Shown here: piece after piece, positions 1-64,000 of the stretch | Layout of the letters: each line of letters begins with the position of its first letter | Position numbering within the stretch: position 1 is the stretch's first letter | DNA from: a virus | Reading direction: 5' to 3' (one strand) | Length of the DNA stretch: 64,000 bases | IMG/VR virus record: IMGVR_UViG_3300028388_003908 | Location: 1-64,000 of that record | Made by a program: the position numbers and the translations under genes | The notes under the pieces: model-generated | What the model was told of the DNA's origin: nothing | Databases searched by the model: none | Seen by the model: only the letters and a program-made list of their open reading frames with translations

Positions 1-143
1 GGAAGATCTTTCTTGTGTATCTCGTCTAGTATTAGTACTACTATGATTTAGACGATAAGTAAGAGTAGAAGGAGAGAGAGAAGTAGGATCGAGATATCCA
101 TCTCTCTCTCTTCTTCTCTCTTCTATTATCTAAGTTAGATCTA

Positions 144-156
144 TTAACTCTCTTAT
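144..156 (+). promoter_or_regulatory. putative phage late promoter (TA[AG]-N4-6-(T)TTAT class)
   Basis: TTAACTCTCTTAT upstream of ORF 205. A similar motif precedes several structural genes. Confidence 0.4.
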
Positions 157-204
157 AGAAGATCCTTATCTAAAAGGATAAGACGAGAGATAAGGAGAGA
201 TCTG

Positions 205-552
205 ATGACAAGAAGAACAAGAGGAGGAGAGAATCATGTATCTCTCGCTCTATGGACAGATGAGCTAGGTAGATCTCTAGCTGTTGAACAAGTACAAGCG
301 ACCTTGATCTATCTAGATGGAGATCAAGGAGGCGCTCGGGTTGTGATTGAAGGTCCTATCGCTATGACTCAATCTGAGCAGTCTCATAAGTACACCGCTC
401 TGTTTGCTATACCTAAGACGACCTATGATGGTAAGGTCTTATCTGTAGAGCAAGAGGCTGTCTTAACGGCTGATCAGTCTAGTCTCTATAAGATCGAGAC
501 GATTTGGGTTGACGCGCCCCTAGATAATCAGACCATGAAAGTGAGCTTCTAA
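205..552 (+). CDS. hypothetical protein, possibly virion structural (beta-rich)
   Basis: 115 aa ORF with an AAGGAG SD. Coupled to the next ORF by a TAATG overlap. Confidence 0.7.
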   Translation: MTRRTRGGENHVSLALWTDELGRSLAVEQVQATLIYLDGDQGGARVVIEGPIAMTQSEQSHKYTALFAIPKTTYDGKVLSVEQEAVLTADQSSLYKIETIWVDAPLDNQTMKVSF

Positions 553-884
553 TGGCTGTCGCCTTTACTCAGAGCACACAGCTAGGTCCTGATGATCTAT
601 CCGTCACGCTAAGGGGTCAAAACGGGGCGTTTATAGACCCACACGCTATCTCGTACTCGTTCTATGGGGAAGCCTCAAATAAAGGGGTTTCTCGTGATTA
701 TCTGATAGGGGCTGAGTATCGAGAGCCTGTACGCGCTTCGGAGGGTGTCTATTATGTGGGAGAGAAGATCGGGTCAGCCTTCTTAGTAGGTTCTTACTAC
801 GTCCAATGGATTATCCGAAGAACCCCGACCTCTCCCCTAGAGGTCATAGGTAAGACCTACTTTGCGGTCTACCGAGAGGATTAA
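552..884 (+). CDS. hypothetical protein, possibly Ig-like virion protein
   Basis: 110 aa ORF with a beta-strand pattern (GVYYV...GSYYVQW). Confidence 0.7.
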   Translation: MAVAFTQSTQLGPDDLSVTLRGQNGAFIDPHAISYSFYGEASNKGVSRDYLIGAEYREPVRASEGVYYVGEKIGSAFLVGSYYVQWIIRRTPTSPLEVIGKTYFAVYRED

Positions 885-989
885 ATACCTCTCCAATCAA
901 TCCTCTGCCCGCTAGGGATATTAAAGTACATCCTAACGTGGTTAGAGTATAGGTAATATAATAAGATGAGAACACGAAGGAGACACAAC

Positions 990-1262
990 ATGGTTGAAAA
1001 CTTTGAAGATGACGTTCTTTTACTTGAGCCTAGAGGGCGTTTTGACGCTTGTCTGATAGGCAGATGCGCTGACACAGGAAAAGCCGTCTACAGCGCAGAT
1101 AAGATTATCTCAGCCCTCATGGAAGACATGAGATGGGAAGAAGACGAGGAGATGACAGAGGAGACGGCTTACGACATGGCTTTGGAGTATTTCGATTTCA
1201 ATATCCGAAGCTCTTATGCTGGAGAGATGACCCCTCTATATGTGTGGAATCTCATTTCTTAG
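990..1262 (+). CDS. conserved phage hypothetical protein
   Basis: AAGGAG SD precedes ATG 990, a better start than 966. The pattern FDACLIG...VYS.DKII...ALEYFDFNI...YAGEMTP is recalled from a widespread phage family of unknown function. Confidence 0.75.
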   Translation: MVENFEDDVLLLEPRGRFDACLIGRCADTGKAVYSADKIISALMEDMRWEEDEEMTEETAYDMALEYFDFNIRSSYAGEMTPLYVWNLIS

Positions 1263-1273
1263 TTCAAAAATCC

Positions 1274-1301
1274 TTGACCTCATTTAGGTCCTTTGTATAG
1301 T
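1274..1301 (+). promoter_or_regulatory. sigma70-like promoter of tRNA-Arg
   Basis: TTGACC-16 nt-TATAGT. TATAGT also precedes tRNA-Tyr (7165) and tRNA-Glu (18276). Confidence 0.6.
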
Positions 1302-1315
1302 GAAGTACGCACTAA

Positions 1316-1389
<74 letters not shown>

Positions 1390-1417
1390 ATTCTAGTCTG
1401 TCGGGGATTAGAAACTT

Positions 1418-1471
1418 AAAAGGCTAGAGACATGAGGCGTTGACCCGCGCCCTTGTCTCTAGCCTTTTTTT
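1418..1471 (+). terminator. intrinsic terminator with long structured loop
   Basis: Stem AAAAGGCTAGAGACA/TGTCTCTAGCCTTTT followed by a T-run. Confidence 0.75.
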
Positions 1472-1479
1472 ATGTGCTC

Positions 1480-1633
1480 AATCATTTAAGACCTTTGATG
1501 TCGACAAACTCGACACCGCCCTCCTCGTCTACGCGATAGAGCGCGACCTGACGGCGGTTATGAGAATATCCTTTGAGCTTATGCCAACGATCTGTACCGC
1601 TCAGAGAAGGCATGGTCCAGACGCGACACCCGT
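1480..1633 (-). pseudogene. orphan copy of the 3' end of the metallophosphoesterase gene (2271..3698)
   Basis: Matches 2269..2431 apart from 7 transitions and a 9-nt in-frame indel. Confidence 0.9.
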
Positions 1634-1728
1634 ATGTGCGAGGTCTCATTTCTTAGAGCAATCGTTTTTTTTTTATTTATGAGCGCTCTAGCAGAGCAAT
1701 CATGTCAACATGAGAAAGGATCTTTCAC

Positions 1729-2187
1729 ATGAGAAGAACAGCCAGTGAAGTAATCAGAGATTTGGAGATGCGCGTAGCGCGCCTTGAAAGACGGGCGACA
1801 GTTAATGGGATTGTAGGCGGGTTCGCTGTCAATCCAGGTTCCCCTTACTTTAAGGTTAAGGAGAAAACTTGGTCTAATGCTTCAGATTTTTTTAAAGATG
1901 TAAAATCTTTGCTCAAGATCAAGATCTATGATCGTCAGATGGAGGAGGACGTTAGTTTTACACACATCCTCGTATCGGGCGGTAGGACCTTCTATGAGTC
2001 TAAGATTAAGCCAGGTGATGCTATAATGTTCGCGGCCACTAATCATGACGATGAGAGAGACCAGAGTGGAGATCCTTTCCTTATTGTGTCTCAAGAGTCC
2101 TTGATAAATAACCTAGGAATAACGGAGTCGATGCTAAAGAAAGTTCTCGCAAAGAACCTCCCCGGAGCCGACCTCTATTATCTATGA
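1729..2187 (+). CDS. MRRTASE-leader cassette protein 1
   Basis: N-terminus MRRTASEVIRDLEMRVARLE is shared with 4273 and 24532. GAAAGGA SD. Confidence 0.85.
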   Translation: MRRTASEVIRDLEMRVARLERRATVNGIVGGFAVNPGSPYFKVKEKTWSNASDFFKDVKSLLKIKIYDRQMEEDVSFTHILVSGGRTFYESKIKPGDAIMFAATNHDDERDQSGDPFLIVSQESLINNLGITESMLKKVLAKNLPGADLYYL

Positions 2188-2190
2188 GGA

Positions 2191-2227
2191 TAAGGGGTTG
2201 ACGATTTAATAGGTCGTCAACTTTTTT
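2191..2227 (+). terminator. cassette terminator (copy 1)
   Basis: GTTGACGAT/GGTCGTCAAC hairpin plus T-run. Near-identical to 4725..4766. Confidence 0.8.
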
Positions 2228-2268
2228 CGGCTAAGAATCCTTGGGTCTTCTGATCGCGCTCTGAGAGT

Positions 2269-2431
2269 AATCATTTAAGACCTTTGATGCCGACAAATTC
2301 GACACCGCCGACACCGCCTTCCTCGTCTACGCGATAGAGCGCGATCTGACGGCGGTTATGAGAATATCCTTTGAGCTTGTGCCAGCGATCTGTACCACTC
2401 AGAGAAGGCATGGTCCAGACGCGACACCCGT
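2269..2431. repeat. direct repeat partner of 1480..1633
   Basis: Direct alignment by eye. Confidence 0.9.
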
Positions 2432-3698
2432 TGTACTCGTCCGATCTCATCTTGTGTCCGTGCCAGTGACCTGTGAACCAATCCCAAGCTCCCTTGCACT
2501 CCCCCCAATCTTGAGCGCGATCCGATGACATGAGCGCAGGTAAATCCTTAGGGGAGATCATGTCCCCATGATTGAAGCCGATCATGGAGTTACCATGTCG
2601 TACATACGCGCTTCCGTGCTTGGCTATGTCTATGTCAATCCTGTCGTCTGATCCGTAGCGCGCTGATAACATCAAACCTACGCTTAACCCTAAGAGACGG
2701 TCGTGATTTCCAGGGATAGCGACCACACGAACTGGAGCGACCTCTTTAAGCCCTTCGATGATCTGCTCTAACAGAGTAAACGCGACCAACAACATCTCTA
2801 TAGGCTCTCCGTCTTGATCTTGAGGGGTGCCTTTTGTGGTCGTACCGAGATAATTATCCACATGGATCATGTCACTACCGCAGGGTAGAATCCACATCTT
2901 AGGCGCGCCCCATTTAGCGACCGCTTGTCTCATCGCCTCTAAACAAGTCTCGACAGCGACCTTTTGAGTAGTCTCAAGATCCCAACCGCAGACGCCTCGC
3001 TTACCTACATGAAGATCCGTTAGACCGATGATCACAGCGTGAGCGCCCTGCTCTAAATACATCTCCATCTTGATGGTCTTGGCTGCCGGTCTTTGACCTA
3101 GTATCTGCTCAAGACGAGGGAGCAGGATCTTCTCTATGATCTCATATTTCTCCGCTTGTCTCGTCATGTGCTTGTAATGAGCGCGCTCTGCCTTGACCAA
3201 CACCCTCTGCTCTTTAGCTCGCAGTAGCGATTCAGCTAAGCTCTCCTCGTCTTCTGTGGCTATCGTCTCGTCTGTATAAGGGGTAGAATCATGTGTCTTA
3301 CCAAGACATTTTAAGATGTAAATTAGCGATGGTCTAGAGAGACCGTATTTACGACAAACCGCGTTAAGAGAGAGACCTCCGGTGTGATTGGAGTAATCCC
3401 AAATCAACGCCTCGATCTTCTCCTTTGAGACAGACGCGCTACCTGTCTGACCCGGCATAGAATGGAAAATGTAAAGACCTCTCGCCTCGTCAAACGTATA
3501 TGACGCGCTCTCTTTAGAGAAGAAATCCGTGCTTGTTTCCTCCTTTTCTTTTTCTGAAGGTATCGTTCTGTACGCATATTTATTGGTGTAGATCTTCTTG
3601 CGCTCTAGCTTACCTTTACGACCCCAATCTGTGATTGTGTGTCTGCTGACCTTTAGTATTTTAGCAAGCTCTTGGCAACCGTACCATTTCCTGTCCAT
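2271..3698 (-). CDS. N-terminal HTH plus calcineurin-like metallophosphoesterase/nuclease
   Basis: Motifs DLHVG, GSDMIHVDN, PGNHD, NHGD and TGHWH. MerR/excisionase-like HTH at the N-terminus. AGGAGG SD. Confidence 0.85.
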   Translation of the reverse strand: MDRKWYGCQELAKILKVSRHTITDWGRKGKLERKKIYTNKYAYRTIPSEKEKEETSTDFFSKESASYTFDEARGLYIFHSMPGQTGSASVSKEKIEALIWDYSNHTGGLSLNAVCRKYGLSRPSLIYILKCLGKTHDSTPYTDETIATEDEESLAESLLRAKEQRVLVKAERAHYKHMTRQAEKYEIIEKILLPRLEQILGQRPAAKTIKMEMYLEQGAHAVIIGLTDLHVGKRGVCGWDLETTQKVAVETCLEAMRQAVAKWGAPKMWILPCGSDMIHVDNYLGTTTKGTPQDQDGEPIEMLLVAFTLLEQIIEGLKEVAPVRVVAIPGNHDRLLGLSVGLMLSARYGSDDRIDIDIAKHGSAYVRHGNSMIGFNHGDMISPKDLPALMSSDRAQDWGECKGAWDWFTGHWHGHKMRSDEYNGCRVWTMPSLSGTDRWHKLKGYSHNRRQIALYRVDEEGGVGGVEFVGIKGLK

Positions 3699-3788
3699 GT
3701 AGACCTCCTAGGACTATAAAGGATGTCTAACATCAGATATATAAGTACATAATATAAGCTACTCAAGCAGGAAAGGATAAAACACTCG

Positions 3789-4217
3789 ATGGAAGCTCTG
3801 CTCAAAGGTACGCTTAAAATCATAGATGTTGAGATAAATCCTAGACATTTACTTAATCTAGCATTACTCGCCGGCAAAGAAGGATTAACCCCTCTACCTG
3901 AGGATAAAAGGCATCTAACGGTCATACATCAGTCCGTCTTAAAAGACCTCTCCAAGCGCGTAAAGAAAGGCTATCAGATGGTCTTAAACGATCTACCTGA
4001 GATCTCTCTAGATAAGGCGACATACATGGTCGTGTCACATGAAGATCGAAAGACCTTGAGACTCGTCTTATCAGAGGAAGATCAGGTATCTCTCGGGTTA
4101 TGGCGTGATCTGTTTTGTGAGAATAATGGGGTCGTCTTAGATGATCTTGAGCGCAACAGGATCTTTCACATATCCTACGCTAACGTGACCGGTAATGTCT
4201 CGGATTCTGTCCGATAG
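3789..4217 (+). CDS. 2H phosphoesterase family protein (Acb1/T4 57B-like candidate)
   Basis: Two Hx[T/S] motifs (RHLTV, FHISY) about 85 aa apart in a 142 aa protein. Confidence 0.65.
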   Translation: MEALLKGTLKIIDVEINPRHLLNLALLAGKEGLTPLPEDKRHLTVIHQSVLKDLSKRVKKGYQMVLNDLPEISLDKATYMVVSHEDRKTLRLVLSEEDQVSLGLWRDLFCENNGVVLDDLERNRIFHISYANVTGNVSDSVR

Positions 4218-4272
4218 TTTTTTTTCATTTATGAGCTCTCTGAAAGAGCAACCATAACGAAAGGATCTTCCT

Positions 4273-4674
4273 ATGAGAAGAACAGCCAGTGAAGTCCTAA
4301 GAAGCCTTGAGATGCGCGTAGCGCGCCTTGAGAATCGTAAGACCGCTTACTCAAAGCAAGCCATGAATCTCCAAGACCTCAGTGATTTTACCTATGATGA
4401 ATTGCAGGAACGGGAAGCCCGCATGGAACGAAAGAAGCTAGAGCAAATCAGGAAGCTCTCTAAACTTCTTAGAAGACACAGGATTGTTCACAATGTGAAC
4501 TTAGATTATAATAGTATCAGCACCAAAACCTCTCCAGAAGAGTTAGCCTCTCTTTTCGACGGTAATTGGACGGCCCGTAACGAAACCCTCTACATTCCTG
4601 GCTTTAAGGAAATGTTCTATGTGCAGAAAACGCGGACTGGTTGGGAGATTTTCGTTGAGATTTTGCTGTACTGA
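4273..4674 (+). CDS. MRRTASE-leader cassette protein 2
   Basis: N-terminus MRRTASEVLRSLEMRVARLE. Upstream and downstream flanks are homologous to cassette 1. Confidence 0.85.
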   Translation: MRRTASEVLRSLEMRVARLENRKTAYSKQAMNLQDLSDFTYDELQEREARMERKKLEQIRKLSKLLRRHRIVHNVNLDYNSISTKTSPEELASLFDGNWTARNETLYIPGFKEMFYVQKTRTGWEIFVEILLY

Positions 4675-4724
4675 TCAAGTTTGCTACTGATTCAGTGTAA
4701 AAGAGGTCGTGAGTACAGAGCACA

Positions 4725-4766
4725 TAAGGGGTTGACGATTAAAAAGATCGTCAACCCTTTTTTTTT
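4725..4766 (+). terminator. cassette terminator (copy 2)
   Basis: AGGGGTTGACGAT/ATCGTCAACCCTT hairpin plus T-run. Confidence 0.85.
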
Positions 4767-4811
4767 ATTGCAGGGTGCAGAGCGCTGTACTATAAGAGAG
4801 CTACCCATTAA

Positions 4812-4884
4812 GGGCCTTTAGCTCAGAGGTTAGAGCATCCGGCTCATAACCGGACGGTCCTCGGTTCAAGCCCGAGAGGGCCCA
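4812..4884 (+). tRNA. trnI: tRNA with CAT anticodon, probably Ile2 (lysidine type)
   Basis: Acceptor GGGCCTT/AGGGCCC and anticodon arm TCCGG-CTCATAA-CCGGA. It lacks initiator features; Ile2 versus elongator Met is judged by resemblance only. Confidence 0.9.
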
Positions 4885-4919
4885 CTTCTTTGAAATCTCC
4901 GGTCAGTAATTTAAAATCT

Positions 4920-5052
4920 CTAAGGGGAGATATTATCCCCTTAGGTAGCTCTTGGGTTATGCGTCTACGGTGGTCGGCAATACAGGCTTAAATCAGTACG
5001 GTCTGGTGGCACTTTGGGGATTAACCGCAAAGACAGTCAGACGCGCTAGTCC
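4920..5052 (+). ncRNA. unassigned structured RNA segment
   Basis: Hairpin CTAAGGGGA/TCCCCTTAG, then a long-range stem GGGTTA-GCGTCT...AGACGC-TAGTCC enclosing a CTTTG/CAAAG hairpin. No ORF. Confidence 0.45.
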
Positions 5053-5154
5053 TCCTTGCTCTTGTTGTTCCGAAGAGTAGAGCGAAAACGGAACGCTTAT
5101 GTGAAAGCGCTAAAGGTCAGCGTCTAAGAAGGTTCGATTCCTTCCTTTCGCTCT
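5052..5154 (+). ncRNA. pseudoknotted tRNA-like RNA, copy 1 (manA-like)
   Basis: GCTCTT-gttgttccg-AAGAGT hairpin whose loop pairs with CGGAAC. Closing stem AGAGCGAAA/TTTCGCTCT. T-arm GAAGG-TTCGATT-CCTTC. Confidence 0.7.
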
Positions 5155-5235
5155 CAAGAGAGGATCATCTTTGTTGTTGGGGTGTGTTTAAATCTCTCTT
5201 GAATAGTCTCTTCCTGTTGCTGTGAGGGCAGGATT

Positions 5236-5338
5236 CTCCTTTCCCGTTGTTCCGTGGGATTGAGACGAAAAACGGAGCGCTTATGTAGAAGCGTAGATTG
5301 CTACATCCTAACGGGCTCGATACCCGGCTTCTGCGTCA
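5236..5338 (+). ncRNA. pseudoknotted tRNA-like RNA, copy 2 (manA-like)
   Basis: Same architecture with covarying stems (TCCC/GGGA; CGGG-CTCGATA-CCCG). Ends CCGGCTTCTGCGTCAC. Confidence 0.7.
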
Positions 5339-5354
5339 CACACACACACACACA
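5337..5354 (+). repeat. (CA)9 microsatellite abutting the SD
   Basis: CACACACACACACACACA directly followed by AGGAG. Confidence 0.95.
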
Positions 5355-5365
5355 AGGAGACATAT

Positions 5366-5572
5366 ATGTCCGAAAAGAGCAGTAAGAACGGTTACGAGGT
5401 TCGTGAAAACCTACTTAGCATGGCTATCGGAATACTCTCTGAGCGCGATAATAAAGAGCGCGAGAATGAGTATCTGAAGCCCGAAGGTCAGCGTCAGCCT
5501 ATCAAAGGCTATGATCTTGAGGAGGTGTTGGCGACTGCTGAGAAGCTATACGGCTTTGTAAGCAGAAAGTAA
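5366..5572 (+). CDS. small conserved phage protein (KNGYEVR...AEKLYGFV type)
   Basis: 68 aa with a strong SD. The pattern is recalled from phage hypothetical proteins. Confidence 0.8.
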   Translation: MSEKSSKNGYEVRENLLSMAIGILSERDNKERENEYLKPEGQRQPIKGYDLEEVLATAEKLYGFVSRK

Positions 5573-5606
5573 CCTGCTGAGGAGGTAAAACTCCTCCCCT
5601 AAATAT

Positions 5607-5679
5607 GCGATCATAGCTCAGTTGGTAGAGCATCGGTCTTACAAACCGAGGGTCACAGGTTCAAGCCCTGTTGGTCGCA
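5607..5679 (+). tRNA. trnV: tRNA-Val(TAC)
   Basis: Acceptor GCGATCA/TGGTCGC and anticodon arm TCGGT-CTTACAA-ACCGA. Confidence 0.95.
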
Positions 5680-5681
5680 CT

Positions 5682-5734
5682 AGCTCTAGTCTTTTTTCCT
5701 TTCCTGAGCGTTAGACAAGGGCTAGAGCTTTTTT
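5682..5734 (+). terminator. long-loop terminator hairpin
   Basis: AGCTCTAGTC...GGCTAGAGCT plus T-run. Confidence 0.7.
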
Positions 5735-5762
5735 AATAAACTGACCGAAGGTAAATCACTGA

Positions 5763-6137
5763 ATGAACATAACCCAATGCCTAGAACAGCATGACGTTTT
5801 TCATGTCGATAAGGAAGAACACGCGCAGGCATATCTGCTCGATATTGACGGCTTGTTCTATCTCTCTATCTATTTCGGAAAAGACGCCTGCTCCTCTCAT
5901 AGTGACAGAGAAGCGTTATTGCCTTTAGAGGATTATCTTGAGTTTGAGGTAGCGTTCATAGACGATGGTTTTAAGCCTCTTCATGTAAGCTCTCTCATAC
6001 GAGAACACGGCACAGGTCAAGAACAATCTCTATTGGATCTGTTTGATCTTAACGATAGAGGCATGGAGATCTTGCCTTTCGTGTCTATAGAGAGCGCGAT
6101 GAAGATTAAAGACGCTCTGATTCGCATCTTGTCATAA
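5763..6137 (+). CDS. hypothetical protein
   Basis: 124 aa ORF with a GAAGG SD. Confidence 0.7.
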   Translation: MNITQCLEQHDVFHVDKEEHAQAYLLDIDGLFYLSIYFGKDACSSHSDREALLPLEDYLEFEVAFIDDGFKPLHVSSLIREHGTGQEQSLLDLFDLNDRGMEILPFVSIESAMKIKDALIRILS

Positions 6138-6192
6138 TATAAAGTAGAGACAGCGGGTTCATGTCGAACCCTACTAGACGTAAAGGATAAAC

Positions 6193-6708
6193 GTGACACG
6201 CAAAATCCTGATTCTAATGATCTCGTCTGCGCTCTGCTTCTCTTGCACCAAGAGTCCATGCCAAGATTCCATTTATCATATACTTGATGACACGGTGCAG
6301 ATGGGTGAGTCTAAAGAGACCGCCATCTCCAAGGCTAAGAGCGCGTTCGGAGACAAGGCTAAATATGATTTCCAATCCGACGGATCCTTCCTCGTCTTCT
6401 TTAAGAAGCCTTACGAGAATCTACAGCTACTCTCGTATCATTTTAGAGACGACAAGGTCGTAAGAATCGCTTTTCTCTATCACGAGGATTACATCAAGGA
6501 GATAGGCGGCCCTTATGTTGGACTCGCGGAGATAGTCGAGCGATACAAGGGTAAATATGGCTCTCTTAGCTCTAAGAGTATGAATGAGTCCGAGGGCACT
6601 CTAAGCGCAGAATGGGGCTATGATTCATCGGGGATGAAGCTCAGTCTAATGGCTAAAGGTACGCCCGAGATGATTGTCACTAGATTTGATTGCTCTCCTA
6701 TAAACTGA
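6193..6708 (+). CDS. exported protein/putative lipoprotein, paralog of 18483..19043
   Basis: GTG start with an AAGGA SD, hydrophobic signal ending CFSC, and shared AFG, GGP, GM.L and R..C.P blocks. Confidence 0.75.
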   Translation: MTRKILILMISSALCFSCTKSPCQDSIYHILDDTVQMGESKETAISKAKSAFGDKAKYDFQSDGSFLVFFKKPYENLQLLSYHFRDDKVVRIAFLYHEDYIKEIGGPYVGLAEIVERYKGKYGSLSSKSMNESEGTLSAEWGYDSSGMKLSLMAKGTPEMIVTRFDCSPIN

Positions 6709-6716
6709 GACTTCAG

Positions 6717-6726
6717 TATTATAAGA
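6717..6726 (+). promoter_or_regulatory. TAnTATAAGA promoter motif
   Basis: TATTATAAGA. The motif recurs at 4788, 14396, 15724, 16358, 18399, 19123 and 24844. Confidence 0.6.
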
Positions 6727-6731
6727 GATAC

Positions 6732-6808
6732 AGAGCCTCTGACCTTTTCACCTTTTTTACGATTTGAGCGTTGTCTTTTTGGTGCGACAGGTCATAGGCT
6801 CTATTTTT
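6732..6808 (+). ncRNA. putative ~75-nt hairpin sRNA or attenuator
   Basis: AGAGCCT-TGACCT...AGGTCA-AGGCTCT stem with a long loop and T-run, immediately after the promoter motif. Confidence 0.45.
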
Positions 6809-6820
6809 TAAGGATATTAT

Positions 6821-7135
6821 ATGAGAGACAGCACACATGAGATGGTAAAATCCTTGTGGCATTTCACTCTATCTACCATCGGCTGCTCCATTACAGGAGC
6901 GCGAGGGGTCGCATGGCTGATACCCGCCCTGCTCTTTATCTACTTTTTAAGAGCGTATCTGCGTTGGGTAGAGGATGAAGGGGACGAGGTCACCTATCTG
7001 ATAGAAGAGATCAAACAGATGCTCAAGGATAATCCTCCTCAGATCTTAGAGGAGGATAAGCCAAAGGTGAGCGAGCGCGACATGAAGGATTATTACGAGT
7101 ACAAATCACGCAGAAGAAGACGAGCGAGGCGCTAA
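6821..7135 (+). CDS. hypothetical membrane protein
   Basis: AAGGA SD, a hydrophobic segment (VAWLIPALLFIYFL) and an Arg-rich C-terminus. Confidence 0.7.
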   Translation: MRDSTHEMVKSLWHFTLSTIGCSITGARGVAWLIPALLFIYFLRAYLRWVEDEGDEVTYLIEEIKQMLKDNPPQILEEDKPKVSERDMKDYYEYKSRRRRRARR

Positions 7136-7183
7136 AAAAGTCTTGCTCTTTAAGGATTATTCCTTATAGTCAAAAAACCTCAT

Positions 7184-7266
7184 GGGTAGATGGCCGAGTG
7201 GTTAAAGGCATCAGACTGTAAATCTGACCTCTAGCGAGTACGCAGGTTCAAATCCTGCTCTGCCCA
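7184..7266 (+). tRNA. trnY: tRNA-Tyr(GTA)
   Basis: Acceptor GGGTAGA/TCTGCCC, anticodon arm TCAGA-CTGTAAA-TCTGA and a long variable arm. TTGCTC-16-TATAGT promoter at 7143..7170. Confidence 0.95.
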
Positions 7267-7269
7267 TTA

Positions 7270-7352
7270 GTCCCATATCCCCCTCATTAAAGAAAGTTAG
7301 TTTAGGCAAAAGGCTGACTCCTCTTCTTAATTAACGGGATATGGGGCTTTTT
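7270..7352 (+). terminator. long-loop terminator hairpin
   Basis: GTCCCATATCCC...GGGATATGGGGC plus T-run. Confidence 0.6.
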
Positions 7353-7411
7353 ATTATATCAATCAATCTCGTCTGTCATACTCTAAATGCTCTAAAAGAT
7401 TTAGATTGGAG

Positions 7412-8116
7412 ATGATGATGACCAGACTTGTGTGTATCTCAGACACTCACAATCTGCATGAGAAGCTAGAGCTTCCTGAAGGTGACGTGCTCATTCATGC
7501 AGGCGATTTTTCCATGCTAGGTCACGTTAAAGAGACCATACGATTTATCCGGTGGTTCGCTGAACAACCTCATAAGCATAAGATACTAATCGCAGGTAAC
7601 CATGACGTGACCTTAGATAAAGGATTTTATCAGGCGTCTTGGCAACGCTTTCACCGCTTTATGGAAGATCAGCACTCGATTAAGAACTATCTACTGAGAG
7701 AGGAATCCATTCATTATCTTGAGGATAGCTCCGTCACGCTAGATGGTATTAAGTTTTACGGTAGCCCATATCAACCCGCCTTTGGCGGATGGGCTTTTAA
7801 CGTGAACAGAGGGCTGCCTATCAGAGCCGTATGGAGCGCGATCCCTGATGACACCGATGTGCTCATCACACACGGACCACCCGCAGGTTATGGGGATACT
7901 CTCGATAACGGGGAATCTGTAGGATGTGAAGATCTACTACAAGAGATCACAGAGCGGGTAAAGCCTCGCGTTCATGTGTTCGGTCATATACATGAAGGAT
8001 ATGGTATCACGAATAATGAGCACACCACGTTCATCAATCCATGCTCATGCAATAGCCGATATAAGATCGCCAACGCGCCCATCATCTTTGATCTGCCCTC
8101 AAAGGATAAAACATGA
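7412..8116 (+). CDS. metallophosphoesterase (MPPED/239FB-like)
   Basis: Motifs ISDTH, HAGDFS, AGNHD, ITHGPP and FGHIHE. The start is one of three ATGs at 7412-7420. Confidence 0.92.
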   Translation: MMMTRLVCISDTHNLHEKLELPEGDVLIHAGDFSMLGHVKETIRFIRWFAEQPHKHKILIAGNHDVTLDKGFYQASWQRFHRFMEDQHSIKNYLLREESIHYLEDSSVTLDGIKFYGSPYQPAFGGWAFNVNRGLPIRAVWSAIPDDTDVLITHGPPAGYGDTLDNGESVGCEDLLQEITERVKPRVHVFGHIHEGYGITNNEHTTFINPCSCNSRYKIANAPIIFDLPSKDKT

Positions 8117-8574
8117 AACGCTATGCAGGATTAATCGACCCGAGCGGTCCTACTCAATCTGAGTGGTATCAGATGGAGAAGATCGGCAAGCATCTGCACC
8201 AGCGCGGATACGAGCTTAAAAGCGCTTGTCAGAGCGTTAACCCGTTTCTTGAAGGGTCTCGTACTCCTTACGAGAGTAAGCCCTATTTACCCGCAAAAGA
8301 ATGGGCGTTAGAGATGGCGTCAAGCGTCTGTCTTGAACAACCATTGGAGAAGATGGTGAGCGCTGAGATAGAGAAGGTTCTATCTTACGTTCATGTCGTC
8401 ATAGACGAGGAGGGATCGAAAGTAGACTTTCTCGTCTATTGGGCCGACCATGAAGACAGACACCCCCTGCGCTATGCTTTAAGAGTAGCTAAAGCGCAGG
8501 GGGTGTCTGCTTATAATCTTAGAGATCCAGAGCAGAAGAGGAGCTTTGCCTCTATGCTCTCAAATCTAGATTAA
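8113..8574 (+). CDS. degenerate SLOG/DprA-like Rossmann-fold protein
   Basis: Overall pattern YAG...GYELKS...YLP...VDFLVYW...ALRVAK..GVSAYNL matches phage SLOG proteins, but the Gly-rich motifs are lost. ATGA overlap with the upstream gene. Confidence 0.5.
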   Translation: MKRYAGLIDPSGPTQSEWYQMEKIGKHLHQRGYELKSACQSVNPFLEGSRTPYESKPYLPAKEWALEMASSVCLEQPLEKMVSAEIEKVLSYVHVVIDEEGSKVDFLVYWADHEDRHPLRYALRVAKAQGVSAYNLRDPEQKRSFASMLSNLD

Positions 8575-8890
8575 AGGCGGCTTAGAACCTTCTCGGTCAT
8601 ACCTACAAAATTAACCCCTACCTTCTTCATTGGGAAGCTGGCAAGAAGCTCGGTATCACCGTACTCATCTTCTCTCTCAAAAACGAGCGCGTCCTTGCGG
8701 GGCTCGTATCTCATGTAAACATTATCCTCAAAGTCAAAACCTCTTGACCACACGGTAGCGCCGGTGCTGGAGTATTCTAGCTCCCATCCGCCGCGGATCT
8801 TAACACCAACAAGACCTCTGATGGCCACGTTTGCAGGTAGACGATCCTCCATGTCCCAAGACGCGGTGCGTCTATTACCGCGCTCAAGAC
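8571..8890 (-). pseudogene. 5'-truncated MRRTASE-leader cassette gene (member 4)
   Basis: The frame reads LERGNRRTASWDMEDRLP. Its cassette promoter lies at 11983..12030, on the far side of the R-M insertion. Confidence 0.75.
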
Positions 8891-11800
8891 AACCGAGATT
8901 GGAAATAACAAGATGACTAAGACCTTCATGTCAGAGAAAGATGTTGAGACACATTTCCGTAAGCTCTTGGAAGACGCTACGGGGGCTCAGTTCTTAACCC
9001 TCAAGAAGCTCACAGGGGAGCAGGGTGGTGCTTGGGCTACTGATGGTGTGATTGAGTGGACTGCTCCTTGTTCGACCTCAGTCAAGGTCTTGCTTGAGAC
9101 GAAGTTTGGAACGGACTTGAAGAACCCTCAGACAAGAAGCTCTGTGTTGGCTCAAGCTCTCTACTACTGCAAGAAGTTTGAGAATCGTGGAGAGGACACA
9201 CCAAGCGTGATCTTTGTGGGAGACGACAAGTTCTGTTTCGCGCTTGAGTTTGGCAAGGTGAAAGAGTTTATGGGCGCTCAGATTGATTGGTCGAGAGCGA
9301 CTAGCTCACCCGACAAGGCGTTGACCGAAGCTATTTCTGAGAAGGGTATTTCCCCTCACTTTGAGACAACGCTTGGTGTTGATGGAGAGAGCTTAAAGAA
9401 GCTCTGTGAGGAGTTGACGAAGGGTTGTGTTTATAAGGTGAAGCCTAGCAAGCACAACATTTCAGCGATGTTTCAGTATTGGGTCGATCACATTATCCCA
9501 CAGGGGAAATACACGCCTGTGGAGATGACGGACATTTTCTTTGGGTGTGTGTTCTATACAGAGGAGCAAAAGATTGCTCGCACTCTTAGTGGGAAAGAGG
9601 TCTTGATTGGGGGTCGGGAGTACGAGTTGAACGTGGGTGCTATGAACGCTTGGTTTGAGCGTCGTCAGCGTGGGTTAAAGCCTTCAGAGATTGAGGAGCT
9701 TGTGTCTATGCGAGATCGTATCATTGAAGATGATACGCGCAGACGACAGGGGGCTTTCTATACACCTACGTTATGGGTAGATGAAGCTCACTCTGAGATG
9801 GACAAGGTGTTGGGTTCATCTTGGAGAGAGGACTGCATAGTGTGGGATTGTTGTGCAGGTACAGGGAACCTCACACGCGACTACAAGTTTAAGAACTTGA
9901 TTATTTCCACAGCCGAGGCACCTGATGTTCAAGCTCTGAAGCGAGAGGGATATAGTAAGAGCTTTCAGTATGATTTCTTAAACCCCGAAGCAGAGAGCCC
10001 TTTCTTTGGGGAGGGAGATGGGGACAACGTATTGCCATTGTCTGTGAAGAAGATTTTAAGAGAGGGCGCGAAGGCGGGGAAGCGTTTAGTATTTCTGATT
10101 AACCCCCCTTATGCTACAGCTAATAATGCAGGGGCTAAGGGTACTGCAAAAGCAGGGGTCGCTCAGAGCATCGCGAACGAAGAGATGAAGAAGGCGAAGC
10201 TAGGTGCTTGTTCACAACAGCTTTATGCTCAGTTCTTATTTCAATGCGAGCAGGTAGCCTCAGAGTATGGTTTCAAGCAAAAGAGCGTGGGCGTGTTCTC
10301 GCCTATCCTTTACATGGTAAGTGGCTCTTTCGCAAAATTTCGGCCTTTTTGGTACGAGCGTTATTCTTATCAGTCGGGCTTCATGTTTCAAGCCTCACAT
10401 TTCGCTGATGTGAAAGGGTCTTGGGGGATTGGTTTCACGTTATGGAGTGAAGGCAATACTGACATCACACAGGGCTTTGTTATGACTCTAAAAGGTATGG
10501 AAGACGAGAATGTTATCTCCCTGGGAGATAAGATCCTTTATGCTTCAGATGGTCGAGAGGCTTCTTCTTGGGTAAGAGAGCTTGTTAAGGGTGCTAAGAC
10601 TTTTGACGCACCTCAGATGAAATCAGGGTTAGCTCTTGCCCAAGAAGGAAGAGGGAAGCAGACTTTAGACTCTCTCTTTTACTTGCTCGTAGCAGGAAAT
10701 AATCTGCAACAAGCTGGTCAGCTAACAGCCTTCTTTTCAACTACTTTTTCCAATGCAAACGGTTTATCAGTCTTAGCAGGTGAAGGTTGGCGTAGAGCCA
10801 TCGCCCTTCTCTGTGCTCGCAAACTCATAGCCTCAACATGGGCAAACCAAAAAGACGAGTACTTAGCTCCTCAGACTGAGTTAGAGGGATATGACCAATG
10901 GGTAGATGATTGTCACGTTTATGCGCTTCTTCACAGTGCAAATAACATGACCGCTATGAGAAGCGTTACCTACAAGGGTCAAAGTTATAACATCCACAAT
11001 CATTTCTTTTGGCTCACTCGTAAAGAGGCTATGAAGCTCTACGATGACAACCGAGCAAATGACCTCTATCGTGACGCTAAGATTAACCCTATCCCTTATG
11101 AGGTAGAGGAAGAAATGGGAGAGGACATTACTCCACAATGGCGCAAAGATGGTGACCCTTATTTCTCTCATGTGCTTCCGACTCTTAACCTCTCACCTTT
11201 AGCGAAAGAGATCATGGAGGACTTGAACAAGCTCTTTATCAAGTCTCTCACTCTGAGAGCTTCTACAGGCTCAGTAGAGGAGAAGGGTAAGCAGATTGAT
11301 CTTCACTTGAGCGCGTGGGATAGTGGGATTTATCAGCACAAGAAGTTATGGGCTACAGACGCTACTCTGAAGGCTGATTGGGAAGCGTTAAAGGCGAAGC
11401 ATAGAGAGTTAGCCAAGAGCCTTGAGCATGGTGTTTACACCTATGGGTTCTTGAAGAAGTAAGAGTCTTGGGTAGAGTGGGGTGAGAGCCCTGCTTTAGT
11501 TGACTGCTCTCAGAAAGAGGTTTTGAAATGAGAGTGGTCAACCTGTTGATAGCGAGGCGAATGGGAGAGGGGCTTCCTGTAGTCGATTGTCATATCGTGG
11601 AGTACGGGCTGATTCAGACTCGTGTCGATTGGCTTTCTGACGAGGGAAAAGTCCTAGATCAGATAAGTCAGGTGACTTACGATAGGGAGACATTAGGTCA
11701 CGCATATTCTTATGACGATGAGCTATACACAACCGAGGGGAGCAGAGCATATTTCAAGGGGTACGCTTATGCTCTTACTCTACAGAAGGACACCTATGGA

Positions 11801-11982
11801 TTTCTCTATGGCGCTCATTTCAAGGGTGACGAGTTCTTCTTCTTAGATTTAGTCCATTGGGACAGAAAGCCCCCTGTAGAGCTAACCTCAGAGTTTAGTC
11901 TCGTTTCGTTTATTTCCGTTTGGAAGTTAGCGAAGGGTTTTGAGCTGTCGATGAGTAGTCTCATGCCTTACAAGGGGGTGGG
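8891..11982 (+). mobile_element. ~3.1 kb insertion carrying an R-M gene and a truncated ORF
   Basis: It separates the promoter and body of a cassette gene. Its G/T-rich coding strand looks unlike the flanks. No transposase. Confidence 0.65.
8913..11462 (+). CDS. single-chain restriction-modification enzyme (Type IIG-like): PD-(D/E)xK nuclease plus N6-adenine MTase
   Basis: TDGVIEW...LLETK...LAQALYY nuclease motif; GAFYTP; motif I WDCCAGTGNL; motif IV NPPY. Confidence 0.85.
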   Translation: MTKTFMSEKDVETHFRKLLEDATGAQFLTLKKLTGEQGGAWATDGVIEWTAPCSTSVKVLLETKFGTDLKNPQTRSSVLAQALYYCKKFENRGEDTPSVIFVGDDKFCFALEFGKVKEFMGAQIDWSRATSSPDKALTEAISEKGISPHFETTLGVDGESLKKLCEELTKGCVYKVKPSKHNISAMFQYWVDHIIPQGKYTPVEMTDIFFGCVFYTEEQKIARTLSGKEVLIGGREYELNVGAMNAWFERRQRGLKPSEIEELVSMRDRIIEDDTRRRQGAFYTPTLWVDEAHSEMDKVLGSSWREDCIVWDCCAGTGNLTRDYKFKNLIISTAEAPDVQALKREGYSKSFQYDFLNPEAESPFFGEGDGDNVLPLSVKKILREGAKAGKRLVFLINPPYATANNAGAKGTAKAGVAQSIANEEMKKAKLGACSQQLYAQFLFQCEQVASEYGFKQKSVGVFSPILYMVSGSFAKFRPFWYERYSYQSGFMFQASHFADVKGSWGIGFTLWSEGNTDITQGFVMTLKGMEDENVISLGDKILYASDGREASSWVRELVKGAKTFDAPQMKSGLALAQEGRGKQTLDSLFYLLVAGNNLQQAGQLTAFFSTTFSNANGLSVLAGEGWRRAIALLCARKLIASTWANQKDEYLAPQTELEGYDQWVDDCHVYALLHSANNMTAMRSVTYKGQSYNIHNHFFWLTRKEAMKLYDDNRANDLYRDAKINPIPYEVEEEMGEDITPQWRKDGDPYFSHVLPTLNLSPLAKEIMEDLNKLFIKSLTLRASTGSVEEKGKQIDLHLSAWDSGIYQHKKLWATDATLKADWEALKAKHRELAKSLEHGVYTYGFLKK

Positions 11983-12022
11983 TTTCTCGGTTAGCATGAT
12001 TGCTCTCTCAGAGAGCTCATAA
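11528..12022 (+). CDS. hypothetical protein, probably 3'-truncated
   Basis: GAGG SD. The last ~12 codons are read from the antisense of the cassette promoter. Confidence 0.55.
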   Translation: MRVVNLLIARRMGEGLPVVDCHIVEYGLIQTRVDWLSDEGKVLDQISQVTYDRETLGHAYSYDDELYTTEGSRAYFKGYAYALTLQKDTYGFLYGAHFKGDEFFFLDLVHWDRKPPVELTSEFSLVSFISVWKLAKGFELSMSSLMPYKGVGFSVSMIALSESS

Positions 12023-12030
12023 ATAAAAAA
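11983..12030 (-). promoter_or_regulatory. stranded cassette promoter/5' UTR
   Basis: Reverse complement TTTTTTATTTATGAGCTCTCTGAGAGAGCAATCATGCTAACCGAGAAA matches the regions upstream of 1729 and 4273. Confidence 0.8.
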
Positions 12031-12034
12031 GCGC

Positions 12035-12457
12035 TCATCTCATACTCAGCAACCATTTAGTGATCTCATTAGCGCTCTCGTCAGATCCTCCGTGTCTGTC
12101 CGGATGACAGAGACGTAAGAGCGTTTTGATCTTATCCTTGGGGATAGATTGAGAGGGTGCTTTAAAGCGGTTGTTCATCTCTATCGAGAGATTAACCTTC
12201 AAGGTTTCGATCTCTGCTTTCAGTCTCTTTTCCTGTGCTTCTAGCGTCTTGATCTTATTGTTAAGAGCGGCCGTGTCTTGAGAGCCTTCTAAGCGCGATA
12301 AGAGATCATCTATCTCCTCAGACATGAGCTTGATGGCCTCGTCTGCTCGGGTGTGTTGGTATCCTTGTCTATCTTTCCAACAAGGTAGACAGCGCAGAGC
12401 GCGTGAGTTGTGCTTACGGACAAAGGGCATATCGCAATCGGTGCAGTAAGAAATCAA
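12035..12457 (-). CDS. zinc finger plus coiled coil plus J-domain-like (HPD) protein
   Basis: CTDC...CLPC and C-terminal LLRLCHPDRHGG. TTG start with an AAGGAGG SD. Confidence 0.75.
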   Translation of the reverse strand: MISYCTDCDMPFVRKHNSRALRCLPCWKDRQGYQHTRADEAIKLMSEEIDDLLSRLEGSQDTAALNNKIKTLEAQEKRLKAEIETLKVNLSIEMNNRFKAPSQSIPKDKIKTLLRLCHPDRHGGSDESANEITKWLLSMR

Positions 12458-12481
12458 ATGTCACCTCCTTGCACCATATTA

Positions 12482-12512
12482 TAATCTTGAGTGCGAGGTG
12501 AAAAAGACCTTG
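12482..12512. repeat. 31-bp direct repeat, left copy
   Basis: TAATCTTGAG[T/C]GCGAGGTGAAAAAGACCTTG, also at 13466..13496. Confidence 0.9.
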
Positions 12513-12556
12513 ACAGACCTTGACAAGATTTAACCTACAGAAAAGAGCACACACGC

Positions 12557-13468
12557 ATGAATCTCAACGAACACAAGATTGTTTTACTCTCGACATTTTT
12601 CGCTTTGTGGGGTTGTGGTACAAATTCACTATTTAAACCGGATAAGCGAGATTGCCAAAGACATTGGGAATCTTATACGAGTCAGAGACTTGGTTTTAAA
12701 TGTGATTTTGGCACACCATATAGAGATCTCTATGAAAACTCGGCTGAGCCTCTAAGAGAGCGCTTACGAATCTTGAGACGTGACAGATCAAAGCTGTGCC
12801 CATATCGGACATCGTTAAAGACGGTCGATGAGATCAAGAGGATTAAAGCTCGTATTGAAGTTCTAAATGCGAACAAGACTAAGGTAAGGGAGAGAGATAA
12901 GAGATTTGAAACGTATCGAATCGTCGGCACATTCGGCAATTGGACAGAAGACGAATCTATCTTCGTTAGAAACTCGATGGTACTCAAAAGAGACGGAGGT
13001 TTTTTTATGGACAGCCCGGCTGTTCTTGTCCGTGACTATCCTAAGATACGGGAGTGGAAGATAAAGGGCTATGTAAGTGAACATGGTTATCGTCTAGGTA
13101 GAGGGGTAGAATTTGAGAACCTTTATCTTATTGGTATAGAGAAGATGTTTAGTCCCCGCCTTGGTTACTTTTTGGTGCCCGTTTACTCTTTCGTTATGCC
13201 TCAGAGCAAGCGCAGGTTATGGTCTAGTATGCTCGCGGATTTGAAAGATCTCGATCTTGAGATTAGCGCTCTTCGCAATCAAATGAAGAGTATTGAGTTG
13301 AAAACCGATGAAAAATGTAGTGTATGGTTTTCTCTTGAATCAGGTAAATTAAAACGCTCAATAGACGCTTTAGACGTACTTAAACCTTGCATGGAGGCAA
13401 AGACTGCGTACTATACATACGTCCTAAACACTAGATACGAGGGCTGTATACTCTCGGAGATATTCTAA
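12557..13468 (+). CDS. putative lipoprotein (moron-like insertion)
   Basis: Signal KIVLLSTFFALWGC with a lipobox, coiled-coil segments, and flanking 31-bp direct repeats. Confidence 0.75.
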   Translation: MNLNEHKIVLLSTFFALWGCGTNSLFKPDKRDCQRHWESYTSQRLGFKCDFGTPYRDLYENSAEPLRERLRILRRDRSKLCPYRTSLKTVDEIKRIKARIEVLNANKTKVRERDKRFETYRIVGTFGNWTEDESIFVRNSMVLKRDGGFFMDSPAVLVRDYPKIREWKIKGYVSEHGYRLGRGVEFENLYLIGIEKMFSPRLGYFLVPVYSFVMPQSKRRLWSSMLADLKDLDLEISALRNQMKSIELKTDEKCSVWFSLESGKLKRSIDALDVLKPCMEAKTAYYTYVLNTRYEGCILSEIF

Positions 13469-13496
13469 TCTTGAGCGCGAGGTGAAAAAGACCTTG
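13466..13496. repeat. 31-bp direct repeat, right copy
   Basis: One mismatch to 12482..12512. Ends in the TTG of a -35-like element. Confidence 0.9.
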
Positions 13497-13563
13497 CAAC
13501 GCGCTAAGGCGTCTGTCATAAGCGTGTCTCTGTTCTTTGAAATACTAGATGGAAGCGACCTAC

Positions 13564-13636
13564 GCGGGAGTAGCTCAATTGGTAGAGCGTCAGCCTTCCA
13601 AGCTGAATGTTGCGGGTTCAAGTCCCGTCTCCCGCT
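13564..13636 (+). tRNA. trnG: tRNA-Gly(TCC)
   Basis: Acceptor GCGGGAG/CTCCCGC and anticodon arm TCAGC-CTTCCAA-GCTGA. Confidence 0.95.
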
Positions 13637-13703
13637 CTCTGTTCTTCTTGGGAGAGGGGCAGCCTCTGTGATACCGTGGAGGATAAAATCACGGTATGCT
13701 TTA

Positions 13704-13787
13704 ACTCGGGTGGCGGAATTGGTAGACGCGATGGGTTTAGGTCCCATTGGCCGTTAGGTCGTGAGGGTTCAAGTCCCTCTCCGAGTA
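13704..13787 (+). tRNA. trnL: tRNA-Leu(TAG)
   Basis: Acceptor ACTCGGG/TCCGAGT, anticodon arm ATGGG-TTTAGGT-CCCAT and a long variable arm. Confidence 0.93.
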
Positions 13788-13789
13788 TT

Positions 13790-13851
13790 AAGAGACCGCT
13801 AGGTATTTTGTACGCTTTAGGTGGGTGTTAACCTAGCGGTCTCTTTCTTTT
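13790..13851 (+). terminator. long-loop terminator hairpin
   Basis: AAGAGACCGCTAGGT...ACCTAGCGGTCTCTT plus a T-rich tail. Confidence 0.65.
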
Positions 13852-13875
13852 ATGTCGCTTCCTATAAATCTCTTA

Positions 13876-13944
13876 ACATCTATCGCTCAAATGGCTAGAG
13901 CGCGTCTCTTGTAGACGGTGCAGGTTCAAATCCTGTTAGATGTG
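13876..13944 (+). tRNA. atypical or degenerate tRNA-like gene (Gln(TTG)-like or undetermined)
   Basis: Intact acceptor ACATCTA/TAGATGT, D-arm and T-arm, but a shortened anticodon arm (CGTCT-CTTGT-AGACG) and a 2-nt variable region. Confidence 0.6.
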
Positions 13945-14020
13945 TTATCGGCAGAACCTACTAAACATAGGGTTGGGGGTGGGGGTCACGTTCTACTTTC
14001 AACATCTGCCGATTACTTAT

Positions 14021-14094
14021 GCGCTCTTAGCTCAGTAGGTTAGAGCGGGTGGCTGTTAACCACTAGGTCCTAGGTTCAAATCCTAGAGAGCGCG
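14021..14094 (+). tRNA. trnN: tRNA-Asn(GTT)
   Basis: Acceptor GCGCTCT/AGAGCGC, anticodon arm GGTGG-CTGTTAA-CCACT, G discriminator. Confidence 0.95.
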
Positions 14095-14096
14095 CT

Positions 14097-14119
14097 AGAC
14101 CCCTTTTTAGGGGTCTTTT
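14097..14119 (+). terminator. intrinsic terminator
   Basis: AGACCCCT/AGGGGTCT plus T-run. Confidence 0.7.
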
Positions 14120-14155
14120 ACTTTCTACCCTCACAAGATGACATGAGGAAACGAT

Positions 14156-14395
14156 ATGCCCCTAAGAAGCATGAAAATCCTTGCAAATACCGCAATCTCC
14201 ACAGACGGTAAGGTTGAAGCTGAGGTCAATCTGACCTGTGTTGGATATTATGTCGATCTCTACACTTCAGAAGGCGGTTATCAGATGCACACCGAGACCT
14301 ATCAAAAGACGGACGCGCTTTGGGATGACCTAGCTGAGATCACAGGCGAGCTTGATCTACGCAAGGTACAGGATCTAGGATTTACCGCTCACTGA
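14156..14395 (+). CDS. hypothetical protein
   Basis: 79 aa with a GAGGA SD. Confidence 0.7.
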   Translation: MPLRSMKILANTAISTDGKVEAEVNLTCVGYYVDLYTSEGGYQMHTETYQKTDALWDDLAEITGELDLRKVQDLGFTAH

Positions 14396-14441
14396 TACTA
14401 TAAGAGACACGTCCCTATCTCGACATGAAAGGATGTGTCTC

Positions 14442-14813
14442 ATGGACCTAAACAAGACGGCTAATCGCCTGATTGAAATCCGCGCTCAAATGGACCTGCT
14501 CAAGAAGGAGCAAGACGCGCTGAGAGAGCTTTTACCTGTCGGCTTTCGTCATCGTGTAGAAGGCGTTGGTGATGTGACGCTCTACGAGCAAAACCGAACA
14601 AAGGTGGATGGCTTTAACCTATATAATGATCTCAAGAGCGCTGGCGTTAATCCGGATTCTCTCGGTGAGGTCTCGGTCAAGATTAACAAGGATCTACTAG
14701 ACGAGAAGAGGGCCTCGGGCTACTTAAACGAGAGCGTTCGTGACATGATCTCAAATCACACGGAGACCAAGAAGATCTCCGCGCTCAAGGTAACCGTCTA
14801 CTCTAAGAACTAA
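14442..14813 (+). CDS. hypothetical protein (N-terminal coiled coil)
   Basis: AAAGGA SD before ATG 14442. Promoter motif at 14396. Confidence 0.7.
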   Translation: MDLNKTANRLIEIRAQMDLLKKEQDALRELLPVGFRHRVEGVGDVTLYEQNRTKVDGFNLYNDLKSAGVNPDSLGEVSVKINKDLLDEKRASGYLNESVRDMISNHTETKKISALKVTVYSKN

Positions 14814-15475
14814 TCTAGCTTCATCGCTTCAAGTAGAGCTTTAACAGAGTTTTTACCTTCCTCTGTGTTGAGGTACTTACGCAGAGCTTTATTGTTATTG
14901 CCTGTCTGCTCTAAATAAACGTCTTGAGTCTTCTGCCAGGTCAGCACATTTCCTGGTCCTGTCTCAAAATCAAACCAAGAAAACTGCTCCACAAGATGTT
15001 GAGCAACTTCTTGTGATTTATAGTGCTGTCCTGTCACTACGACACCACATCTCTTACCTTCTAAAGGGTTCTTCATGCCGTGTGTGACGTGTCGGTTCTC
15101 AAAGGTGTTGAGACGTTCGATGATCTTCTGCATGAGCGCAGAATGACTACCCCATCTTACGCTTGTGCCCCATATCACAGAGTCACACCAAAGTAAGCTC
15201 TCGTAGATTGCGCTCATCTCGTCCTCTCCACCATACTCTTCCGGATTCTCATGGGAGAGCTTATGCGCCCAACAACGATATTCCCCCGAATCTTTATGAG
15301 CGCAGTTCTCCTTTCCGTCGGAATAGCAACTCAGATTAGGGACAATATGAAGCTCGTTGGCATCTATGAACCATAATTCATGCTCTTTCAGCTTCTCGGA
15401 TATTTCGTCTAGGATCATCTTAGACGTAGATCCTTTTTTATGCGTTGTAGTGCTGATCAGTAGAACTTTAGACAT
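14810..15475 (-). CDS. flavodoxin-like NAD(P)H-dependent oxidoreductase (Fe-S flavoprotein/WrbA-like)
   Basis: KVLLISTT...GSTS, a Cys cluster (SCYS...NC...YRCW), CDSVIWGTSVRWG...MQKIIERL, and GKRCGVVVTG. GAGGTG SD before 15475. Confidence 0.8.
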   Translation of the reverse strand: MSKVLLISTTTHKKGSTSKMILDEISEKLKEHELWFIDANELHIVPNLSCYSDGKENCAHKDSGEYRCWAHKLSHENPEEYGGEDEMSAIYESLLWCDSVIWGTSVRWGSHSALMQKIIERLNTFENRHVTHGMKNPLEGKRCGVVVTGQHYKSQEVAQHLVEQFSWFDFETGPGNVLTWQKTQDVYLEQTGNNNKALRKYLNTEEGKNSVKALLEAMKLD

Positions 15476-15496
15476 AAGACACCTCAAGGACGTGTA

Positions 15497-15712
15497 ATGC
15501 GTTTAATCATAACACAAGTTGATAACGGATATATTGTTAGACGCGAGGAGCAAGAATCCGTATATGAGCGCGTCTATCAGTTCCGAGAAGATCTTGAGCA
15601 AGCAGAAGCTCACGCGCTCTATGATCTACTATGGGATCATTTTGAGAGTTGCTTTCAGTCAAAGCACAAGGGCGGTCTTGTTGTGACGATAGAGGAGGGA
15701 GGTAAAGATTAA
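15497..15712 (+). CDS. hypothetical protein
   Basis: 71 aa with an AAGGA SD. I..VDNGYIV start typical of small phage proteins. Confidence 0.7.
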   Translation: MRLIITQVDNGYIVRREEQESVYERVYQFREDLEQAEAHALYDLLWDHFESCFQSKHKGGLVVTIEEGGKD

Positions 15713-15757
15713 GCGCGTGTGCCTACTATAAGACAGACACGCTAAAAGGAGACGATT

Positions 15758-16360
15758 ATGAGATGGTCAGACGAGGAGGTTCTTATCCTCAAGACGTGGT
15801 CTCAATGGGAGACCGCTAAACAGATAGCGGAGCGTCTAGGTCGCTCTGAAGGCTCGATTAAGAATAAGCTCTACGAGGAAGGCATCCTACTACGTCAAAA
15901 GCGACCTCACATCGCGCCTGAGAGATCATGGTCCAAAGAGGACGTTGAGTATCTGAAAAGATACGCTAAGGATACTTCTACAAAGCATATAGCCAAGCGT
16001 CTCGGCAAGAGCATAAAAGCTGTACGGACAAAGGCTACTCGTCTCGGTATCTCGCTACAAAAGCGTCATCGCGCTTGGTCCGATGATCAGGTTGATACTC
16101 TTTTCCGTATGGTAGAGGAGAATCGACCTTGGTCCGAGATCGCTGAGGCGATAGGAAAGAAGGCGGATGTTTGTCGCAAGCGCGCTTATGATTTCATGCT
16201 CAAAGCGGATCATAAGAGACGATGGACACAAGAGGAAGATGATAGATTAAAGATACTTAGAGAAGATAAAGGTATGTCCTTTTTAGAGATTGCGAATCAA
16301 CTCGGAAGGTCTATGCAAGCAACCCGTAAGCGTTATTATCGCATAATCGGGAAGATATAA
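15758..16360 (+). CDS. tandem Myb/SANT-like HTH repeat protein
   Basis: Four repeats of W[ST]xE/D...IA..[LI]G[RK] followed by a basic helix. Confidence 0.8.
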   Translation: MRWSDEEVLILKTWSQWETAKQIAERLGRSEGSIKNKLYEEGILLRQKRPHIAPERSWSKEDVEYLKRYAKDTSTKHIAKRLGKSIKAVRTKATRLGISLQKRHRAWSDDQVDTLFRMVEENRPWSEIAEAIGKKADVCRKRAYDFMLKADHKRRWTQEEDDRLKILREDKGMSFLEIANQLGRSMQATRKRYYRIIGKI

Positions 16361-16385
16361 TATAAGAGATACATCCGCAATCTTT

Positions 16386-16823
16386 ATGTCAGAGGAAGAC
16401 ATGATCACGTTAAACATCTCGCAAGAGCAATTACAGAATCCTGAGGTCGCTAACGCGCTTGGTGACCTTTTCAAAGCAATCACACCCGAGAGCAACGCTC
16501 GTCCTGAGCGCGTCAAATCTAACCCTAGAAGAGACAATCACATCAACCCCGACATTGATCCCATCATCCTTGAGAACTTCGGTTGGGTGATCTCGTCAAA
16601 GAAATCTCTGCATTGTCTGACCGTGCTGAGGAAGCATCGCAGGGTCGCTTCTTACGATCTTTACACCGTACTTAAAGAGACATATCCCGAGCTTAACCCA
16701 CGCGCTATTGGAGGAATCTTTGGCGCTATGGAGAGATGGTTCAAGCAGAACAAATGCGCTGTACCTTTTCGTAAGCAGAAGGACGCTTTCGGCACTCTTT
16801 ACTTTCAGTGGATCGTCGGATGA
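16386..16823 (+). CDS. hypothetical protein
   Basis: 145 aa ORF after promoter motif 16358. Confidence 0.7.
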   Translation: MSEEDMITLNISQEQLQNPEVANALGDLFKAITPESNARPERVKSNPRRDNHINPDIDPIILENFGWVISSKKSLHCLTVLRKHRRVASYDLYTVLKETYPELNPRAIGGIFGAMERWFKQNKCAVPFRKQKDAFGTLYFQWIVG

Positions 16824-16996
16824 TGTGGTTCTTATTTAACATCGAGAACGATAATCCTGTGCTCACAAAGAAATCAGATCAGCCTTTTAGAGGTGAGATT
16901 GAGCATTGGAATCTAGATCAGATTTACATCAAGGCAGAGAGCGAGAGTATAGCCAAGACTAAAGCGTTTAATCTGCTACTTCATCTATATCCATAA
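16820..16996 (+). CDS. hypothetical protein
   Basis: ATGA overlap with the upstream stop. Confidence 0.55.
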   Translation: MMWFLFNIENDNPVLTKKSDQPFRGEIEHWNLDQIYIKAESESIAKTKAFNLLLHLYP

Positions 16997-17024
16997 GCGC
17001 TCTAAGCGCGATTAAGGATTAGAG

Positions 17025-17213
17025 ATGATGATTATCATAGCCCTCATGTATATGATCGCCTTCGGGCTGCTTCTAGCTCATCTAGCTCTAGCGTTCTTTT
17101 TCTTAGAACTCTACATCAAGAGCGATCATTATCCGCTAGAGGAGACGCTGATCTTACTCAGCCCCACCTTCCTTTTGTACTTTCATATCCGCTTCTGGTT
17201 CTGGCTCATCTGA
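17025..17213 (+). CDS. small membrane protein
   Basis: AAGGA SD and two hydrophobic segments. Overlaps the tail of the convergent gene. Confidence 0.55.
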   Translation: MMIIIALMYMIAFGLLLAHLALAFFFLELYIKSDHYPLEETLILLSPTFLLYFHIRFWFWLI

Positions 17214-18026
17214 GCGGGCATCCTGCAATCGAGGGTGCTTGCTCTTACCTCTTATACTGAGATTCAATCTGAGCTTAAGACCTAGCGTTAAGTCCTGCTT
17301 CTGTACTCCAGCAGGAGGATTAGAATCGTAGGCATACGTCACGTTAGGTCCTATCTCAATCCATCTGACCGCAAAGTTGGTGTATGCGGTCAGATCTACT
17401 CGGATGCGATAGTCCGACGGATCCGAGTAGAGAGGCTGATAATACATCACCGCTACGGCTTTGGTTGTCTCCTTAAAGAAATCTCTGTCGTATGCAAGCG
17501 ATAGATAATTGGTGCTTCTCCAAACCGAGGTCGTTGTAGGTACTCCTTTGACGCGCTCTGCCTCGTACATAGCTCCCGAGCCTAGCGCCCAAGCGAATCG
17601 GAAAACCGAGTATTGAAATCTCAACCCAAGACCCGATAGCTGACGCAGATTGAGCGCCTTTCTTACGTCATATTGAGATTGAGCAAAGACCTCTCCCCAT
17701 AGCTCAGCTCGATAAGCGAGCATGATGTTCATCATAGATCTCGCATGGAAAAAACCACGGTCGTCAAAGACCTGTCCATTAGACGATCCTTTAAACACGT
17801 TACCTATAACGAACGATTTAAAATCCTGATCAGGACTGCTGTGATCAAGTCGCGTGTCTACAGCATAAGATTTCAAATTCACGTTACCGGTCGTGAAGCG
17901 CAAATCGGTACCTATTGTATAACCCCAACCGTTGTAGGGCATAGAGCCTCTAAAGAGTTCTGCGTTCACCTGCGCCCAACTGGACACAGACCACAGCATA
18001 ATGATGAGAGTGATTAGGATTCTCAT
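17154..18026 (-). CDS. DUF481-like outer-membrane beta-barrel protein
   Basis: Sec signal ending SWA-QVN, alternating amphipathic beta strands, and EVFAQSQYD...LRQLSGLGLR / YYQP...DYRI motifs. Confidence 0.8.
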   Translation of the reverse strand: MRILITLIIMLWSVSSWAQVNAELFRGSMPYNGWGYTIGTDLRFTTGNVNLKSYAVDTRLDHSSPDQDFKSFVIGNVFKGSSNGQVFDDRGFFHARSMMNIMLAYRAELWGEVFAQSQYDVRKALNLRQLSGLGLRFQYSVFRFAWALGSGAMYEAERVKGVPTTTSVWRSTNYLSLAYDRDFFKETTKAVAVMYYQPLYSDPSDYRIRVDLTAYTNFAVRWIEIGPNVTYAYDSNPPAGVQKQDLTLGLKLRLNLSIRGKSKHPRLQDARSDEPEPEADMKVQKEGGAE

Positions 18027-18029
18027 TAG

Positions 18030-18245
18030 TTACCTTTCGCATATTAAGGGAGCTTTTAAGATTTCGATCTCAATCTCTTTTGCTGAGAGACCGAGCTTGT
18101 AGGATTTCAAGACGTGACCGTCCTCTGTGTTTTGATATATCGAGACGTTATATCCTGATGTCAGAGAAGATTCTACAACCAAAGTACCTATGCGTCTGTC
18201 TTGACGATTTTTTATCTCCTCTGATCGGATGCGTTTACCGAGCAT
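18030..18245 (-). CDS. hypothetical protein
   Basis: 71 aa with an AAGG SD. Confidence 0.6.
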   Translation of the reverse strand: MLGKRIRSEEIKNRQDRRIGTLVVESSLTSGYNVSIYQNTEDGHVLKSYKLGLSAKEIEIEILKAPLICER

Positions 18246-18291
18246 GATTTTTAACCTTTACTGAAAATATCCTTGTATAGTGTGTTGACGA

Positions 18292-18364
18292 GGCCCATTC
18301 GTCTAGCCGGTTAGGACGCCAGACTTTCACTCTGGAAACACGGGATCGTTCCCCGTATGGGTCA
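18292..18364 (+). tRNA. trnE: tRNA-Glu(TTC)
   Basis: Acceptor GGCCCAT/ATGGGTC, anticodon arm CCAGA-CTTTCAC-TCTGG, atypical T-loop ATCGTTC. Confidence 0.9.
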
Positions 18365-18482
18365 TTATTTTCAGATAAAAGAAAAAATCTGGAACCTCTA
18401 CTATAAGACAGATCACAGAGCGCGTAAAAGCAATCCTGCAAAGCTCTGCATTAAACCCTCTCTCCCACCTAAGGAGACTGAC

Positions 18483-19043
18483 ATGAACGTAAAAGCATTT
18501 GCTCTCGCAATCGCTTTATCTTTTCCTTCAATCGCGCTCGCTGATGATGTGTGCTCGACCTCAAAGTACAATCAAGTACTGCCTGTCAAGTCCGGACTGA
18601 TCGGCAAGACAGCCTCTCAAGCCAAGAGGGTGCTCCGCAAGGCTTTCGGCCCCTCTGTTAAGATCACAGAGCAGAAGGGCGGGTCTCTCGGTCTTGATTT
18701 CCCTAAGAGCAAGCAAGATACGTTTGATTTGGGTGTCGCTCTTGTCCGTAATGGTGTTGTTTACGGTCTCGTTATGAGCTACTCCAACCGCTTTCAAGAC
18801 CGTCTTGGAGGTCCAGCCTCAGCCTTGTCCATTGTAGGTAAAGGAATCAAGAAGAAGGTCGGAGGTGCAGCCGATTCCAAAGAGATTGATAAAGGTCTCC
18901 GCTTTTTTTGGATTGAGCATGAAGGCATGGATATGACTCTTACCGGCCAAGACCCTTACAAGATCCTGCTCCGTGTTGAGTGCAATCCTCTTATGAAGAA
19001 GCTCGCAGATCAGGCAGCCGAGAGCGTGAACCTCGGGTTCTAA
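18483..19043 (+). CDS. exported protein, paralog of 6193..6708
   Basis: True start MNVKAF with an AAGGAG SD and a Sec signal ending IALA. The longer listed ORF would begin inside tRNA-Glu. Confidence 0.8.
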   Translation: MNVKAFALAIALSFPSIALADDVCSTSKYNQVLPVKSGLIGKTASQAKRVLRKAFGPSVKITEQKGGSLGLDFPKSKQDTFDLGVALVRNGVVYGLVMSYSNRFQDRLGGPASALSIVGKGIKKKVGGAADSKEIDKGLRFFWIEHEGMDMTLTGQDPYKILLRVECNPLMKKLADQAAESVNLGF

Positions 19044-19072
19044 AAACCTGATAAACTAGAGACTAACAGCAT

Positions 19073-19116
19073 AGGGGCTCCTTCTGTTTTAACGCAGAGG
19101 AGCCCCTTCTCTTTTT
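19073..19116 (+). terminator. intrinsic terminator
   Basis: GGGGCTCCT...AGGAGCCCC plus a T-rich tail. Confidence 0.7.
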
Positions 19117-19156
19117 CTCGGATAGTATAAGAGACGTACCTAAAAGGAGGTACGTC

Positions 19157-21118
19157 ATGCTATTCGATCTTGACGAGATCAGCGCCTTAGAGCGCGACAT
19201 TAAGAGACACAATAAGCTCTATTGGGAAGATCAAAATCCAGAGATTTCAGATGTGGAATATGATCTGCTCATCGAGCGCTTGAGAGCGCTTAATCCTCAG
19301 AGCGAGGTTCTAAACGCTCTTGTCGAACCCGTCTCCTCAGACAAGGAGATTCGACATAAGAAGCCCATGCTCAGCTTGGGTAAATGCTACGACCAAGACG
19401 GTTTATCCTCTTGGTTACAATCCGCTGTAAAGAGAGCCTCCGAAGAGATTATCGCCTCCCCCAAGATTGATGGGGTTGCTTGCTCTCTCGTCTATGATGC
19501 TGAAGGCTCTCTGCGCTACGCCTCTACGAGAGGGGATGGCGTTAAAGGGGAATCAATCACCTCTGCCGTTCAGACTATGGACACGATCCCTAAATCAATA
19601 CCAGCTCAAGGACGCGAGATCGAGATCAGAGGGGAGATCTATATGTCCTTGACAGCCTTTCAAGCCTCCACTGGTCTCAAGAGCCCGAGAAATGCCTGCG
19701 CTGGCGCGATTAAGAGAAAGGAAGCTCAAGACAATCAAGCCTTCGGTTTGCGCTTCTACGCTTATGATGTAGACGGCCTAGATCGAGACACCCTCTCAGA
19801 CGCGCTCGATTTAGTGTCTTTATGGGGCTTTTCACCTGTACCATATACAACCGCTCTCTCTAACGACAAAGACGCGCTTACGAGCGTATATGATGATTAT
19901 GAGCAGGGCGCTCTCAATCGCGCTTTAGACTACGACATAGATGGTGTGGTCTATCGCGTTAATCGGATTGAGACCTTTAACAGACTAGGATCTACCTCTC
20001 ATCACCCGAGAGGCGCTATCGCATATAAACTCAAAGGCGACAGCGCTGTCACTACCCTAAGAGAGATCGAATGGAGCGTTAGCCGTTCTGGTGTTCTCAC
20101 GCCTGTTGGAATATTTGATCCTATTCTGCTTAATGGCGCGTCTGTCTCTAGGGTGACCTTGCATAATCTCAATTTCATCCGTGAGAAGAATATCTACAAG
20201 CTCGATTCAAGAGTGAAGATCACCAGAAGCGGTGGCGTCATACCTTATTTTGAAGAGGTTGTGACACGAGGCAAACGCGCTCTCAATCTACCTGTCTCCT
20301 GTCCCACCTGTCCTAGCAGAGAGGGCTGTCGTACTCTTGAGACCGATGGGATCTTACGCTGTGATGGTGATCAACTCTGCGATCCTATCATGGCGCAGGT
20401 GCTTAAACATTACGTTAAAACTACCAAGATTGACGGCTTCGGGGATGTTTGGCTCAATAAGCTCGTCTCTCTCGGTATACTCAAGACTCCAGTGGATTTA
20501 TACACCTTGACCGAGAAGGATTTACAAGGTCTTGAAGGCGTTGGTGAGGTCAGAATCAAGGGCTGGCTCGATTCGATAGATAAATCTCGATCACTCGATT
20601 TAGACGTGTTCCTTAGAGCGCTCTCTGTTGAGTACCTAGGCAGATCACTGAGCGCAGTATTAGCGAGCACCTACAAATCCATAGACAAGATCCTTGAAGG
20701 CTTAAGCGAGAAGAAGATTACGGGTAAATCTCGTCTTGAGCACGAGTTATCTCTGATGGAAGGTATGGGTAATCTGAGCGCGTTCACAGCTTGCTCTGGC
20801 TTGAACAAGAAGATTGACCTTATCAAGTCCTTGAGAGAGCACGTTAACGTACTAGATTTTGCCGAGAGAAAATCCTCCTCAGACAAGCTCTCAGGACAGA
20901 GCTTCGTCTTCACCGGTACTATGATATCCATGAAGCGTTCAGAAGCACAGAATAAGGTTAAAGACATGGGAGGTACTTGCCCTTCCTCTGTCTCTAAGAC
21001 CTTAACCTATCTTGTTGTCGGTGATGAGGGTAAGGCTGGTTCAAAGCTCGACAAAGCCAAGAAGCTCGATGTCTCAATCCTAAGCGAAAAGGAATTTAAC
21101 GAGCTTCTTAACTCTTAG
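19157..21118 (+). CDS. ligA: NAD-dependent DNA ligase
   Basis: KIDG adenylation motif, STRGDG, EIRGE, IDGVV, OB fold (VTLHN), Cys zinc site, HhH and C-terminal BRCT (FVFTG...AGSKLDKA). Confidence 0.97.
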   Translation: MLFDLDEISALERDIKRHNKLYWEDQNPEISDVEYDLLIERLRALNPQSEVLNALVEPVSSDKEIRHKKPMLSLGKCYDQDGLSSWLQSAVKRASEEIIASPKIDGVACSLVYDAEGSLRYASTRGDGVKGESITSAVQTMDTIPKSIPAQGREIEIRGEIYMSLTAFQASTGLKSPRNACAGAIKRKEAQDNQAFGLRFYAYDVDGLDRDTLSDALDLVSLWGFSPVPYTTALSNDKDALTSVYDDYEQGALNRALDYDIDGVVYRVNRIETFNRLGSTSHHPRGAIAYKLKGDSAVTTLREIEWSVSRSGVLTPVGIFDPILLNGASVSRVTLHNLNFIREKNIYKLDSRVKITRSGGVIPYFEEVVTRGKRALNLPVSCPTCPSREGCRTLETDGILRCDGDQLCDPIMAQVLKHYVKTTKIDGFGDVWLNKLVSLGILKTPVDLYTLTEKDLQGLEGVGEVRIKGWLDSIDKSRSLDLDVFLRALSVEYLGRSLSAVLASTYKSIDKILEGLSEKKITGKSRLEHELSLMEGMGNLSAFTACSGLNKKIDLIKSLREHVNVLDFAERKSSSDKLSGQSFVFTGTMISMKRSEAQNKVKDMGGTCPSSVSKTLTYLVVGDEGKAGSKLDKAKKLDVSILSEKEFNELLNS

Positions 21119-21223
21119 TTGGAGAGCAAGGAAGATCCTTCCTCACCGGACAAGAAATCTTTAAGGTGCTCCCGCATCTGCGACAAACGAACATCTTAGG
21201 ATTCTTGTCCGGACTAAATCTCA

Positions 21224-21520
21224 TTACTCTGCGCCTGCAATCGCGCCTGCGGTCTCGCCAGCGCTCGCGCCTGCGGTCTCACCTGCGGTCTCGCCTGCAA
21301 TCGCGCCTGCGGTCTCGCCAGCGCTCGCGCCTGCAATCGCGCCTGCGGTCGCGCCAGCGGTCTCACCTGCGGTCTCGCCTGCGGTCTCGCCTGCGGTCTC
21401 GCCAGCGCTCGCGCCTGCGCTCATATCCGAGACGCCCATATCTGTAGCGGTCTTACTACTAGAGCCTCTGCAAGCAGTGAACAGAATAGCGCTTAGGGTT
21501 AGGATCATTAGGTTTCTCAT
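21224..21520 (-). CDS. small lipoprotein made of AG(E/A)x repeats
   Basis: MRNLMILTLSAILFTAC signal with a lipobox, then ~16 tetrapeptide repeats. Confidence 0.75.
   Translation of the reverse strand: MRNLMILTLSAILFTACRGSSSKTATDMGVSDMSAGASAGETAGETAGETAGETAGATAGAIAGASAGETAGAIAGETAGETAGASAGETAGAIAGAE
21230..21420. repeat. 12-bp coding tandem repeat
   Basis: Variants of CGCCTGCGGTCT encoding AGET/AGAI/AGAS. Confidence 0.95.
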
Positions 21521-21576
21521 ATTATAGAGCCTTTCTACTTTTAGGTTTACGACCTGAAAAGCATATAAACAGGCTA

Positions 21577-21948
21577 CTAAAAATGATCTCTCAAAACAGC
21601 GTAGGCGTGTTTGCATATCTTGTGCGTATTGTCGGGGTCGCGCTTTGTCGGCTTCTCTGCGGAGCCTCTCGGGCTGCCGAGTAGATAATCTCCGTTTTGA
21701 GCGTGATACTCAGGCCCTTGATAAATCCAATAATCGCATGAGCAGGTGAGATGTAGGTCAGGATTGGATCGGTCACCCTTTGCTTCAACGGTGACCTCGT
21801 ACTTATCTACTTGGAAGATGATCGGCTCTTTTAGGATTTTATCCTCAAAGCCTTCAACTACGGTAGAGATGGACTTAGCTTTGTCGATGATCTTAGGGTC
21901 GAGCGCGTTGATTATTTGCGATTTTAGGGCGCTTCTCTTGTATCTCAT
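21577..21948 (-). CDS. SWIM-type zinc-finger protein
   Basis: TCSCDYW...ICKH. AAGGAGG SD before MRYKRS at 21948. Confidence 0.75.
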   Translation of the reverse strand: MRYKRSALKSQIINALDPKIIDKAKSISTVVEGFEDKILKEPIIFQVDKYEVTVEAKGDRSNPDLHLTCSCDYWIYQGPEYHAQNGDYLLGSPRGSAEKPTKRDPDNTHKICKHAYAVLRDHF

Positions 21949-22009
21949 GCAACCTCCTTGGTGTCTGCTCATATCCTCTATTATAAAGCGTTAAAAGAGG
22001 ACTAAGACT

Positions 22010-22447
22010 ATGCAGACGTTCGTGCCTTACACCGATCATTATCTCACCGCTCAAGTGCTAGACTATCAGAGACTAGGCAAGCAGAGGATTGAGACGTTTC
22101 AGATACTCAAGTCCTTGTATCTCTACAACTACTTGGACAAGCCGAGAGGTTGGATGAGACACCCTGCGGTGCTCATGTGGAGAGGACATGAGCGCGCCTT
22201 AGTGGAATATGGTGTCGTCATGTGTGAGGTTTGGAAGGAGAGAGGATATAAGGACACGACCATGGAGAAGATCAAGGGCATGGCCAAGTATTTTCCAGAA
22301 TCGAGCGCGAGATTGCCTGATTGGTGGGGAAACGCTCGGGTACATCAAAGTCATAGAGAGCGTCTATTGGACAAGAATTGGGAGCATTACACTCTGCTAT
22401 TTTTAGACGATGAACCTAGCTCTGATTATGTGTGGCCTATGCGCTGA
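22010..22447 (+). CDS. pyrimidine-dimer DNA glycosylase-like protein (T4 DenV/MSMEG_6728 family)
   Basis: MQTFVPY...LD..RLGKQRIE..QIL...W..HPAV.MWRG...P.WWG...H.SH...L..K...Y.WP. Confidence 0.9.
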   Translation: MQTFVPYTDHYLTAQVLDYQRLGKQRIETFQILKSLYLYNYLDKPRGWMRHPAVLMWRGHERALVEYGVVMCEVWKERGYKDTTMEKIKGMAKYFPESSARLPDWWGNARVHQSHRERLLDKNWEHYTLLFLDDEPSSDYVWPMR

Positions 22448-22836
22448 ATCTCTGTCTCTAACGCTTGACTAGCAAAGCGCAAACTCTTCTTTTTGTCTAG
22501 GAACCAATCTGCGATCAGTATTGATGAGAGCGCACCTTCTAGGTTCGGAGAGAGGTCGAATTCCTTTAGCGTCTCACAAAGACTAGGGTTTCTTTTCAAT
22601 CTAAATCTGAACGCTAGATAACGTATGATCGAGACGGAGCGCGAGCGCTCACGATTGACGTACCATAGCGCTTTTTGTAGATCCTCCCGAGAGGTCTCAC
22701 CAGGTTTTTTGCCTGCTCTCAAGATGTACTTGACCGCAGAACCGAGAGAGAAGTTAAGGTCAAAGTCCTCGATAATCTCGATGGCGGGTCTTGTCGAGCC
22801 TTGATAATGTGACCTCTGAGCGCGTCTTGTAGGATT
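22426..22836 (-). pseudogene. DUF3310-like domain without its own start codon (frameshifted or decayed)
   Basis: The frame reads SHYQGSTRPAIEIIEDFDLNFSLGSAVKYILRAGKK...EDLQKALWY, with no ATG, GTG or TTG upstream of the domain. Confidence 0.65.
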
Positions 22837-23255
22837 TTAGATTTACCTTCACCTCTCTCCTCACAGAGACGGTTGAGTTCTTTAAGGAGATGGCCATCAA
22901 GATAGACGGAAACCTTCTTACCTCCCGAGGCATTATCCGTTCTATTGTTAGCGCTCTTAGTGTTATTTAAGAGCTTTCTACGCGCTCTATAAGCCTCGTC
23001 ATTAGCTCTCTTTTGACAGATCTTGGAGCAGTACTTTGGACGATCTTTGGGTCGCACCTTCTCGCAACCGCTCTTTTGACAGAGCGCGTCTGCGGGCAGC
23101 TTTCTCCTAGGCTTGCGTCCTTCGCATCTGTAGTGGTAACAGCGCGTCTCGTCTTCCTTAAAGACAACCCCTCTAGACATGAGATACTTGTTGCATCTCC
23201 ATCCCCATTCTCCGTCCGCGTTCTGAGCCCATAAGGCGATACAGTTATCGTGCAT
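22719..23255 (-). CDS. Cys-rich protein with C-terminal ribbon-helix-helix
   Basis: CQKSGC...YCSKIC zinc motif and KKVSVYLD..LL.EL..LC......S.IL.DAL. AAGGA SD before MHDNC. Confidence 0.7.
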   Translation of the reverse strand: MHDNCIALWAQNADGEWGWRCNKYLMSRGVVFKEDETRCYHYRCEGRKPRRKLPADALCQKSGCEKVRPKDRPKYCSKICQKRANDEAYRARRKLLNNTKSANNRTDNASGGKKVSVYLDGHLLKELNRLCEERGEGKSKILQDALRGHIIKARQDPPSRLSRTLTLTSLSVLRSSTS

Positions 23256-23352
23256 AGTTATATCCTTTTCTTTTAGGTACACTATACAGATCAGTAGTCC
23301 TTTTATCCTGTTTTTTTGCCCGCCTTAATCTTACGTTTAGAGAGTAAAAGAG

Positions 23353-23448
23353 ATGCTAGAAGACACGATGATAACGATGACAGCCTTATCTTACGGATAC
23401 ATTATCTTGACCGCTTTTGGTCAGATACGCAGAGATCTTAAGAGATAA
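23353..23448 (+). CDS. unlisted 31-aa hydrophobic peptide
   Basis: MLEDTMITMTALSYGYIILTAFGQIRRDLKR. A late-type motif lies at 23294..23306 and the stop abuts the convergent gene's stop. Confidence 0.4.
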   Translation: MLEDTMITMTALSYGYIILTAFGQIRRDLKR

Positions 23449-24438
23449 TCAGTTCGAGTCTAGATGCTCTGCGATTAGCTCTGCAAGCTCCTCTCTCCAC
23501 TTAGGAGGACGCTGACCAACCTTGCCGATATAGAACACCTTCCCGACGGAAGGGCTGATAGCGGTTTGGGTGCCTCTCTGTAGCTTGGTCTCAAGCTGAG
23601 CGTAGACCTCACCTTTGCTGTTGATCGCAAAGAATCCGATAGGGGTGCGGAAGTACATAGAGCCGTAGGCGCGCAGGGTGCGCTCATCTACTAGATCTTC
23701 AATATCCTGACTCTCGACAAAAGACGTGTCGATAAATCGGTCACTAAATCCGGTGCGATACTCGGGAGGATCAATATCGAGACCTCGCTTGTAGACGACC
23801 TCAAAGACCTCTCTGGTCTGAAATTCGCTCATGTAGCGAGTGAAGCTCCGGAAATCTCCGAGACCTGAGCGGTAAAGACCGAGGCTGTCGTTCGGCTCAA
23901 GCGCCTTAGCGTCTAGCTTCTTGATCGCGTCCTCTAGCTTTGCCTGCTTAAAGCGAGCGCTCCCGCTGTCTCGGTATTCCTCTTGCTTCTTGATCTCCTT
24001 AACGATACCTGCCGTACCCTTTGAAGGAGGTACCGCGTAGAAATCGTAAGACTGAGATGTTAGCTTGCCCTCGTCATCAATCTTGCGTACCTTGATGATA
24101 GGGAACTCTCTGTTGTCGCTTGGATAGACAATGTTCTCCACCTTAAAGTAAATCGGATTGTCCACAGAGAAATTAAGAGCCTTGCAGTTTCTCATGTTAA
24201 GCTCATGTGAGCATTTATCGGCTCTTACAATCACGACCTCACCGATCTCTAGGGGTCCTCTCTTGGAGCTTGGTCTTCCGCCTTCGGATGAAGAATCCTT
24301 GTAAGGTATGTTAAGTCCTGTAAGCACGGTCTTGAACTGAGCCTCGGTGTACTCATCCACGTTCTTGTAGAGAGAGCGTAGAGCGCACCAAGTGGCGAAT
24401 TCTTGATCATCTTTTGCTGAGATTTTCTGATAGTCCAT
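23449..24438 (-). CDS. hypothetical protein, probably late/virion
   Basis: 329 aa with an AAGGA SD and a late-type motif at 24475..24488. Confidence 0.75.
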   Translation of the reverse strand: MDYQKISAKDDQEFATWCALRSLYKNVDEYTEAQFKTVLTGLNIPYKDSSSEGGRPSSKRGPLEIGEVVIVRADKCSHELNMRNCKALNFSVDNPIYFKVENIVYPSDNREFPIIKVRKIDDEGKLTSQSYDFYAVPPSKGTAGIVKEIKKQEEYRDSGSARFKQAKLEDAIKKLDAKALEPNDSLGLYRSGLGDFRSFTRYMSEFQTREVFEVVYKRGLDIDPPEYRTGFSDRFIDTSFVESQDIEDLVDERTLRAYGSMYFRTPIGFFAINSKGEVYAQLETKLQRGTQTAISPSVGKVFYIGKVGQRPPKWREELAELIAEHLDSN

Positions 24439-24531
24439 GTCGTTTCCTTTTGAGAGATTAATGTGTAGAGATCTATAAAAGTTCTATTATGTATATCTTC
24501 TTGAATACCATTTCACTCTATGGGGTTAGTT

Positions 24532-24810
24532 ATGAGAAAAACTGCAAGCGAAGTAATCAGAAATCTTGAGATGCGCGTAGCGCGTATGGAGCGCTCAAGT
24601 AGCGCAGACAAGAAGCTCGTTAAGCTGAAATCTTTAGCTCCTAAAGCTATCGCAAATTGGGAGTATGATCCTAAGGACCGGGTGTGGATCGTCACACTGA
24701 TGAGCCCTTATGTTGATTTCCCTCAAAAGGCGATTCAGTTTATGGGTAGAAACTTCAAGAGCGTGTCTTTCAACGGGAGATCCGGAGAGATGTATCTAGA
24801 GCTGCCCTAA
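24532..24810 (+). CDS. MRRTASE-leader cassette protein 3
   Basis: MRKTASEVIRNLEMRVARMER. The 17-mer GAGATGCGCGTAGCGCG is identical in members 1 and 2. Confidence 0.85.
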   Translation: MRKTASEVIRNLEMRVARMERSSSADKKLVKLKSLAPKAIANWEYDPKDRVWIVTLMSPYVDFPQKAIQFMGRNFKSVSFNGRSGEMYLELP

Positions 24811-24886
24811 TCTCGATCTACAGCGCGTCATTTAAGCGCAGGATACTATAAGATCTTTACACCGCTTCACATACGAAAGGTCTGAT

Positions 24887-25273
24887 ATGAAGCCTCGTAA
24901 AGGTTTAAGTTTCTTCTTGAAAACCGAGACACAGCCAGAGCAGGTTGCCTTCTGTGTCGTACTCAGCGCTAAGAGCGATGAAGATGGCGAGTATAAGATT
25001 GTACGCACCCACTTCACAGATAACAAAGGCACAGCCCTCAATCTGCCTCTTTCTGAGATGGGTTTTTATCACTTTGAAGAAGACGTAGATGATGGGTTGA
25101 TCGCAGAGGAATGGGACACTGAAGCAGTGCGCTCTCTCACTCGTAAATCAATCGTCCCGCCTCGCCCGTCAACAAGTAAGAATAATGTCACCCGATCAGA
25201 GCCTCGCCCTGAGATTGTTGAAGCTCAGGACGAGGATCTTGAGATGGACGAAGCGCTAGAGGACGTTATTTAA
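24887..25273 (+). CDS. hypothetical protein with acidic tail
   Basis: 128 aa with promoter motif 24844 and a GAAAGG SD. Confidence 0.7.
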   Translation: MKPRKGLSFFLKTETQPEQVAFCVVLSAKSDEDGEYKIVRTHFTDNKGTALNLPLSEMGFYHFEEDVDDGLIAEEWDTEAVRSLTRKSIVPPRPSTSKNNVTRSEPRPEIVEAQDEDLEMDEALEDVI

Positions 25274-28200
25274 GCGCGTAAACGTCTGCTCTTTTGAAGC
25301 AGGCTCTACGCTCTCAGTAGGGAGCGCGCCTCTGACCTTTGTTAAAGGTCTTCCCTTAATACGATAGCGATCAGAGGCGCTGTATCCTTCCCCGTAGCCT
25401 GAGGGAGAGATTGATCCTCCTAGTCTCAAGAGACCATCTGCGTCTCTATAGACGGCTGCCGTCAGGATTAGAACCTGTATCTCTCCGCCGTTTGATTTGA
25501 CAGCTAAATCCTGTCCTTCAAAGGCGGTCTCCTCTGTGTTTCTCACTAAGAGAGCACGACAAGCGAGCGCGCCTCCCTTGAGCACAGGATGTAGAGATTC
25601 AGGGATACTATCGACAACCCACGTCACAGGACCTCCCGGTACTGCGCCCGAGACACCGAACACTGAACCACCTCCTCTTGAGACGCGATAACGTCTAGTG
25701 CCTTGAGGATTTGTAGTTGAGTAAGGCGTGTAAGCGTAAAGCACACCATCAACCATCTCTAAGATTTCTCCAGAAGCTCCTGTCACCTTGGTGTAAGGCA
25801 GACCGCTAGGGGATGTAGGGACGCGCTCTGTCTCAGGCGAATCAATCTGTCCTCTACTGCTTGAGAGATAAGAGGATTGATTGTTAAGAGGGTCTTCGCA
25901 GAGGAAATCGAAATCGTTGACCAAGAGACCGATAGGCAATCTCGACACCGCACCGACAAGCGAAGGAGGAATAAATCCATTACCCGCGTTGTTAGGCACT
26001 GAGATGCCACCTGTCATGTAGACGGAAGATCGAGAGTTAGGGGTCGTCTCAAAAGGTACAAAACCTGAAATCTTGCCAGAGTGTAAACGCACTAGTTTCT
26101 CTACATGAGGATAGACGTTACCGCCAGCGTCTTCCCAAGAAATCGTGACCTTAAACCTATCAGGATTAGAGCCGAGCAGACGAGACGAGATGTAAATAAA
26201 CGCTCTGTCTGCGTCTCTGAGTAAATCGACCTGATAGTTCTTGTCGTTCATGTCTGCGACAAAAGATTCCATGTTCGCTGAGAAGGACCCGCTATTGTAA
26301 GTAGTGCTGTCCATCTCATGGATAATCTCTGTAGAGAGCAGGGTGTCCTCAATCTTAACGTGAAGGATTGCGTTCGCGCCTTGAGTATTCGCAGTTGCAC
26401 CCGACAGCTTGTCGAACATAGCCTCCGGTATAATCAGCGTAGCGCTATCTGATACGGAAGGATGCTCATAAGGGGCGGTAAATGCGGAGGGGTGTGTCTC
26501 TGCATACTTGCCCGTAGAAAGCGCCTCTCTCGCTACGTTCTGATTGTTGTTGCGGTTGATGAACCCTACGTCTAAGAGCGTAGATGGTCTGATCTGCCCG
26601 CCTATAGCTCCCGAGCCTAACGTGGTGTAAAAATCCATAGACGCTAGAATCTGTAAACGTCTAGGATTAGGCATATCAAGAGCGCTTGAGCCATCCGCTT
26701 CTCGCATGGTTCTTATCTGCGTGAAGTTATAAGAGAGCGTAGGGCTAAGCTGACCAAGACGAGCAGGTACATCCGCATACTGAGGGGCAGCCCCATCTCT
26801 AGTGTGATAAGGATCGCCTTGATATACGGTGCGCTTGTAAGACGCTACAACCTCTGAACCATAAGGTAGCGCGCTCGGAAAGATCATCTCAGCATTTAAG
26901 AGATGATCATTAGGCGCTAGATCATCTGTAATCAAAACAGAAGCGGGCGCGTCATTTAGAGCAACGCCTAATCCGTCATAACGTCTAGTCAAGATCAGAT
27001 TATTGCTTGAGATAAATCCTTGAGCAAATCCAAAGACCGTACATTCGACCACATAATCATAATCCCCAAAGACCTCACCACCTGCGTAACCTGGAATCTT
27101 AGTGAGATCAAGCGCGTTCTCGGTCAGTACATAAGTATGTGACCCGCTAATGCTCGTCTCATCTTGAGCCCCATTCTCTCGAATATAAAGCGTAAAGGCA
27201 TGGGCGTCTGTCTTGAGCAGATTTGTAGGGCCATTCTGTAGAGGCGTAATCCTGTCTGCCTCGTGAGCGCCTCGATTACCATTAGCTACATTAGCGCTGA
27301 AATCGCTCGCCTCGTAGACTCCATAGACTCTAGCAAAACCAATAAATGGAGGAAGCTCAATACCGCCTACGTCATAAGGATAATCTGAGTAGAATTCTAG
27401 CTCGGATGAAATGGTCGTCTTACGCGCAACATAGCCTTCTTGATTAGCAAATTCTGCGCTTGAGACGTACTGACCGTAGTCACCTAAGGTAGTGCTTGTC
27501 CCAAACAGCGCAGGATAGACGCCAGCTGCCCCGTTGTTGTTCTCTCCTCCGATGATATTAAAGATCTCATCGGTGTTCGAGGTCGTATCAAGGAAGATGT
27601 GATTAATGCCTTCTAAGATAGAATCTGACGTGTTCTCTCTCACATGATAAGGAACGTCTTGTCGACCAAAGCTCGGCATCGCCTCGATAGGTAGCGCATA
27701 AACAGCAGACCTAGACGCGGTGAAATATGAGCCTCCATCTGTGAGCGTCACCCCGTCCGTGTATGTGGAAGGAGTAGCGCTCCCCATCACTTCTGTGCTG
27801 GTCACGCTGTTGTAAGACGACACAAATCCTGTGCTCTCAAGACTCATGGTGTGTCTTCTGAGAGGTCTTAAAACAAGCGTCTTTGAACCTGTGTCAAAAT
27901 AACAATCCGTCTCTCTAGGATGCTCTGAAACTAAAACGAATTCTCTACTTGTAGACGCTAAATTACGGAACTCATATCCTTCATTATAGAGAGAAGGTAA
28001 TGTCGTGACGTGATGATTTGTAGGCATTACAAGCGCGTTAGAGAGCGCGAGAGATGTGGGATCTACGTCTAGCGTGTAGGGCTTGTTTTTCGCGTAACCT
28101 GAGCCTGTGTTCAACACCTCTACACGATTAAATGAATCAGGCGTTCGCGCTGTCGCGCCTTGACCTGCGGGCCATTGTATCGCGCAAGAGAGCAAGCCAT

Positions 28201-30625
28201 AATCAGAGCTTGCAGAGAGATCAGAAGCGGTAAGCACAATCACCGCTTGCTCGTCATTAGAGCGCAGATGCTGTAATCGGATAGACGCGGTGATGTTGGT
28301 AGCGCCTGTGACCCCAAGACTAAACGGTGTCGCAGGTCCTATTCTCTCTAGATATGCCCATGTAGTACCACCCCCTGCGGTCGTGATCTGCTCGCTCCAA
28401 GGGGTGAGATTACCTAGTCCTACAATCTTAAAGACCCCGTTAATCGTGGGCCCGTTGTTCACATCGGGATCCCCGTAAATATGCAGATAAAGCTCTGAGG
28501 ACGCGCCCGTTAAATCTGTGTCATTAGCGGTCAGTAGATTATAGAGCGTAGGGGTCTCAAACGTGTTGCGTAGAGATTCGATGAGATCGGATCCTGTTAC
28601 ATCGAAATCTACATTAAGATTAACAGCTAGCACCGTGGTGCTTACCGTGGTTGCGTCGGAGGTGTCATACGAGTAAGCGATATTCTTCATGTCTAGTGTG
28701 GTAGAGGTAAGACCTGTTCTCGTCAGAATCGAATCACCTAACACCACAAAATCGGGACCTGTCGTCTCGTCATATCCTTCTACCTCTTGATTGAGATAGA
28801 GATTAGATCTGTGAAGACCTGCTGGCGTGTAGCTCTGCGATCCTCTTCTCTGACGAACCCCGCCAAACAAGCGTAGCTTGAAGGGATCCTTATCGCCTAG
28901 CTTTCTTGTCAGCTCTCTTGGATGCACGAATCGAACCAAGCTCTGCGCTGTAGTGTTGAGACCTCTGCGCGCTCCTGTGAGACCTGATTGACCACCGATC
29001 TTAAGACTAATGGTCGTACCTCTTCTCAGCACTCGGTCGCTATACATCCATCCTGTAGGATAGAAATCTGGAGCAGACGACCATTGATTGGCGATGTTCG
29101 CGTTAAAGGCTGCGGTTGTGTATCCGTCACCATTAATCGCTACATTAGCGAAATCGAGCATCAAGGTTAGATTGCTCTGATAGACGGAAGCGTCTGACCA
29201 AATCTGTCGTATTCCATTAGGGGCGTCCATTTGACTTGTGTGTGTATAAGACGTGTCGCTTAATACAGACACCTCCTCAACCACAATACCCTTAGAATCC
29301 GAACCATTAGCAGAAGTCTTGAAAGCGGTCTTTAGTTCGCCTTTGAGCACGTCTAGCACAGCGCTCTCTAGTAAGCGTCCGTAATCGCTCTCTTGTGAGG
29401 CTACCGCGTGTCGTAGATCAATCACATCTTGAGACGCGATCTGATCGGAATAAAGTCCATCATAGCGCTCGTTATAGAGGGTGACGAGCGCGCCGGCTAC
29501 ATGACTCTTAGCCTCTGTACCTGCCCTGCCTCTGCTCACAATCGTGATTGTACCTGTGCCTGTGTCGCTACCTGAGATCTCAACAACCTCTCTATGGTCG
29601 CCAGTACCGATCACAGCAAAGCGATTAGAAGCATAGAGTGCTTGATCATCTAAACCTGAGCCTAAAAGATTCGTGATCGAGATCGCTCCTGTAGCGCTTG
29701 ATGTGAGCGCGCCCGCTAAAGAACCTTGCGTTAAGATAATCGCGTCATCTGTAGTAGATGATGATGGGGTGCGATTAGGGGCTCCATTATGTTCAGGAGT
29801 ACCACCTGCTGACACAGAGACATAGGTCGATGAATTGCGTCTAAAGACAGCGCACATCGGGATAGCGTACACATATCCATCAACGGTGCCGAGATCGTTT
29901 GTAGGATCACCATCCCCTGCTCTCCAAAGACCTTGATCACCTTCAGCGCTCATGTTTGAGAAGGTGAATCCATTAACAGGACTAGCGCTTGTGCCTCTAG
30001 CTAAGACAGCGGTTGAATCCATGCCTTCAGGATAGCGTCCTAGATCAATACCTGAGACTACTCGGATACGATGCTGTACCTGCACACGTCTTGTAGTCTC
30101 AAAGCCCACAGAGCCATCAATCATATCGTCTGAAGGATTGCTTACTCCTCCATAGAGCGTGTTACCATAGCGATAAACCGTGCTATCTGAGGGTTTATTA
30201 GCGGTGGAAGGGCTCGCTTCTAAGAGCACCCTAAAGACCTCTAAAAAGACAAAATCCGTGCGGGCGTTAGATGTGGGAGGAGGAGGTAGCTTAATCGCAT
30301 TACCTACTCCGTTTTTATTTGAGCCCGAGAGAGGAATCACCCAACCGTTCACCACGGCCGTGAGTAATCCGTTCTCGCCCATCTCAAAGTAATTTGAGCC
30401 TAAATCCTGAAACGTGAAATCTTTATCCGCCAATGTCGGGTCGATAAGAAATCCGGAAGGATATTGCTCTTTGATCTGCTCAGAGATCGCTTCCCATCCG
30501 ATCTGACCTACAAGGTTAAGCTCGCTATCTAGCGGAGGCTTGCCTTGTTGCCAGACGACATTGGAAAAGCTACGCTCAAGCGCGCTCAGTGTCCTTGAGA
30601 CACCATCACCTAATTGCTCTGCCAT
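25256..30625 (-). CDS. large virion (baseplate/tail-associated) protein
   Basis: 1789 aa, S/T/G-rich. N-terminal VVWQQGKPPLDSELN block is paralogous to 35599..38922. Lies in the baseplate operon. Confidence 0.8.
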   Translation of the reverse strand: MAEQLGDGVSRTLSALERSFSNVVWQQGKPPLDSELNLVGQIGWEAISEQIKEQYPSGFLIDPTLADKDFTFQDLGSNYFEMGENGLLTAVVNGWVIPLSGSNKNGVGNAIKLPPPPTSNARTDFVFLEVFRVLLEASPSTANKPSDSTVYRYGNTLYGGVSNPSDDMIDGSVGFETTRRVQVQHRIRVVSGIDLGRYPEGMDSTAVLARGTSASPVNGFTFSNMSAEGDQGLWRAGDGDPTNDLGTVDGYVYAIPMCAVFRRNSSTYVSVSAGGTPEHNGAPNRTPSSSTTDDAIILTQGSLAGALTSSATGAISITNLLGSGLDDQALYASNRFAVIGTGDHREVVEISGSDTGTGTITIVSRGRAGTEAKSHVAGALVTLYNERYDGLYSDQIASQDVIDLRHAVASQESDYGRLLESAVLDVLKGELKTAFKTSANGSDSKGIVVEEVSVLSDTSYTHTSQMDAPNGIRQIWSDASVYQSNLTLMLDFANVAINGDGYTTAAFNANIANQWSSAPDFYPTGWMYSDRVLRRGTTISLKIGGQSGLTGARRGLNTTAQSLVRFVHPRELTRKLGDKDPFKLRLFGGVRQRRGSQSYTPAGLHRSNLYLNQEVEGYDETTGPDFVVLGDSILTRTGLTSTTLDMKNIAYSYDTSDATTVSTTVLAVNLNVDFDVTGSDLIESLRNTFETPTLYNLLTANDTDLTGASSELYLHIYGDPDVNNGPTINGVFKIVGLGNLTPWSEQITTAGGGTTWAYLERIGPATPFSLGVTGATNITASIRLQHLRSNDEQAVIVLTASDLSASSDYGLLSCAIQWPAGQGATARTPDSFNRVEVLNTGSGYAKNKPYTLDVDPTSLALSNALVMPTNHHVTTLPSLYNEGYEFRNLASTSREFVLVSEHPRETDCYFDTGSKTLVLRPLRRHTMSLESTGFVSSYNSVTSTEVMGSATPSTYTDGVTLTDGGSYFTASRSAVYALPIEAMPSFGRQDVPYHVRENTSDSILEGINHIFLDTTSNTDEIFNIIGGENNNGAAGVYPALFGTSTTLGDYGQYVSSAEFANQEGYVARKTTISSELEFYSDYPYDVGGIELPPFIGFARVYGVYEASDFSANVANGNRGAHEADRITPLQNGPTNLLKTDAHAFTLYIRENGAQDETSISGSHTYVLTENALDLTKIPGYAGGEVFGDYDYVVECTVFGFAQGFISSNNLILTRRYDGLGVALNDAPASVLITDDLAPNDHLLNAEMIFPSALPYGSEVVASYKRTVYQGDPYHTRDGAAPQYADVPARLGQLSPTLSYNFTQIRTMREADGSSALDMPNPRRLQILASMDFYTTLGSGAIGGQIRPSTLLDVGFINRNNNQNVAREALSTGKYAETHPSAFTAPYEHPSVSDSATLIIPEAMFDKLSGATANTQGANAILHVKIEDTLLSTEIIHEMDSTTYNSGSFSANMESFVADMNDKNYQVDLLRDADRAFIYISSRLLGSNPDRFKVTISWEDAGGNVYPHVEKLVRLHSGKISGFVPFETTPNSRSSVYMTGGISVPNNAGNGFIPPSLVGAVSRLPIGLLVNDFDFLCEDPLNNQSSYLSSSRGQIDSPETERVPTSPSGLPYTKVTGASGEILEMVDGVLYAYTPYSTTNPQGTRRYRVSRGGGSVFGVSGAVPGGPVTWVVDSIPESLHPVLKGGALACRALLVRNTEETAFEGQDLAVKSNGGEIQVLILTAAVYRDADGLLRLGGSISPSGYGEGYSASDRYRIKGRPLTKVRGALPTESVEPASKEQTFTRLNNVL

Positions 30626-30636
30626 CTTAAATCTCC

Positions 30637-31377
30637 TCAGTACATAATACCATAAGCGAGTATATAAACATCCTGTGAACCGTCATTACGGAAGGCTAAT
30701 CTCACCATCGTCTCGGGAGCAAGGAATGAGTGCGGGTTCAGGTTTGTTAGCTCGCTATATGAGCCTCCGTTATCTGATGAGATATAGACTTTTAACAAGG
30801 TAGGATCTGCGTCTGTATAGACGAGTCTTGAAGGCTCATTAACGTCTTCTCTCAACCCTTGAATCGGGCTCTTGTCGTAAGTAAAGGTCTTAGTCACAGC
30901 GCGCCACCACACCATCACATTCTGAGACCCTGCCCCTCCTGTAAGCGCCCCTAAATCAATCTCTTCTGTGATCATCATGCCAGGGTCACTATATCCTGTA
31001 GGGTCGAGCGCGTTGGGTGCAGATTCGTTAAGAGCGCAAACGCCGGTGATGTTTGGCGTGTCTCCCTTGATCATTCTCGGACTGATCGCACCCGAAGAAT
31101 CCGGAAACAAAGCGGTGCTGTCCGATATGTCGTCTGCGCTCTCTAAAAGAGGATTGTAAATGACCCCATTGTAGCCCGCATAAACCGAGATAAACGCGCT
31201 CTCAATCCTAGAGATCACGCTTCCTATGTCTCTAGGGAAGACGTAATCCCCGCTCTGTAAAGGGATAATCCCGAGCGTTGATGGTGTGCTCAACTCATAT
31301 CTACCCTTCATGTCTGAGGGCGTGAACGGCCCGCTCTCTATGATCTTATTACTTGATCTCTCTACGATTATTGACAT
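30637..31377 (-). CDS. virion structural protein
   Basis: 246 aa within the baseplate operon, with a VYISSDNGGSY BNR-like turn. Confidence 0.7.
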   Translation of the reverse strand: MSIIVERSSNKIIESGPFTPSDMKGRYELSTPSTLGIIPLQSGDYVFPRDIGSVISRIESAFISVYAGYNGVIYNPLLESADDISDSTALFPDSSGAISPRMIKGDTPNITGVCALNESAPNALDPTGYSDPGMMITEEIDLGALTGGAGSQNVMVWWRAVTKTFTYDKSPIQGLREDVNEPSRLVYTDADPTLLKVYISSDNGGSYSELTNLNPHSFLAPETMVRLAFRNDGSQDVYILAYGIMY

Positions 31378-31388
31378 TGATTCGCTCC

Positions 31389-34300
31389 TTAAAGCGCAGC
31401 CTCAAGACCGGTATATTCTGAGATAGAGACGACCTCGTCCCCGTCATAGTTGAGTCCTGTAGACTCGCGCAGAATCTCAATCCCGATGAGACCTTTTCTT
31501 AGTAGGTAAGGCTGATTAGGATCGAATGAACTCATCTTACATGAGCTATAGTCAAAGGTGTTCGCTACGTTGGCTTTGACGAGAATAGGATAATTAGAGC
31601 CATAAGCCTCGACCACATAAGAGCCTAGGCTTACTCGGATATCCACACACACCACAGCCTCCTTGACCATTACCTTGTTCTCATAAGACAACATACAGCC
31701 AGGATAAGTGACAAAACCCGTTGTGCCTCCTCCAGCCTTAGCTGGCTCGTCAGGTCGTGCTACATTAAGCCAAGCGGTTTTTGTAGGATTCTGTATCAGT
31801 ACAGAGAAAGGCTGAGCGTTGTCTGCGCTCATTGGTATTGAGGTGTTGTTCTCAGAAGATGTGAGATCCGGATTTAGATCCTCGTATCGAATACCGATGA
31901 GACGTATCGTGAACTCGTTAGTGACCTCTTCATTGTAGCCAAAGCTCACGTCAAACATTCTCATGTAAGAATAGAGATCCCCCGCCTGCGCTATCGGATA
32001 GACGTTCGTGTTACCTGCGCTGAAATCAGGTTGCGTCACCGAATCCCCTGCGTTAGCGCTCGGGCGATAATCAGTATCATAGGCTTCCTCAGGTACGAGC
32101 AATTGACCTCTAGAGAGTGACGCATACGCGCTTGTGCCGTTCGCGTTATAAAGGAACGGCATTGGTCCTACTTGAGCCTCGGGCTGACCTGATAAGAACG
32201 TGACCGCTACGAGATTATATCCGTTTCTCACCCATCCCGATCCGCGATGATTGGGTGTCTGTATGTCTACAGGATTAAAATCGTTGTAGTAGTAATAGCT
32301 GTCTCTGACCGTAAACGTGAAATCGAGCGCCCCTGTCCACGTTTGAATCTCCCCTGCTTGCTCTAAGACGTTACCGTAAGCGAGCAAATCAGAGAGCGCG
32401 ACCGTGTTCCCTTGATCGGATGTCACGTTCTCAGAGAAGCCTGCAAAAGCGCAGGATATACGATACATCTCATCAAGGAATCTCTCAGAGGTGTCCTTCC
32501 TAGCATCAAAACCACCTTGGTAAGGAATCAGATAGTTTGATGGGTTTCCGTAAATCGAGATCGCACCTGAATCCGTCTGATAGAAGTTACCGTAGTGACT
32601 CATCTCATCTGCTTCGGTGTCGTAAACCTCTAGCGCGTAGAACGTGTTGTTGTGGTCAATCCTAGTCTGCCATGTGCTGGTGTCTAGATACTCCACATCC
32701 GTGTAGACACCGCTAAAGTCCGTCTTGAAATCCATGCCATAATCGACCGTCACACCAAAGTTCGCGTTCGTGTCTCCTACCACGTTAAAGAGACCTTGAA
32801 CGTCTCCATCTACCATGACCGAGAAGTCACCTACGCTAATCTGTGCTCTGTTCACAAACGCAAAGAAATAAGAATCAAAAGCAGGATAAGACGCGCTATA
32901 TCCTAGACCCCCTGCAACGTGAACCTTGTAGTCATAGTTGAGTACCGCATCAAACGTGATCGCTACAGCCCCACCCGAATAACCGTTGTTATCTACAGGA
33001 CGATAAATCGGGATATCGCTTGAGTAAGTACCTCCGTAAGGATTTGCCTCTCCTGAGCATAGCTCAAATACTGCACCGTTAATCGTGAGCGTCTGCACGA
33101 CAGAGTAAGCTCCCCCACCATCTAGACGATAGATGAAGAACGCGAGCGCGTCCTTATTAAGGGCGTTGAACTCTGGTACAAGATTTATCGTGTCTATCGT
33201 GCAATCCTGTAAGAGAGATTTCATCCGAGCGCTGTGATACAGCAGAGGGTTACCGTAAGGATTTCCGCTGAAGGCTCCGCCGTCTACATAAGATGTATCT
33301 TGCAGAAGCTCGATGCCCAAACCTTCTTCATGCTTTGCCGGATTGAATAGGGCCGTGGTTAATCGGAAATCGCTCATAAAGACAGGAGGGCGCTCTGTCT
33401 CTAGTCCACCATCACCTAGAGGATAAACGCCCCTAAAACCGATCACAACGGGTGTGCTGTATACATCGTCTCTATCGGTCGCGTTGGAAAATAGTGTGTA
33501 CTCTAGATCAAGCGCGCCCTCTCTTAAACGCTCGCTTGTGAAATCGCTGTCAAGAAAAAAGGCAGGTTCGTTTGGAGCGCTCTCGCCTACAAACTGAATC
33601 GCCTTACCTGAGGTCAGATTGTTAAAGAGCAAGCGACCATAAGGTAGGGTCTGATAGGTGTAATTAGGGTCGTCCGTAAGCTCGGGTCGAGTGCTCGCTT
33701 CTGTGCTGTAAGTATAGAACGGGTGGCGCCAGTTTAGCGTGTGTCCAAGTCCGTTTGTAGCAGTAGAAGATTCCTCTGCGCGTAGAGACATACCGAGCGC
33801 GAGAGTGGCGATCTCTTCAGATCCTTCCTTGTTCTCCCCGTACACAAAACCATTAGTGTGGAAGTAGCCTTGCGTTCTCGGCAAGATAAAATGCACACCC
33901 GAGATGGTTGTAAATCTTACGTCCTCATTTGAGATCGAGGTGATATAGTTGTAGGTCTTGGTGAGACTGAATCCATATTTAGATGAAGCTGTCACGACCT
34001 GTGCGTTTTGTACCGTAGAGCCTTGCACACCCGTCACAATAAGACGCTCTAAAGCGCTGGAGATTCCGTATTCATTTAGAGCGCTTCCTGTCACAAGAGA
34101 GGTCGTATTGTCTGCCCCATCATACGGGATACCGACCGCGTTGACGCTCCATAAATCGTCTGCGCTCGGGATCTCTGCGTCTCTCACTAAGCGCTCAAAA
34201 GCCTCTTCCGTCTTGAAATGTACGAGCACAAAAGAGCCCAAGGAGTAATTTTGCTCATTAAAAGTAGCTGAGCTTGCAGACGCTTCAAGTCCCGCTTTTA

Positions 34301-35606
34301 TCTGCTTGTACTTGACCGTATATCTAAAGCGAGCGATCTGATCTGATACGGTGCTCTCCGCATATCCCGCATAAGCGCCTGCGCTCGTAAAGTAAGCGCC
34401 TTCTGCTTGATTATTAGGTCTGATAGGCAGGAAGAATCTGCCTCTCTCCTCAAGAGGAGTGGGCAAATCAGAAGGCAGATATGAGGTCAATCTAGGTAGA
34501 CGATAAGCTAGGAAGTTTAAGTCCTCCTCGCTGTCGCCTGTGTAGTTGAAGAAGCTCTCAGTATCGAAATCCCACATCTCTGTACCGAACAGAACAGGCA
34601 GGTTGCCTCCGGGGTGTGTCTCCCCGTAGAGCGCTGAAGGATCTCTTAACAATCTCACAGCGCCGGCGTGAGCGTTTGCCGTTATCCCTGCGATAGGATC
34701 GCCTGCTAGGTCAGGATGATCTGCTCGGTAAGTGCCTCTCTGTATCTCGGATAAATCGTATTGACCTAGATCTGCGCTCGGGAAGGTTTCTGCGTCACCT
34801 ATCGTAAAGATACCACCAGGTTGTCCGTCTCTTGTCGTCTCAAGACCTTGACCTAGATTGACGACAGCCACGACCTTGGACATGATCTCCTCTGCGGTCG
34901 TAGAGGGGGTCAACCAATCCGTCTGACCTTCTTCAATCCTAAGTAGCGCGACCGTGCCTCTGTCAGCAGGGGAGATGATACCCGAGATGGTAATGCCCCC
35001 TAACATACCCATGTTGTCATAGACGAGATTAACAGGTCTGATCTCTCTCTCATCCCCTAAAGGCTGTGTCTTATAAGTAGAGCAGAGATGGGCGCTACCT
35101 GGTCCTGACCCGGGGAGAGAGCTAGAGACAACGGGAATGTCCTCGTTAATGCCCACGTTAAAAATCGGGTCTGATCTATATTGAGAGCCGGTCGAATCAC
35201 CGCTTGGTTTGAATTCTCTAAAGTAAGGATAAGCGAGCGAGCTATCGTTTTTGTAGTACGCACTAATATAGCTTCCAAACCCTACAGAGACGGTCTCTTG
35301 TCTTTCCCAAACAGGGCCATCTGCCTGCTTAAAGGCGCCCCAATCTACAACCCCAATCGGATTGGTTGTCTCTGTTAGATTCAACGTGCCGAGGCGATTA
35401 ATCCTTGCAGGGAGCGCGCCTTCTAATTGATCTAGCTTTGAGCCTAAATCGGTGTCATAGAAATTCTCGCTAGGCCCGTCATAAATCTGAGCAGAGGTAT
35501 ATACTCCTCTCTGCTTGTCTAGATGCGCTCTTAATATATCTCCAGCGCTCGTCACGTTAACGCTTTGAGAGCTGGCTAGAAGCGTAGGGTCTGTACTCTT
35601 AGGCAT
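31389..35606 (-). CDS. large virion structural protein
   Basis: 1405 aa, acidic and beta-rich, coupled within the operon. Confidence 0.75.
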   Translation of the reverse strand: MPKSTDPTLLASSQSVNVTSAGDILRAHLDKQRGVYTSAQIYDGPSENFYDTDLGSKLDQLEGALPARINRLGTLNLTETTNPIGVVDWGAFKQADGPVWERQETVSVGFGSYISAYYKNDSSLAYPYFREFKPSGDSTGSQYRSDPIFNVGINEDIPVVSSSLPGSGPGSAHLCSTYKTQPLGDEREIRPVNLVYDNMGMLGGITISGIISPADRGTVALLRIEEGQTDWLTPSTTAEEIMSKVVAVVNLGQGLETTRDGQPGGIFTIGDAETFPSADLGQYDLSEIQRGTYRADHPDLAGDPIAGITANAHAGAVRLLRDPSALYGETHPGGNLPVLFGTEMWDFDTESFFNYTGDSEEDLNFLAYRLPRLTSYLPSDLPTPLEERGRFFLPIRPNNQAEGAYFTSAGAYAGYAESTVSDQIARFRYTVKYKQIKAGLEASASSATFNEQNYSLGSFVLVHFKTEEAFERLVRDAEIPSADDLWSVNAVGIPYDGADNTTSLVTGSALNEYGISSALERLIVTGVQGSTVQNAQVVTASSKYGFSLTKTYNYITSISNEDVRFTTISGVHFILPRTQGYFHTNGFVYGENKEGSEEIATLALGMSLRAEESSTATNGLGHTLNWRHPFYTYSTEASTRPELTDDPNYTYQTLPYGRLLFNNLTSGKAIQFVGESAPNEPAFFLDSDFTSERLREGALDLEYTLFSNATDRDDVYSTPVVIGFRGVYPLGDGGLETERPPVFMSDFRLTTALFNPAKHEEGLGIELLQDTSYVDGGAFSGNPYGNPLLYHSARMKSLLQDCTIDTINLVPEFNALNKDALAFFIYRLDGGGAYSVVQTLTINGAVFELCSGEANPYGGTYSSDIPIYRPVDNNGYSGGAVAITFDAVLNYDYKVHVAGGLGYSASYPAFDSYFFAFVNRAQISVGDFSVMVDGDVQGLFNVVGDTNANFGVTVDYGMDFKTDFSGVYTDVEYLDTSTWQTRIDHNNTFYALEVYDTEADEMSHYGNFYQTDSGAISIYGNPSNYLIPYQGGFDARKDTSERFLDEMYRISCAFAGFSENVTSDQGNTVALSDLLAYGNVLEQAGEIQTWTGALDFTFTVRDSYYYYNDFNPVDIQTPNHRGSGWVRNGYNLVAVTFLSGQPEAQVGPMPFLYNANGTSAYASLSRGQLLVPEEAYDTDYRPSANAGDSVTQPDFSAGNTNVYPIAQAGDLYSYMRMFDVSFGYNEEVTNEFTIRLIGIRYEDLNPDLTSSENNTSIPMSADNAQPFSVLIQNPTKTAWLNVARPDEPAKAGGGTTGFVTYPGCMLSYENKVMVKEAVVCVDIRVSLGSYVVEAYGSNYPILVKANVANTFDYSSCKMSSFDPNQPYLLRKGLIGIEILRESTGLNYDGDEVVSISEYTGLEAAL

Positions 35607-38600
35607 TGGTGTCTCCTGTCGTTAGACGGCCTTGTGTTCTGTAAACGCTGGCGGATGTTCTCAGGTCGGTGTCTGAGAGAGTTATTTGGTTCTCTGAGGT
35701 TGGATTTACGCTCACGCTACCTGAAACACCTGATAGCCTAGAAAACACCACTAAAACAATCTCACCTTTACGATAGAGCGCGCTGTCCTCTCTTATCTCT
35801 GCTAAGAGAGATAGTGCGTTCTTGTGTAGTACATAAGACGCTAAAGATTGAGCGAAAACACCAGGAAGATATGTAGAGCCTACGCTTGTATAAACAACCC
35901 TGCTCTCTACGTCTTTGAGAGGGTTTTCAAGCACTAGGTCTAGCGTTGTGTCCATGTTCACTAGAGAAGGTAAAGAGAGCGCGCCTGTATTAACCGTAAA
36001 ATCTGTTAGAGACGCGCTCAAACTACCCTGTAAGAGATCATCTGATAGATAATCCGTCACGGCAGGATTAACACCCAACTGCTCATAAGGGGTTGCGTAA
36101 GGATAACCTTGACGAGACGATCCTGGTCCGTATTGGAACATCTCTATGCGCTCCCCTGCGCTTAATATTCTTAATCTCAAAGAAGCTGGCGCAGAAGGCA
36201 ATCCTGAGCGCGCTCCGCAAGATTGAGGCGCGCGCCTTCTATAGTAGTTTGAGACCTGAAAACCACTCGTACCGTAGTTAGGGAGCGCGTCCCTAGAATA
36301 AAAGGTAATATCTAAGAGCGTCTGAGGGGTAGGTAAGAGAACTTGGAAATAAATTCTCGTATATGTCTCCCCAAAGGTCGAGCTTGCTAGATCTATCGCT
36401 ACAGAGGTCGCGGTACCTGCTAGGTTTACGGTTGGATTTAACAGCGCGTTGTTAGGGTCATAGTGAACCTTGTAAGGTATCAACACGCTCTCTTGGTCAT
36501 AAGACCAAAAATCTTCAAGCGAGGTTCTACCTTCTAAGAGAGGGTCTGCCTGTGGGGTAGGGTCATTAACCCCTGCCAAGTTGCCATACCAACCGTTGTC
36601 TATTCCCCCTACATACTCAACACACACCTCTCTCAACCCTTGTCGATAGAAGCTCATAGGGTATGTGCCAATAATGTAAGGTGGTATCTGTGAGAAATCA
36701 TTTACTAATAAGGGGTTAGACAACCCACCTTCGGGAGCATAGACCGTATCGTCTGGCGTTAAGTTTTCTTGTGGGGTCGCGCTCAAGCCATTACTCGCAG
36801 GGTATTCAACCAAAAGCGAGACGTGCATTAAAGTAGCCCCTGCGTTATCCCCGACAACAGCGTCCCCAACAACAGGTGAATCGACACCTGAAAGCTCATG
36901 TATCGTTCGGTTTTTATCTAAGATAAGAGTGATCTGACTAGTGCCTAAGCCTTCAATACTCTTAAAGATAACCTGTTGAGAAATGATCCCGCCCGTATGA
37001 CCTACGTTGTGAAACGCCTCAGCCCCTATGATCTTAGTGCCTTGAGGTATAACGTCTGTTAAAGCGATAGGGGTATTGGCTGACCCGTCTCTCCAACCTT
37101 TTGAGGTAGAGCTTGTGTCTGCGATTGTGAGATCAATCTGTATTTGATCCCCTTCATACCAACCATTTGAGACGTGTAGGTTATTTGGGTTATTTGGCCA
37201 AGCGGTAGGGTCTGACATGACATTTACGAACTTACTTGTACCCGATATGGGAAACTCAACAGCCCCTAGACCCCCAACAAGATCGAAAGTCAAGCGCTCT
37301 ATCACAGGGTGTGATGAGAAACGTCTGCGAACGTGGTCAAATTGACCGATAAAATTGCCTCTGCCTGAGGTATCTCCTTCACCGCCTAGAGCGGTTGATC
37401 TGCCGATCTCGTCACACACCATAGGGGATGTGGATTGGTCTCCACTACCTCCCGCGATGTCGTGAAGATCAGAGCCATCCATCATCCATGTCTTGATCTG
37501 ATTATCGAGCAAGAGCTGAAATTGTCGCGTCCTCTCAGAAGCGAGATCAATACCTCTAAGCGTCACGCTAGGTCTTAGATCTAGCACGTCAAAAGCGGAT
37601 ATCTGATCAGAGAACAAGCCGTCAGGCCTGTCGGATACTCCCGCATTAACCGTGATGCTCAGATTGTCTGTGAGCGCGTTGTTTACATATCCTGCATGAG
37701 TAGTGAGAGGCCCGTTGTTAGCTCCAGAAGTAGGGCTGAAAGCACCATTATTTCTGCGCGCTACATAGAAAAGAGGTATCGCGTACACAAAACCATCTAC
37801 GGTACCTAGGTCAACAGCGCTCGCTTGAGAGCCGTCTCCTGAATAAAAGAGCCCATGATCTTCTCTGATCCCGAGCGCGTCAAAAAGCTCATTATTTGTA
37901 CCATCAGCCTGCTCAAAGCCATAACCTACAACGGGCGCGCTCTGGCCGCCTTGCGGATAGACGCCCGGATTATCAAAACCAAAAAACTGCGTCTTTGGAT
38001 CTATTCCGTTAAGCAGAGTAGCACCATCAAAATCAACCGCGTAGGTTCTGATCCTGTACTGAACCTGAACACGTCTTGATGTGCTCCTATTGACCGCAGG
38101 GTCTACGAGATCATCATCTAGCCACAGAGCGCTATCGCTCATGGTGTTTCCGTTAAACCAAATCTTGAGCGGACTTGGCTTGTTCTCTCCTGACGTGCCG
38201 GTGTAGCTCGTCTGTAGTACTAAACCTGCGGGCGCTGTGATGATTGCCGAGCCGTCATCTCCTTCGATCTGTAAGAAGATTCTGTCAGTACCTCTCGTCT
38301 CAGCGCTCACCGTAACCGCACCAAAAGCAGAGGCGTTGATAGCGTCTGAGATGAGACGCGCTGTCTCAGGATTGGTCAAGCCTATGCTGAAGTCCACACC
38401 TTCTGTGAGCGTGACAGAATTTCCTCCGATTGGGGTTGTGTCGATTGTGAAAGTAGCGCCAGCGCTCATAGAACCGTCTACGAGATATTGATTTCTTGTA
38501 GGGGAGGCAGGACTTACCTCTGCTTTCCAAACCTCTAAAAAGACAAAATCCGTGCGCTTAATATCGGGAGCTGAACCGAGAGGCGCGCTTGGGGCAGGTA

Positions 38601-38922
38601 GCTCGATCAGATTATTAAACGGATCGCTTGTACCTGTACCGCCTACAAACACAGGCATCCCTGCGATGTTGGCGATGAACGCGCTCATCTCAAACGTATT
38701 AGGTGCAAATGAGGGGTCGGACACGTCTCTAAAGACGGGCTCTGCTACATCTCTAGGGTCATGCACTAATACGCCAGAAGGCGCCCTTAAAAGGGGTCTC
38801 CGAGCGTCTTGAGACAGATTGAGTTCTGAGTCCAGAATAGGCAGACCAGCTTGATGAACAACCTGATCCCATGATCTGTGAGTAGCGCTCAGATTTCTAG
38901 ATACTGAAGTGAGGTATTTCAT
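35599..38922 (-). CDS. large virion (baseplate/tail-associated) protein
   Basis: VVHQAGLPILDSELN, RTDFVFLEV, RRVQVQ and LGTVDG.VYAIP blocks shared with the 1789 aa protein. Confidence 0.8.
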   Translation of the reverse strand: MKYLTSVSRNLSATHRSWDQVVHQAGLPILDSELNLSQDARRPLLRAPSGVLVHDPRDVAEPVFRDVSDPSFAPNTFEMSAFIANIAGMPVFVGGTGTSDPFNNLIELPAPSAPLGSAPDIKRTDFVFLEVWKAEVSPASPTRNQYLVDGSMSAGATFTIDTTPIGGNSVTLTEGVDFSIGLTNPETARLISDAINASAFGAVTVSAETRGTDRIFLQIEGDDGSAIITAPAGLVLQTSYTGTSGENKPSPLKIWFNGNTMSDSALWLDDDLVDPAVNRSTSRRVQVQYRIRTYAVDFDGATLLNGIDPKTQFFGFDNPGVYPQGGQSAPVVGYGFEQADGTNNELFDALGIREDHGLFYSGDGSQASAVDLGTVDGFVYAIPLFYVARRNNGAFSPTSGANNGPLTTHAGYVNNALTDNLSITVNAGVSDRPDGLFSDQISAFDVLDLRPSVTLRGIDLASERTRQFQLLLDNQIKTWMMDGSDLHDIAGGSGDQSTSPMVCDEIGRSTALGGEGDTSGRGNFIGQFDHVRRRFSSHPVIERLTFDLVGGLGAVEFPISGTSKFVNVMSDPTAWPNNPNNLHVSNGWYEGDQIQIDLTIADTSSTSKGWRDGSANTPIALTDVIPQGTKIIGAEAFHNVGHTGGIISQQVIFKSIEGLGTSQITLILDKNRTIHELSGVDSPVVGDAVVGDNAGATLMHVSLLVEYPASNGLSATPQENLTPDDTVYAPEGGLSNPLLVNDFSQIPPYIIGTYPMSFYRQGLREVCVEYVGGIDNGWYGNLAGVNDPTPQADPLLEGRTSLEDFWSYDQESVLIPYKVHYDPNNALLNPTVNLAGTATSVAIDLASSTFGETYTRIYFQVLLPTPQTLLDITFYSRDALPNYGTSGFQVSNYYRRRAPQSCGARSGLPSAPASLRLRILSAGERIEMFQYGPGSSRQGYPYATPYEQLGVNPAVTDYLSDDLLQGSLSASLTDFTVNTGALSLPSLVNMDTTLDLVLENPLKDVESRVVYTSVGSTYLPGVFAQSLASYVLHKNALSLLAEIREDSALYRKGEIVLVVFSRLSGVSGSVSVNPTSENQITLSDTDLRTSASVYRTQGRLTTGDTNA

Positions 38923-38937
38923 GTCTCAGACCTCACC

Positions 38938-39546
38938 TTAAAATGTTAAGCGCCATGTGATCGCTAGAGTAGCTCCACTCGGTTTATTGATCACAGGGAA
39001 AGGTAGATAGTTGACGAGCACGTCAAGCGAGGTAAGATCCGTTGATGTGTCTCTATCGGGAAAATTGTCTGCGGGCGCGTTGATCGCGCTCACGTTAATG
39101 GCAGAGACGATGCCCATCTCATTAAGCGCGCCTACAGCCTCTCCGCTTTCAAAGACGGTCGTGAAATCGAGCACGTTGGTAGGTACAGCGCTGATCGCAC
39201 CTGTGCTGTCTCTAAACACGGTTGAAGCGAATTCTTTACGGGTTAGCTCGGTGTTGAGCTTACGTTGTCGGGCGTCTGGACTATCAGGAGAGGATGAAGA
39301 ACCACTAGCGCCCGTACCTACAGCTAAGACGTTAGGTGCTCTAGTTAATCCTGAGAATAACATGGCAGCCAAGATACCACCATCTAGCGTGTAAATGTTA
39401 TTACGCTCTAGGACATTCCTCGTCTCTCCGTTCTCTGTGAGCGTAGCGCTCACCGCACCTTTCACTTGGATTACGCTCTCTTGAAAACCGAAACCCAAGC
39501 TAGACAGCATGGTGTTTGGTTGATTAATGCGATCCTTTGCGCTCAT
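38938..39546 (-). CDS. baseplate/tail-fibre attachment protein
   Basis: LAVGTG...L..E..RK...F...EA.G.LNEMGI...FPVINK...ITWRLTF pattern. Confidence 0.7.
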   Translation of the reverse strand: MSAKDRINQPNTMLSSLGFGFQESVIQVKGAVSATLTENGETRNVLERNNIYTLDGGILAAMLFSGLTRAPNVLAVGTGASGSSSSPDSPDARQRKLNTELTRKEFASTVFRDSTGAISAVPTNVLDFTTVFESGEAVGALNEMGIVSAINVSAINAPADNFPDRDTSTDLTSLDVLVNYLPFPVINKPSGATLAITWRLTF

Positions 39547-39556
39547 GTTTTCCTCC

Positions 39557-42277
39557 TTAGGGGATAAGATATATGCTTACCTGCTCTGTCTCTGACGATG
39601 GATTTAATATAGATGGTCCATTTAAGATTGACGCATCGTAGACGGTACCTCCATTGTCTCCTCCACAGATGAAGTAGCTATGAAAGACCTGCTCGATCAT
39701 CGGGTTCGTGTTGTGAGCGATGGCGCTAATCTCGTTTAACGGATTATACGGTACATCTCTTATAGGACTAGCTGACTCCGTATATGAATCACCCGAGAAG
39801 GCGATCTCTGTCCATGTGTCCTCTGCGAACACAAGCTCCCCATCTGACCCCCTGCTCTCCGTGAAAACGGAGCCTGTATATCTGCGCGCTTCGTCCGGGG
39901 AAGCATCTGTTAAAGGTCTACCTTCCGGATTGGACATATAATCATCAATCGAGGGTACATCTTCATAAGGCGCAAAGGCTTTGTTGACGAAAGGTATCTG
40001 ACCTTCCGCGTATTCCTCATTACGAAACCACTCCTCAGATGACGTGAAAGGCTTTGTTGATAGGGCGGTTATCTCTAGCTCAACATCATCAGAAGGAGGG
40101 TCGGATATGATGATATAACCACCCGAAATCGCGTAAGAGTAGTAGGTTGAATTCGAGATGATTGAGATGATTCTTTCAGGATAAAAACCTAGATCAGCGA
40201 TATTGATCCTGCCGTCCTTAACGGTTGCGCTCACCACCGCAGGCTTGTAGACCTTTGAAGGATTGATTGAGACGCTAAGCGAGGATTTATTGAGCAAAAA
40301 TCCTGAACCTAGAACGCTCTTGGTATTGAGCGTGTCTGTCTTGAGCAGGGATGTTGAGATCTCTCTCCTCTCGTAAACACCTACCTCAACCTTAGAGGCT
40401 CGATTTAAGACCTGAGGGTGACCTAGAATCGTGTTAGAGGATCTAGCTTCCACACGCCCTCTGCCTGCGTAGCTGTCCTTTAAGCGATCATAGCGGTGAG
40501 CGTTGAGCTTAAATCCTGTATGGTTGAGCGCGCTAAATGTCGTGTTCTGATCAAATCCAAAAGGATAAGAGACCCGCAACACGTCCCCTGGCGATACGAT
40601 AGACGAGCGCGCCCCTGCACCGTCTATAAGATATGCGCTCAAGCCGGATCTGACATGAGGTGTAGGTAGATCATACCATCTTAGGATTAAGGAAGATCCT
40701 TCGGGCACAAGATCTGTAGCCTCTGTGTCGTTAATGTAGAGACGCAGTAAGTCCCCTAACACCGAAGCGTTAAATGATCTCTTTAAAATCGTAGGAAAAT
40801 CCGCAGGGGTAATGGGGTCTTCCACGTTGTTGATCGTATCCATTACCCAAGAATAATCTCGATACCTGCGCGCTCTAGTACGATAAGACAGATCGGAATC
40901 CGTGACAATCTTCAGACCATCGGTCACGGATTTTGTGTCAAGAGAAAAGACGACAGCTTCTAGTAAGATTGCCCCTAGATTGCAGGTAATCCCGTCTGTG
41001 TTGAGATAATCAGGTGCTCTCATTCTGCGCGCAAAATAACACACCCCATCTACTAGAACAGGCTCGCCATCCTGCACCTCAAGCCAAGCAAGCTCCTCAA
41101 CCCAACCGTCTGCTAAGAGCACGTCAGGAAGTTCAAGCAAGCCTCCCGACACCGTGTATGAAGCGCTAAAGGTCAGCGTCTCTCCGCTAAGACGATTTTT
41201 TATCCTAGGGAGTGTGATCTCGTAGGTGCCGTCTGCAAGCGTGATCTCTGATCTCGATAGGATTCTATGCTTTGAGCGCGTTGTGCTTGTCTCGTTATCT
41301 TGTAGATAAAGCGTGTCAGGCGTGTTGAAAATCGTAGACCAGGTGCGTAGTTCGCGCTGAGCGACATACCCTAGAATCTCGTTTTCATAGGTGCCCTCAC
41401 GCGCTGTTCTCATGTCTTCCTGATATGAAGACCCGAGCGATAATGTCAGAGACAAGACCGGCTCGTCCATATTCTCTCTTGTGACATTTGTCACGTTTGA
41501 AAGCGCAACATGGGCTGGTTTGGTAGCTTTTAATCCTCGCTCAATATCTTGTTGTAGCGATACGAGAGAGGGCGCTACGCCCGAGATAATCTCATGGGTG
41601 TGTAAGACACCATCTTGATCATAAGCGGGCTGAATTTGCCCGTCATAGATCTCATGGTAATGTAGGTCTTGACCCCATGTAGATCCGATAGGTCCGCCGG
41701 TGTTCTCAAGACCTTCACCTTTAATACGTAGGAGGTGACGGTGACCGTCTATGAGCACATCATCTACAAGAGGGGTTGTGGTCTGAGTGTAAGACGAGAG
41801 CGCGATATTAAACGAGTGCTCTGAGGTCTGCTCTATCGAGGATTTGATCTCAGCGCCCGCAAAGCCTTGCACCATCTCTGTGATTGATTCAAGACTAGAA
41901 CCCTTGTTAAGCGCCTCTAAAACCGCGTTTACGCGCTTGAGTAGCGTCTCCGTGTCTGAGTAGGACAACTGCTCATCTGCGCGGAATAAGACGGACAGGA
42001 TCTTCAGATTTAAAAACTCAACCCGCACGTTATTGAGCGCGTTATCGTCTGAGAGATCGGATATGTCGATCATCAGCTCAGAGATCAACTGAGCGCATTT
42101 TTCATAGATGATACGGTGCAGAGAGCCGTACTGATCCGACAAGTAATTAGAGGCTGTGGCGCTGGCAAGAGAGAGCGCGATGCCTTCGCCTAATAGATCT
42201 ATGAGCAGACGTGTGTTGGCGGACCGATTTAGGAGAGGATCTTTTCCTTGTCTCGGGTCGTTAAGGAAAATCGACAT
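39557..42277 (-). CDS. baseplate wedge protein (P2 gpI-like position)
   Basis: Follows the J-like gene. KGSS.ESI and TKPAH motifs, with HxH repeats. Confidence 0.65.
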   Translation of the reverse strand: MSIFLNDPRQGKDPLLNRSANTRLLIDLLGEGIALSLASATASNYLSDQYGSLHRIIYEKCAQLISELMIDISDLSDDNALNNVRVEFLNLKILSVLFRADEQLSYSDTETLLKRVNAVLEALNKGSSLESITEMVQGFAGAEIKSSIEQTSEHSFNIALSSYTQTTTPLVDDVLIDGHRHLLRIKGEGLENTGGPIGSTWGQDLHYHEIYDGQIQPAYDQDGVLHTHEIISGVAPSLVSLQQDIERGLKATKPAHVALSNVTNVTRENMDEPVLSLTLSLGSSYQEDMRTAREGTYENEILGYVAQRELRTWSTIFNTPDTLYLQDNETSTTRSKHRILSRSEITLADGTYEITLPRIKNRLSGETLTFSASYTVSGGLLELPDVLLADGWVEELAWLEVQDGEPVLVDGVCYFARRMRAPDYLNTDGITCNLGAILLEAVVFSLDTKSVTDGLKIVTDSDLSYRTRARRYRDYSWVMDTINNVEDPITPADFPTILKRSFNASVLGDLLRLYINDTEATDLVPEGSSLILRWYDLPTPHVRSGLSAYLIDGAGARSSIVSPGDVLRVSYPFGFDQNTTFSALNHTGFKLNAHRYDRLKDSYAGRGRVEARSSNTILGHPQVLNRASKVEVGVYERREISTSLLKTDTLNTKSVLGSGFLLNKSSLSVSINPSKVYKPAVVSATVKDGRINIADLGFYPERIISIISNSTYYSYAISGGYIIISDPPSDDVELEITALSTKPFTSSEEWFRNEEYAEGQIPFVNKAFAPYEDVPSIDDYMSNPEGRPLTDASPDEARRYTGSVFTESRGSDGELVFAEDTWTEIAFSGDSYTESASPIRDVPYNPLNEISAIAHNTNPMIEQVFHSYFICGGDNGGTVYDASILNGPSILNPSSETEQVSIYLIP

Positions 42278-45200
42278 TATCTGCTCTCCTCATAGGTGAA
42301 GCTGATCTCTCCTGTCGTGAAGTAGGAGAGCTTATTGATCGAGATGTTTGACACATATCCAGCGGGCGCGCCTGTGCGGTAATTGACCTTGCAGACGTGA
42401 TTTGTCGGGTGATCTCCGACAGGCAAAGCGAGCAGGATTTTGTGAGATGTGTCAGCGATCTCAACATACGAACCGTCAACGTAAGCGCTCAGATTCTGCG
42501 CCCCGATAAACGAGATGGATGCTTTCTTCCAATTAGCGTTGAAAGGTCTCAGAGTGCTTGAGATCACGTCTAAGGTCTCACCGTCTAGCGTAGCGGTTGC
42601 ACCGACACCACCACCATCTACAACCCTATGCTTGAGCGTGTTTACAGAGCACCACACCAAGACCTTATCGTTGGAAAGCTCAGAGATCTGGACAAATCCA
42701 CCGATCTCATTTGAGGACACATCTTCCCTCAAAATGAGGGTGTTTCTAGCTAACGCCATCTCCGTCAACGGCACGTCAACGTAAGCGACACCTTCTATAT
42801 TATCAAGCGTTCTCAAAACGTCTGAAACGTAGAGGTCTCCTCCGATGGAGTATGAGTTGAGAAGATTAGAGATCTCACCCTTGACTAAGGTGTCTACGGT
42901 AGATGAATTCGCGCCTCTTCTGAGCGCGATGACGCCCTTCACATTAACGGGTGCGGATGTGATCTGCTTAGTGATCACATCCGCGGTTAAATGCTTTGTT
43001 GTGTCTAGTCTGCTCTGTACCTCAGAGACAATCTGATTGGTGGTGTAGGTGATGGTGACGTTCTCACGGTGACGATAAGAGATCAGGATTGTTTGTCCAT
43101 CTGCAATCGCGCTAGACGTGCTACGCTTGAGGTATGTCTCCCCTAGATCCCCTCTCTCTAGCGTGTAATCGGGCGCGCTTGAGTAAGGGTTCTCATAGGT
43201 GATCAGCTTATCTTGGTCCGTCACAACCACGGAGAGCAGATCAACGCCTAGATTGTTTAACTGCTCAGGGTAAGAGCCTAGGACAACGTGAGATTCGTCC
43301 GTCACGGATAGGATTTGACCTCTACCTTCAGAGGGTAGAATGACGTGATCACTAGCTTGAGTAGATCCGCCGAGATAGATAGGGTCCTCGTCTGAGATGA
43401 AATCATAATTCGTAATCGTACCGCTCTCGCTTGAGACAACAGACAAGACAGATAAGACCGGCTGTCTTCTCAGCGTGATTTTATCTGAGATAGCGTCTCT
43501 CCAATCGCCTAGGATAATGTCGGTAATACGGTACGAGGTCGTCTGTATGTCAGCGTCTAATACGAGAACTCTGCCGTCTTCCTCTAGCGTGTAACCTGTA
43601 AGATCAAAGCTCTCTCCTGTGGTCTGATTTCTCAACCCGAGATTAAGATCTGATCTGTCAATCATTTCAAAGATGAGATTACCACTCTCTAGTACAAAAC
43701 GATAAACGCCCTCACCTGAGATCGGTAGGAATCTATCCGAGAATCTCTCTTGATAAGAGGGAGCGTACACGTCTGTAACCACAGCCGTTGAGAGTCCTTT
43801 GACCCATACGTCAACCTTACCGCCTAGTCCGAGATCGCGCTCCATGTACTCGTCACCTGCGCCCACCGCAAAGCTATCGAGCACCCCTGCGGATTCTCTT
43901 GAGATGCGCTCGTATCCGGATCTAGTGCCTGTGTCAACAGACGTGAACGCGCTCACAGCCCTTGACGCTAGGTCGATATTTGATTCTGCGCTCTGACCCC
44001 CGAACAACGGGGATTCATTCACGACCTTTAAGCCTCTTGGCGCCCCCGCTAGAATCTGTCCGCTCGTAAGATTACCTGAGACACCAACCTCCTCTGCGAC
44101 AACGGGACAGGCGACTGACCATCTCTTCTTAACGGGGTTGTAGTAAGACGCTAGATTCTCAAATAAGATCTCTACCTCTTCTGTGGTCTTGAAGCTCAAA
44201 CCCGCACCTGTGAGCACCGTACCTCTCGGAACGGAGAGCGTTCTTGTGGGCGTAGTGGTCGTATAGAAGACGACCTCTCCTCTAGCTGGCACACCGCTAG
44301 AGCGATAGATACCCATATTAGACGCGAGACGATCAAAGCACTGATTTATGGTCGCTTGAATATCCGAATCCGAGACAAGATAGAGAGCTTGTCCGAGCGC
44401 TCTCTTGTAAGAGGACTGAACGACAGGCACCGATGAGCCTGTAGCGAATGGGTCATCAATCTGCAAGAGACCTTGAAACGTAGCGCTACGGTAGCAGAAA
44501 TCGAGCATAAAGCGGGCGCGCTCAAGCTCTGTCACGAAGGGGTCTATGATCACATCCCTAAAGACGGAGCCTGCGTGTACGGAGACCTCAGGCTGATAAG
44601 TCAAGACGTGACGTATCATGCTCTCAGTCATCTCTCTACGTCCAACAACGGGCAGAGATAGATTTGTGCTAAACACATCAGAAGGCTTGCCGGCGACCTC
44701 GTAAGAATAGGAGGATTCAATCTCCTCACCATCTGCTCCGAGCGAGATCGCCTTGATGACATAATAGAGAGGTAGAGATGGATCTAAGGTTCTGAATTCT
44801 CCGATTCTAACCGTAGGAGGTGTCGAGTTCTCCTGCGCTAGTCTATCGTGTCTAAAAGAGACCGTGCGCTTAATCTCAACAGAGGAGACCGTGCTGTTTA
44901 TCCTAAGACGTGTGGTAGCTTCAGGTATCTCAAGGGTGTCCGACAAGACCGTACTGAGTTCAGCACTCGTTGAGGATTGAGTGAGCGTAAGATTCGCATA
45001 AAGAGGGTCTGCGCTCTCGGTCGTTGTGTTGATCTCTAGAGAGCCTAGATCGGATAACGACTCTTCCGAGCTCCCGTAGGACAAGGGGTCGATAGGTAGA
45101 TAGTTAATCCTACGATAACCGAACGTACCTCCACCGCTCACTGAGGATGCGTAGATGTGATAATAACTAGCCTCGCCATTGTCCGTAAAAGAGATCTGAA

Positions 45201-45546
45201 CAGAGCGCGCCTCTCTCTTAACTCTAATCTCTGTAGGTGGATTGGGCGCTAAGGAATCGCTCTCCGATGAGAGCAGGATATTGACCGTCTTTTGGGTGGT
45301 GTCGGTGATGAAGGTGAACGTGTTGAGTCCTACGCTCAGATCAAAGCCATCGGGCTCTTGTGTCGGGTTCGGAAACGAGAAGCTACCGTCATCAAGCAAG
45401 GTTACCGAGTACACAACCCCCTCGTATCTGACGGATAAGGAGGCTTCATCGGTCATGCCATAGATGAACACGCTCAGTAAGGAGGTTGAATACTGATCAC
45501 CGTTAGACGCTTCTGTGCCGTCAGGTTTGTAAATGCTAATGCTCAT
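42277..45546 (-). CDS. baseplate J-like wedge protein
   Basis: GSVFRD, LASNMGIYR....ARG.V.F, VPRGT, G.SGN, GG...ES..DL..R, GGKVDVWV, IGGDLYVSDV. Confidence 0.85.
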   Translation of the reverse strand: MSISIYKPDGTEASNGDQYSTSLLSVFIYGMTDEASLSVRYEGVVYSVTLLDDGSFSFPNPTQEPDGFDLSVGLNTFTFITDTTQKTVNILLSSESDSLAPNPPTEIRVKREARSVQISFTDNGEASYYHIYASSVSGGGTFGYRRINYLPIDPLSYGSSEESLSDLGSLEINTTTESADPLYANLTLTQSSTSAELSTVLSDTLEIPEATTRLRINSTVSSVEIKRTVSFRHDRLAQENSTPPTVRIGEFRTLDPSLPLYYVIKAISLGADGEEIESSYSYEVAGKPSDVFSTNLSLPVVGRREMTESMIRHVLTYQPEVSVHAGSVFRDVIIDPFVTELERARFMLDFCYRSATFQGLLQIDDPFATGSSVPVVQSSYKRALGQALYLVSDSDIQATINQCFDRLASNMGIYRSSGVPARGEVVFYTTTTPTRTLSVPRGTVLTGAGLSFKTTEEVEILFENLASYYNPVKKRWSVACPVVAEEVGVSGNLTSGQILAGAPRGLKVVNESPLFGGQSAESNIDLASRAVSAFTSVDTGTRSGYERISRESAGVLDSFAVGAGDEYMERDLGLGGKVDVWVKGLSTAVVTDVYAPSYQERFSDRFLPISGEGVYRFVLESGNLIFEMIDRSDLNLGLRNQTTGESFDLTGYTLEEDGRVLVLDADIQTTSYRITDIILGDWRDAISDKITLRRQPVLSVLSVVSSESGTITNYDFISDEDPIYLGGSTQASDHVILPSEGRGQILSVTDESHVVLGSYPEQLNNLGVDLLSVVVTDQDKLITYENPYSSAPDYTLERGDLGETYLKRSTSSAIADGQTILISYRHRENVTITYTTNQIVSEVQSRLDTTKHLTADVITKQITSAPVNVKGVIALRRGANSSTVDTLVKGEISNLLNSYSIGGDLYVSDVLRTLDNIEGVAYVDVPLTEMALARNTLILREDVSSNEIGGFVQISELSNDKVLVWCSVNTLKHRVVDGGGVGATATLDGETLDVISSTLRPFNANWKKASISFIGAQNLSAYVDGSYVEIADTSHKILLALPVGDHPTNHVCKVNYRTGAPAGYVSNISINKLSYFTTGEISFTYEESR

Positions 45547-46565
45547 GTCAGGTTACCTTCTAATGGGATGCTTCCGGGTACGGCAAAGATGAGATTGACG
45601 CTAACCCTCTCAAGGGATGCGCTTCTGACTGATATTGTGCAGAGCAGAGAGGTACCGTTCTCGTCTGTCTCTGTGATCTCTATGGATTCTACTTGGGAGA
45701 TGCGCTCTTTAGAGCTCACGTCCTGTAAGAGCGCTTGACTGCTCTGTACGTCAATCATCTTGTCGAGACATTCCCTTACGTATTGTCTCAGTAGTTGCTT
45801 ATTTGCAGAATTGCTTTTAGCCCCGACAAGATTCAGCGCGTTCGACCCGTACCAATCGTAGAAAGGATTAGATCCTCGCTCCGTGAGCACCGCTTTAGCG
45901 ATCATCTGATAGAGCAAATCATGATCTCTAATGGTCGTGATCGCACCATCTGAAGATATTTCTAGGTCATTCTCAATGCCCGTAGAACCGCATCTCCTAC
46001 AATAGCGCTTATCCGTGAGATAAGACACCTCTAGCAATCCTTCGGGATCGAGCGTCTGCTTGAACTTAACGATATTCCGATCTACGTCTTTAACAAGAGA
46101 CCAACCGGGCGCGATCCTTCTTTGCACGGAGGATGCTTGGTTTTCGGGGAAGCCCAAGGACGCAGACATAGCCTCACCCCCAATACTAAAAGCCTCTGAA
46201 TCGCTGTAAAAAGAGAGCGTACCGCTAAGATCTTCTGTGATGACCGAGACGATCTGTACTCTAGTCCTCAGATAATCGGAAAGCTCTTTGGCGCTGTACG
46301 TCTTAGAGGGCGGTATGCTGATCTCTAGTCCGTTGACGCTTAGAGTGTTTTTGCCCGTCTTAAATCGGTAAGGACCCCTCTTGAAAGCTGTTATTCTGTG
46401 GGAGGATCTCAGTCCCTCCATAGGTAAATCTACCCCATCTCTTCTCACGGTCATTTGACCTGAAGGAGGGGATAAGGGATAGATGTATCTACCTTGCGTG
46501 AGCGTAGCTCGCTCCCCTCTTATATAATGGGAGCAGGCGTGTGCAATCTTCGCGTCTTTACTCAT
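45543..46565 (-). CDS. baseplate protein with gp25/gpW-like C-terminal domain
   Basis: LTERGSNPFYDWYGS and CRRC..G. First gene of the wedge operon. Confidence 0.7.
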   Translation of the reverse strand: MSKDAKIAHACSHYIRGERATLTQGRYIYPLSPPSGQMTVRRDGVDLPMEGLRSSHRITAFKRGPYRFKTGKNTLSVNGLEISIPPSKTYSAKELSDYLRTRVQIVSVITEDLSGTLSFYSDSEAFSIGGEAMSASLGFPENQASSVQRRIAPGWSLVKDVDRNIVKFKQTLDPEGLLEVSYLTDKRYCRRCGSTGIENDLEISSDGAITTIRDHDLLYQMIAKAVLTERGSNPFYDWYGSNALNLVGAKSNSANKQLLRQYVRECLDKMIDVQSSQALLQDVSSKERISQVESIEITETDENGTSLLCTISVRSASLERVSVNLIFAVPGSIPLEGNLT

Positions 46566-46566
46566 A

Positions 46567-46610
46567 TTATCTCGCTCCTTGTTTAGAGAAGGAGCGAGAT
46601 AAAGGACTTA
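46567..46610 (-). promoter_or_regulatory. late-type promoter overlapping a 14-bp SD-occluding hairpin
   Basis: TAAGTCCTTTAT, then TTATCTCGCTCCTT-8 nt-AAGGAGCGAGATAA directly before the ATG. Confidence 0.7.
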
Positions 46611-47849
46611 GCGGTCCCAGTTAACGGAGCGAGGCACCTCTAGCTTCTGACGTAGCTTCTCAAGCTCAACCTTGTCGGAGAGCTTGCTGAGATTGTCGAT
46701 ACAATCACCAACAAGACCAGTCTCTACGCCAGCGGTCATCTTCACAAGAACCTTCAAGAGTTCTGCATAGGCAGTCTCAATATATCTCTCCATGAGATTG
46801 GCTAAGCTCTCTGTGGCGATGCTGTTAAAGGCCTTCGCGGTCCCGTCAGGATCTTGTGATCTCACCCTAGACTCATTGAGCATCTTACGAACAACTTCGC
46901 CCGTCACTACTTCGTCAGGTCCGCTCATATCCCTCTTCATATACTCAATCGTCTTCTTGATTGATTCATAACGAGAGCTACCTTTAAGGAACTTCTTGGT
47001 GTAAGGAATGACCAGAGCGAGAGCTAGTAGATCATTACGGGTGCCGATTGAGTACTTAGAGGTGGTGGCGAACACTGAACAAGATCTGGCAGCCGAGACA
47101 AAAGAGCGCGCCCCATCTGCCCCGCGAATACGGAGGGCGCTCTGAGAATGCTTAACGATCTCTCGGGTCGCCTCAGGTGAATCAATGAGAGTTAGGATAG
47201 CTTCTCTCATCTTCTCAGATGGACGCGCTGAAAGGATCGTGTCCCCATCAAAAGCCTCTATCTCCTCAGGAGCTTGCATATCAAGTCCCATGTCTCTCTC
47301 AAGACGATAGCGATTTTTCTGAACACGGATAGCGTCAATCATATCGTTTCTCATGGTGGCTGCCACGAGATTGGCTGCGTCTGTCTTAGCCTTCTCTAGG
47401 GTAGTGATACCTCTCTCCCAAGAAGCGCTGTAGATGACCATATCGAGAACCATCTTAGTGTAAGACTCTTCAAGAGCATCTACACCAAAAGAGTTCACAT
47501 AAGAGTTATAACTCTTCTCTAGAGAAGTCTCTACCGCCTTCTCAATCTGCTTGAGATTGGCGGCAGCCTGCATACGGTTCAGATTCATAGAACCCATCAG
47601 CGTTTGAACCGCGTATCTCTCAGGATTTTTACGAACATCCTCCTTTGAGTATTCCCCGCCAGAACCCGCTACAAATTGTTGTGCAAGCATAGGTCCGATA
47701 GCCTTGAGCGACTGCGCGTCAACGGCCATCTTAACGAGAGCGTAGGCAGCCTTTATTCTCTCTGTTCGGGTACCGAAAGAAGCGAATCTTGAGTCGTTCT
47801 TTAGTAGCGCAACAGCCACTCTATAGTGCTTTAGAAATCTCTTACTCAT
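46608..47849 (-). CDS. helical protein with weak sigma region-2 resemblance
   Basis: LEESYTKMV...VAATMRNDMIDAIR. Late-type motif at 47897..47910. Confidence 0.6.
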   Translation of the reverse strand: MSKRFLKHYRVAVALLKNDSRFASFGTRTERIKAAYALVKMAVDAQSLKAIGPMLAQQFVAGSGGEYSKEDVRKNPERYAVQTLMGSMNLNRMQAAANLKQIEKAVETSLEKSYNSYVNSFGVDALEESYTKMVLDMVIYSASWERGITTLEKAKTDAANLVAATMRNDMIDAIRVQKNRYRLERDMGLDMQAPEEIEAFDGDTILSARPSEKMREAILTLIDSPEATREIVKHSQSALRIRGADGARSFVSAARSCSVFATTSKYSIGTRNDLLALALVIPYTKKFLKGSSRYESIKKTIEYMKRDMSGPDEVVTGEVVRKMLNESRVRSQDPDGTAKAFNSIATESLANLMERYIETAYAELLKVLVKMTAGVETGLVGDCIDNLSKLSDKVELEKLRQKLEVPRSVNWDR

Positions 47850-47925
47850 AACGTGTTATCTCCACAGAGGTTGTATGTGTCTACATCAACTCGCACATAA
47901 AACGATTATCGAGACGAGAAAGCCC

Positions 47926-47953
47926 TTGACAAGGATCACAAGGTGATGACAAT
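47926..47953 (+). promoter_or_regulatory. sigma70-like promoter
   Basis: TTGACA-16 nt-GACAAT upstream of 48057. Confidence 0.5.
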
Positions 47954-48056
47954 ATATCCCTGTCAGTAGACGTGATCGCGTCTAGACTAGCAAAGATATG
48001 ACATAGAAGCTCTGCTTCACGTCAACTCAACATATAAACCCTCACAGAGGTGTACC

Positions 48057-48794
48057 ATGACAGACAAAATGCCCCGCAACGCTCATCTTTGGTCAAAGCA
48101 ACTCGCTGATCTTCTCATCAAGGATGAGATGGATGACAATCTCACTCGCTCTTATCTGTTCTCTGTTAAAGACAACACATGGGAGAAGACGTTAAACGCG
48201 CTCAAGCGCTACGGTTGCTCTAAGGGCAATCAAGAAGATGAGATGCACGATTTCGCCACCGAATTCATGCTTGATCTTATCGACAAAGACACCCTGCGCT
48301 CTTATCTTGTCGAGGGCAAAGAGGTCAAAATGAGCGTACTCACCGCTTGGTTCGGTCAATTTATGATCCGTAAATGGCAGTATCTTGGCAAGGACGCTTC
48401 ATGTCGCGCTCTCATGGGCGCTCAATCTCAAGCTGAGCGTAAGAATAAGAAGCTCTATACGCTCACATCCGATCAGGTCGCTGAAATCTCTCTCTCAGGC
48501 GGTGACGAGAGCAAGCGCAACATGAACGTGGATTATTTCCGCCGTGACGAGATGACGATTGAGGACGTGTTGCATCAAGAGACCGTGCGCGATTGTATCC
48601 GTAAGCAGATCAACGACCGATTTGGCGAAAGAGCCGATTTCTATCAATCGCTCTACGAGACAGAGATTGATGGGGCGTTCAAGACCCGTACTGAATGGGC
48701 GCGTACTTGGAAGATTCCTTACCGTGATCTTAACAAGGCGCTTGACGAACTTCACAGCGCTGTCCGTGAGCTAGGGGAAGACGCTATCCTTTAA
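48057..48794 (+). CDS. divergent sigma-factor-like protein
   Basis: 245 aa with a region-2-like D..HDF..EF...LI...V...WF segment and a C-terminal HTH-like TRTEWARTWKIPYRDLNKAL. GAGGTG SD. Confidence 0.55.
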   Translation: MTDKMPRNAHLWSKQLADLLIKDEMDDNLTRSYLFSVKDNTWEKTLNALKRYGCSKGNQEDEMHDFATEFMLDLIDKDTLRSYLVEGKEVKMSVLTAWFGQFMIRKWQYLGKDASCRALMGAQSQAERKNKKLYTLTSDQVAEISLSGGDESKRNMNVDYFRRDEMTIEDVLHQETVRDCIRKQINDRFGERADFYQSLYETEIDGAFKTRTEWARTWKIPYRDLNKALDELHSAVRELGEDAIL

Positions 48795-49068
48795 GATAAC
48801 GACTCGCTACCCTGCGAGCGCTACGGGAAGGGAAATACTCGCTCTTATCCTTCTTACAATGGGGCGAGTTGGGCTCCTTATATTTGCAGTAGATTGACCA
48901 AGCTACGGGGAAAGCGTACTCAGGACCTTCCCCTCTCTCTTCCTCGATCTGCTCTGCCTTCTCTTGAACATACTTGGGAATGTTCCTCTCAGGCTTGTCG
49001 TCATCTGCGTGTCTTGTGGGCAAGGCGTGGGTCGAATAGCCTCCGTAAATGCTGTCATATCCACTCAT
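48784..49068 (-). CDS. small late protein (ChaB-like A..AW motif)
   Basis: GAGGA SD before MSGYD, YAFPVAWSIYCKYK, and C-terminal SARRVASRY. Confidence 0.65.
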   Translation of the reverse strand: MSGYDSIYGGYSTHALPTRHADDDKPERNIPKYVQEKAEQIEEERGEGPEYAFPVAWSIYCKYKEPNSPHCKKDKSEYFPSRSARRVASRYLKG

Positions 49069-49081
49069 GTCGTATCCTCTC

Positions 49082-49121
49082 GATAACACGTTTATATCAT
49101 CGCTTACATAAACGTGTTATC
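49082..49121. promoter_or_regulatory. perfect 14-bp inverted repeat forming two oppositely oriented late-type promoters
   Basis: GATAACACGTTTAT-12 nt-ATAAACGTGTTATC between divergent genes. Confidence 0.7.
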
Positions 49122-49135
49122 AAGGAGATCAGATT

Positions 49136-49930
49136 ATGGCTAATACAGATACCTATGGCTCAGGTTCCGCCCAAGGGTCGAGCGCTCTTTATAAGTACAA
49201 CACCAGCCCGAACACTAGGGCTGCCATCTCTCAGAAGGTGAGAATCCTATCGCCTGTTTATCAGAGAAATTCCAGCAGTAATGCCCTGAGATACCAACTC
49301 GGTGTGGTGTCGAGCTTTACGTTTGAGTATTCAAGAGACGCAGAGGCGATTCGTGGGGTGGGCTTCGGAGATCAGATCGCAGAGCGCGTCCCTGGTGTCA
49401 CACAGCCTGTTGACGTGGCGATGGAGCGCACCCTGCTCTATCTCTCAAACGCTCACCAAGCGTTTGGTTATGCTGGCGGGGTCGATGGTCCTGTGAGAAG
49501 CCTAGCGCATCACAGATGGCCCTTTGACATGGAGCAACAGCTTGTCTTCTCTCAGATCGCTGACGAGGAGGCTAATATCGGTACGCGCACTTTCAGCGCC
49601 GGTACAGCCGATGTTGATTTCTCTGGTCAGAACGCTCAAGGTGCTGATCTGCGTTATGCAGGGAAGGAGACGCACAAGGCGATCATTACGTTCTTTGAGG
49701 CTTGCTGGATGACTTCTGTGACAGGCGCTAACGTGACCGCAGATGCTTCTCTTATGAACGAGTCAATCACGGCCGCGGTGACCGATATCCATGATCTCTA
49801 CTCGACCTACGGAGAGTTCATGCCTACAGGTAACGATCCTACGCTTGGTCAGTTGGGCTCTATCCGCTATAGCAACCTCAGCACCGCGACCGGGTCAACG
49901 ACCGCGACCGCAAATAGCGGTAACGGGTAA
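49136..49930 (+). CDS. tail tube protein (contractile tail)
   Basis: GVVSSF...SR....RGVG...E.VPG...V..ERT.LY...PFD...FEACW....  pattern. Upstream of the chaperones and tape measure. Confidence 0.75.
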   Translation: MANTDTYGSGSAQGSSALYKYNTSPNTRAAISQKVRILSPVYQRNSSSNALRYQLGVVSSFTFEYSRDAEAIRGVGFGDQIAERVPGVTQPVDVAMERTLLYLSNAHQAFGYAGGVDGPVRSLAHHRWPFDMEQQLVFSQIADEEANIGTRTFSAGTADVDFSGQNAQGADLRYAGKETHKAIITFFEACWMTSVTGANVTADASLMNESITAAVTDIHDLYSTYGEFMPTGNDPTLGQLGSIRYSNLSTATGSTTATANSGNG

Positions 49931-49995
49931 TTGACGCTTGATCTGAGCGTATAATATAGGGCAGCCGTGTTCCCTTAAACTACACAGGAGATTAT

Positions 49996-50601
49996 ATGAA
50001 ACTATCTGATCTAAAGAGCGCCTTCCAACCTCTGTTGGAACTTTCCCATCGGGAAAAAACCATTGATGTTGCAGGGCTATCCTTGACGCTTAGAACCATC
50101 TCCCCCAAAGAAGAGGCTGAGATACAGAACAATCTACCTGTGATCAGCGAAGGGGAAGATGGTACGTCTGCGATGGAGTTCGTGGACGTGTTTCGTAAGG
50201 AAACGCTATCGCGCTCTATAGTTCAAGTAGGCGATCTCGATCTAAGAGGTGTTTCTTATGTCGAGACAGGCGAGGTGAATGATAAAGGGGTCGCGCTCAA
50301 GGTTCGTAAAGAGGAGGCTGTTCTCCAATTTATGGATGATTGGTCGAGAGCGATACTCACCTCAGTGTTTGAGAGCTTTACAGAGCTTGTAGAGGACCTT
50401 GAAGAGGACTTAGCTAAGAAGCTACTTATAGAGCCTAAAGATAAGGATGCCGAAAAAGAGGTCTTGAGAGAGCGACTTAATGATCTAGAGAGACAAGAGG
50501 CGATGACCGCTGTTTCAGATAGATCAAATGAGGTCCTTAAGGAAGTCTCCAACATTAATGGCGGGCTCTTTGAAGAGGCGCTGAGAGATGGGAAGTCCTG
50601 A
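49996..50601 (+). CDS. tail assembly chaperone-like protein
   Basis: Acidic, with an LTLRTISPKEE motif. Lies between tube and tape measure. Confidence 0.6.
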   Translation: MKLSDLKSAFQPLLELSHREKTIDVAGLSLTLRTISPKEEAEIQNNLPVISEGEDGTSAMEFVDVFRKETLSRSIVQVGDLDLRGVSYVETGEVNDKGVALKVRKEEAVLQFMDDWSRAILTSVFESFTELVEDLEEDLAKKLLIEPKDKDAEKEVLRERLNDLERQEAMTAVSDRSNEVLKEVSNINGGLFEEALRDGKS

Positions 50602-51685
50602 CATATACGAGGGGATCAGATCACAGATAAGATTGGGCTATATGCCCATGTCCGTTATCTTAGGGGACGTTTATCTAAAGTTCAGAAGCCCCTCGATAGA
50701 GGATTTTGATCTTGTCTCGGAGATCTCGCCTACTCAAGGCTGGAAACAGGATATGGCGCTTTTAAGCATCTGTCTTGTGTCGATTAACGGTAGAGATGTA
50801 GGTAGGGAGGTACACGCCTTTTTAGACGTGTTTTCCGATGTATCCAAGAGCTATAAGCGCAACGTGTTCTCTCATCTACTCAGATTGACGGAGAGAGCGC
50901 GCAAGTCATTTATCTATCTTGAAGCGTATTGCTATGAAGACGAGAGCCGAGCGCTCTGGCGCTCTTGGAAAGCCAATCGTTATGTAGGGCTTAATCCTGT
51001 TAGTCATCAACACACGTTGAGCGCCTTACAAGTGAGTTGGGTTACTTGGAATCTAGCAGAAGACGAGCGCCTAGATTCAAGAGAGGAATGGGATAGGACG
51101 CTCTTTAGCGCCAGCGCGTTTAATAGCTCTGTGCAGAAGGTACGACAGAAATGGGACGCCGGTGATAAGGAGGAAGAAGAAAACCGAAAGCAGGTAATAA
51201 AGGCTGCCCGAGAAGGTGATCTAGAAAAAGTTAAGGAAGGCATCCAAGGTCAACGCAAAAAAAGCGTTAAGGATCTACAAGAGGAGATGCGTCAATGGGT
51301 CTCGGGAGAGGAAGATGAGCACGACCGCATTGTGCGCGAATACAAGGAGACCGTACGTCAAAAAGTAAAAGAGCAAGCCGAGCGCGCTCAGAGAATGAGA
51401 GAAGAGAAGATACAGAGAGAGCGCGATCTGAGAGAACATAACGTGATAGCTCGACCAATACACGCGGTCTCAGATGAGGAACTAAAGAGGATTTTACAAG
51501 GGCAAACAGATAAAACCTCAATAGACACAGGAGAAGTAAGTGAGTACCGCAGAGACGTAATAGAGCGCTTTGTCCTGACCGGAGAAGATCGAGGGAACAT
51601 ATCCGTCTCCGATGACGGTAAGAAACTCGTGCAAAAATCCGAGAGCATGATGGAGAAGATTGCGGGAAGAAAACCATCTCTCTGA
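50588..51685 (+). CDS. tail assembly protein (second chaperone-like)
   Basis: Gene position, LKFRSPS motif, and a charged coiled-coil C-terminal half. Confidence 0.55.
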   Translation: MGSPDIYEGIRSQIRLGYMPMSVILGDVYLKFRSPSIEDFDLVSEISPTQGWKQDMALLSICLVSINGRDVGREVHAFLDVFSDVSKSYKRNVFSHLLRLTERARKSFIYLEAYCYEDESRALWRSWKANRYVGLNPVSHQHTLSALQVSWVTWNLAEDERLDSREEWDRTLFSASAFNSSVQKVRQKWDAGDKEEEENRKQVIKAAREGDLEKVKEGIQGQRKKSVKDLQEEMRQWVSGEEDEHDRIVREYKETVRQKVKEQAERAQRMREEKIQRERDLREHNVIARPIHAVSDEELKRILQGQTDKTSIDTGEVSEYRRDVIERFVLTGEDRGNISVSDDGKKLVQKSESMMEKIAGRKPSL

Positions 51686-51697
51686 GAGGAGGCGTAA

Positions 51698-54600
51698 ATG
51701 GCGAAAACGGAAGATACCTTAACAGAACTTTTAGGTCAGATTAATCAGGCTGCCAAGAAAGGTCTTCTCGGTGGCGCGCAACAAGATCTGCGTCAACTGA
51801 ACCGATATAAAGATACGTTTAAAGGACTGATCTCTGCCATCAATAAAGCCTATGAAGATGGTTTTGAAGGGCAAGCTCAAGGTCTCCAAGAGGTACAGGA
51901 AAAACTAAACGAGAACATAAAATCCTATTCCGCACAGATCAATAAGTGCATGACGCACCTCAGAAAGAATCTGACGGACTCGGAGCGGGCTGCCGCCGAA
52001 GCACGTCTGAAATCTCTCAAGACCGAACTCGCTCAAAGGATCAAATCTCAAGCCGAACTCGCTCAAAAAGAGATCGCTCATAACAACAAGATCATAGAGG
52101 ACTACAAGACAAAGAGGGTCAATCTCAAGAAGCAGGTGTCAGAGCAGTTTCTTGAGATGAAGCTAGGGGATTCTGTCGAAGGGGCTTTTAATAATCTCAC
52201 GTCTGCCCTCAACGATGGCGGACAGACTATAGGAAAGGGCATTACCGGGGCTTTTAAGGTTGGGGCGGGTCTACTAGCGTCCCGTCAAGCTACGCTCGCT
52301 TTTAGGGCTAAACAAACATCGGATACCGGTGAAAAAGCTAGTCTTGAAAAGAGCGCCCAGGCGATGGCTGGTATGGGTAAGGCCATGCTTATAATCGGAG
52401 CAAGCGTAGGCGCGCTGTTCGCTGTAGTAAAAGCCTTTCAAGCGATTGAAGAAGCAGGTAAGAAGATCAACAAGCAGTTGATAACCGAGATAGGCGCAAC
52501 CGATCTTATGGCAAATAAGACGGGCAATCTCTATGAAGAAGTCAATAAGATGAGACAGCTAGTCACGAAAGCAGACTTTGCGCTGTCTCTAGGTATGACC
52601 ACAGAGGAAGCCATCTCCCTCGTAAAAGAATTTAACGAGGCTAATTTTTCTCTCGCGTCATTAGGAGATAACGCAGAGGAAGCGACCGGTCGTCTACATG
52701 ACATGATGATGACCGTTAGATCAGGCGCTGTCGCGCTCGGTGTGTCTACCTCTGAGCTTGTAGGTTTTGCAGAGCGCTACCGTATGGAGATGGGCATGAG
52801 CGCCCGAGAATCCGGATTCACCGCTAGAGTGGCAGAGGATTTTAAATCTATACGCGACATGGCCATGCAGAGCGGTTATTCAACCTCTAAGTTCTTTGAT
52901 AAGGTTAAAAGTCTTACCGAAGGTCTTGGTAAATTTAACGTCCGAACAGAGCAAGCGGGCAAGCTCTTGATCTCCTTAACCAAGGTGATCGGGCCTGAGG
53001 CAGCCGAGCAATTTACCAAAGGGCTTATGGGAGCCTTTAGACAAGAAGGATATACGGATCGTTTAAAGCGTCTGATGACGACACCTCAAAGACAGGTCGC
53101 TAAGGCTTTGACTGCGAGCGCGAAATCTCAAGCAAATGATTTCTCTAGGAACTTCTTAAGAAGCGGAAAGTCTAAGGATATTTTCGCTCAATACGGGATC
53201 ACAGGAGAGAACATTGTTGAAGGTACTAAAAGTCTCTCAGACGCAGACGTAAAAAAGCTCTTAGGTGAACTGCAAGGGGCGGGACAGACCGGAGCCGCCC
53301 GACAATTCTATGAGGTAATGGACGCGCTACACTCTAAAGGTCGGATGGGACAGGTGCGCCAGCTAGGTCAAGCAGACGCAGGGGCGACACTCAGAGTAAA
53401 GGCATCTCAATTTACAGGTGTAATGGGCGGTAAGAGCATCCGAGAAGCCGGTTTAGGTAAGCTCAAACTACTTGAAACCTTAGGTTTCTCGCCTGAGGAG
53501 ATCGAGCAATACGCCAAGATTGTCGAGCTAAAAGAAGCTGAGCTAGGTATGTTGAGACAAAAGAAAATTCTCACCGAGGAGGAACAGAAACAATACGGTG
53601 TCCAGATGAGAGAAGGTCAGCTTTACAATGTCGAGACAGGAGAGAAGGTCGACAACGTAGAAGCGTATCTACAAGCGCAAGGGGCGAGACTAGAGAAGGA
53701 GTTTGGAGATCTCAAAGCGCCTACCTTAGAGGAGATCATGCAGGATAATATCCGTGCAACGCAGACCTCTAGTGAGAAGCTAGGCGCTCATCTTGGAGAG
53801 ATCATGCAAGGCGTCTATGACGTGACGATGGGCATCTATAACAAGATCTTCGGAGACGATCAGAGCGATAAAGCCAAGGCAGCTCAGGCTCAGCTACTAG
53901 AGGAAACACAAGCTAAGATCGCAGGCTTTAGTAAGGAAATCATCTCCAACAACGATAAAATGAGACAGCTACAAGGTAAAGCTAAATCCTCAAAAGACCC
54001 CGCAGAGAAGAAGGCAATTAACGAACAGATAGACGCCTTGAAAAAGAGAAATCAATCCCTCTCTGACAGTCAAAAACTAAACAAGGCCTCGTTAGCGATC
54101 CTTAATCGTGAGAAGTTGACATCCGAAAGTATTGAGGAGATGAGATCAGAGACGCTAAATAAAGGGGTGATAAAGCTGGCACAATCTAGTCCTGAGGCAA
54201 AAGAGAGACTTTTAAGTTCTGGGATGATACGCAGTCCCAAATCTCTATTAGACATGGAAATAAAGGCGAAGGAGTTAGGATATTCTTCCGCACAAGAGAT
54301 GCTAGACTTTGACGATTATGACCATGATGAATTTCTTAAGATAACGTCTGCTCTGGAAGAGATTGGGGTTACCCTTAGAGGTTATGATACGACAGGGAAC
54401 CATGTTACCTATCAAGATGGAATGGGAATGAGATATAAGGGAGGGCGTGTCGCTGTAGACGCAGAAGGACGTGTTATAGGGGCGCAAACTGGCACTAAGA
54501 AATTTTCCAAAGATACGGGGACTGGTTTGTTTGGCAGTCTTACATCACCCGCAGAAGAATCCCTTAATGTCGCGCCTCTTAATCCAATGGACCCTCAAGT

Positions 54601-55132
54601 ACAAAAGGCGCGTAAAAAAGACGCAGAGGCTCAAGTCGAAGAATCCGCTAAAAGCTCTGCTATGAAGAAGGCGCGAGAGGAGGGCGTCTACAAGGGAATG
54701 AAGAGGGCTCAACAGGAAGATTATGAGTCCCGTATCAAAGGCATGGCTAGTGAGTTAGGTCTAAGTACACAAGGCTCCTTGAAGCAGATCACGGAGAGAT
54801 TCGCCGGCGCTAGAGAGGGCTTGAAAACAGACAATCCAGATCTTGTCGGTCGTCTAGGTGAGGTGATCGGTATCGCTAAAGAAGCGGGCTTTATTGATGA
54901 TGGTTTTGTACTAAAGAACGGGCGCGCTACTCGTATTGCGGAAGGGGATAACGTCCTAGCGTTTAAGGATGGTGGCCCTGCGGACCCTAGACGTATGAAC
55001 AAAGCGACCGCTTCCATTAACATCAACATTATGGGCGGTCGTCCTGATACTATTCCTCAGTTCCAACGCGCAGTAGAGCAAGTGTTAAGAAAGACCGGTG
55101 TGGTCGTAGAACCCGGCAATCGTCTCTCTTAA
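51698..55132 (+). CDS. tape measure protein
   Basis: 1144 aa, helical and A/G/K/E-rich, with a hydrophobic segment. Canonical position. Confidence 0.8.
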   Translation: MAKTEDTLTELLGQINQAAKKGLLGGAQQDLRQLNRYKDTFKGLISAINKAYEDGFEGQAQGLQEVQEKLNENIKSYSAQINKCMTHLRKNLTDSERAAAEARLKSLKTELAQRIKSQAELAQKEIAHNNKIIEDYKTKRVNLKKQVSEQFLEMKLGDSVEGAFNNLTSALNDGGQTIGKGITGAFKVGAGLLASRQATLAFRAKQTSDTGEKASLEKSAQAMAGMGKAMLIIGASVGALFAVVKAFQAIEEAGKKINKQLITEIGATDLMANKTGNLYEEVNKMRQLVTKADFALSLGMTTEEAISLVKEFNEANFSLASLGDNAEEATGRLHDMMMTVRSGAVALGVSTSELVGFAERYRMEMGMSARESGFTARVAEDFKSIRDMAMQSGYSTSKFFDKVKSLTEGLGKFNVRTEQAGKLLISLTKVIGPEAAEQFTKGLMGAFRQEGYTDRLKRLMTTPQRQVAKALTASAKSQANDFSRNFLRSGKSKDIFAQYGITGENIVEGTKSLSDADVKKLLGELQGAGQTGAARQFYEVMDALHSKGRMGQVRQLGQADAGATLRVKASQFTGVMGGKSIREAGLGKLKLLETLGFSPEEIEQYAKIVELKEAELGMLRQKKILTEEEQKQYGVQMREGQLYNVETGEKVDNVEAYLQAQGARLEKEFGDLKAPTLEEIMQDNIRATQTSSEKLGAHLGEIMQGVYDVTMGIYNKIFGDDQSDKAKAAQAQLLEETQAKIAGFSKEIISNNDKMRQLQGKAKSSKDPAEKKAINEQIDALKKRNQSLSDSQKLNKASLAILNREKLTSESIEEMRSETLNKGVIKLAQSSPEAKERLLSSGMIRSPKSLLDMEIKAKELGYSSAQEMLDFDDYDHDEFLKITSALEEIGVTLRGYDTTGNHVTYQDGMGMRYKGGRVAVDAEGRVIGAQTGTKKFSKDTGTGLFGSLTSPAEESLNVAPLNPMDPQVQKARKKDAEAQVEESAKSSAMKKAREEGVYKGMKRAQQEDYESRIKGMASELGLSTQGSLKQITERFAGAREGLKTDNPDLVGRLGEVIGIAKEAGFIDDGFVLKNGRATRIAEGDNVLAFKDGGPADPRRMNKATASININIMGGRPDTIPQFQRAVEQVLRKTGVVVEPGNRLS

Positions 55133-55143
55133 AGGAGCAAATT

Positions 55144-55845
55144 ATGACCGTTGTTAAGCCCCATTTTGAAAAACCTCTAAGCGAGTTTGACGGTACCGGT
55201 CGCAAGCCTTTCCTGTTTGATGTGCTCTCTCCTGATGGCAACTTCTCCTTGCTCTCAAGCGAGCAGACCAACATCCAAGTAGGCGGAGATTACAATCAAG
55301 GCGGTACGAGAGATCAATCCCGCATCATCAGCGAGCGCTCTGATTATCGTATGGTGCTCTATGCGAACCCTAAGGATATATCCTTCTCTTATACCAAAAA
55401 GACCGAGGTCAGTCAGACCATGGGAGGATGGGTAGAGACGTATTGGGGAGATGAGCCTGTCACCGTCACCTTAACCACTACGACCGGAGCTTTTATCCGT
55501 GTTGGCGGTACTGGTCTTACGACAACCACAGGACCCGTCTCAGCTAAAGGGCAAGTCTATGGTACCGATATTGAGGGCAATCGTAGAGAGACCTTGCAGT
55601 ACGACAAGATGTTGGATTTCCTAGCGTTGTTTCATAACAACGGCTCGATCTATGACGACCGAGGGAACATCATCTTTCAAGGCAAGATCAAGATGTACTT
55701 TGACCAGAGCGCGTGGACTGGTTGGTTCCAATCTTTTAGTATCGAGGAGGTCGCAGATCAGCCTTTCATGTTCTCCGTCTCTGCGGTCTTTCAGATAGAG
55801 ACCGAGACTCATGCGGTCAGAACCTTTGGAGGCAATCTGAGATGA
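55144..55845 (+). CDS. tail tube initiator/baseplate-tube junction protein
   Basis: NP......Y......T.GG.....WG.E...W.G.F.SF...E. Paralog of the next gene. Confidence 0.65.
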   Translation: MTVVKPHFEKPLSEFDGTGRKPFLFDVLSPDGNFSLLSSEQTNIQVGGDYNQGGTRDQSRIISERSDYRMVLYANPKDISFSYTKKTEVSQTMGGWVETYWGDEPVTVTLTTTTGAFIRVGGTGLTTTTGPVSAKGQVYGTDIEGNRRETLQYDKMLDFLALFHNNGSIYDDRGNIIFQGKIKMYFDQSAWTGWFQSFSIEEVADQPFMFSVSAVFQIETETHAVRTFGGNLR

Positions 55846-56771
55846 AAGCCACTACAGCGACAGCGCCTTATCTATCCTTACCGACAGGGGAGAGCATACT
55901 GCTCTTTCCCGATAACGGTAATCGAGCTTATCCCGTAGATACGACTCGGGAATCTTTGAGAGAGTACTCCCCTTTTATCTTGTCTGTGAACGCGCCAGAG
56001 ATGAACTTCGGTAATAATGGGGCTAGCTACACGGTGAGGCCCTTTTCCAACCCTCTCAAGAGCACAGACACACGTTATAGCTCTGCGACCCAATTATCGC
56101 AGGATTTCTCGTATGTGGCTGCGATACCCACACGCGCCCCTAGACCTATTCAAGGCTCGGCTAATCCTTCAGTAGTACCAGACTCCAAAAAACCAGGTTT
56201 CTTAAACCGTGATCAGATTGTAGATCACGCGAGACAAGGGACCTATCTACAATCACTGCCCCCTATCGTCTTTATGATTAACCCTACGTCTATCTCTAGA
56301 GAGTATAGTCACATACAGGCGTATCAGGAAATGTCTAGATATGGTTTTATCTTTCAGCGTTGGGGTGAGGAGCTAGTAAAGCTCTCGGTGACTTGTAAGA
56401 TCGGTGCTTTCCTTTCTATGAAGAATCGAGGGCAGGGGGTGCTTGATGGGCCTTCTGGATTGCAATACGCTTCGCGTCTAGATTCGGCAGCCTGGCGTCA
56501 ATTGCAAATACTCATGCTCTCATACAAAAACGCAGGGGCGATACATGATCGCCTAGGGCGCACCCGAGCTTATCATGGTGTCGGATCGCATACCATACAC
56601 TATGACGGACAAGAATGGACGGGTCGTATCACCTCTTTTAGCTACTCAAACTCGGAGGAGAATCCTCACGGAGGCACAGAGGTTTCTTTTGAGATGACCG
56701 TATTTAAGCACGTCATGTACGACAAGCAGTTAAAGACGAACGCGCTGTCTAGAATGAAGAAGGGAGGCTGA
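55842..56771 (+). CDS. tail tube initiator-like protein, paralog
   Basis: INP......Y......RYG.....WGEE...WTG...SF. ATGA overlap. Confidence 0.65.
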   Translation: MKATTATAPYLSLPTGESILLFPDNGNRAYPVDTTRESLREYSPFILSVNAPEMNFGNNGASYTVRPFSNPLKSTDTRYSSATQLSQDFSYVAAIPTRAPRPIQGSANPSVVPDSKKPGFLNRDQIVDHARQGTYLQSLPPIVFMINPTSISREYSHIQAYQEMSRYGFIFQRWGEELVKLSVTCKIGAFLSMKNRGQGVLDGPSGLQYASRLDSAAWRQLQILMLSYKNAGAIHDRLGRTRAYHGVGSHTIHYDGQEWTGRITSFSYSNSEENPHGGTEVSFEMTVFKHVMYDKQLKTNALSRMKKGG

Positions 56772-56772
56772 G

Positions 56773-59700
56773 ATGAGTCTAGAGAATAGGCCTTATGCTG
56801 GTAACTGGTCGAGCGAGATTCAAGGAAAATATCGTAAGGTCACTTCTTGGACACCGGACGCCATTGTCAAGATCAACGGTGAAGCCTCTTTAATGGGCTG
56901 TCGAGATTGTAATAACCGCATAGATTTTCAGTCATTTATTACCTCATGTAACGTCAACGCCAGCTTAGATTCTCTGAGCGCAGACATAAGCATGAGCATA
57001 CCTAAGCACTATGGGGATTCGATTTTCAAGGACGGCACGTTTCTGATGGAGACGGGCATGGAAGTGCATATCTTCTATCGGGGATTTTTCCCGACAAAAG
57101 GTCTCATGGAAAAAGGAGATGTTGAAAGAGACGAGACGTTAGATGTGGAATACAACCTAGAAGAGGTCGAATATCGCCCCTATTATCCTGTTTTTCATGG
57201 GGTCGTGACGAGCTTAAATTATTCCTTCTCGGGAGGATTCTATAGCGCGTCTCTCTCATGTGCAGGGTTGCTACATTTTTGGGAATCTCAACAGGTCAAC
57301 ACCAACGCAGCCTATATGGCAGCCGGTCCCTCAGAGGATAGAGGCTCTGTCAGGATTAGCGGTCACGTTTATACTAGCATGACCCCTCACCAGATCATTT
57401 ATGATCTCTATCGACACACAGGCGGGGCAGCCGAAGGTCTATCTTGGGCTTGGTCTAGTAAATCAAACGTGAAAGCTAAATCCGCTACAGGTCAAGACTT
57501 CTATTCGCTCTCTATGCGCTATTGGGAAAAGCGCTTCTCAGAGGGTATGTATGATCTCCGTATGTACGGTGTATCAGGTCGTCTTTATAGCGCTACAGAG
57601 CAGGCTTTCCTTACGAATCTCTACGCAGGATCTTCTCTCGCTAAAGAGCTGAACAGCGTTGTTCAATCTACGCTTAATCCAGGGACGAACAAGCGAGCGT
57701 CTAGGAGATTTCAGCGCGCTCAGGCTGCCGGTTTTGGACCTAAAACAAAGACCTCAAAGGTGGTCGATTCACAGCTCTTGGATATTCGCTATCTAGCGCA
57801 GACCGCGTCTAAGGATAAAGTCGGTCTTGTCGCTACACAGCTTCAAGCGTTTATTCCCGATCTCAACAACATCGGGAATATCAATCTGTTTGAATCCTCC
57901 TATGAGTCCAAAAAAAGCATCGCCTCTAAGGTTGCAGAGACTATTGGATATGAGTTCTACCAAGACCTAGATGGGGACCTAGTTTTCAAGCCCCCTATGT
58001 ATAACATGGACACCTCTAAGAGTAGGGTCTATAGGATTCATAGAGAAGACATAATCGACATAAGCTATTCTCAAGACGAGCCGGCTGCCACATACGTTAT
58101 CTGTAAAGGAAGCCATTTTAGGAATCTAGGCGGTACGGGCATGGAAGGTGAGTTCGGTACCCGAGGCACTTATGTGGATTATCGTCTTGTCGCCAAGTAT
58201 GGTTGGAAGGCTTACGAGTTCGACACGACCTTTTATAACAGCGCTGAGAGCGCGTATTACGCGGCCGTTGTGAAGCTCGACACCATGAACAAGGACGTTA
58301 ATAAGGCGAGCGTCACGATCCCTCTACGTCCCGAGATCAAGATGGGATATCCTGTCTACATAGAACACATCGACTGCTTCTATTATGTCTCAAGCGTCTC
58401 TCACTCATTCGCTTTTGGTTCTTCATGCACCACGACCTTAGAGTTGACAGCGCGCAGACGTAAGTTTTTGCCTCCGGGTAATCCTTCGGTTGGTTACGAC
58501 CGAGACCCTAGCTTAGCTGTGGATTTCGAACGCACGTTCATGCCCCCTAAGAAACTCTATCAGAGAGACGCAGATGGTCGCCCTCGCGTAATCGGCTTCC
58601 CTAACGTAGTGATGGCGCTCGATCCTACCAAGATGGACCCCTCGTATCTCTACTTTCCTACCGAGTATTACCTTGGCGGTAACGAGAATGAAGAGACGAG
58701 AAGGATGTTTCAGAACATGATCATCCTTGAAGGATATCGTCTAGGGGTGCTCAAGCTACAGACTCCGATTGATTCTGAAGGAGAATCCCAAGATGTACCT
58801 TTATCCACGAACTTTAGCTACGACATAGACGATAAGTTTTTTAAAGGACCTTGGGTTATGTCTAGACCTATCGCTGGAGTAGATTCAGATGGTAATCCTA
58901 CACAAAGCTCCGAGAACGTATTGGTAGCTCTTGAAAGTGATGGCAGATTTTCAGGGGAGTCCGAGCTACAAGCAGCCAATCAGGACCTCAAGAAAGGTCG
59001 TAAACAAGCGGATCGTCTCAATTCTAAGGGCAAATTTATGGCCTCTCAGAACAAGAGAGAACAGGTGGCTAAAGCCTATGAAGAAGCGATAAAAAAGCTC
59101 AAAGAATCTCCTTCAGATAGTGGCAAGTCTCTTAACATTGTCCAGATTATTGACATTTACCGACAATACGCATCTGAGGGTTCTTCAGGTATTACAGCAC
59201 CTGGTTCTCTGTCCTCTCTCATACGTCTGTTGAGCAATAAAAAAGCGAGCTTTAATCCTAATCAACCTGGTTATTATCGCTATTATTCCTCTGCCCATCC
59301 TAATCCGAGATACCAAGCACCGCCTTTCGTAAAGGTCGGTTCTGACGGGAGCATCACGCTTGATGATCCGGCGTTTGCGATCACTAGGGACCCCGGTGCA
59401 GATAAGACCACAAACGTGGTCTCATCTGTCACAGATAATGAGGTGCTTATTGAACAAGGCTCTGCCATAAAAGGGTTCAACACCAAAGTTCTCACGTCTC
59501 AAGATTATGAGATTGTACCGAGCGAGCGAATCACAACGCTCAGCTTCACGAAGAACGAGGTTTCTAAGACAAGACGTGTTAGACCTACAATCTACGCCAA
59601 AACCCTCACGTTGAGCACTTTTCAGCAGGAATTTAGATCTGGTTTAGCGCGCTACATGAGCGCTAAATATACCGATGGCATGACCGTTGGGAAAATGTGC

Positions 59701-60834
59701 GATCTGCTTTTCCTTAAACGCGGAGCTAACGTCCGTATCGCTCGCTTAAAGAATGTTATCGGCAAGCTGTGGCTAAAAGGTCAAGCCCTTTCCGATAGTG
59801 CCGTCCTTAATAAAGGTCAGATCAGCGCTATCGCAGCCAACACGGCAGCCATGACTCTTTTACAAGCCCGGAGTGATTTATCAGGGATTGACGATCCCTC
59901 AAATTCTGAACAACAGAATTTGATCAAGACCTATATTAGAGAGCTACAGCTAGGCTATAGATATGCGGTGTTTTATGGGACACAAGCGCGTAAAGGTAGT
60001 CTACAAGACGTAGTGGACAAGACCACATTTATCAGTCCTATTTTCCCCGTATCGGATAAAGAAGGATATGAGGTCTTTGGTGCTTATGCGTATGGTCGAG
60101 GACTCGACATACAGACAGGCAACGCCTTTGATCAGATACTCAGGAATGACCCTACTCGTATTCTGACAGACGCGCAGAGAGACGCTTATCTGAGAGAGAT
60201 TATTTCCCGCAGAGTTCAAGCGGGGCCGCCAGATCCTAGAGGTAGTAGGTCCTTGAATGAAGCGGTCTCAAAGATGGTTGGAGAGGAGCTTGAGCGCGCC
60301 TATGAGGTCACAGGTCTTAAAGGGCAGAACGCAAATCAAGCGGGACTTGTCGATGCCATCGCTAATGCGATTTCTAATCAGAATGACACGCAGGTGATCG
60401 CTAACGTCCCCGCTAGAATGGCAGAGATTGTGCCTAGATCTCGACAAGACGTTATGTGTGGTTGTCGAACCGAGGATCAAGATCTCGTCTATGTTCTTAG
60501 AACCTTCGGTCAGGATATTCCTGAAGGTATTGAGGAAGGGGAGTTGTTTGTGCGCTTGAGAGATTACATCCGATCAAAGGTGCCCTCACACAAGCAACAT
60601 CAAGACATACTCAAGGGAGACATACCACCCACAACACTACAGCCGCCACAACCTGTTTCATCGGGTCAAGACACGCTCTCCAGCGCCAATATAGATCCCA
60701 ATGCGAGCTTTGCCGATAATGTGAAATCTGCGTATCAGCAGACCATAGGTAGTAGTCTTGAGACAGCAGAGGACTCAGTGCAAAACGTCAAGGATAGCTG
60801 GAAATCTGCTGTTCAACATCTGAAAGGTAAATGA
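56773..60834 (+). CDS. baseplate hub protein (gp27/gpD-like)
   Basis: PVFHGVV, YEFYQDLDGDLVFKPP, ASVTIPLRPEIKMGYPV, YYVSSVSHSF. Confidence 0.75.
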   Translation: MSLENRPYAGNWSSEIQGKYRKVTSWTPDAIVKINGEASLMGCRDCNNRIDFQSFITSCNVNASLDSLSADISMSIPKHYGDSIFKDGTFLMETGMEVHIFYRGFFPTKGLMEKGDVERDETLDVEYNLEEVEYRPYYPVFHGVVTSLNYSFSGGFYSASLSCAGLLHFWESQQVNTNAAYMAAGPSEDRGSVRISGHVYTSMTPHQIIYDLYRHTGGAAEGLSWAWSSKSNVKAKSATGQDFYSLSMRYWEKRFSEGMYDLRMYGVSGRLYSATEQAFLTNLYAGSSLAKELNSVVQSTLNPGTNKRASRRFQRAQAAGFGPKTKTSKVVDSQLLDIRYLAQTASKDKVGLVATQLQAFIPDLNNIGNINLFESSYESKKSIASKVAETIGYEFYQDLDGDLVFKPPMYNMDTSKSRVYRIHREDIIDISYSQDEPAATYVICKGSHFRNLGGTGMEGEFGTRGTYVDYRLVAKYGWKAYEFDTTFYNSAESAYYAAVVKLDTMNKDVNKASVTIPLRPEIKMGYPVYIEHIDCFYYVSSVSHSFAFGSSCTTTLELTARRRKFLPPGNPSVGYDRDPSLAVDFERTFMPPKKLYQRDADGRPRVIGFPNVVMALDPTKMDPSYLYFPTEYYLGGNENEETRRMFQNMIILEGYRLGVLKLQTPIDSEGESQDVPLSTNFSYDIDDKFFKGPWVMSRPIAGVDSDGNPTQSSENVLVALESDGRFSGESELQAANQDLKKGRKQADRLNSKGKFMASQNKREQVAKAYEEAIKKLKESPSDSGKSLNIVQIIDIYRQYASEGSSGITAPGSLSSLIRLLSNKKASFNPNQPGYYRYYSSAHPNPRYQAPPFVKVGSDGSITLDDPAFAITRDPGADKTTNVVSSVTDNEVLIEQGSAIKGFNTKVLTSQDYEIVPSERITTLSFTKNEVSKTRRVRPTIYAKTLTLSTFQQEFRSGLARYMSAKYTDGMTVGKMCDLLFLKRGANVRIARLKNVIGKLWLKGQALSDSAVLNKGQISAIAANTAAMTLLQARSDLSGIDDPSNSEQQNLIKTYIRELQLGYRYAVFYGTQARKGSLQDVVDKTTFISPIFPVSDKEGYEVFGAYAYGRGLDIQTGNAFDQILRNDPTRILTDAQRDAYLREIISRRVQAGPPDPRGSRSLNEAVSKMVGEELERAYEVTGLKGQNANQAGLVDAIANAISNQNDTQVIANVPARMAEIVPRSRQDVMCGCRTEDQDLVYVLRTFGQDIPEGIEEGELFVRLRDYIRSKVPSHKQHQDILKGDIPPTTLQPPQPVSSGQDTLSSANIDPNASFADNVKSAYQQTIGSSLETAEDSVQNVKDSWKSAVQHLKGK

Positions 60835-60845
60835 GGTAAAACGAC

Positions 60846-63104
60846 ATGAAACCGATGAGCACATCCTCCGGATGGTCTAGTCTATCTCTTGCTATTGCTC
60901 GCGTGACCATGGTCTATTGGGAGGAGATGCGCTGTGACATAGAGGTCATTTATGGGGAGGATAACCGACCTAAATACTCGGGCGTAGAGTTGCTCATGCC
61001 CTCTATGGGCGCTCGACATTTCTTAGGGGCGATCCCGATGACCGGGGATTATTGCGTCTGCGGTTGGTTCGTGGTGAACTCTGATGGGGAGGCAAATAAG
61101 AAATCACCCGCCATCTTATCTTGGCTGCCTAGGACTCCATATCTAGGGCATGAGTGGGTACCTACTCAAGACTTCTCTATAGACGAGGCGCTACAAAACA
61201 CCCCAAAGGATCGTATCGAGCACAAGGCGATTATTGACCGCACAAGGCACAAGTTACGACATTATGAACCAGGTAACGTAGGCGCTACCTCTGCTCAAGG
61301 ATCAGATCTACACCTAGACGAGAGCGTCTTGATCTCTAACAGACGCGCCAATGAGATTCGTCTTAGAGATCAAGACCAAGCACTCGTCACGCGCTCATTA
61401 CAGCAGTTTCACAGCATGGCGGGCGCTCGCGTATATGGAGGCATGATACAGAGAGACGCTAGGTCTCTGCCTAGAGAGATGTTTTTCCGTCCAGAGGTGC
61501 TAGATCAGAGCGTTCTCTACGAAGACGGTAATATCATCTCAATCGAGGAAGATCCTACCATGATCGGTACGCTCAATCCTCACCCTCTGTTTGCCAAGCA
61601 ATATGATGGAACCTCGATCTTTCAGAAATCAGGAGGCTCGTACTCTGAGGAGCTTAATCCATATATCTTCCTTTATCAGGCTAAGCTCTTAGATGATCAA
61701 GCTAAGGGGCTACATAATGAGGGGGAGACATACGGCGGTAAATCTATCCTTAGAATCAATAAGAGCGGTGAGGTGCAATCCGAGACCGAGACGAGCGCTC
61801 TTGTTGAGTATCGCATAGACGTATGTCACACCTCTGACGGTACGCTTCCCGTTAATGAAGAGACGGATGGTTTTGATGTTGACCGTCTGCTAAATCCTGA
61901 AATCAACCTGCCTTTTGTTGAGATGGTTTTAGGTACGCCCGTAGGTAATGATCCGATCACCGATGCGGGTATTCAAAGATACGGCAAGCCTCTTTATTTG
62001 AACATAAACGATAAGGGAGGTTCGCTCGATACGATCACCGAGCAGATTCCGTTAGAAGAGCAACTCGCCACTCTGCTGACCGTTAAGCCTTTAGACAAGG
62101 TGACGCGCAGATCATCATCAGGATACACGAAAACGGGCGCTTATCGTGCTTACATAGGCGCAGATATACAAGACGCGCTCAAAGCCCGTATTGAGGGCGG
62201 AATGAGCTTGGTTACAGGCGACCGTGTAGAGATCACGTCCTCGTCTATTACGCTAAGATCAGATAGTGACCCGACAAATCCTACGCTTAATCTAGAGAGC
62301 GCAGGGGCGATCTCTCTTGTGAGCAGAGGTTATGTAAATAAAGGGGACGCTGACACAGGTGGAGATCTCGATCCTCTAAATAAAGTAGGCGCGCTGATCG
62401 ACACCTATGGTGCGGTCAAAATGCAATCTTCAACCGGCGTACAGGTGGCTGCCCCTCTGTTTGAGGTGAGCGAGGCGACCGAGGTTTCCGTAAACGCGCT
62501 CAATAACATGACGATTGAGAGCGGGGATAATCTCACCCTTACAGCGAAAACGCGCAAGGACACCATCACCGGAAAACAAGAGACCATAATCACTGGTCCT
62601 CCCGATTTTAATCCTCTTTATGGGGCGGTAAGAGAGACCACGATTGGCGCAAATCCTGCGACAGGATTCCCTGGCGGTATTGTAGACAAGTACACCTGCG
62701 CTTATGGGGATCGTACTGAAACCTATCTAACGACCAGCAACGTCTCCACTACCATCGCCTCGGGTAGTCACAATACCACGGTTGCTGTAGGCGCGATTAA
62801 TCACACAGCAGGGGCGACCTCGATCTCTCAAAATCCTGCGGGCATCGCGCTCACTGCAGGTGCAGGGAACATATCTGTGAGCGCGACAGCAGGGACGATC
62901 AATATCTCGTCAACAGCAAGCGCTAGTATCAGATCATTAGGGGCGACAAGCGTTAGCGGTACAAGCGTTGTTTTAGGGGCACCGGGGGCTGGGAGCGGGT
63001 GGATTATGTGCGCTACAGACAGAGACCCAACGACAGGCAGAACCTTCTTAGAATCGGGGTTAATGCTCCCGAGAGGACAATCACTCGCGCCCTCGATTGT
63101 CTGA
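60846..63104 (+). CDS. baseplate central spike (gp5/gpV/VgrG-like)
   Basis: N-terminal OB fold (ARVT.V...P..GD.C.CGW) and C-terminal S/T/G/A beta-repeat. Confidence 0.75.
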   Translation: MKPMSTSSGWSSLSLAIARVTMVYWEEMRCDIEVIYGEDNRPKYSGVELLMPSMGARHFLGAIPMTGDYCVCGWFVVNSDGEANKKSPAILSWLPRTPYLGHEWVPTQDFSIDEALQNTPKDRIEHKAIIDRTRHKLRHYEPGNVGATSAQGSDLHLDESVLISNRRANEIRLRDQDQALVTRSLQQFHSMAGARVYGGMIQRDARSLPREMFFRPEVLDQSVLYEDGNIISIEEDPTMIGTLNPHPLFAKQYDGTSIFQKSGGSYSEELNPYIFLYQAKLLDDQAKGLHNEGETYGGKSILRINKSGEVQSETETSALVEYRIDVCHTSDGTLPVNEETDGFDVDRLLNPEINLPFVEMVLGTPVGNDPITDAGIQRYGKPLYLNINDKGGSLDTITEQIPLEEQLATLLTVKPLDKVTRRSSSGYTKTGAYRAYIGADIQDALKARIEGGMSLVTGDRVEITSSSITLRSDSDPTNPTLNLESAGAISLVSRGYVNKGDADTGGDLDPLNKVGALIDTYGAVKMQSSTGVQVAAPLFEVSEATEVSVNALNNMTIESGDNLTLTAKTRKDTITGKQETIITGPPDFNPLYGAVRETTIGANPATGFPGGIVDKYTCAYGDRTETYLTTSNVSTTIASGSHNTTVAVGAINHTAGATSISQNPAGIALTAGAGNISVSATAGTINISSTASASIRSLGATSVSGTSVVLGAPGAGSGWIMCATDRDPTTGRTFLESGLMLPRGQSLAPSIV

Positions 63105-63113
63105 GAGAAAGCC

Positions 63114-63168
63114 AAAAAAAAAGACCCCTACTACACGTCATTTTTAAACGTGTAGTAGGGGTCTTTTT
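63114..63168. terminator. bidirectional intrinsic terminator
   Basis: A-run, then AGACCCCTACTACACGT/ACGTGTAGTAGGGGTCT, then T-run, between convergent genes. Confidence 0.9.
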
Positions 63169-63172
63169 AGTC

Positions 63173-63352
63173 TTAGTAGGGGCGCATAGACAAGCGCTTG
63201 TTTCTAGCGCTCTCCTCGTCTTTTGAACGCAGAAGATGATAGAGCGCTTGAGCCTCTTGATCGCTCATTTTCTCGATCATCGCCAGCAAGACGCGGCGGT
63301 CAAAAGAGCCGTTTGATTGATGTATTTTCGCTGTTAAATGTCTCTTAATCAT
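63173..63352 (-). CDS. unlisted 59-aa hypothetical protein
   Basis: MIKRHLTAKIHQ...RLSMRPY. ATGA overlap with the upstream ORF and ends at the terminator. Confidence 0.65.
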   Translation of the reverse strand: MIKRHLTAKIHQSNGSFDRRVLLAMIEKMSDQEAQALYHLLRSKDEESARNKRLSMRPY

Positions 63353-63495
63353 AGCTGTATCTCTATAACGCGCTTAGGCTCGCGCTCTTTTTCGCGTTTT
63401 TTAGGGGGTGGGGGTGGAGGTGGAGGTATGTAGAGACGTGGTCTCTCTTGTTCGCGCTCTTGTTCGCGCTCTCTCTCTCGATCTCGCCACATCAT
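63349..63495 (-). CDS. unlisted 48-aa charged/poly-Pro protein
   Basis: MMWRDREREREQEREQERPRLYIPPPPPPPPKKREKEREPKRVIEIQL. TAATG and ATGA couplings on both sides. Confidence 0.65.
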   Translation of the reverse strand: MMWRDREREREQEREQERPRLYIPPPPPPPPKKREKEREPKRVIEIQL

Positions 63496-64000
63496 TAAAT
63501 GCTCGTAGGGGGCAGACCGCTGTTGGGATCGTCTGATACTCTCACGTCAGTAGACAACAACGCGCTCTTAATAGACGCTTTCGCGCCCGCTAGTGAGATC
63601 GCTTTGAGACGGCTCTTTTGATGACGCTTAGCGTAATCATGCGCCTCTTGATCGCATTTATTGCCCGAGTAGTAGTGACACATCTTGCTGTCAATCACGG
63701 TTGATCTTAGCGTTTTAGCGAAGCGCTTTTGAATATAGCGCAGATTAGCTTTGGCAGCCTTTGTGGCGAACACGAGGTCATTGTTGAGACGAGCGCAAGT
63801 AGCGCCTTTCACATACGACCATTTTGGGATCTGCTGGTAGACGCCACACGCATTGTCGCTTGAGATGGGCTTGAAGCCTTTGTAAGGCAGCCCGAAACGG
63901 CTCTCCTCGTAAGAGAGAGCGATCAGACGCACAGCGGGTACGTCTGTGTCTTGCTCTTGAGCGATTGCAGAGGCGAGCGCTGTGAGATGGGGCATAGCCT
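63495..64000 (-). CDS. lytic transglycosylase (SLT-like), probably 5'-truncated by the window edge
   Basis: LIALSYEESRF (catalytic Glu), S..ACGVYQ, and HYYSG. Confidence 0.75.
   Translation of the reverse strand, partial: AMPHLTALASAIAQEQDTDVPAVRLIALSYEESRFGLPYKGFKPISSDNACGVYQQIPKWSYVKGATCARLNNDLVFATKAAKANLRYIQKRFAKTLRSTVIDSKMCHYYSGNKCDQEAHDYAKRHQKSRLKAISLAGAKASIKSALLSTDVRVSDDPNSGLPPTSI

What the first reader, a model, noticed from the sequence alone, without database searches (positions are those of the whole stretch)
1662..24810. Modular 'MRRTASE' cassettes: fixed promoter, leader peptide and terminator around unrelated payloads (candidate capsid-packaged effector system)
Seen: ORFs at 1729, 4273 and 24532 share only the first ~21 aa (MR[RK]TASEV[IL]RxLEMRVAR[LM]E), including an identical 17-mer GAGATGCGCGTAGCGCG, and then carry 70-130 aa payloads with no visible similarity. 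Members 1 and 2 also share the 5' flank (T-run, ATTTATGAGC.CTCT...AGAGCAA.CAT...GAAAGGATCTT) and the 3' terminator (TAAGGGGTTGACGAT...TCGTCAAC). A fourth, broken member lies at 8571..8890 with its 5' flank at 11983..12030. In three members the leader ends in a basic-x-Ala site (RRA, KTA, RTA). Established: T4 internal proteins use a short N-terminal capsid-targeting sequence removed by the prohead protease, and the hypervariable IPI locus encodes injected anti-restriction proteins. Inference: the leader is a packaging and cleavage tag, and the conserved flanks let payloads be swapped by recombination, giving a diversifying set of injected counter-defence proteins.
Basis: partly seen in the sequence, partly recalled or inferred. 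Interest (0 to 1): 0.88.

Follow-up and report, generated by a model that had tools for sequence, protein, structure and literature searches.

The report
Shared address tag on jumbo-phage proteins
A group of very large uncultured phages puts the same 23-residue helix at the start of dozens of otherwise unrelated small proteins per genome, made from the promoter type that also drives virion genes; it is most likely a tag that brings variable cargo into the virus particle, as phage T4 does with a few proteins, but neither loading nor cutting has been shown.

Summary
The window's three ORFs (1729, 4273, 24532) share a 23-residue N-terminus and have unrelated payloads. The 143-kb contig holds eight copies, two of them broken. 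A complete 376-kb relative holds about 32, a 227-kb relative at least 10. A profile search finds 995 clusters (50% identity) in public data, nearly all with the tag at residue 1.

Positions 1-20 are almost invariant, positions 21-23 read [RK]-x-[AS], and conservation ends by position 25. In the relative the tag is kept through many synonymous changes, so the peptide is what is selected.

There, 17 members sit behind a 12-nt promoter box that also precedes the capsid, portal, protease, sheath and baseplate operons. None of the eight payloads here has a homologue among the relative's payloads, even at three syntenic sites. A 485-kb sister phage lacks this tag but has nine genes with a different 28-residue tag.

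The "fourth broken member" is only an orphan 5' flank; its coding remnant is not supported. Packaging, cleavage, injection and counter-defence are inferred, not shown.

The parts
1665..1728 (+). Cassette 1 5' flank: T10 run, ATTTAT box, GCTCT-loop-AGAGC hairpin, GAAAGGATCT ribosome-binding site
   Evidence: one of only five copies in the contig
1729..1797 (+). Cassette 1 leader (23 codons); contains the 17-mer at 1765-1781
1798..2187 (+). Cassette 1 payload (129 aa and stop); one metagenome homologue (P0005, 39% identity), no Pfam or PHROG family; AF2 model of low confidence
2190..2227 (+). Cassette 1 hairpin terminator, 87% identical to that of cassette 2
   Evidence: (D16)
4218..4272 (+). 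Cassette 2 5' flank (T8 run, ATTTAT box, hairpin, ribosome-binding site)
4273..4341 (+). Cassette 2 leader; 17-mer at 4309-4325
4342..4674 (+). Cassette 2 payload (110 aa and stop); an orphan in 5.8 billion proteins; confident alpha/beta model (pLDDT about 90) with no PDB or BFVD match
4724..4769 (+). Cassette 2 intrinsic terminator (15-pair stem and T-run)
24532..24600 (+). Member 3 leader (M-R-K-T-A-S-E variant); 17-mer at 24568-24584; lacks the shared 5' flank and terminator
24601..24810 (+). Member 3 payload (69 aa and stop), no homologue found
11983..12030 (-). Orphan copy of the cassette 5' flank, cut off inside the ribosome-binding site; no leader ORF follows
8571..8890 (-).
1480..1633 (.). 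Left copy of a 93-95% direct repeat (right copy 2269-2431, the 3' end of the 475-aa gene) that brackets cassette 1
   Evidence: D2, D6

Best explanation
The 23-residue N-terminus has three parts: an M-R-R-T-A-S-E cap, an amphipathic helix V-I-R-x-L-E-x-R-V-A-R-L-E, and a junction [RK]-x-[AS]. I read it as a lineage-specific protein address tag. Genes that carry it are small, single-gene units transcribed from the phage's virion-gene (late) promoter. The most likely mechanism is that the helix docks the nascent cargo onto a conserved part of the assembling head, such as the scaffold, protease or core. Diverse small proteins would then be built into the particle and delivered with the DNA, and the tag might be trimmed by the prohead protease. 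New payloads arise by recombination within or next to the leader coding sequence, and old ones decay. Shown here: the tag, its selection at the protein level, its numbers, the promoter class in the relative, payload turnover, and tag replacement in a sister lineage. Inferred: docking partner, packaging, cleavage, injection and payload function.
For: (1) Scale and position. There are 8 copies in this contig, about 32 in G001 and at least 10 in G002, with 0 control hits. A profile search finds 995 clusters at E<=1e-3. 170 of 181 retrieved proteins carry the tag within the first 10 residues, and the median length is 143 aa. (2) Residues 1-20 are near-invariant apart from positions 11 and 14, and conservation is essentially gone by position 25. 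In G001 the tag is kept through many synonymous changes: Ser6 uses AGT or TCA, and Arg15 and Arg18 each use five codons. The peptide, not the DNA, is therefore under selection. (3) In G001 the box TAGTTTATTTAT (up to 1 mismatch) occurs 51 times. 46 of these lie 10-125 nt upstream of a gene start and 17 precede members; the reversed control gives 3 and 0. The same box precedes the operons of the capsid protein, portal, protease, sheath-domain protein and a baseplate protein. (4) Payloads: 120 fall into 89 BLAST clusters. 0 of 8 payloads here have a G001 payload homologue, although 104 of 150 proteins of this contig have G001 homologues. Three syntenic sites carry different payloads. (5) Birth and death: two broken members and chimeras with half-leaders. 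(6) The sister phage LR745208 has a capsid protein 86-89% identical but a protease and scaffold-like protein only about 44% identical. It has no copy of this tag but nine ORFs with a different 28-residue tag and unrelated payloads, one of them inside its head-gene block. (7) Precedent: a roughly 10-residue T4 tag encapsidates virtually any protein it is attached to and is then removed (PMC7697877), and 20-24-residue propeptides are cut off in giant phage SPN3US (PMC10052503).
Against: There is no virion proteome, no cultured relative, and no match in 50,697 GenBank phage records. No cleavage motif can be assigned. The junction does not fit T4's (L/I)-x-E rule, and the only A-x-E site (A5-S6-E7) would remove just seven residues. 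The member inside the head-gene block here has no counterpart at that position in G001, so that placement may be chance (about 50% expected). In this contig the promoter argument is weak: the TTTAT box is found before 29 genes against 13 in the control window, and member 3 lacks it. About 30 cargo species per genome is far more than in T4. Payload isoelectric points show no bias. An earlier, similar bold reading in this scan (e1-3065813) is noted as having failed a later check.
Confidence: 0.5

Rival explanations
1. The helix is a docking or oligomerisation module for a partner that is not part of the virion. This could be a hub protein of the phage or host such as a chaperone, polymerase or membrane complex. 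The family would then be a set of intracellular late-phase accessory proteins that are never packaged.
For: The helix has an a/d heptad pattern (I9, L12, V16, L19). AF2 models it as a separate helix before a low-confidence linker. The few recognisable payload domains are nucleic-acid-binding types, WGR and HTH. No cleavage site can be named.
Against: Near-invariance of the charged, solvent-facing residues across about 1000 families is more than a generic coiled coil needs. Members share the virion-gene promoter. A sister lineage swaps the whole tag while its scaffold-like protein and protease have diverged.
Confidence: 0.22
2. The tag anchors variable small domains on the outside of the particle, on the head or on tail fibres, as decoration or adhesin modules.
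For: The same evidence as for virion incorporation: late promoter, many variable domains, fast turnover.
Against: Payloads are small (median 118 aa) and show no Ig-like, lectin or beta-helix families. The recognisable domains are WGR and HTH, which are intracellular types.
Confidence: 0.1
3. The unit is mainly an expression and recombination cassette. In this reading the promoter, 5' UTR, ribosome-binding site and first codons are kept because they give efficient late expression and offer homology for capturing new ORFs. The peptide itself has little function.
For: In this contig the 17-mer is identical in six copies while nine of the eleven codons upstream of it vary among those copies. Half-leader chimeras have their breakpoint next to it. 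The 5' flank is conserved in five copies.
Against: In G001 the same region varies freely at synonymous sites while the amino acids are kept. The 17-mer is absent from other viral contigs apart from chance hits. The RNA folds are not better than shuffles. Rfam finds nothing but tRNAs.
Confidence: 0.08

Closest known systems
Capsid targeting sequence (CTS) of phage T4 internal proteins IPI, IPII, IPIII and Alt (Mullaney and Black 1996; summarised in PMC7697877)
   Same: A short N-terminal peptide shared by otherwise unrelated proteins, late expression, own small transcription units, and variable payload sets. In T4, from my own knowledge, IPI* is an injected anti-restriction protein and its locus is hypervariable.
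   Different: 23 residues rather than about 10, and no sequence similarity. The junction is [RK]-x-[AS], not (L/I)-x-E. There are about 30 members per genome rather than about 4. The head protease is of a different family (phrog_18299; no Pfam match at E<=0.01, so no Peptidase_S77) and the capsid protein is of the phage-G type. Packaging and cleavage are untested.
N-terminal propeptides of giant-phage head proteins cut by the prohead protease (SPN3US gp245, phiKZ gp175; PMC10052503)
   Same: Short propeptides of 20-24 residues exist on small head proteins of a jumbo phage. The leader contains one A-x-E site (A5-S6-E7).
   Different: Those propeptides are not described as a shared tag (PMC10052503). 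The A-x-E site here lies at residue 7, not at the leader-payload junction. Homology of the protease to gp245 or gp175 was not established.
Morons (single-gene units with their own promoter and terminator in phage genomes; my own knowledge)
   Same: Cassettes 1 and 2 are single genes with their own promoter-like flank and intrinsic terminator, set between unrelated genes and tRNA genes.
   Different: Morons are not defined by a common N-terminal peptide, and they are typically expressed from prophages.
Polymorphic toxin systems and encapsulin cargo-loading peptides (my own knowledge)
   Same: The same logic: a constant trafficking or loading module joined to swappable cargo, with recombination at the boundary.
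   Different: No immunity gene follows the payloads, no toxin domains were found, and encapsulin loading peptides are mostly C-terminal and unrelated in sequence.

Membership tests
T4-type CTS / internal proteins | The same short N-terminal peptide on otherwise unrelated proteins | tested here: met
T4-type CTS / internal proteins | Sequence similarity to the T4 CTS | tested here: not met
   The leader consensus has no resemblance to the T4 CTS as I recall it. A tblastn search with the leader finds nothing in 50,697 phage records, which include T4-like phages.
T4-type CTS / internal proteins | The tag ends in the gp21 cleavage motif (L/I)-x-E | tested here: not met
   The residues before E20 are A-R-L-E, so Leu is at P2 and Arg at P3. 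The junction consensus is [RK]-x-[AS].
T4-type CTS / internal proteins | Prohead protease of the T4 gp21 family (Peptidase_S77) | tested here: not met
   The protease at genome 126477-127838 matches phrog_18299 (head maturation protease) but no Pfam family at E<=0.01 and no PDB sequence. Its fold was not examined.
T4-type CTS / internal proteins | Late co-expression with head genes | tested here: inconclusive
   Inferred from a shared promoter box. The signal is strong in G001 and weak in this contig. No RNA data are available.
T4-type CTS / internal proteins | The tag is sufficient for encapsidation and is removed in the head; the proteins are ejected | not testable with these tools
   Needs virion mass spectrometry or reporter fusions.
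phiKZ/SPN3US-type propeptides | Cleavage C-terminal to A-x-E at the propeptide-mature junction | tested here: not met
   The only conserved A-x-E is A5-S6-E7, inside the tag. There is none at positions 18-24.
Moron | Single gene with its own promoter and terminator between unrelated genes | tested here: met
   Met for cassettes 1 and 2. Not met for member 3.

The most novel reading that the evidence does not exclude
Phage-G-related jumbo phages use interchangeable, lineage-specific N-terminal address tags. One is the M-R-R-T-A-S-E type found here. Another is a 28-residue T-L-R-S-K-L-I-R-L-A-H type in the 485-kb sister phage. A third R-V-A-x-R-Y-M type may also exist. On this reading the tags co-evolve with the scaffold and protease and load a fast-turnover arsenal of about 1000 payload families into the capsid for injection. 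The injected proteome, and probably many unknown counter-defence proteins, could then be read from sequence alone.
Probability: 0.35. Interest if true: 0.8.

Novelty: new variant of a known kind. Interest (0 to 1): 0.62.

Why it matters
If the tag does load cargo into the particle, about 1000 protein families of unknown function would at once be labelled as virion-delivered. Up to 7% of the genes of these jumbo phages would be included. That is the class in which anti-restriction and host-takeover proteins are found in T4. The invariant 23-residue helix would also be a ready-made handle for loading foreign proteins into large capsids. The replacement of the tag in a sister lineage offers a natural experiment for finding its receptor.

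Tried and rejected
- **17-mer elsewhere:** a scan of IMG/VR gave only three chance hits in other reading frames.
- **Leader in cultured phages:** tblastn against GenBank phages gave no match.
- **Fourth member at 8571-8890:** rejected.
- **Known RNA element in the 5' flank or 17-mer:** Rfam finds only tRNAs. Fold z-scores are -0.8 to -1.9 for the full flanks and -1.0 for the 17-mer hairpin. Only the orphan flank scores -4.1.
- **uORF in the 5' flank:** the reading frame is not conserved among copies (read by eye).
- **Payload function:** Pfam and PHROGs gave nothing for the window's three payloads. Among 113 family members, Pfam found WGR (2), HTH (1) and HAAS (1). Five of 30 G001 members match a PHROG family, one of them labelled 'polymerase' and the other four of unknown function.
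- **Folds:** the cassette 2 payload has no PDB or BFVD match at E<=0.001. The ESM Atlas lookup of the head-block member gave nothing above chance.
- **Cassette 2 payload homologues with another tag:** none; it is an orphan.
- **Head-block placement of the member at genome 130666:** not conserved in G001.
- **Leader-like segment (G-R-R-A-S-Q...) in the scaffold-like 451-aa protein:** seen by eye but not significant with the HMM.
- **[RK]-T-A-[SG] or T-A-[SG]-E as a proteome-wide cleavage motif:** non-leader counts equal chance expectation.
- **Payload charge bias:** none.
Full report
**What the window is**

The 64-kb window is the first part of a 143,151-bp IMG/VR virus contig, called G000 here, that CheckV rates 46% complete. 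The phage is therefore probably around 300 kb. The window carries eight tRNA genes by ARAGORN and a ninth by Rfam. From 25 to 47 kb it holds very large tail and baseplate genes.

Outside the window, on the minus strand, lies a head-gene block:

| Genome coordinates | Product |
|---|---|
| 133478-135298 | large terminase |
| 131580-133268 | portal |
| 126477-127838 | prohead protease (phrog_18299) |
| 125089-126444 | acidic, scaffold-like 451-aa protein |
| 123420-124298 | 292-aa major head protein |

The major head protein assignment rests on its G001 orthologue, which is 93% identical. That orthologue matches phrog_2522 and is 38% identical to Bacillus phage G gp27. No close cultured relative exists.

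**Checking the observation**

The 17-mer is exact in all three, against 0.26 matches expected by chance. A six-frame regex and HMM search of the whole contig finds eight members. Three are in the window. The other five start on the minus strand at genome positions 88906, 111375, 112353, 115667 and 130986.

- The copy at 88906 keeps only the second half of the leader.
- The copy at 115667 is 79% identical over 141 residues to a metagenome protein. It has an in-frame TGA at a Trp codon, and an upstream ORF runs into it without a stop.
- The copy at 111375 is a deleted and frameshifted version of another metagenome family.

The 5' flank occurs exactly five times. Four copies precede members, and one (12030-11983, minus strand) is an orphan cut off inside its ribosome-binding site. 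The hairpin terminator is shared only by cassettes 1 and 2. Member 3 has other flanks.

The coding remnant proposed at 8571-8890 is not supported. It consists of a five-residue match with no start codon and entirely different codons, and the HMM does not detect it.

**How far the family reaches**

A word-based search with residues 1-40 of cassette 1 returned 76 proteins of 83-266 aa. They match the query at 56-95% identity over the leader region and have varied continuations. Some come from contigs of up to 376 kb.

A degenerate DNA pattern found the leader in 19 further stretches of viral contigs, on 18 contigs. Within whole records it occurs 27 times in G001, a complete 375,691-bp phage, and 9-10 times in G002 (226,698 bp). 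Reversed-pattern controls gave 0. An HMM search raises G001 to about 32.

A profile search of 1.84 billion cluster representatives gave 995 proteins at E<=1e-3 and 146 at E<=1e-10. Of 181 retrieved proteins that match a leader pattern, 170 carry it within their first ten residues. Their median length is 143 aa. Longer carriers are rare.

**Anatomy of the tag**

Across 105 distinct leaders, positions 1-20 are nearly invariant, apart from positions 11 and 14. Position 21 is R or K, position 22 is mostly Q, and position 23 is A or S. Conservation is essentially gone by position 25.

Hydrophobic residues at 9, 12, 16 and 19 give an a/d heptad. AF2 models residues 5-21 (cassette 1) or 5-32 (cassette 2) as a helix, followed by a low-confidence linker.

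Variants in G001 that lack the M-R-R-T-A-S-E cap still keep the second half, L-E-x-R-V-A-R-L-E plus the junction. That half is probably the functional core.

In G001 the 26 full copies differ on average at 6.1 of 19 codons synonymously. Examples include serine AGT against TCA and five arginine codons at two positions. Selection therefore acts on the peptide.

In this contig the 17-mer is identical in six copies while codons upstream vary. Because this is not seen in G001, it most likely reflects recent common descent or gene conversion. The half-leader chimera breaks just beside it.

**Expression class**

In G001 a 12-nt box, TAGTTTATTTAT, lies 30-55 nt upstream of most members. With up to one mismatch it occurs 51 times. 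46 of these are 10-125 nt upstream of a gene start on the same strand, and 17 precede members. The reversed control gives 3 and 0.

The same box precedes the operons that hold the capsid protein, the portal, the protease, the sheath-domain protein and a baseplate protein. These were identified through homology to annotated G000 genes. This is good indirect evidence for a virion-gene (late) promoter.

In G000 the equivalent is only a TTTAT core. Cassettes 1 and 2 have it, as does the copy at 112353. The enrichment is weak, 29 genes against 13 in a control window, and member 3 lacks it.

**Payloads**

The payloads of 120 members fall into 89 BLAST clusters, 72 of them singletons. 108 of the 113 scanned have no Pfam family. 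The exceptions are WGR, HTH and HAAS domains.

None of the eight G000 payloads has a homologue among the G001 payloads, although 104 of 150 G000 proteins have G001 homologues. At three syntenic sites the two genomes carry members with different payloads:

- upstream of the 372-aa / 141-aa / sheath-domain operon;
- converging on a conserved GIY-YIG-like gene;
- beside the homologue of 24887-25273.

The cassette 2 payload folds confidently but matches nothing in the PDB or BFVD, and it has no sequence relative.

**A sister lineage with another tag**

LR745208.1 (485 kb) has a capsid protein 86-89% identical, and portal and terminase 65-69% identical. Its protease and scaffold-like protein are only about 44% identical. 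It has no copy of the leader under patterns that find 7, 27 and 10 copies in G000, G001 and G002.

Clustering the N-termini of its ORFs revealed nine genes that begin with a different 28-residue peptide and have mutually unrelated payloads. One lies between the capsid operon and the scaffold-like gene. G000 and G001 lack that peptide.

G001 also has a smaller second family of N-termini (R-V-A-x-R-Y-M-K). A similar peptide starts the 712-aa head-block protein of G000.

**Interpretation**

A peptide that is held almost invariant on about a thousand unrelated small proteins must be read by one conserved machine. It is also expressed with virion genes and is replaced wholesale in a lineage whose scaffold and protease have diverged.

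The best precedent is the T4 capsid targeting sequence, which loads virtually any attached protein into the prohead and is then removed (PMC7697877). Giant phage SPN3US also removes 20-24-residue propeptides from small head proteins (PMC10052503).

I therefore rate "virion, probably prohead-core, address tag" at 0.5. The weak points:

- There is no proteome.
- No cleavage site can be assigned. The junction fits neither the T4 nor the A-x-E rule.
- The head-block position of one member here is not conserved.
- The promoter evidence comes mainly from the relative.

The rival readings are a non-virion docking helix (0.22), external display (0.10) and a mere expression and recombination cassette (0.08).

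**Comparison and novelty**

This is not a member of the T4 CTS family by sequence, cleavage motif or protease family, but it most likely works like one. I found no paper that contains the leader string.

That matches what I found independently, so the scan has apparently met this tag before. Other notes describe analogous tags in other phage groups, and one such bold reading is marked as having failed a later check (e1-3065813). That is a reason to keep packaging and injection labelled as inference.

I class the finding as a new variant of a known kind.

Noticed in passing
genome 115245-115925 (-), outside the window (L012:11245-11925): A leader-bearing gene 79% identical over 141 aa to metagenome protein P0040 has an in-frame TGA at the Trp-31 codon. 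It has M-G-R-T-A-G instead of M-R-R-T-A-S, and an upstream 86-codon ORF runs into it without a stop. It could be a pseudogene, a read-through or an assembly error.
   Followed up: partly
genome 111199-111375 (-), outside the window: A member truncated to 58 aa. Compared with P0071 it has lost about 37 codons, and the rest continues in another frame.
   Followed up: partly
LR745208.1 (loci L083-L092), e.g. 398171-398575 (-): Nine ORFs of this 485-kb sister phage begin with a different 28-residue peptide (M-T-T-L-R-S-K-L-I-R-L-A-H ... L-L-P-L-L-K-E-A) followed by unrelated sequences. This peptide is absent from G000 and G001.
   Followed up: partly
G001 15198-16274, 97191-97784, 261617-262156, 262153-262650, 276239-276466; genome 127838-129976 (N-terminus) and 139005-139679 (C-terminus): A second short terminal motif (R-V-A-x-R-Y-M-K) recurs at the N-termini of several unrelated ORFs. 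It also occurs at the start of the 712-aa head-block protein and at the C-terminus of a conserved 224-aa protein.
   Followed up: no
window 1480-1633 and 2269-2431: Cassette 1 lies between 93-95% identical direct repeats. The right copy is the 3' end of the 475-aa HTH/exonuclease-like gene (2271-3698).
   Followed up: partly
window 21207-21458: A tandem array of a 12-nt unit. On the minus strand, ORF 21224-21616 reads it as (A/S)-G-E-T-type repeats.
   Followed up: no
window 13876-13944 (+): A ninth tRNA-like gene, found by Rfam (42.5 bits) but not by ARAGORN.
   Followed up: no
genome 111711-112085 (+) and G001 275855-276250 (-): A GIY-YIG-like ORF, 82% identical between the two phages, converges on and slightly overlaps a leader-bearing gene in both genomes, but the payloads differ.
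   Followed up: partly
window 8913-12022 (+): Two plus-strand ORFs of 849 aa and 164 aa, with no G001 homologue and no family, lie between the orphan 5' flank and the ORF at 8571-8852. The end of the 164-aa ORF runs through the reverse complement of the orphan flank.
   Followed up: no

Follow-up and report, generated by a model that had tools for sequence, protein, structure and literature searches.

Phage tRNA clusters are usually annotated as tRNAs and "spacers"; in the cluster analyzed here, these spacers contain two conserved, covarying RNA modules that are uncatalogued. They make up two repeat units of about 100 bases each (5052-5152 and 5236-5335, + strand), diverged direct repeats with 63 of ~105 columns identical, and each unit consists of an H-type pseudoknot, a 6-nt spacer (GCTTAT), and a "mini-tRNA" of 51-52 nt, which has an acceptor-like stem of 7-8 bp, a D-arm-like hairpin, and a T-arm, without an anticodon arm. 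Judged from sequence comparison, the mini-tRNA/pseudoknot family is real, and selection maintains it in a small number of uncultured giant phages. One of the modules bridges phage tmRNA and the leaders of particular tRNAs, and the other is the half of the tRNA that is seen by processing and acceptor-end enzymes.

Genomic Setting of the Repeat Units

The window, which is the whole 64-kb stretch of DNA analyzed here, is the first part of a 143-kb IMG/VR viral record with a CheckV completeness of 46%; the source is therefore a jumbo phage of roughly 300 kb, and the contig has no close relative among the cultured phages. Nine tRNAs are the sole matches to Rfam 15 at the gathering score in the whole window. 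A damaged tRNA with a 5-nt anticodon loop is found at 13876-13944. The local run of RNA genes has the order tRNA-Met, ~165 nt, unit 1, ~80 nt, unit 2, a (CA)n-AAGGAG leader, a 68-aa ORF, tRNA-Val, and a terminator-like stem, and the features outside the two units are as follows:

4812..4885, + strand: tRNA-Met(CAT), which opens the local cluster of RNA genes (ARAGORN; Rfam tRNA, 68 bits)
4890..4917, + strand: putative sigma-70-like promoter, TTGAAA-16-TAAAAT, 10/12 match (consensus scan only)
5154..5202, + strand: 9-bp stem TCAAGAGAG/CTCTCTTGA with a 31-nt loop, 3' of mini-tRNA 1 (read from sequence)
5212..5233, + strand: small hairpin P0, TCCTG..CAGGA, just 5' of pseudoknot 2 (by eye)
5337..5359, + strand: (CA)n run followed by an AAGGAG Shine-Dalgarno, leader of the 68-aa ORF, directly abutting mini-tRNA 2
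5366..5572, + strand: 68-aa ORF, conserved within tRNA clusters of related jumbo phages
5607..5680, + strand: tRNA-Val(TAC) (ARAGORN, Rfam)
5682-5734, + strand: terminator-like long-loop stem after tRNA-Val (read from sequence)

The sigma-70-like match at 4890..4917 is a possible transcript start for both units. Long-loop stems analogous to that at 5154..5202 also occur 3' of the mini-tRNAs in the related loci L127, L015, and L223, and a hairpin in the position of P0, differing in sequence, precedes most pseudoknot modules of the relatives (as read by eye, with no formal count). The 68-aa ORF has no match in Pfam or PHROG, and a CA-rich run with a Shine-Dalgarno is found at the same place in most of the 25 loci homologous to it.

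Architecture of the Two Units

The elements of the units, with bit scores from covariance models of the pseudoknot (R1) and of the mini-tRNA (R2), are:

5052..5094, + strand: pseudoknot module 1 (R1, 46.8 bits, E 3.7e-10; helix counts)
5056-5063 with 5073-5080, + strand: pseudoknot 1, P1, 8 contiguous bp
5064-5072, + strand: pseudoknot 1, loop GTTGTTCCG
5067-5072 with 5089-5094, + strand: pseudoknot 1, S2, GTTCCG with CGGAAC
5081-5088, + strand: pseudoknot 1, A-rich linker
5095..5100, + strand: 6-nt spacer GCTTAT, with U at -1 to mini-tRNA 1
5101..5152, + strand: mini-tRNA 1 (R2, 71.3 bits; pair counts, helix lengths)
5101-5107 with 5145-5151, + strand: mini-tRNA 1, acceptor-like stem GTGAAAG/CTTTCGC, 7 bp
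5108-5122, + strand: mini-tRNA 1, D-arm-like hairpin, loop AAAGGTC
5123-5127, + strand: mini-tRNA 1, linker
5128-5144, + strand: mini-tRNA 1, T-arm GAAGG TTCGATT CCTTC
5152, + strand: mini-tRNA 1, discriminator T
5236..5278, + strand: pseudoknot module 2 (R1, 47.8 bits, E 2e-10)
5236-5239, + strand: pseudoknot 2, CTCC
5242-5245 with 5256-5259, + strand: pseudoknot 2, P1, TCCC with GGGA
5246-5255, + strand: pseudoknot 2, loop GTTGTTCCGT
5249-5255 with 5272-5278, + strand: pseudoknot 2, S2, GTTCCGT with ACGGAGC, one G-U pair
5279..5284, + strand: 6-nt spacer GCTTAT after pseudoknot 2
5285..5335, + strand: mini-tRNA 2 (R2, 81.1 bits; the minimum-free-energy fold of the single sequence)
5285-5292 with 5327-5334, + strand: mini-tRNA 2, acceptor-like stem GTAGAAGC/GCTTCTGC, 8 bp, one G-U
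5293-5304, + strand: mini-tRNA 2, hairpin GTAG ATTG CTAC
5305-5311, + strand: mini-tRNA 2, linker
5312-5326, + strand: mini-tRNA 2, T-arm CGGG CTCGATA CCCG
5335, + strand: mini-tRNA 2, discriminator G

The window has exactly two occurrences of the combination GTTGTTCCG-N(10-30)-ACGGA, compared with none in 100 shuffles, and the whole 143-kb contig likewise has two, with none beyond the two units. Single-sequence folding of the units is not significant (z = -0.7 to -1.8), and the case therefore rests on comparison with relatives. An earlier note on this DNA had read the region as non-coding, pseudoknot-bearing, anticodon-less mimics of tRNA, arranged in tandem and carrying compensatory changes; the relatives support this, and all the sequence elements that had been listed for the two units were recovered at their positions. 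It had made its reading depend on covariation among homologues, which was found in the helices of both the pseudoknot and the mini-tRNA: The covariation described for the 5' hairpin and the T-arm-like hairpin, as well as the pairing of the loop with ACGGA[AG]C, holds and is backed by the relatives.

The cloverleaf that had been drawn around these elements is rejected, given that two of its helices fail in homologues. Its closing stem has 9 bp in unit 1 only (5079-5087 with 5146-5154; in unit 2 the best contiguous helix is 5 bp, and in the register proposed earlier 4 bp, GACG/CGTC) and is not conserved in the relatives, where the corresponding segments of four homologous units give a best helix of 5-6 bp in a differing register. 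Its GCTT/AAGC hairpin is found only in the two window units; it is altered in the nearest relative, and has 3 bp or is absent in L015, L181, L127, and L223. Both of these helices compete with the acceptor-like stem, which is present and covarying in all eight units of the family.

Identification of Relatives

Homologues of the 68-aa ORF are encoded at 25 viral loci, each within a jumbo-phage tRNA cluster, with L121 being the closest (87% protein identity, on a 296-kb contig); the arrangement in L121 shows that the unit as first described consists of two separable modules. A strict pseudoknot pattern run against metagenomes has L223, L239, and L242/L283 among the matches listed, and at least 56 other matches to this pattern were discarded as one gut bacterial gene, matching by chance. 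A loose pattern (GTTCCG-N(8-35)-ACGGARCGCTT) returned 118 stretches of viral contigs, all attributable to chance or to coding repeats, such as the tandem pair in L067. The exact pseudoknot motif has no occurrence in 185,579 prokaryote genomes, and a blastn comparison with 50,697 phage records gave, for cultured phages, just T-arm matches to tRNAs. L173 and L177 were rejected as pseudoknot instances, being probable chance matches without P1; the match in L174 lies in a provirus without tRNA context and is an uncertain instance. It should be noted that L239 carries a scrambled tRNA, and that L127 2776-2835 is a bare minihelix.

No protein partner was found to co-occur consistently with the units. 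RtcB was not found in the co-occurrence search, and a CCA-adding-type nucleotidyltransferase is present in G002 only. The models R1 and R2 provide a means of finding further members.

The Pseudoknot Module

About 16 instances of the pseudoknot were collected, from uncultured jumbo phages, with a consensus of a hairpin loop GTTGTTCCG(T) followed downstream by (A)AAACGGA[AG]C, and both helices covary. In the 16-sequence alignment, all five counted pairs of P1 are changed on both sides, S2 is paired in every cell (100%), two sequences showing a double change from G:C to U:A, and the covariation score is 0.44, compared with 0.15 for shuffled and at most 0.24 for slid controls. The contiguous P1 pairs sum to 89, compared with 27 +/- 6 when the 5' and 3' strands are taken from different instances. 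A P1 of 8-9 bp leaves a linker of 4-5 nt to S2, so that the outer P1 pairs and S2 may be alternatives. Two units of L121 (2898 and 3540) have no P1, and their S2 is a plain, compensated hairpin (TCCCGT/ACGGGA and CTCCGT/ACGGAG).

The pseudoknot is a separate, portable unit that is found across differing downstream partners. It lies upstream of mini-tRNAs in the window (twice), L127, L015/L181, and L223, and 3-6 nt 5' of tRNA-Asn and tRNA-Gly in L121 and of tRNA-Arg(UCU) in L165; in L223, an amber-suppressor tRNA also follows it, at a distance of ~29 nt. Diverged copies identified with R1 before tRNA-Arg(UCU) in L353-L355 have the loop GTTGTTCCT and the partner AGGAAC, with a compensated G:C to U:A change in S2. 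The 6-nt spacer of unit 1 recurs as an NYYTAT-type sequence in unit 2, L127, L223a, and L239, and before the tRNA-Asn of L121. R1 matches number 1-2 per genome and always fall in the tRNA region, including in complete genomes of 312 and 376 kb; with 1-2 pseudoknots among 6-20 tRNA genes per genome, the module is therefore no general processing signal.

The Pseudoknot in a Permuted tmRNA

The 127-kb record L178 encodes a phage-borne permuted tmRNA, called by ARAGORN and matching tmRNA_permuted in Rfam (73 bits, against a cut-off of 47), with a T-arm, a CAGGTCC-ACCA acceptor piece, and a GGGCCTG 5' strand with G3-U70. Its tag frame ends in ..LVNA followed by TAATAA, and the pseudoknot lies 6 nt past the stop codons and has the motif CTCCGAGGA GTTGTTCCGT CCTTG .. 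AAACGGAAC, which is identical to the window-type pseudoknot. The post-tag hairpin of the beta_tmRNA model aligns to S2 of L178 weakly and below threshold (13 bits, E 0.07). The presence of the same pseudoknot in this tmRNA and before tRNAs and mini-tRNAs shows it to be a tmRNA-type pseudoknot that doubles as a leader of tRNA and mini-tRNA genes: It follows the tag frame in the permuted tmRNA, whereas in the window it leads tRNA-like genes.

This module is all that the window units have in common with tmRNA (RF04321, tmRNA_permuted; RF01850, beta_tmRNA). The Rfam tmRNA models (RF00023, RF01849-51, RF04321) gave no match to the units at E<=10 on 4880-5620, and ARAGORN called no tmRNA in the 143-kb contig or in 20-kb stretches of three relatives. 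A tmRNA hidden at the units was rejected, because no tag-like frame ends before either window pseudoknot, by eye or according to ARAGORN. Acceptor pairing reads G-C, U-G, G-C in unit 1 and G-C, U-G, A-U in unit 2, and the alanine identity pair G3-U70 is absent.

The Mini-tRNA Module

In all eight units, an acceptor-like helix of 7-10 bp forms between the bases after the spacer and the bases directly after the T-arm, and encloses one hairpin and the T-arm. The corresponding pairings in relatives are GTAGAGGT/ACTTCTAC, CATATCTG/CAGATGTG, TATGTCTG/CAGATGTA, and CATGTCTG/CAGATGTG. The acceptor-like stem and the T-stem together stack to 12 layers or slightly more (7+5 in unit 1, 8+4 in unit 2), with 12 layers also in L015, L127, and L223a. 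Several of the T-stems have just 3-4 pairs, and the T-loops read TTCGATT, TTCGACT, or CTCGATA, the last being that of unit 2, which starts with C instead of U. The inner hairpin is D-arm-like, with loops such as TATTTGGT and TCTTGGT, and often carries GG. At their 3' ends the units look like real phage tRNAs, and CCA is not encoded; the discriminator and the first base pairs vary between units, and no conserved identity elements were seen.

The alignment of the mini-tRNAs was fitted to the model structure, and because of this its pairing figures are biased upward: 79% of the cells of the fold are paired (59% when shuffled), 12 of the 16 pairs are changed on both sides, and the covariation score is 0.49, compared with 0.21 for shuffled and at most 0.26 for slid controls. 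R2 scores its training units at 61-81 bits, and L223, which is outside the training set, at 45.8 bits (E 6.6e-9). The units are 66-85% identical across phages, whereas their 100-nt flanks are mostly unalignable. This shared, covarying fold, conserved amid unalignable flanks, indicates that the units are tRNA derivatives minus the anticodon arm, with the fold being maintained. The family is small, with about five independent mini-tRNA lineages.

Comparison with Known RNA Families

A search of Rfam 15 at E<=10 on 4880-5620 gave only noise, the tRNA-Sec match on unit 1 (18 bits, E 0.89) included. In four homologous loci, searched at E<=1, no family, manA among them, matched the pseudoknot or mini-tRNA elements. 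Neither ARAGORN nor the Rfam tRNA model (RF00005) calls a tRNA on either unit: A single hairpin, whose loop of 4-9 nt is not an anticodon loop of the U33 type, lies between the acceptor-like stem and the T-arm, and an anticodon arm of 5 bp with a 7-nt loop is absent. The top half of a tRNA, in which a 7-bp acceptor stem stacks on a 5-bp T-stem to give 12 layers, has its counterpart in the 12 layers and T-loops of the units.

The likeness to the manA RNA that had been proposed for the units found no support, with RF01745 silent in cmscan even at E<=10 on 4880-5620. manA is located in 5' UTRs of mannose/fructose, nucleotide, ibpA, and photosynthesis genes in cyanophages and marine bacteria (PMC2864571). 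Like the window units, it occurs in uncultured aquatic phage DNA and has a possible pseudoknot (PMC2864571), but it belongs to the 5' UTRs of metabolic genes of T4-like cyanophages and is without a tRNA-like fold, whereas the window units lie between tRNA genes, with the sole ORF, behind unit 2, being of 68 aa and no family. The small self-cleaving ribozymes (pistol, hatchet, twister, hammerhead, HDV-like) had no Rfam match at E<=10 on 4880-5620 or at E<=1 in the relatives. A type III antitoxin (ToxI-like), which would consist of head-to-tail repeats of ~36-45 nt directly upstream of an endoribonuclease toxin gene, was also rejected, given that the pseudoknots are 182 nt apart with modules between them and that the next ORF is the 68-aa one.

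The bacterial tRNA mimic YrlA (Y RNA-like), which is encoded beside an Ro (TROVE) gene, has, as Chen and colleagues reportedly described in 2014, a tRNA-like domain with an acceptor-like stem and analogues of the D- and T-arms, and no anticodon. The mini-tRNAs are alike in all of these respects; unlike YrlA, the window units have no Rfam match and no Ro-binding helix, and a search of the 143-kb contig (46% complete) for an Ro/TROVE gene (PF05731) gave no match. RNA C and RNA D of T4 (species 1 and 2 RNAs) are small stable RNAs of the phage tRNA gene region whose role is unknown (PMC3014915); they share with the window units their location in a phage tRNA region, and when compared by sequence only, using blastn, show no relation to them.

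The pseudoknot/mini-tRNA family is thus absent from Rfam, and no description of it was found in the literature. Its elements are already known in kind, as tRNA-like RNAs of phage tRNA clusters and as tmRNA pseudoknots; what appears to be new is the combination of pseudoknot and mini-tRNA, and the deployment of a tmRNA-type pseudoknot as the leader of selected tRNAs.

Possible Roles of the Modules

RNase P, RNase Z, and the CCA-adding enzyme all recognize the top half of a tRNA. We see about an even chance that the units are two-module noncoding RNA genes within a tRNA-mRNA operon, in which the mini-tRNAs would act as punctuation elements processable by RNase P/Z. tRNA-Met, unit 1, unit 2, the 68-aa ORF, and tRNA-Val would then be carried, in this order, on one polycistronic transcript. 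With the top half retained (T-loop, D-arm-like hairpin, and an acceptor/T-arm stack of 12 layers), the tRNA-processing enzymes of the host would cut 5' of the mini-tRNA, after the U of GCTTAT, and 3' of the discriminator base, with CCA presumably added to the mini-tRNA. Excision would yield a stable tRNA-like RNA of ~51-52 nt and a leader fragment ending in the pseudoknot, and for unit 2 and its L121 orthologue would also give the mRNA of the 68-aa ORF a 5' end of (CA)n and Shine-Dalgarno. We infer from this model that mini-tRNAs are either a source of small stable RNAs or a means of defining where the neighboring RNAs end. If they are processed as predicted, giant phages would build mixed tRNA-mRNA operons by tRNA-type punctuation, or make non-decoding top-half RNAs.

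As a tRNA-type punctuation element, the mini-tRNA would be comparable with the t-elements of plant mitochondria, non-decoding tRNA-like structures beside mRNAs, at which RNase P/Z cleavage generates the mRNA termini (PMC1920247). Unit 2 likewise abuts the leader of the 68-aa ORF, which is followed by tRNA-Val, and the mini-tRNA fold has the structural prerequisites of such a processing signal; unlike t-elements, however, the mini-tRNAs belong to a different system without homology, and most of them are not beside an ORF. A genuine tRNA, a plain hairpin, or a mini-tRNA stands 5' of the CA-rich leader in the majority of the 25 loci, which fits a role for such an element at the mRNA 5' end. mRNA punctuation is not the general role, because the mini-tRNAs of L127, L015, and L223 precede another tRNA and no ORF.

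It is unlikely, though it deserves consideration, that the pseudoknot is itself the functional product, for instance a protein-binding aptamer or, like that of the tmRNA, an RNA stabilizer, with the tRNA or mini-tRNA being an RNase P handle that defines its 3' end. Such a role would fit the conservation of the loop, S2, and A-rich linker, which are the most conserved letters of the unit, the occurrence of the pseudoknot with partners as unrelated as tmRNA, four kinds of tRNA, mini-tRNAs, and plain hairpins in L171, and its short distance (mostly 6 nt) to the +1 position downstream. However, in two mini-tRNA units of L121 a simple hairpin is all that decay has left of the pseudoknot, indicating that the mini-tRNA is maintained without an intact pseudoknot, and the search for a partner protein returned none.

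Several defense toxins modify or cut the acceptor end of tRNAs, among them CapRel/toxSAS, MenT-type nucleotidyltransferases, and HEPN RNases. By analogy, the mini-tRNAs might be CCA-tailed decoys or sponges for factors that recognize the top half, such as toxins of host defense; the units keep exactly the part of the tRNA that such enzymes see, without the decoding part, and the mini-tRNA structure is under selection. We hold this to be rather improbable, as no target is indicated, there are 1-2 copies per genome, and conserved identity elements are lacking, with the discriminator and first pairs differing between units.

Decay has to be weighed against maintenance as well. The descent from tRNAs is clear, with ...TTGGT... 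loops in the D-like hairpins and 3' ends like that of tRNA-Val (...GATCGCACTAGCC), and other tRNAs in these phages are damaged (window 13876-13944, L239, L127 2776-2835), as would be expected of functionless pseudogenes that lost the anticodon arm by deletion in the course of duplication and recombination in a fast-evolving cluster. The anticodon-less architecture recurs in at least five lineages, though, with compensatory changes in all three helices, and forms a conserved island between unalignable flanks, which makes decaying pseudogenes a distinctly improbable explanation. There is a slim chance of a compound role, in which giant phages would fit a portable, sequence-specific pseudoknot to tmRNA, selected tRNAs, and anticodon-less top halves. 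By attracting a factor of its own or by catalysis, it would bring about 5' maturation or protection independent of RNase P, and the mini-tRNAs would at the same time be CCA-tailed decoys against host defenses directed at the tRNA acceptor end.

Very improbable, finally, is the reading of the earlier note as a manA-like motif or as a tandem cis-regulator in which CTCCTT masks the Shine-Dalgarno, since, although CTCCTT can pair with AAGGAG and the ORF leader directly adjoins unit 2, Rfam gives no match at E<=10 to manA or any other family, no ORF follows unit 1, and CTCC forms the foot of P1, with GGG/GAG as its 3' partner, and is equally conserved where the pseudoknot precedes tRNA genes or lies in tmRNA with no ORF behind.

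The pseudoknot in other tRNA-like contexts

A genuine permuted two-piece tmRNA is encoded on the minus strand of one jumbo-phage record (L178:9560-9900), matching the Rfam tmRNA_permuted model with 73 bits; it has the G3-U70 pair and a tag reading ATSGINGSAKIFTYSVNLRNTELVNA. The pseudoknot that follows the tag is the same motif as the pseudoknots of the window. The same sequence is present in L184/L277 (record G041, 121249-121304). In another contig (L223:1726-1870), a second pseudoknot lies upstream of an amber-suppressor tRNA with anticodon CTA and a long variable arm, whose 29-nt leader contains CCACCACTT, complementary to AAGTGGTGG in the 5' part of the tRNA itself.

Stems, minihelix, and unusual tRNA genes

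Just 3' of the mini-tRNAs, long stems of 8-11 bp close large loops, and their sequences covary.

Sites of the long-loop stems
Window, 5154-5202
L127, 1257-1320
L015, 4931-5022
L223, 1484-1600

The closed loops of the three relatives (L127, L015, and L223) have TGAAYGGTGT in common, and the stems may add to the set of elements conserved in the tRNA operon.

A bare minihelix is found at L127:2776-2835 (identical to G003:309448-309507), in which an acceptor-like stem (ACACTTG/CAAGTGT) and a T-arm (GCAGG TTCGAGT CCTGT) are accompanied by only ~10 nt where the D and anticodon arms would be; it scores 21 bits (E 0.005) against R2, the covariance model of the mini-tRNA. A tRNA-Thr-like gene in the window (13876-13944, plus strand) reaches 42.5 bits in Rfam, yet is not called by ARAGORN. 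By eye, its anticodon stem is CGTCT/AGACG with a loop of just 5 nt (CTTGT), and because of this short loop the gene looks like a damaged or noncanonical tRNA. At L239 (reverse complement, 797-945), a tRNA-like gene lies 3' of a pseudoknot and a GCCTAT spacer; between its 5' acceptor strand with the D-arm and the matching T-arm with the 3' acceptor strand lie ~90 nt that include another D-arm and another T-arm, an arrangement that may represent scrambled or nested tRNAs.

Open reading frames

The window's 68-aa ORF (5337-5572 with its leader), which belongs to no known family, is conserved at 25 viral loci (L121-L145), where it lies within tRNA clusters. In most of them a CA-rich run, of the (CA)n or ACACAGACA type, lies directly 5' of its Shine-Dalgarno sequence, usually preceded by a tRNA or a hairpin. 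Only one of the four related phages encodes two PolyA_pol nucleotidyltransferase domains (CCA-adding/poly(A) polymerase type) in a single 948-aa open frame (G002:C1:258906-260561, minus strand).
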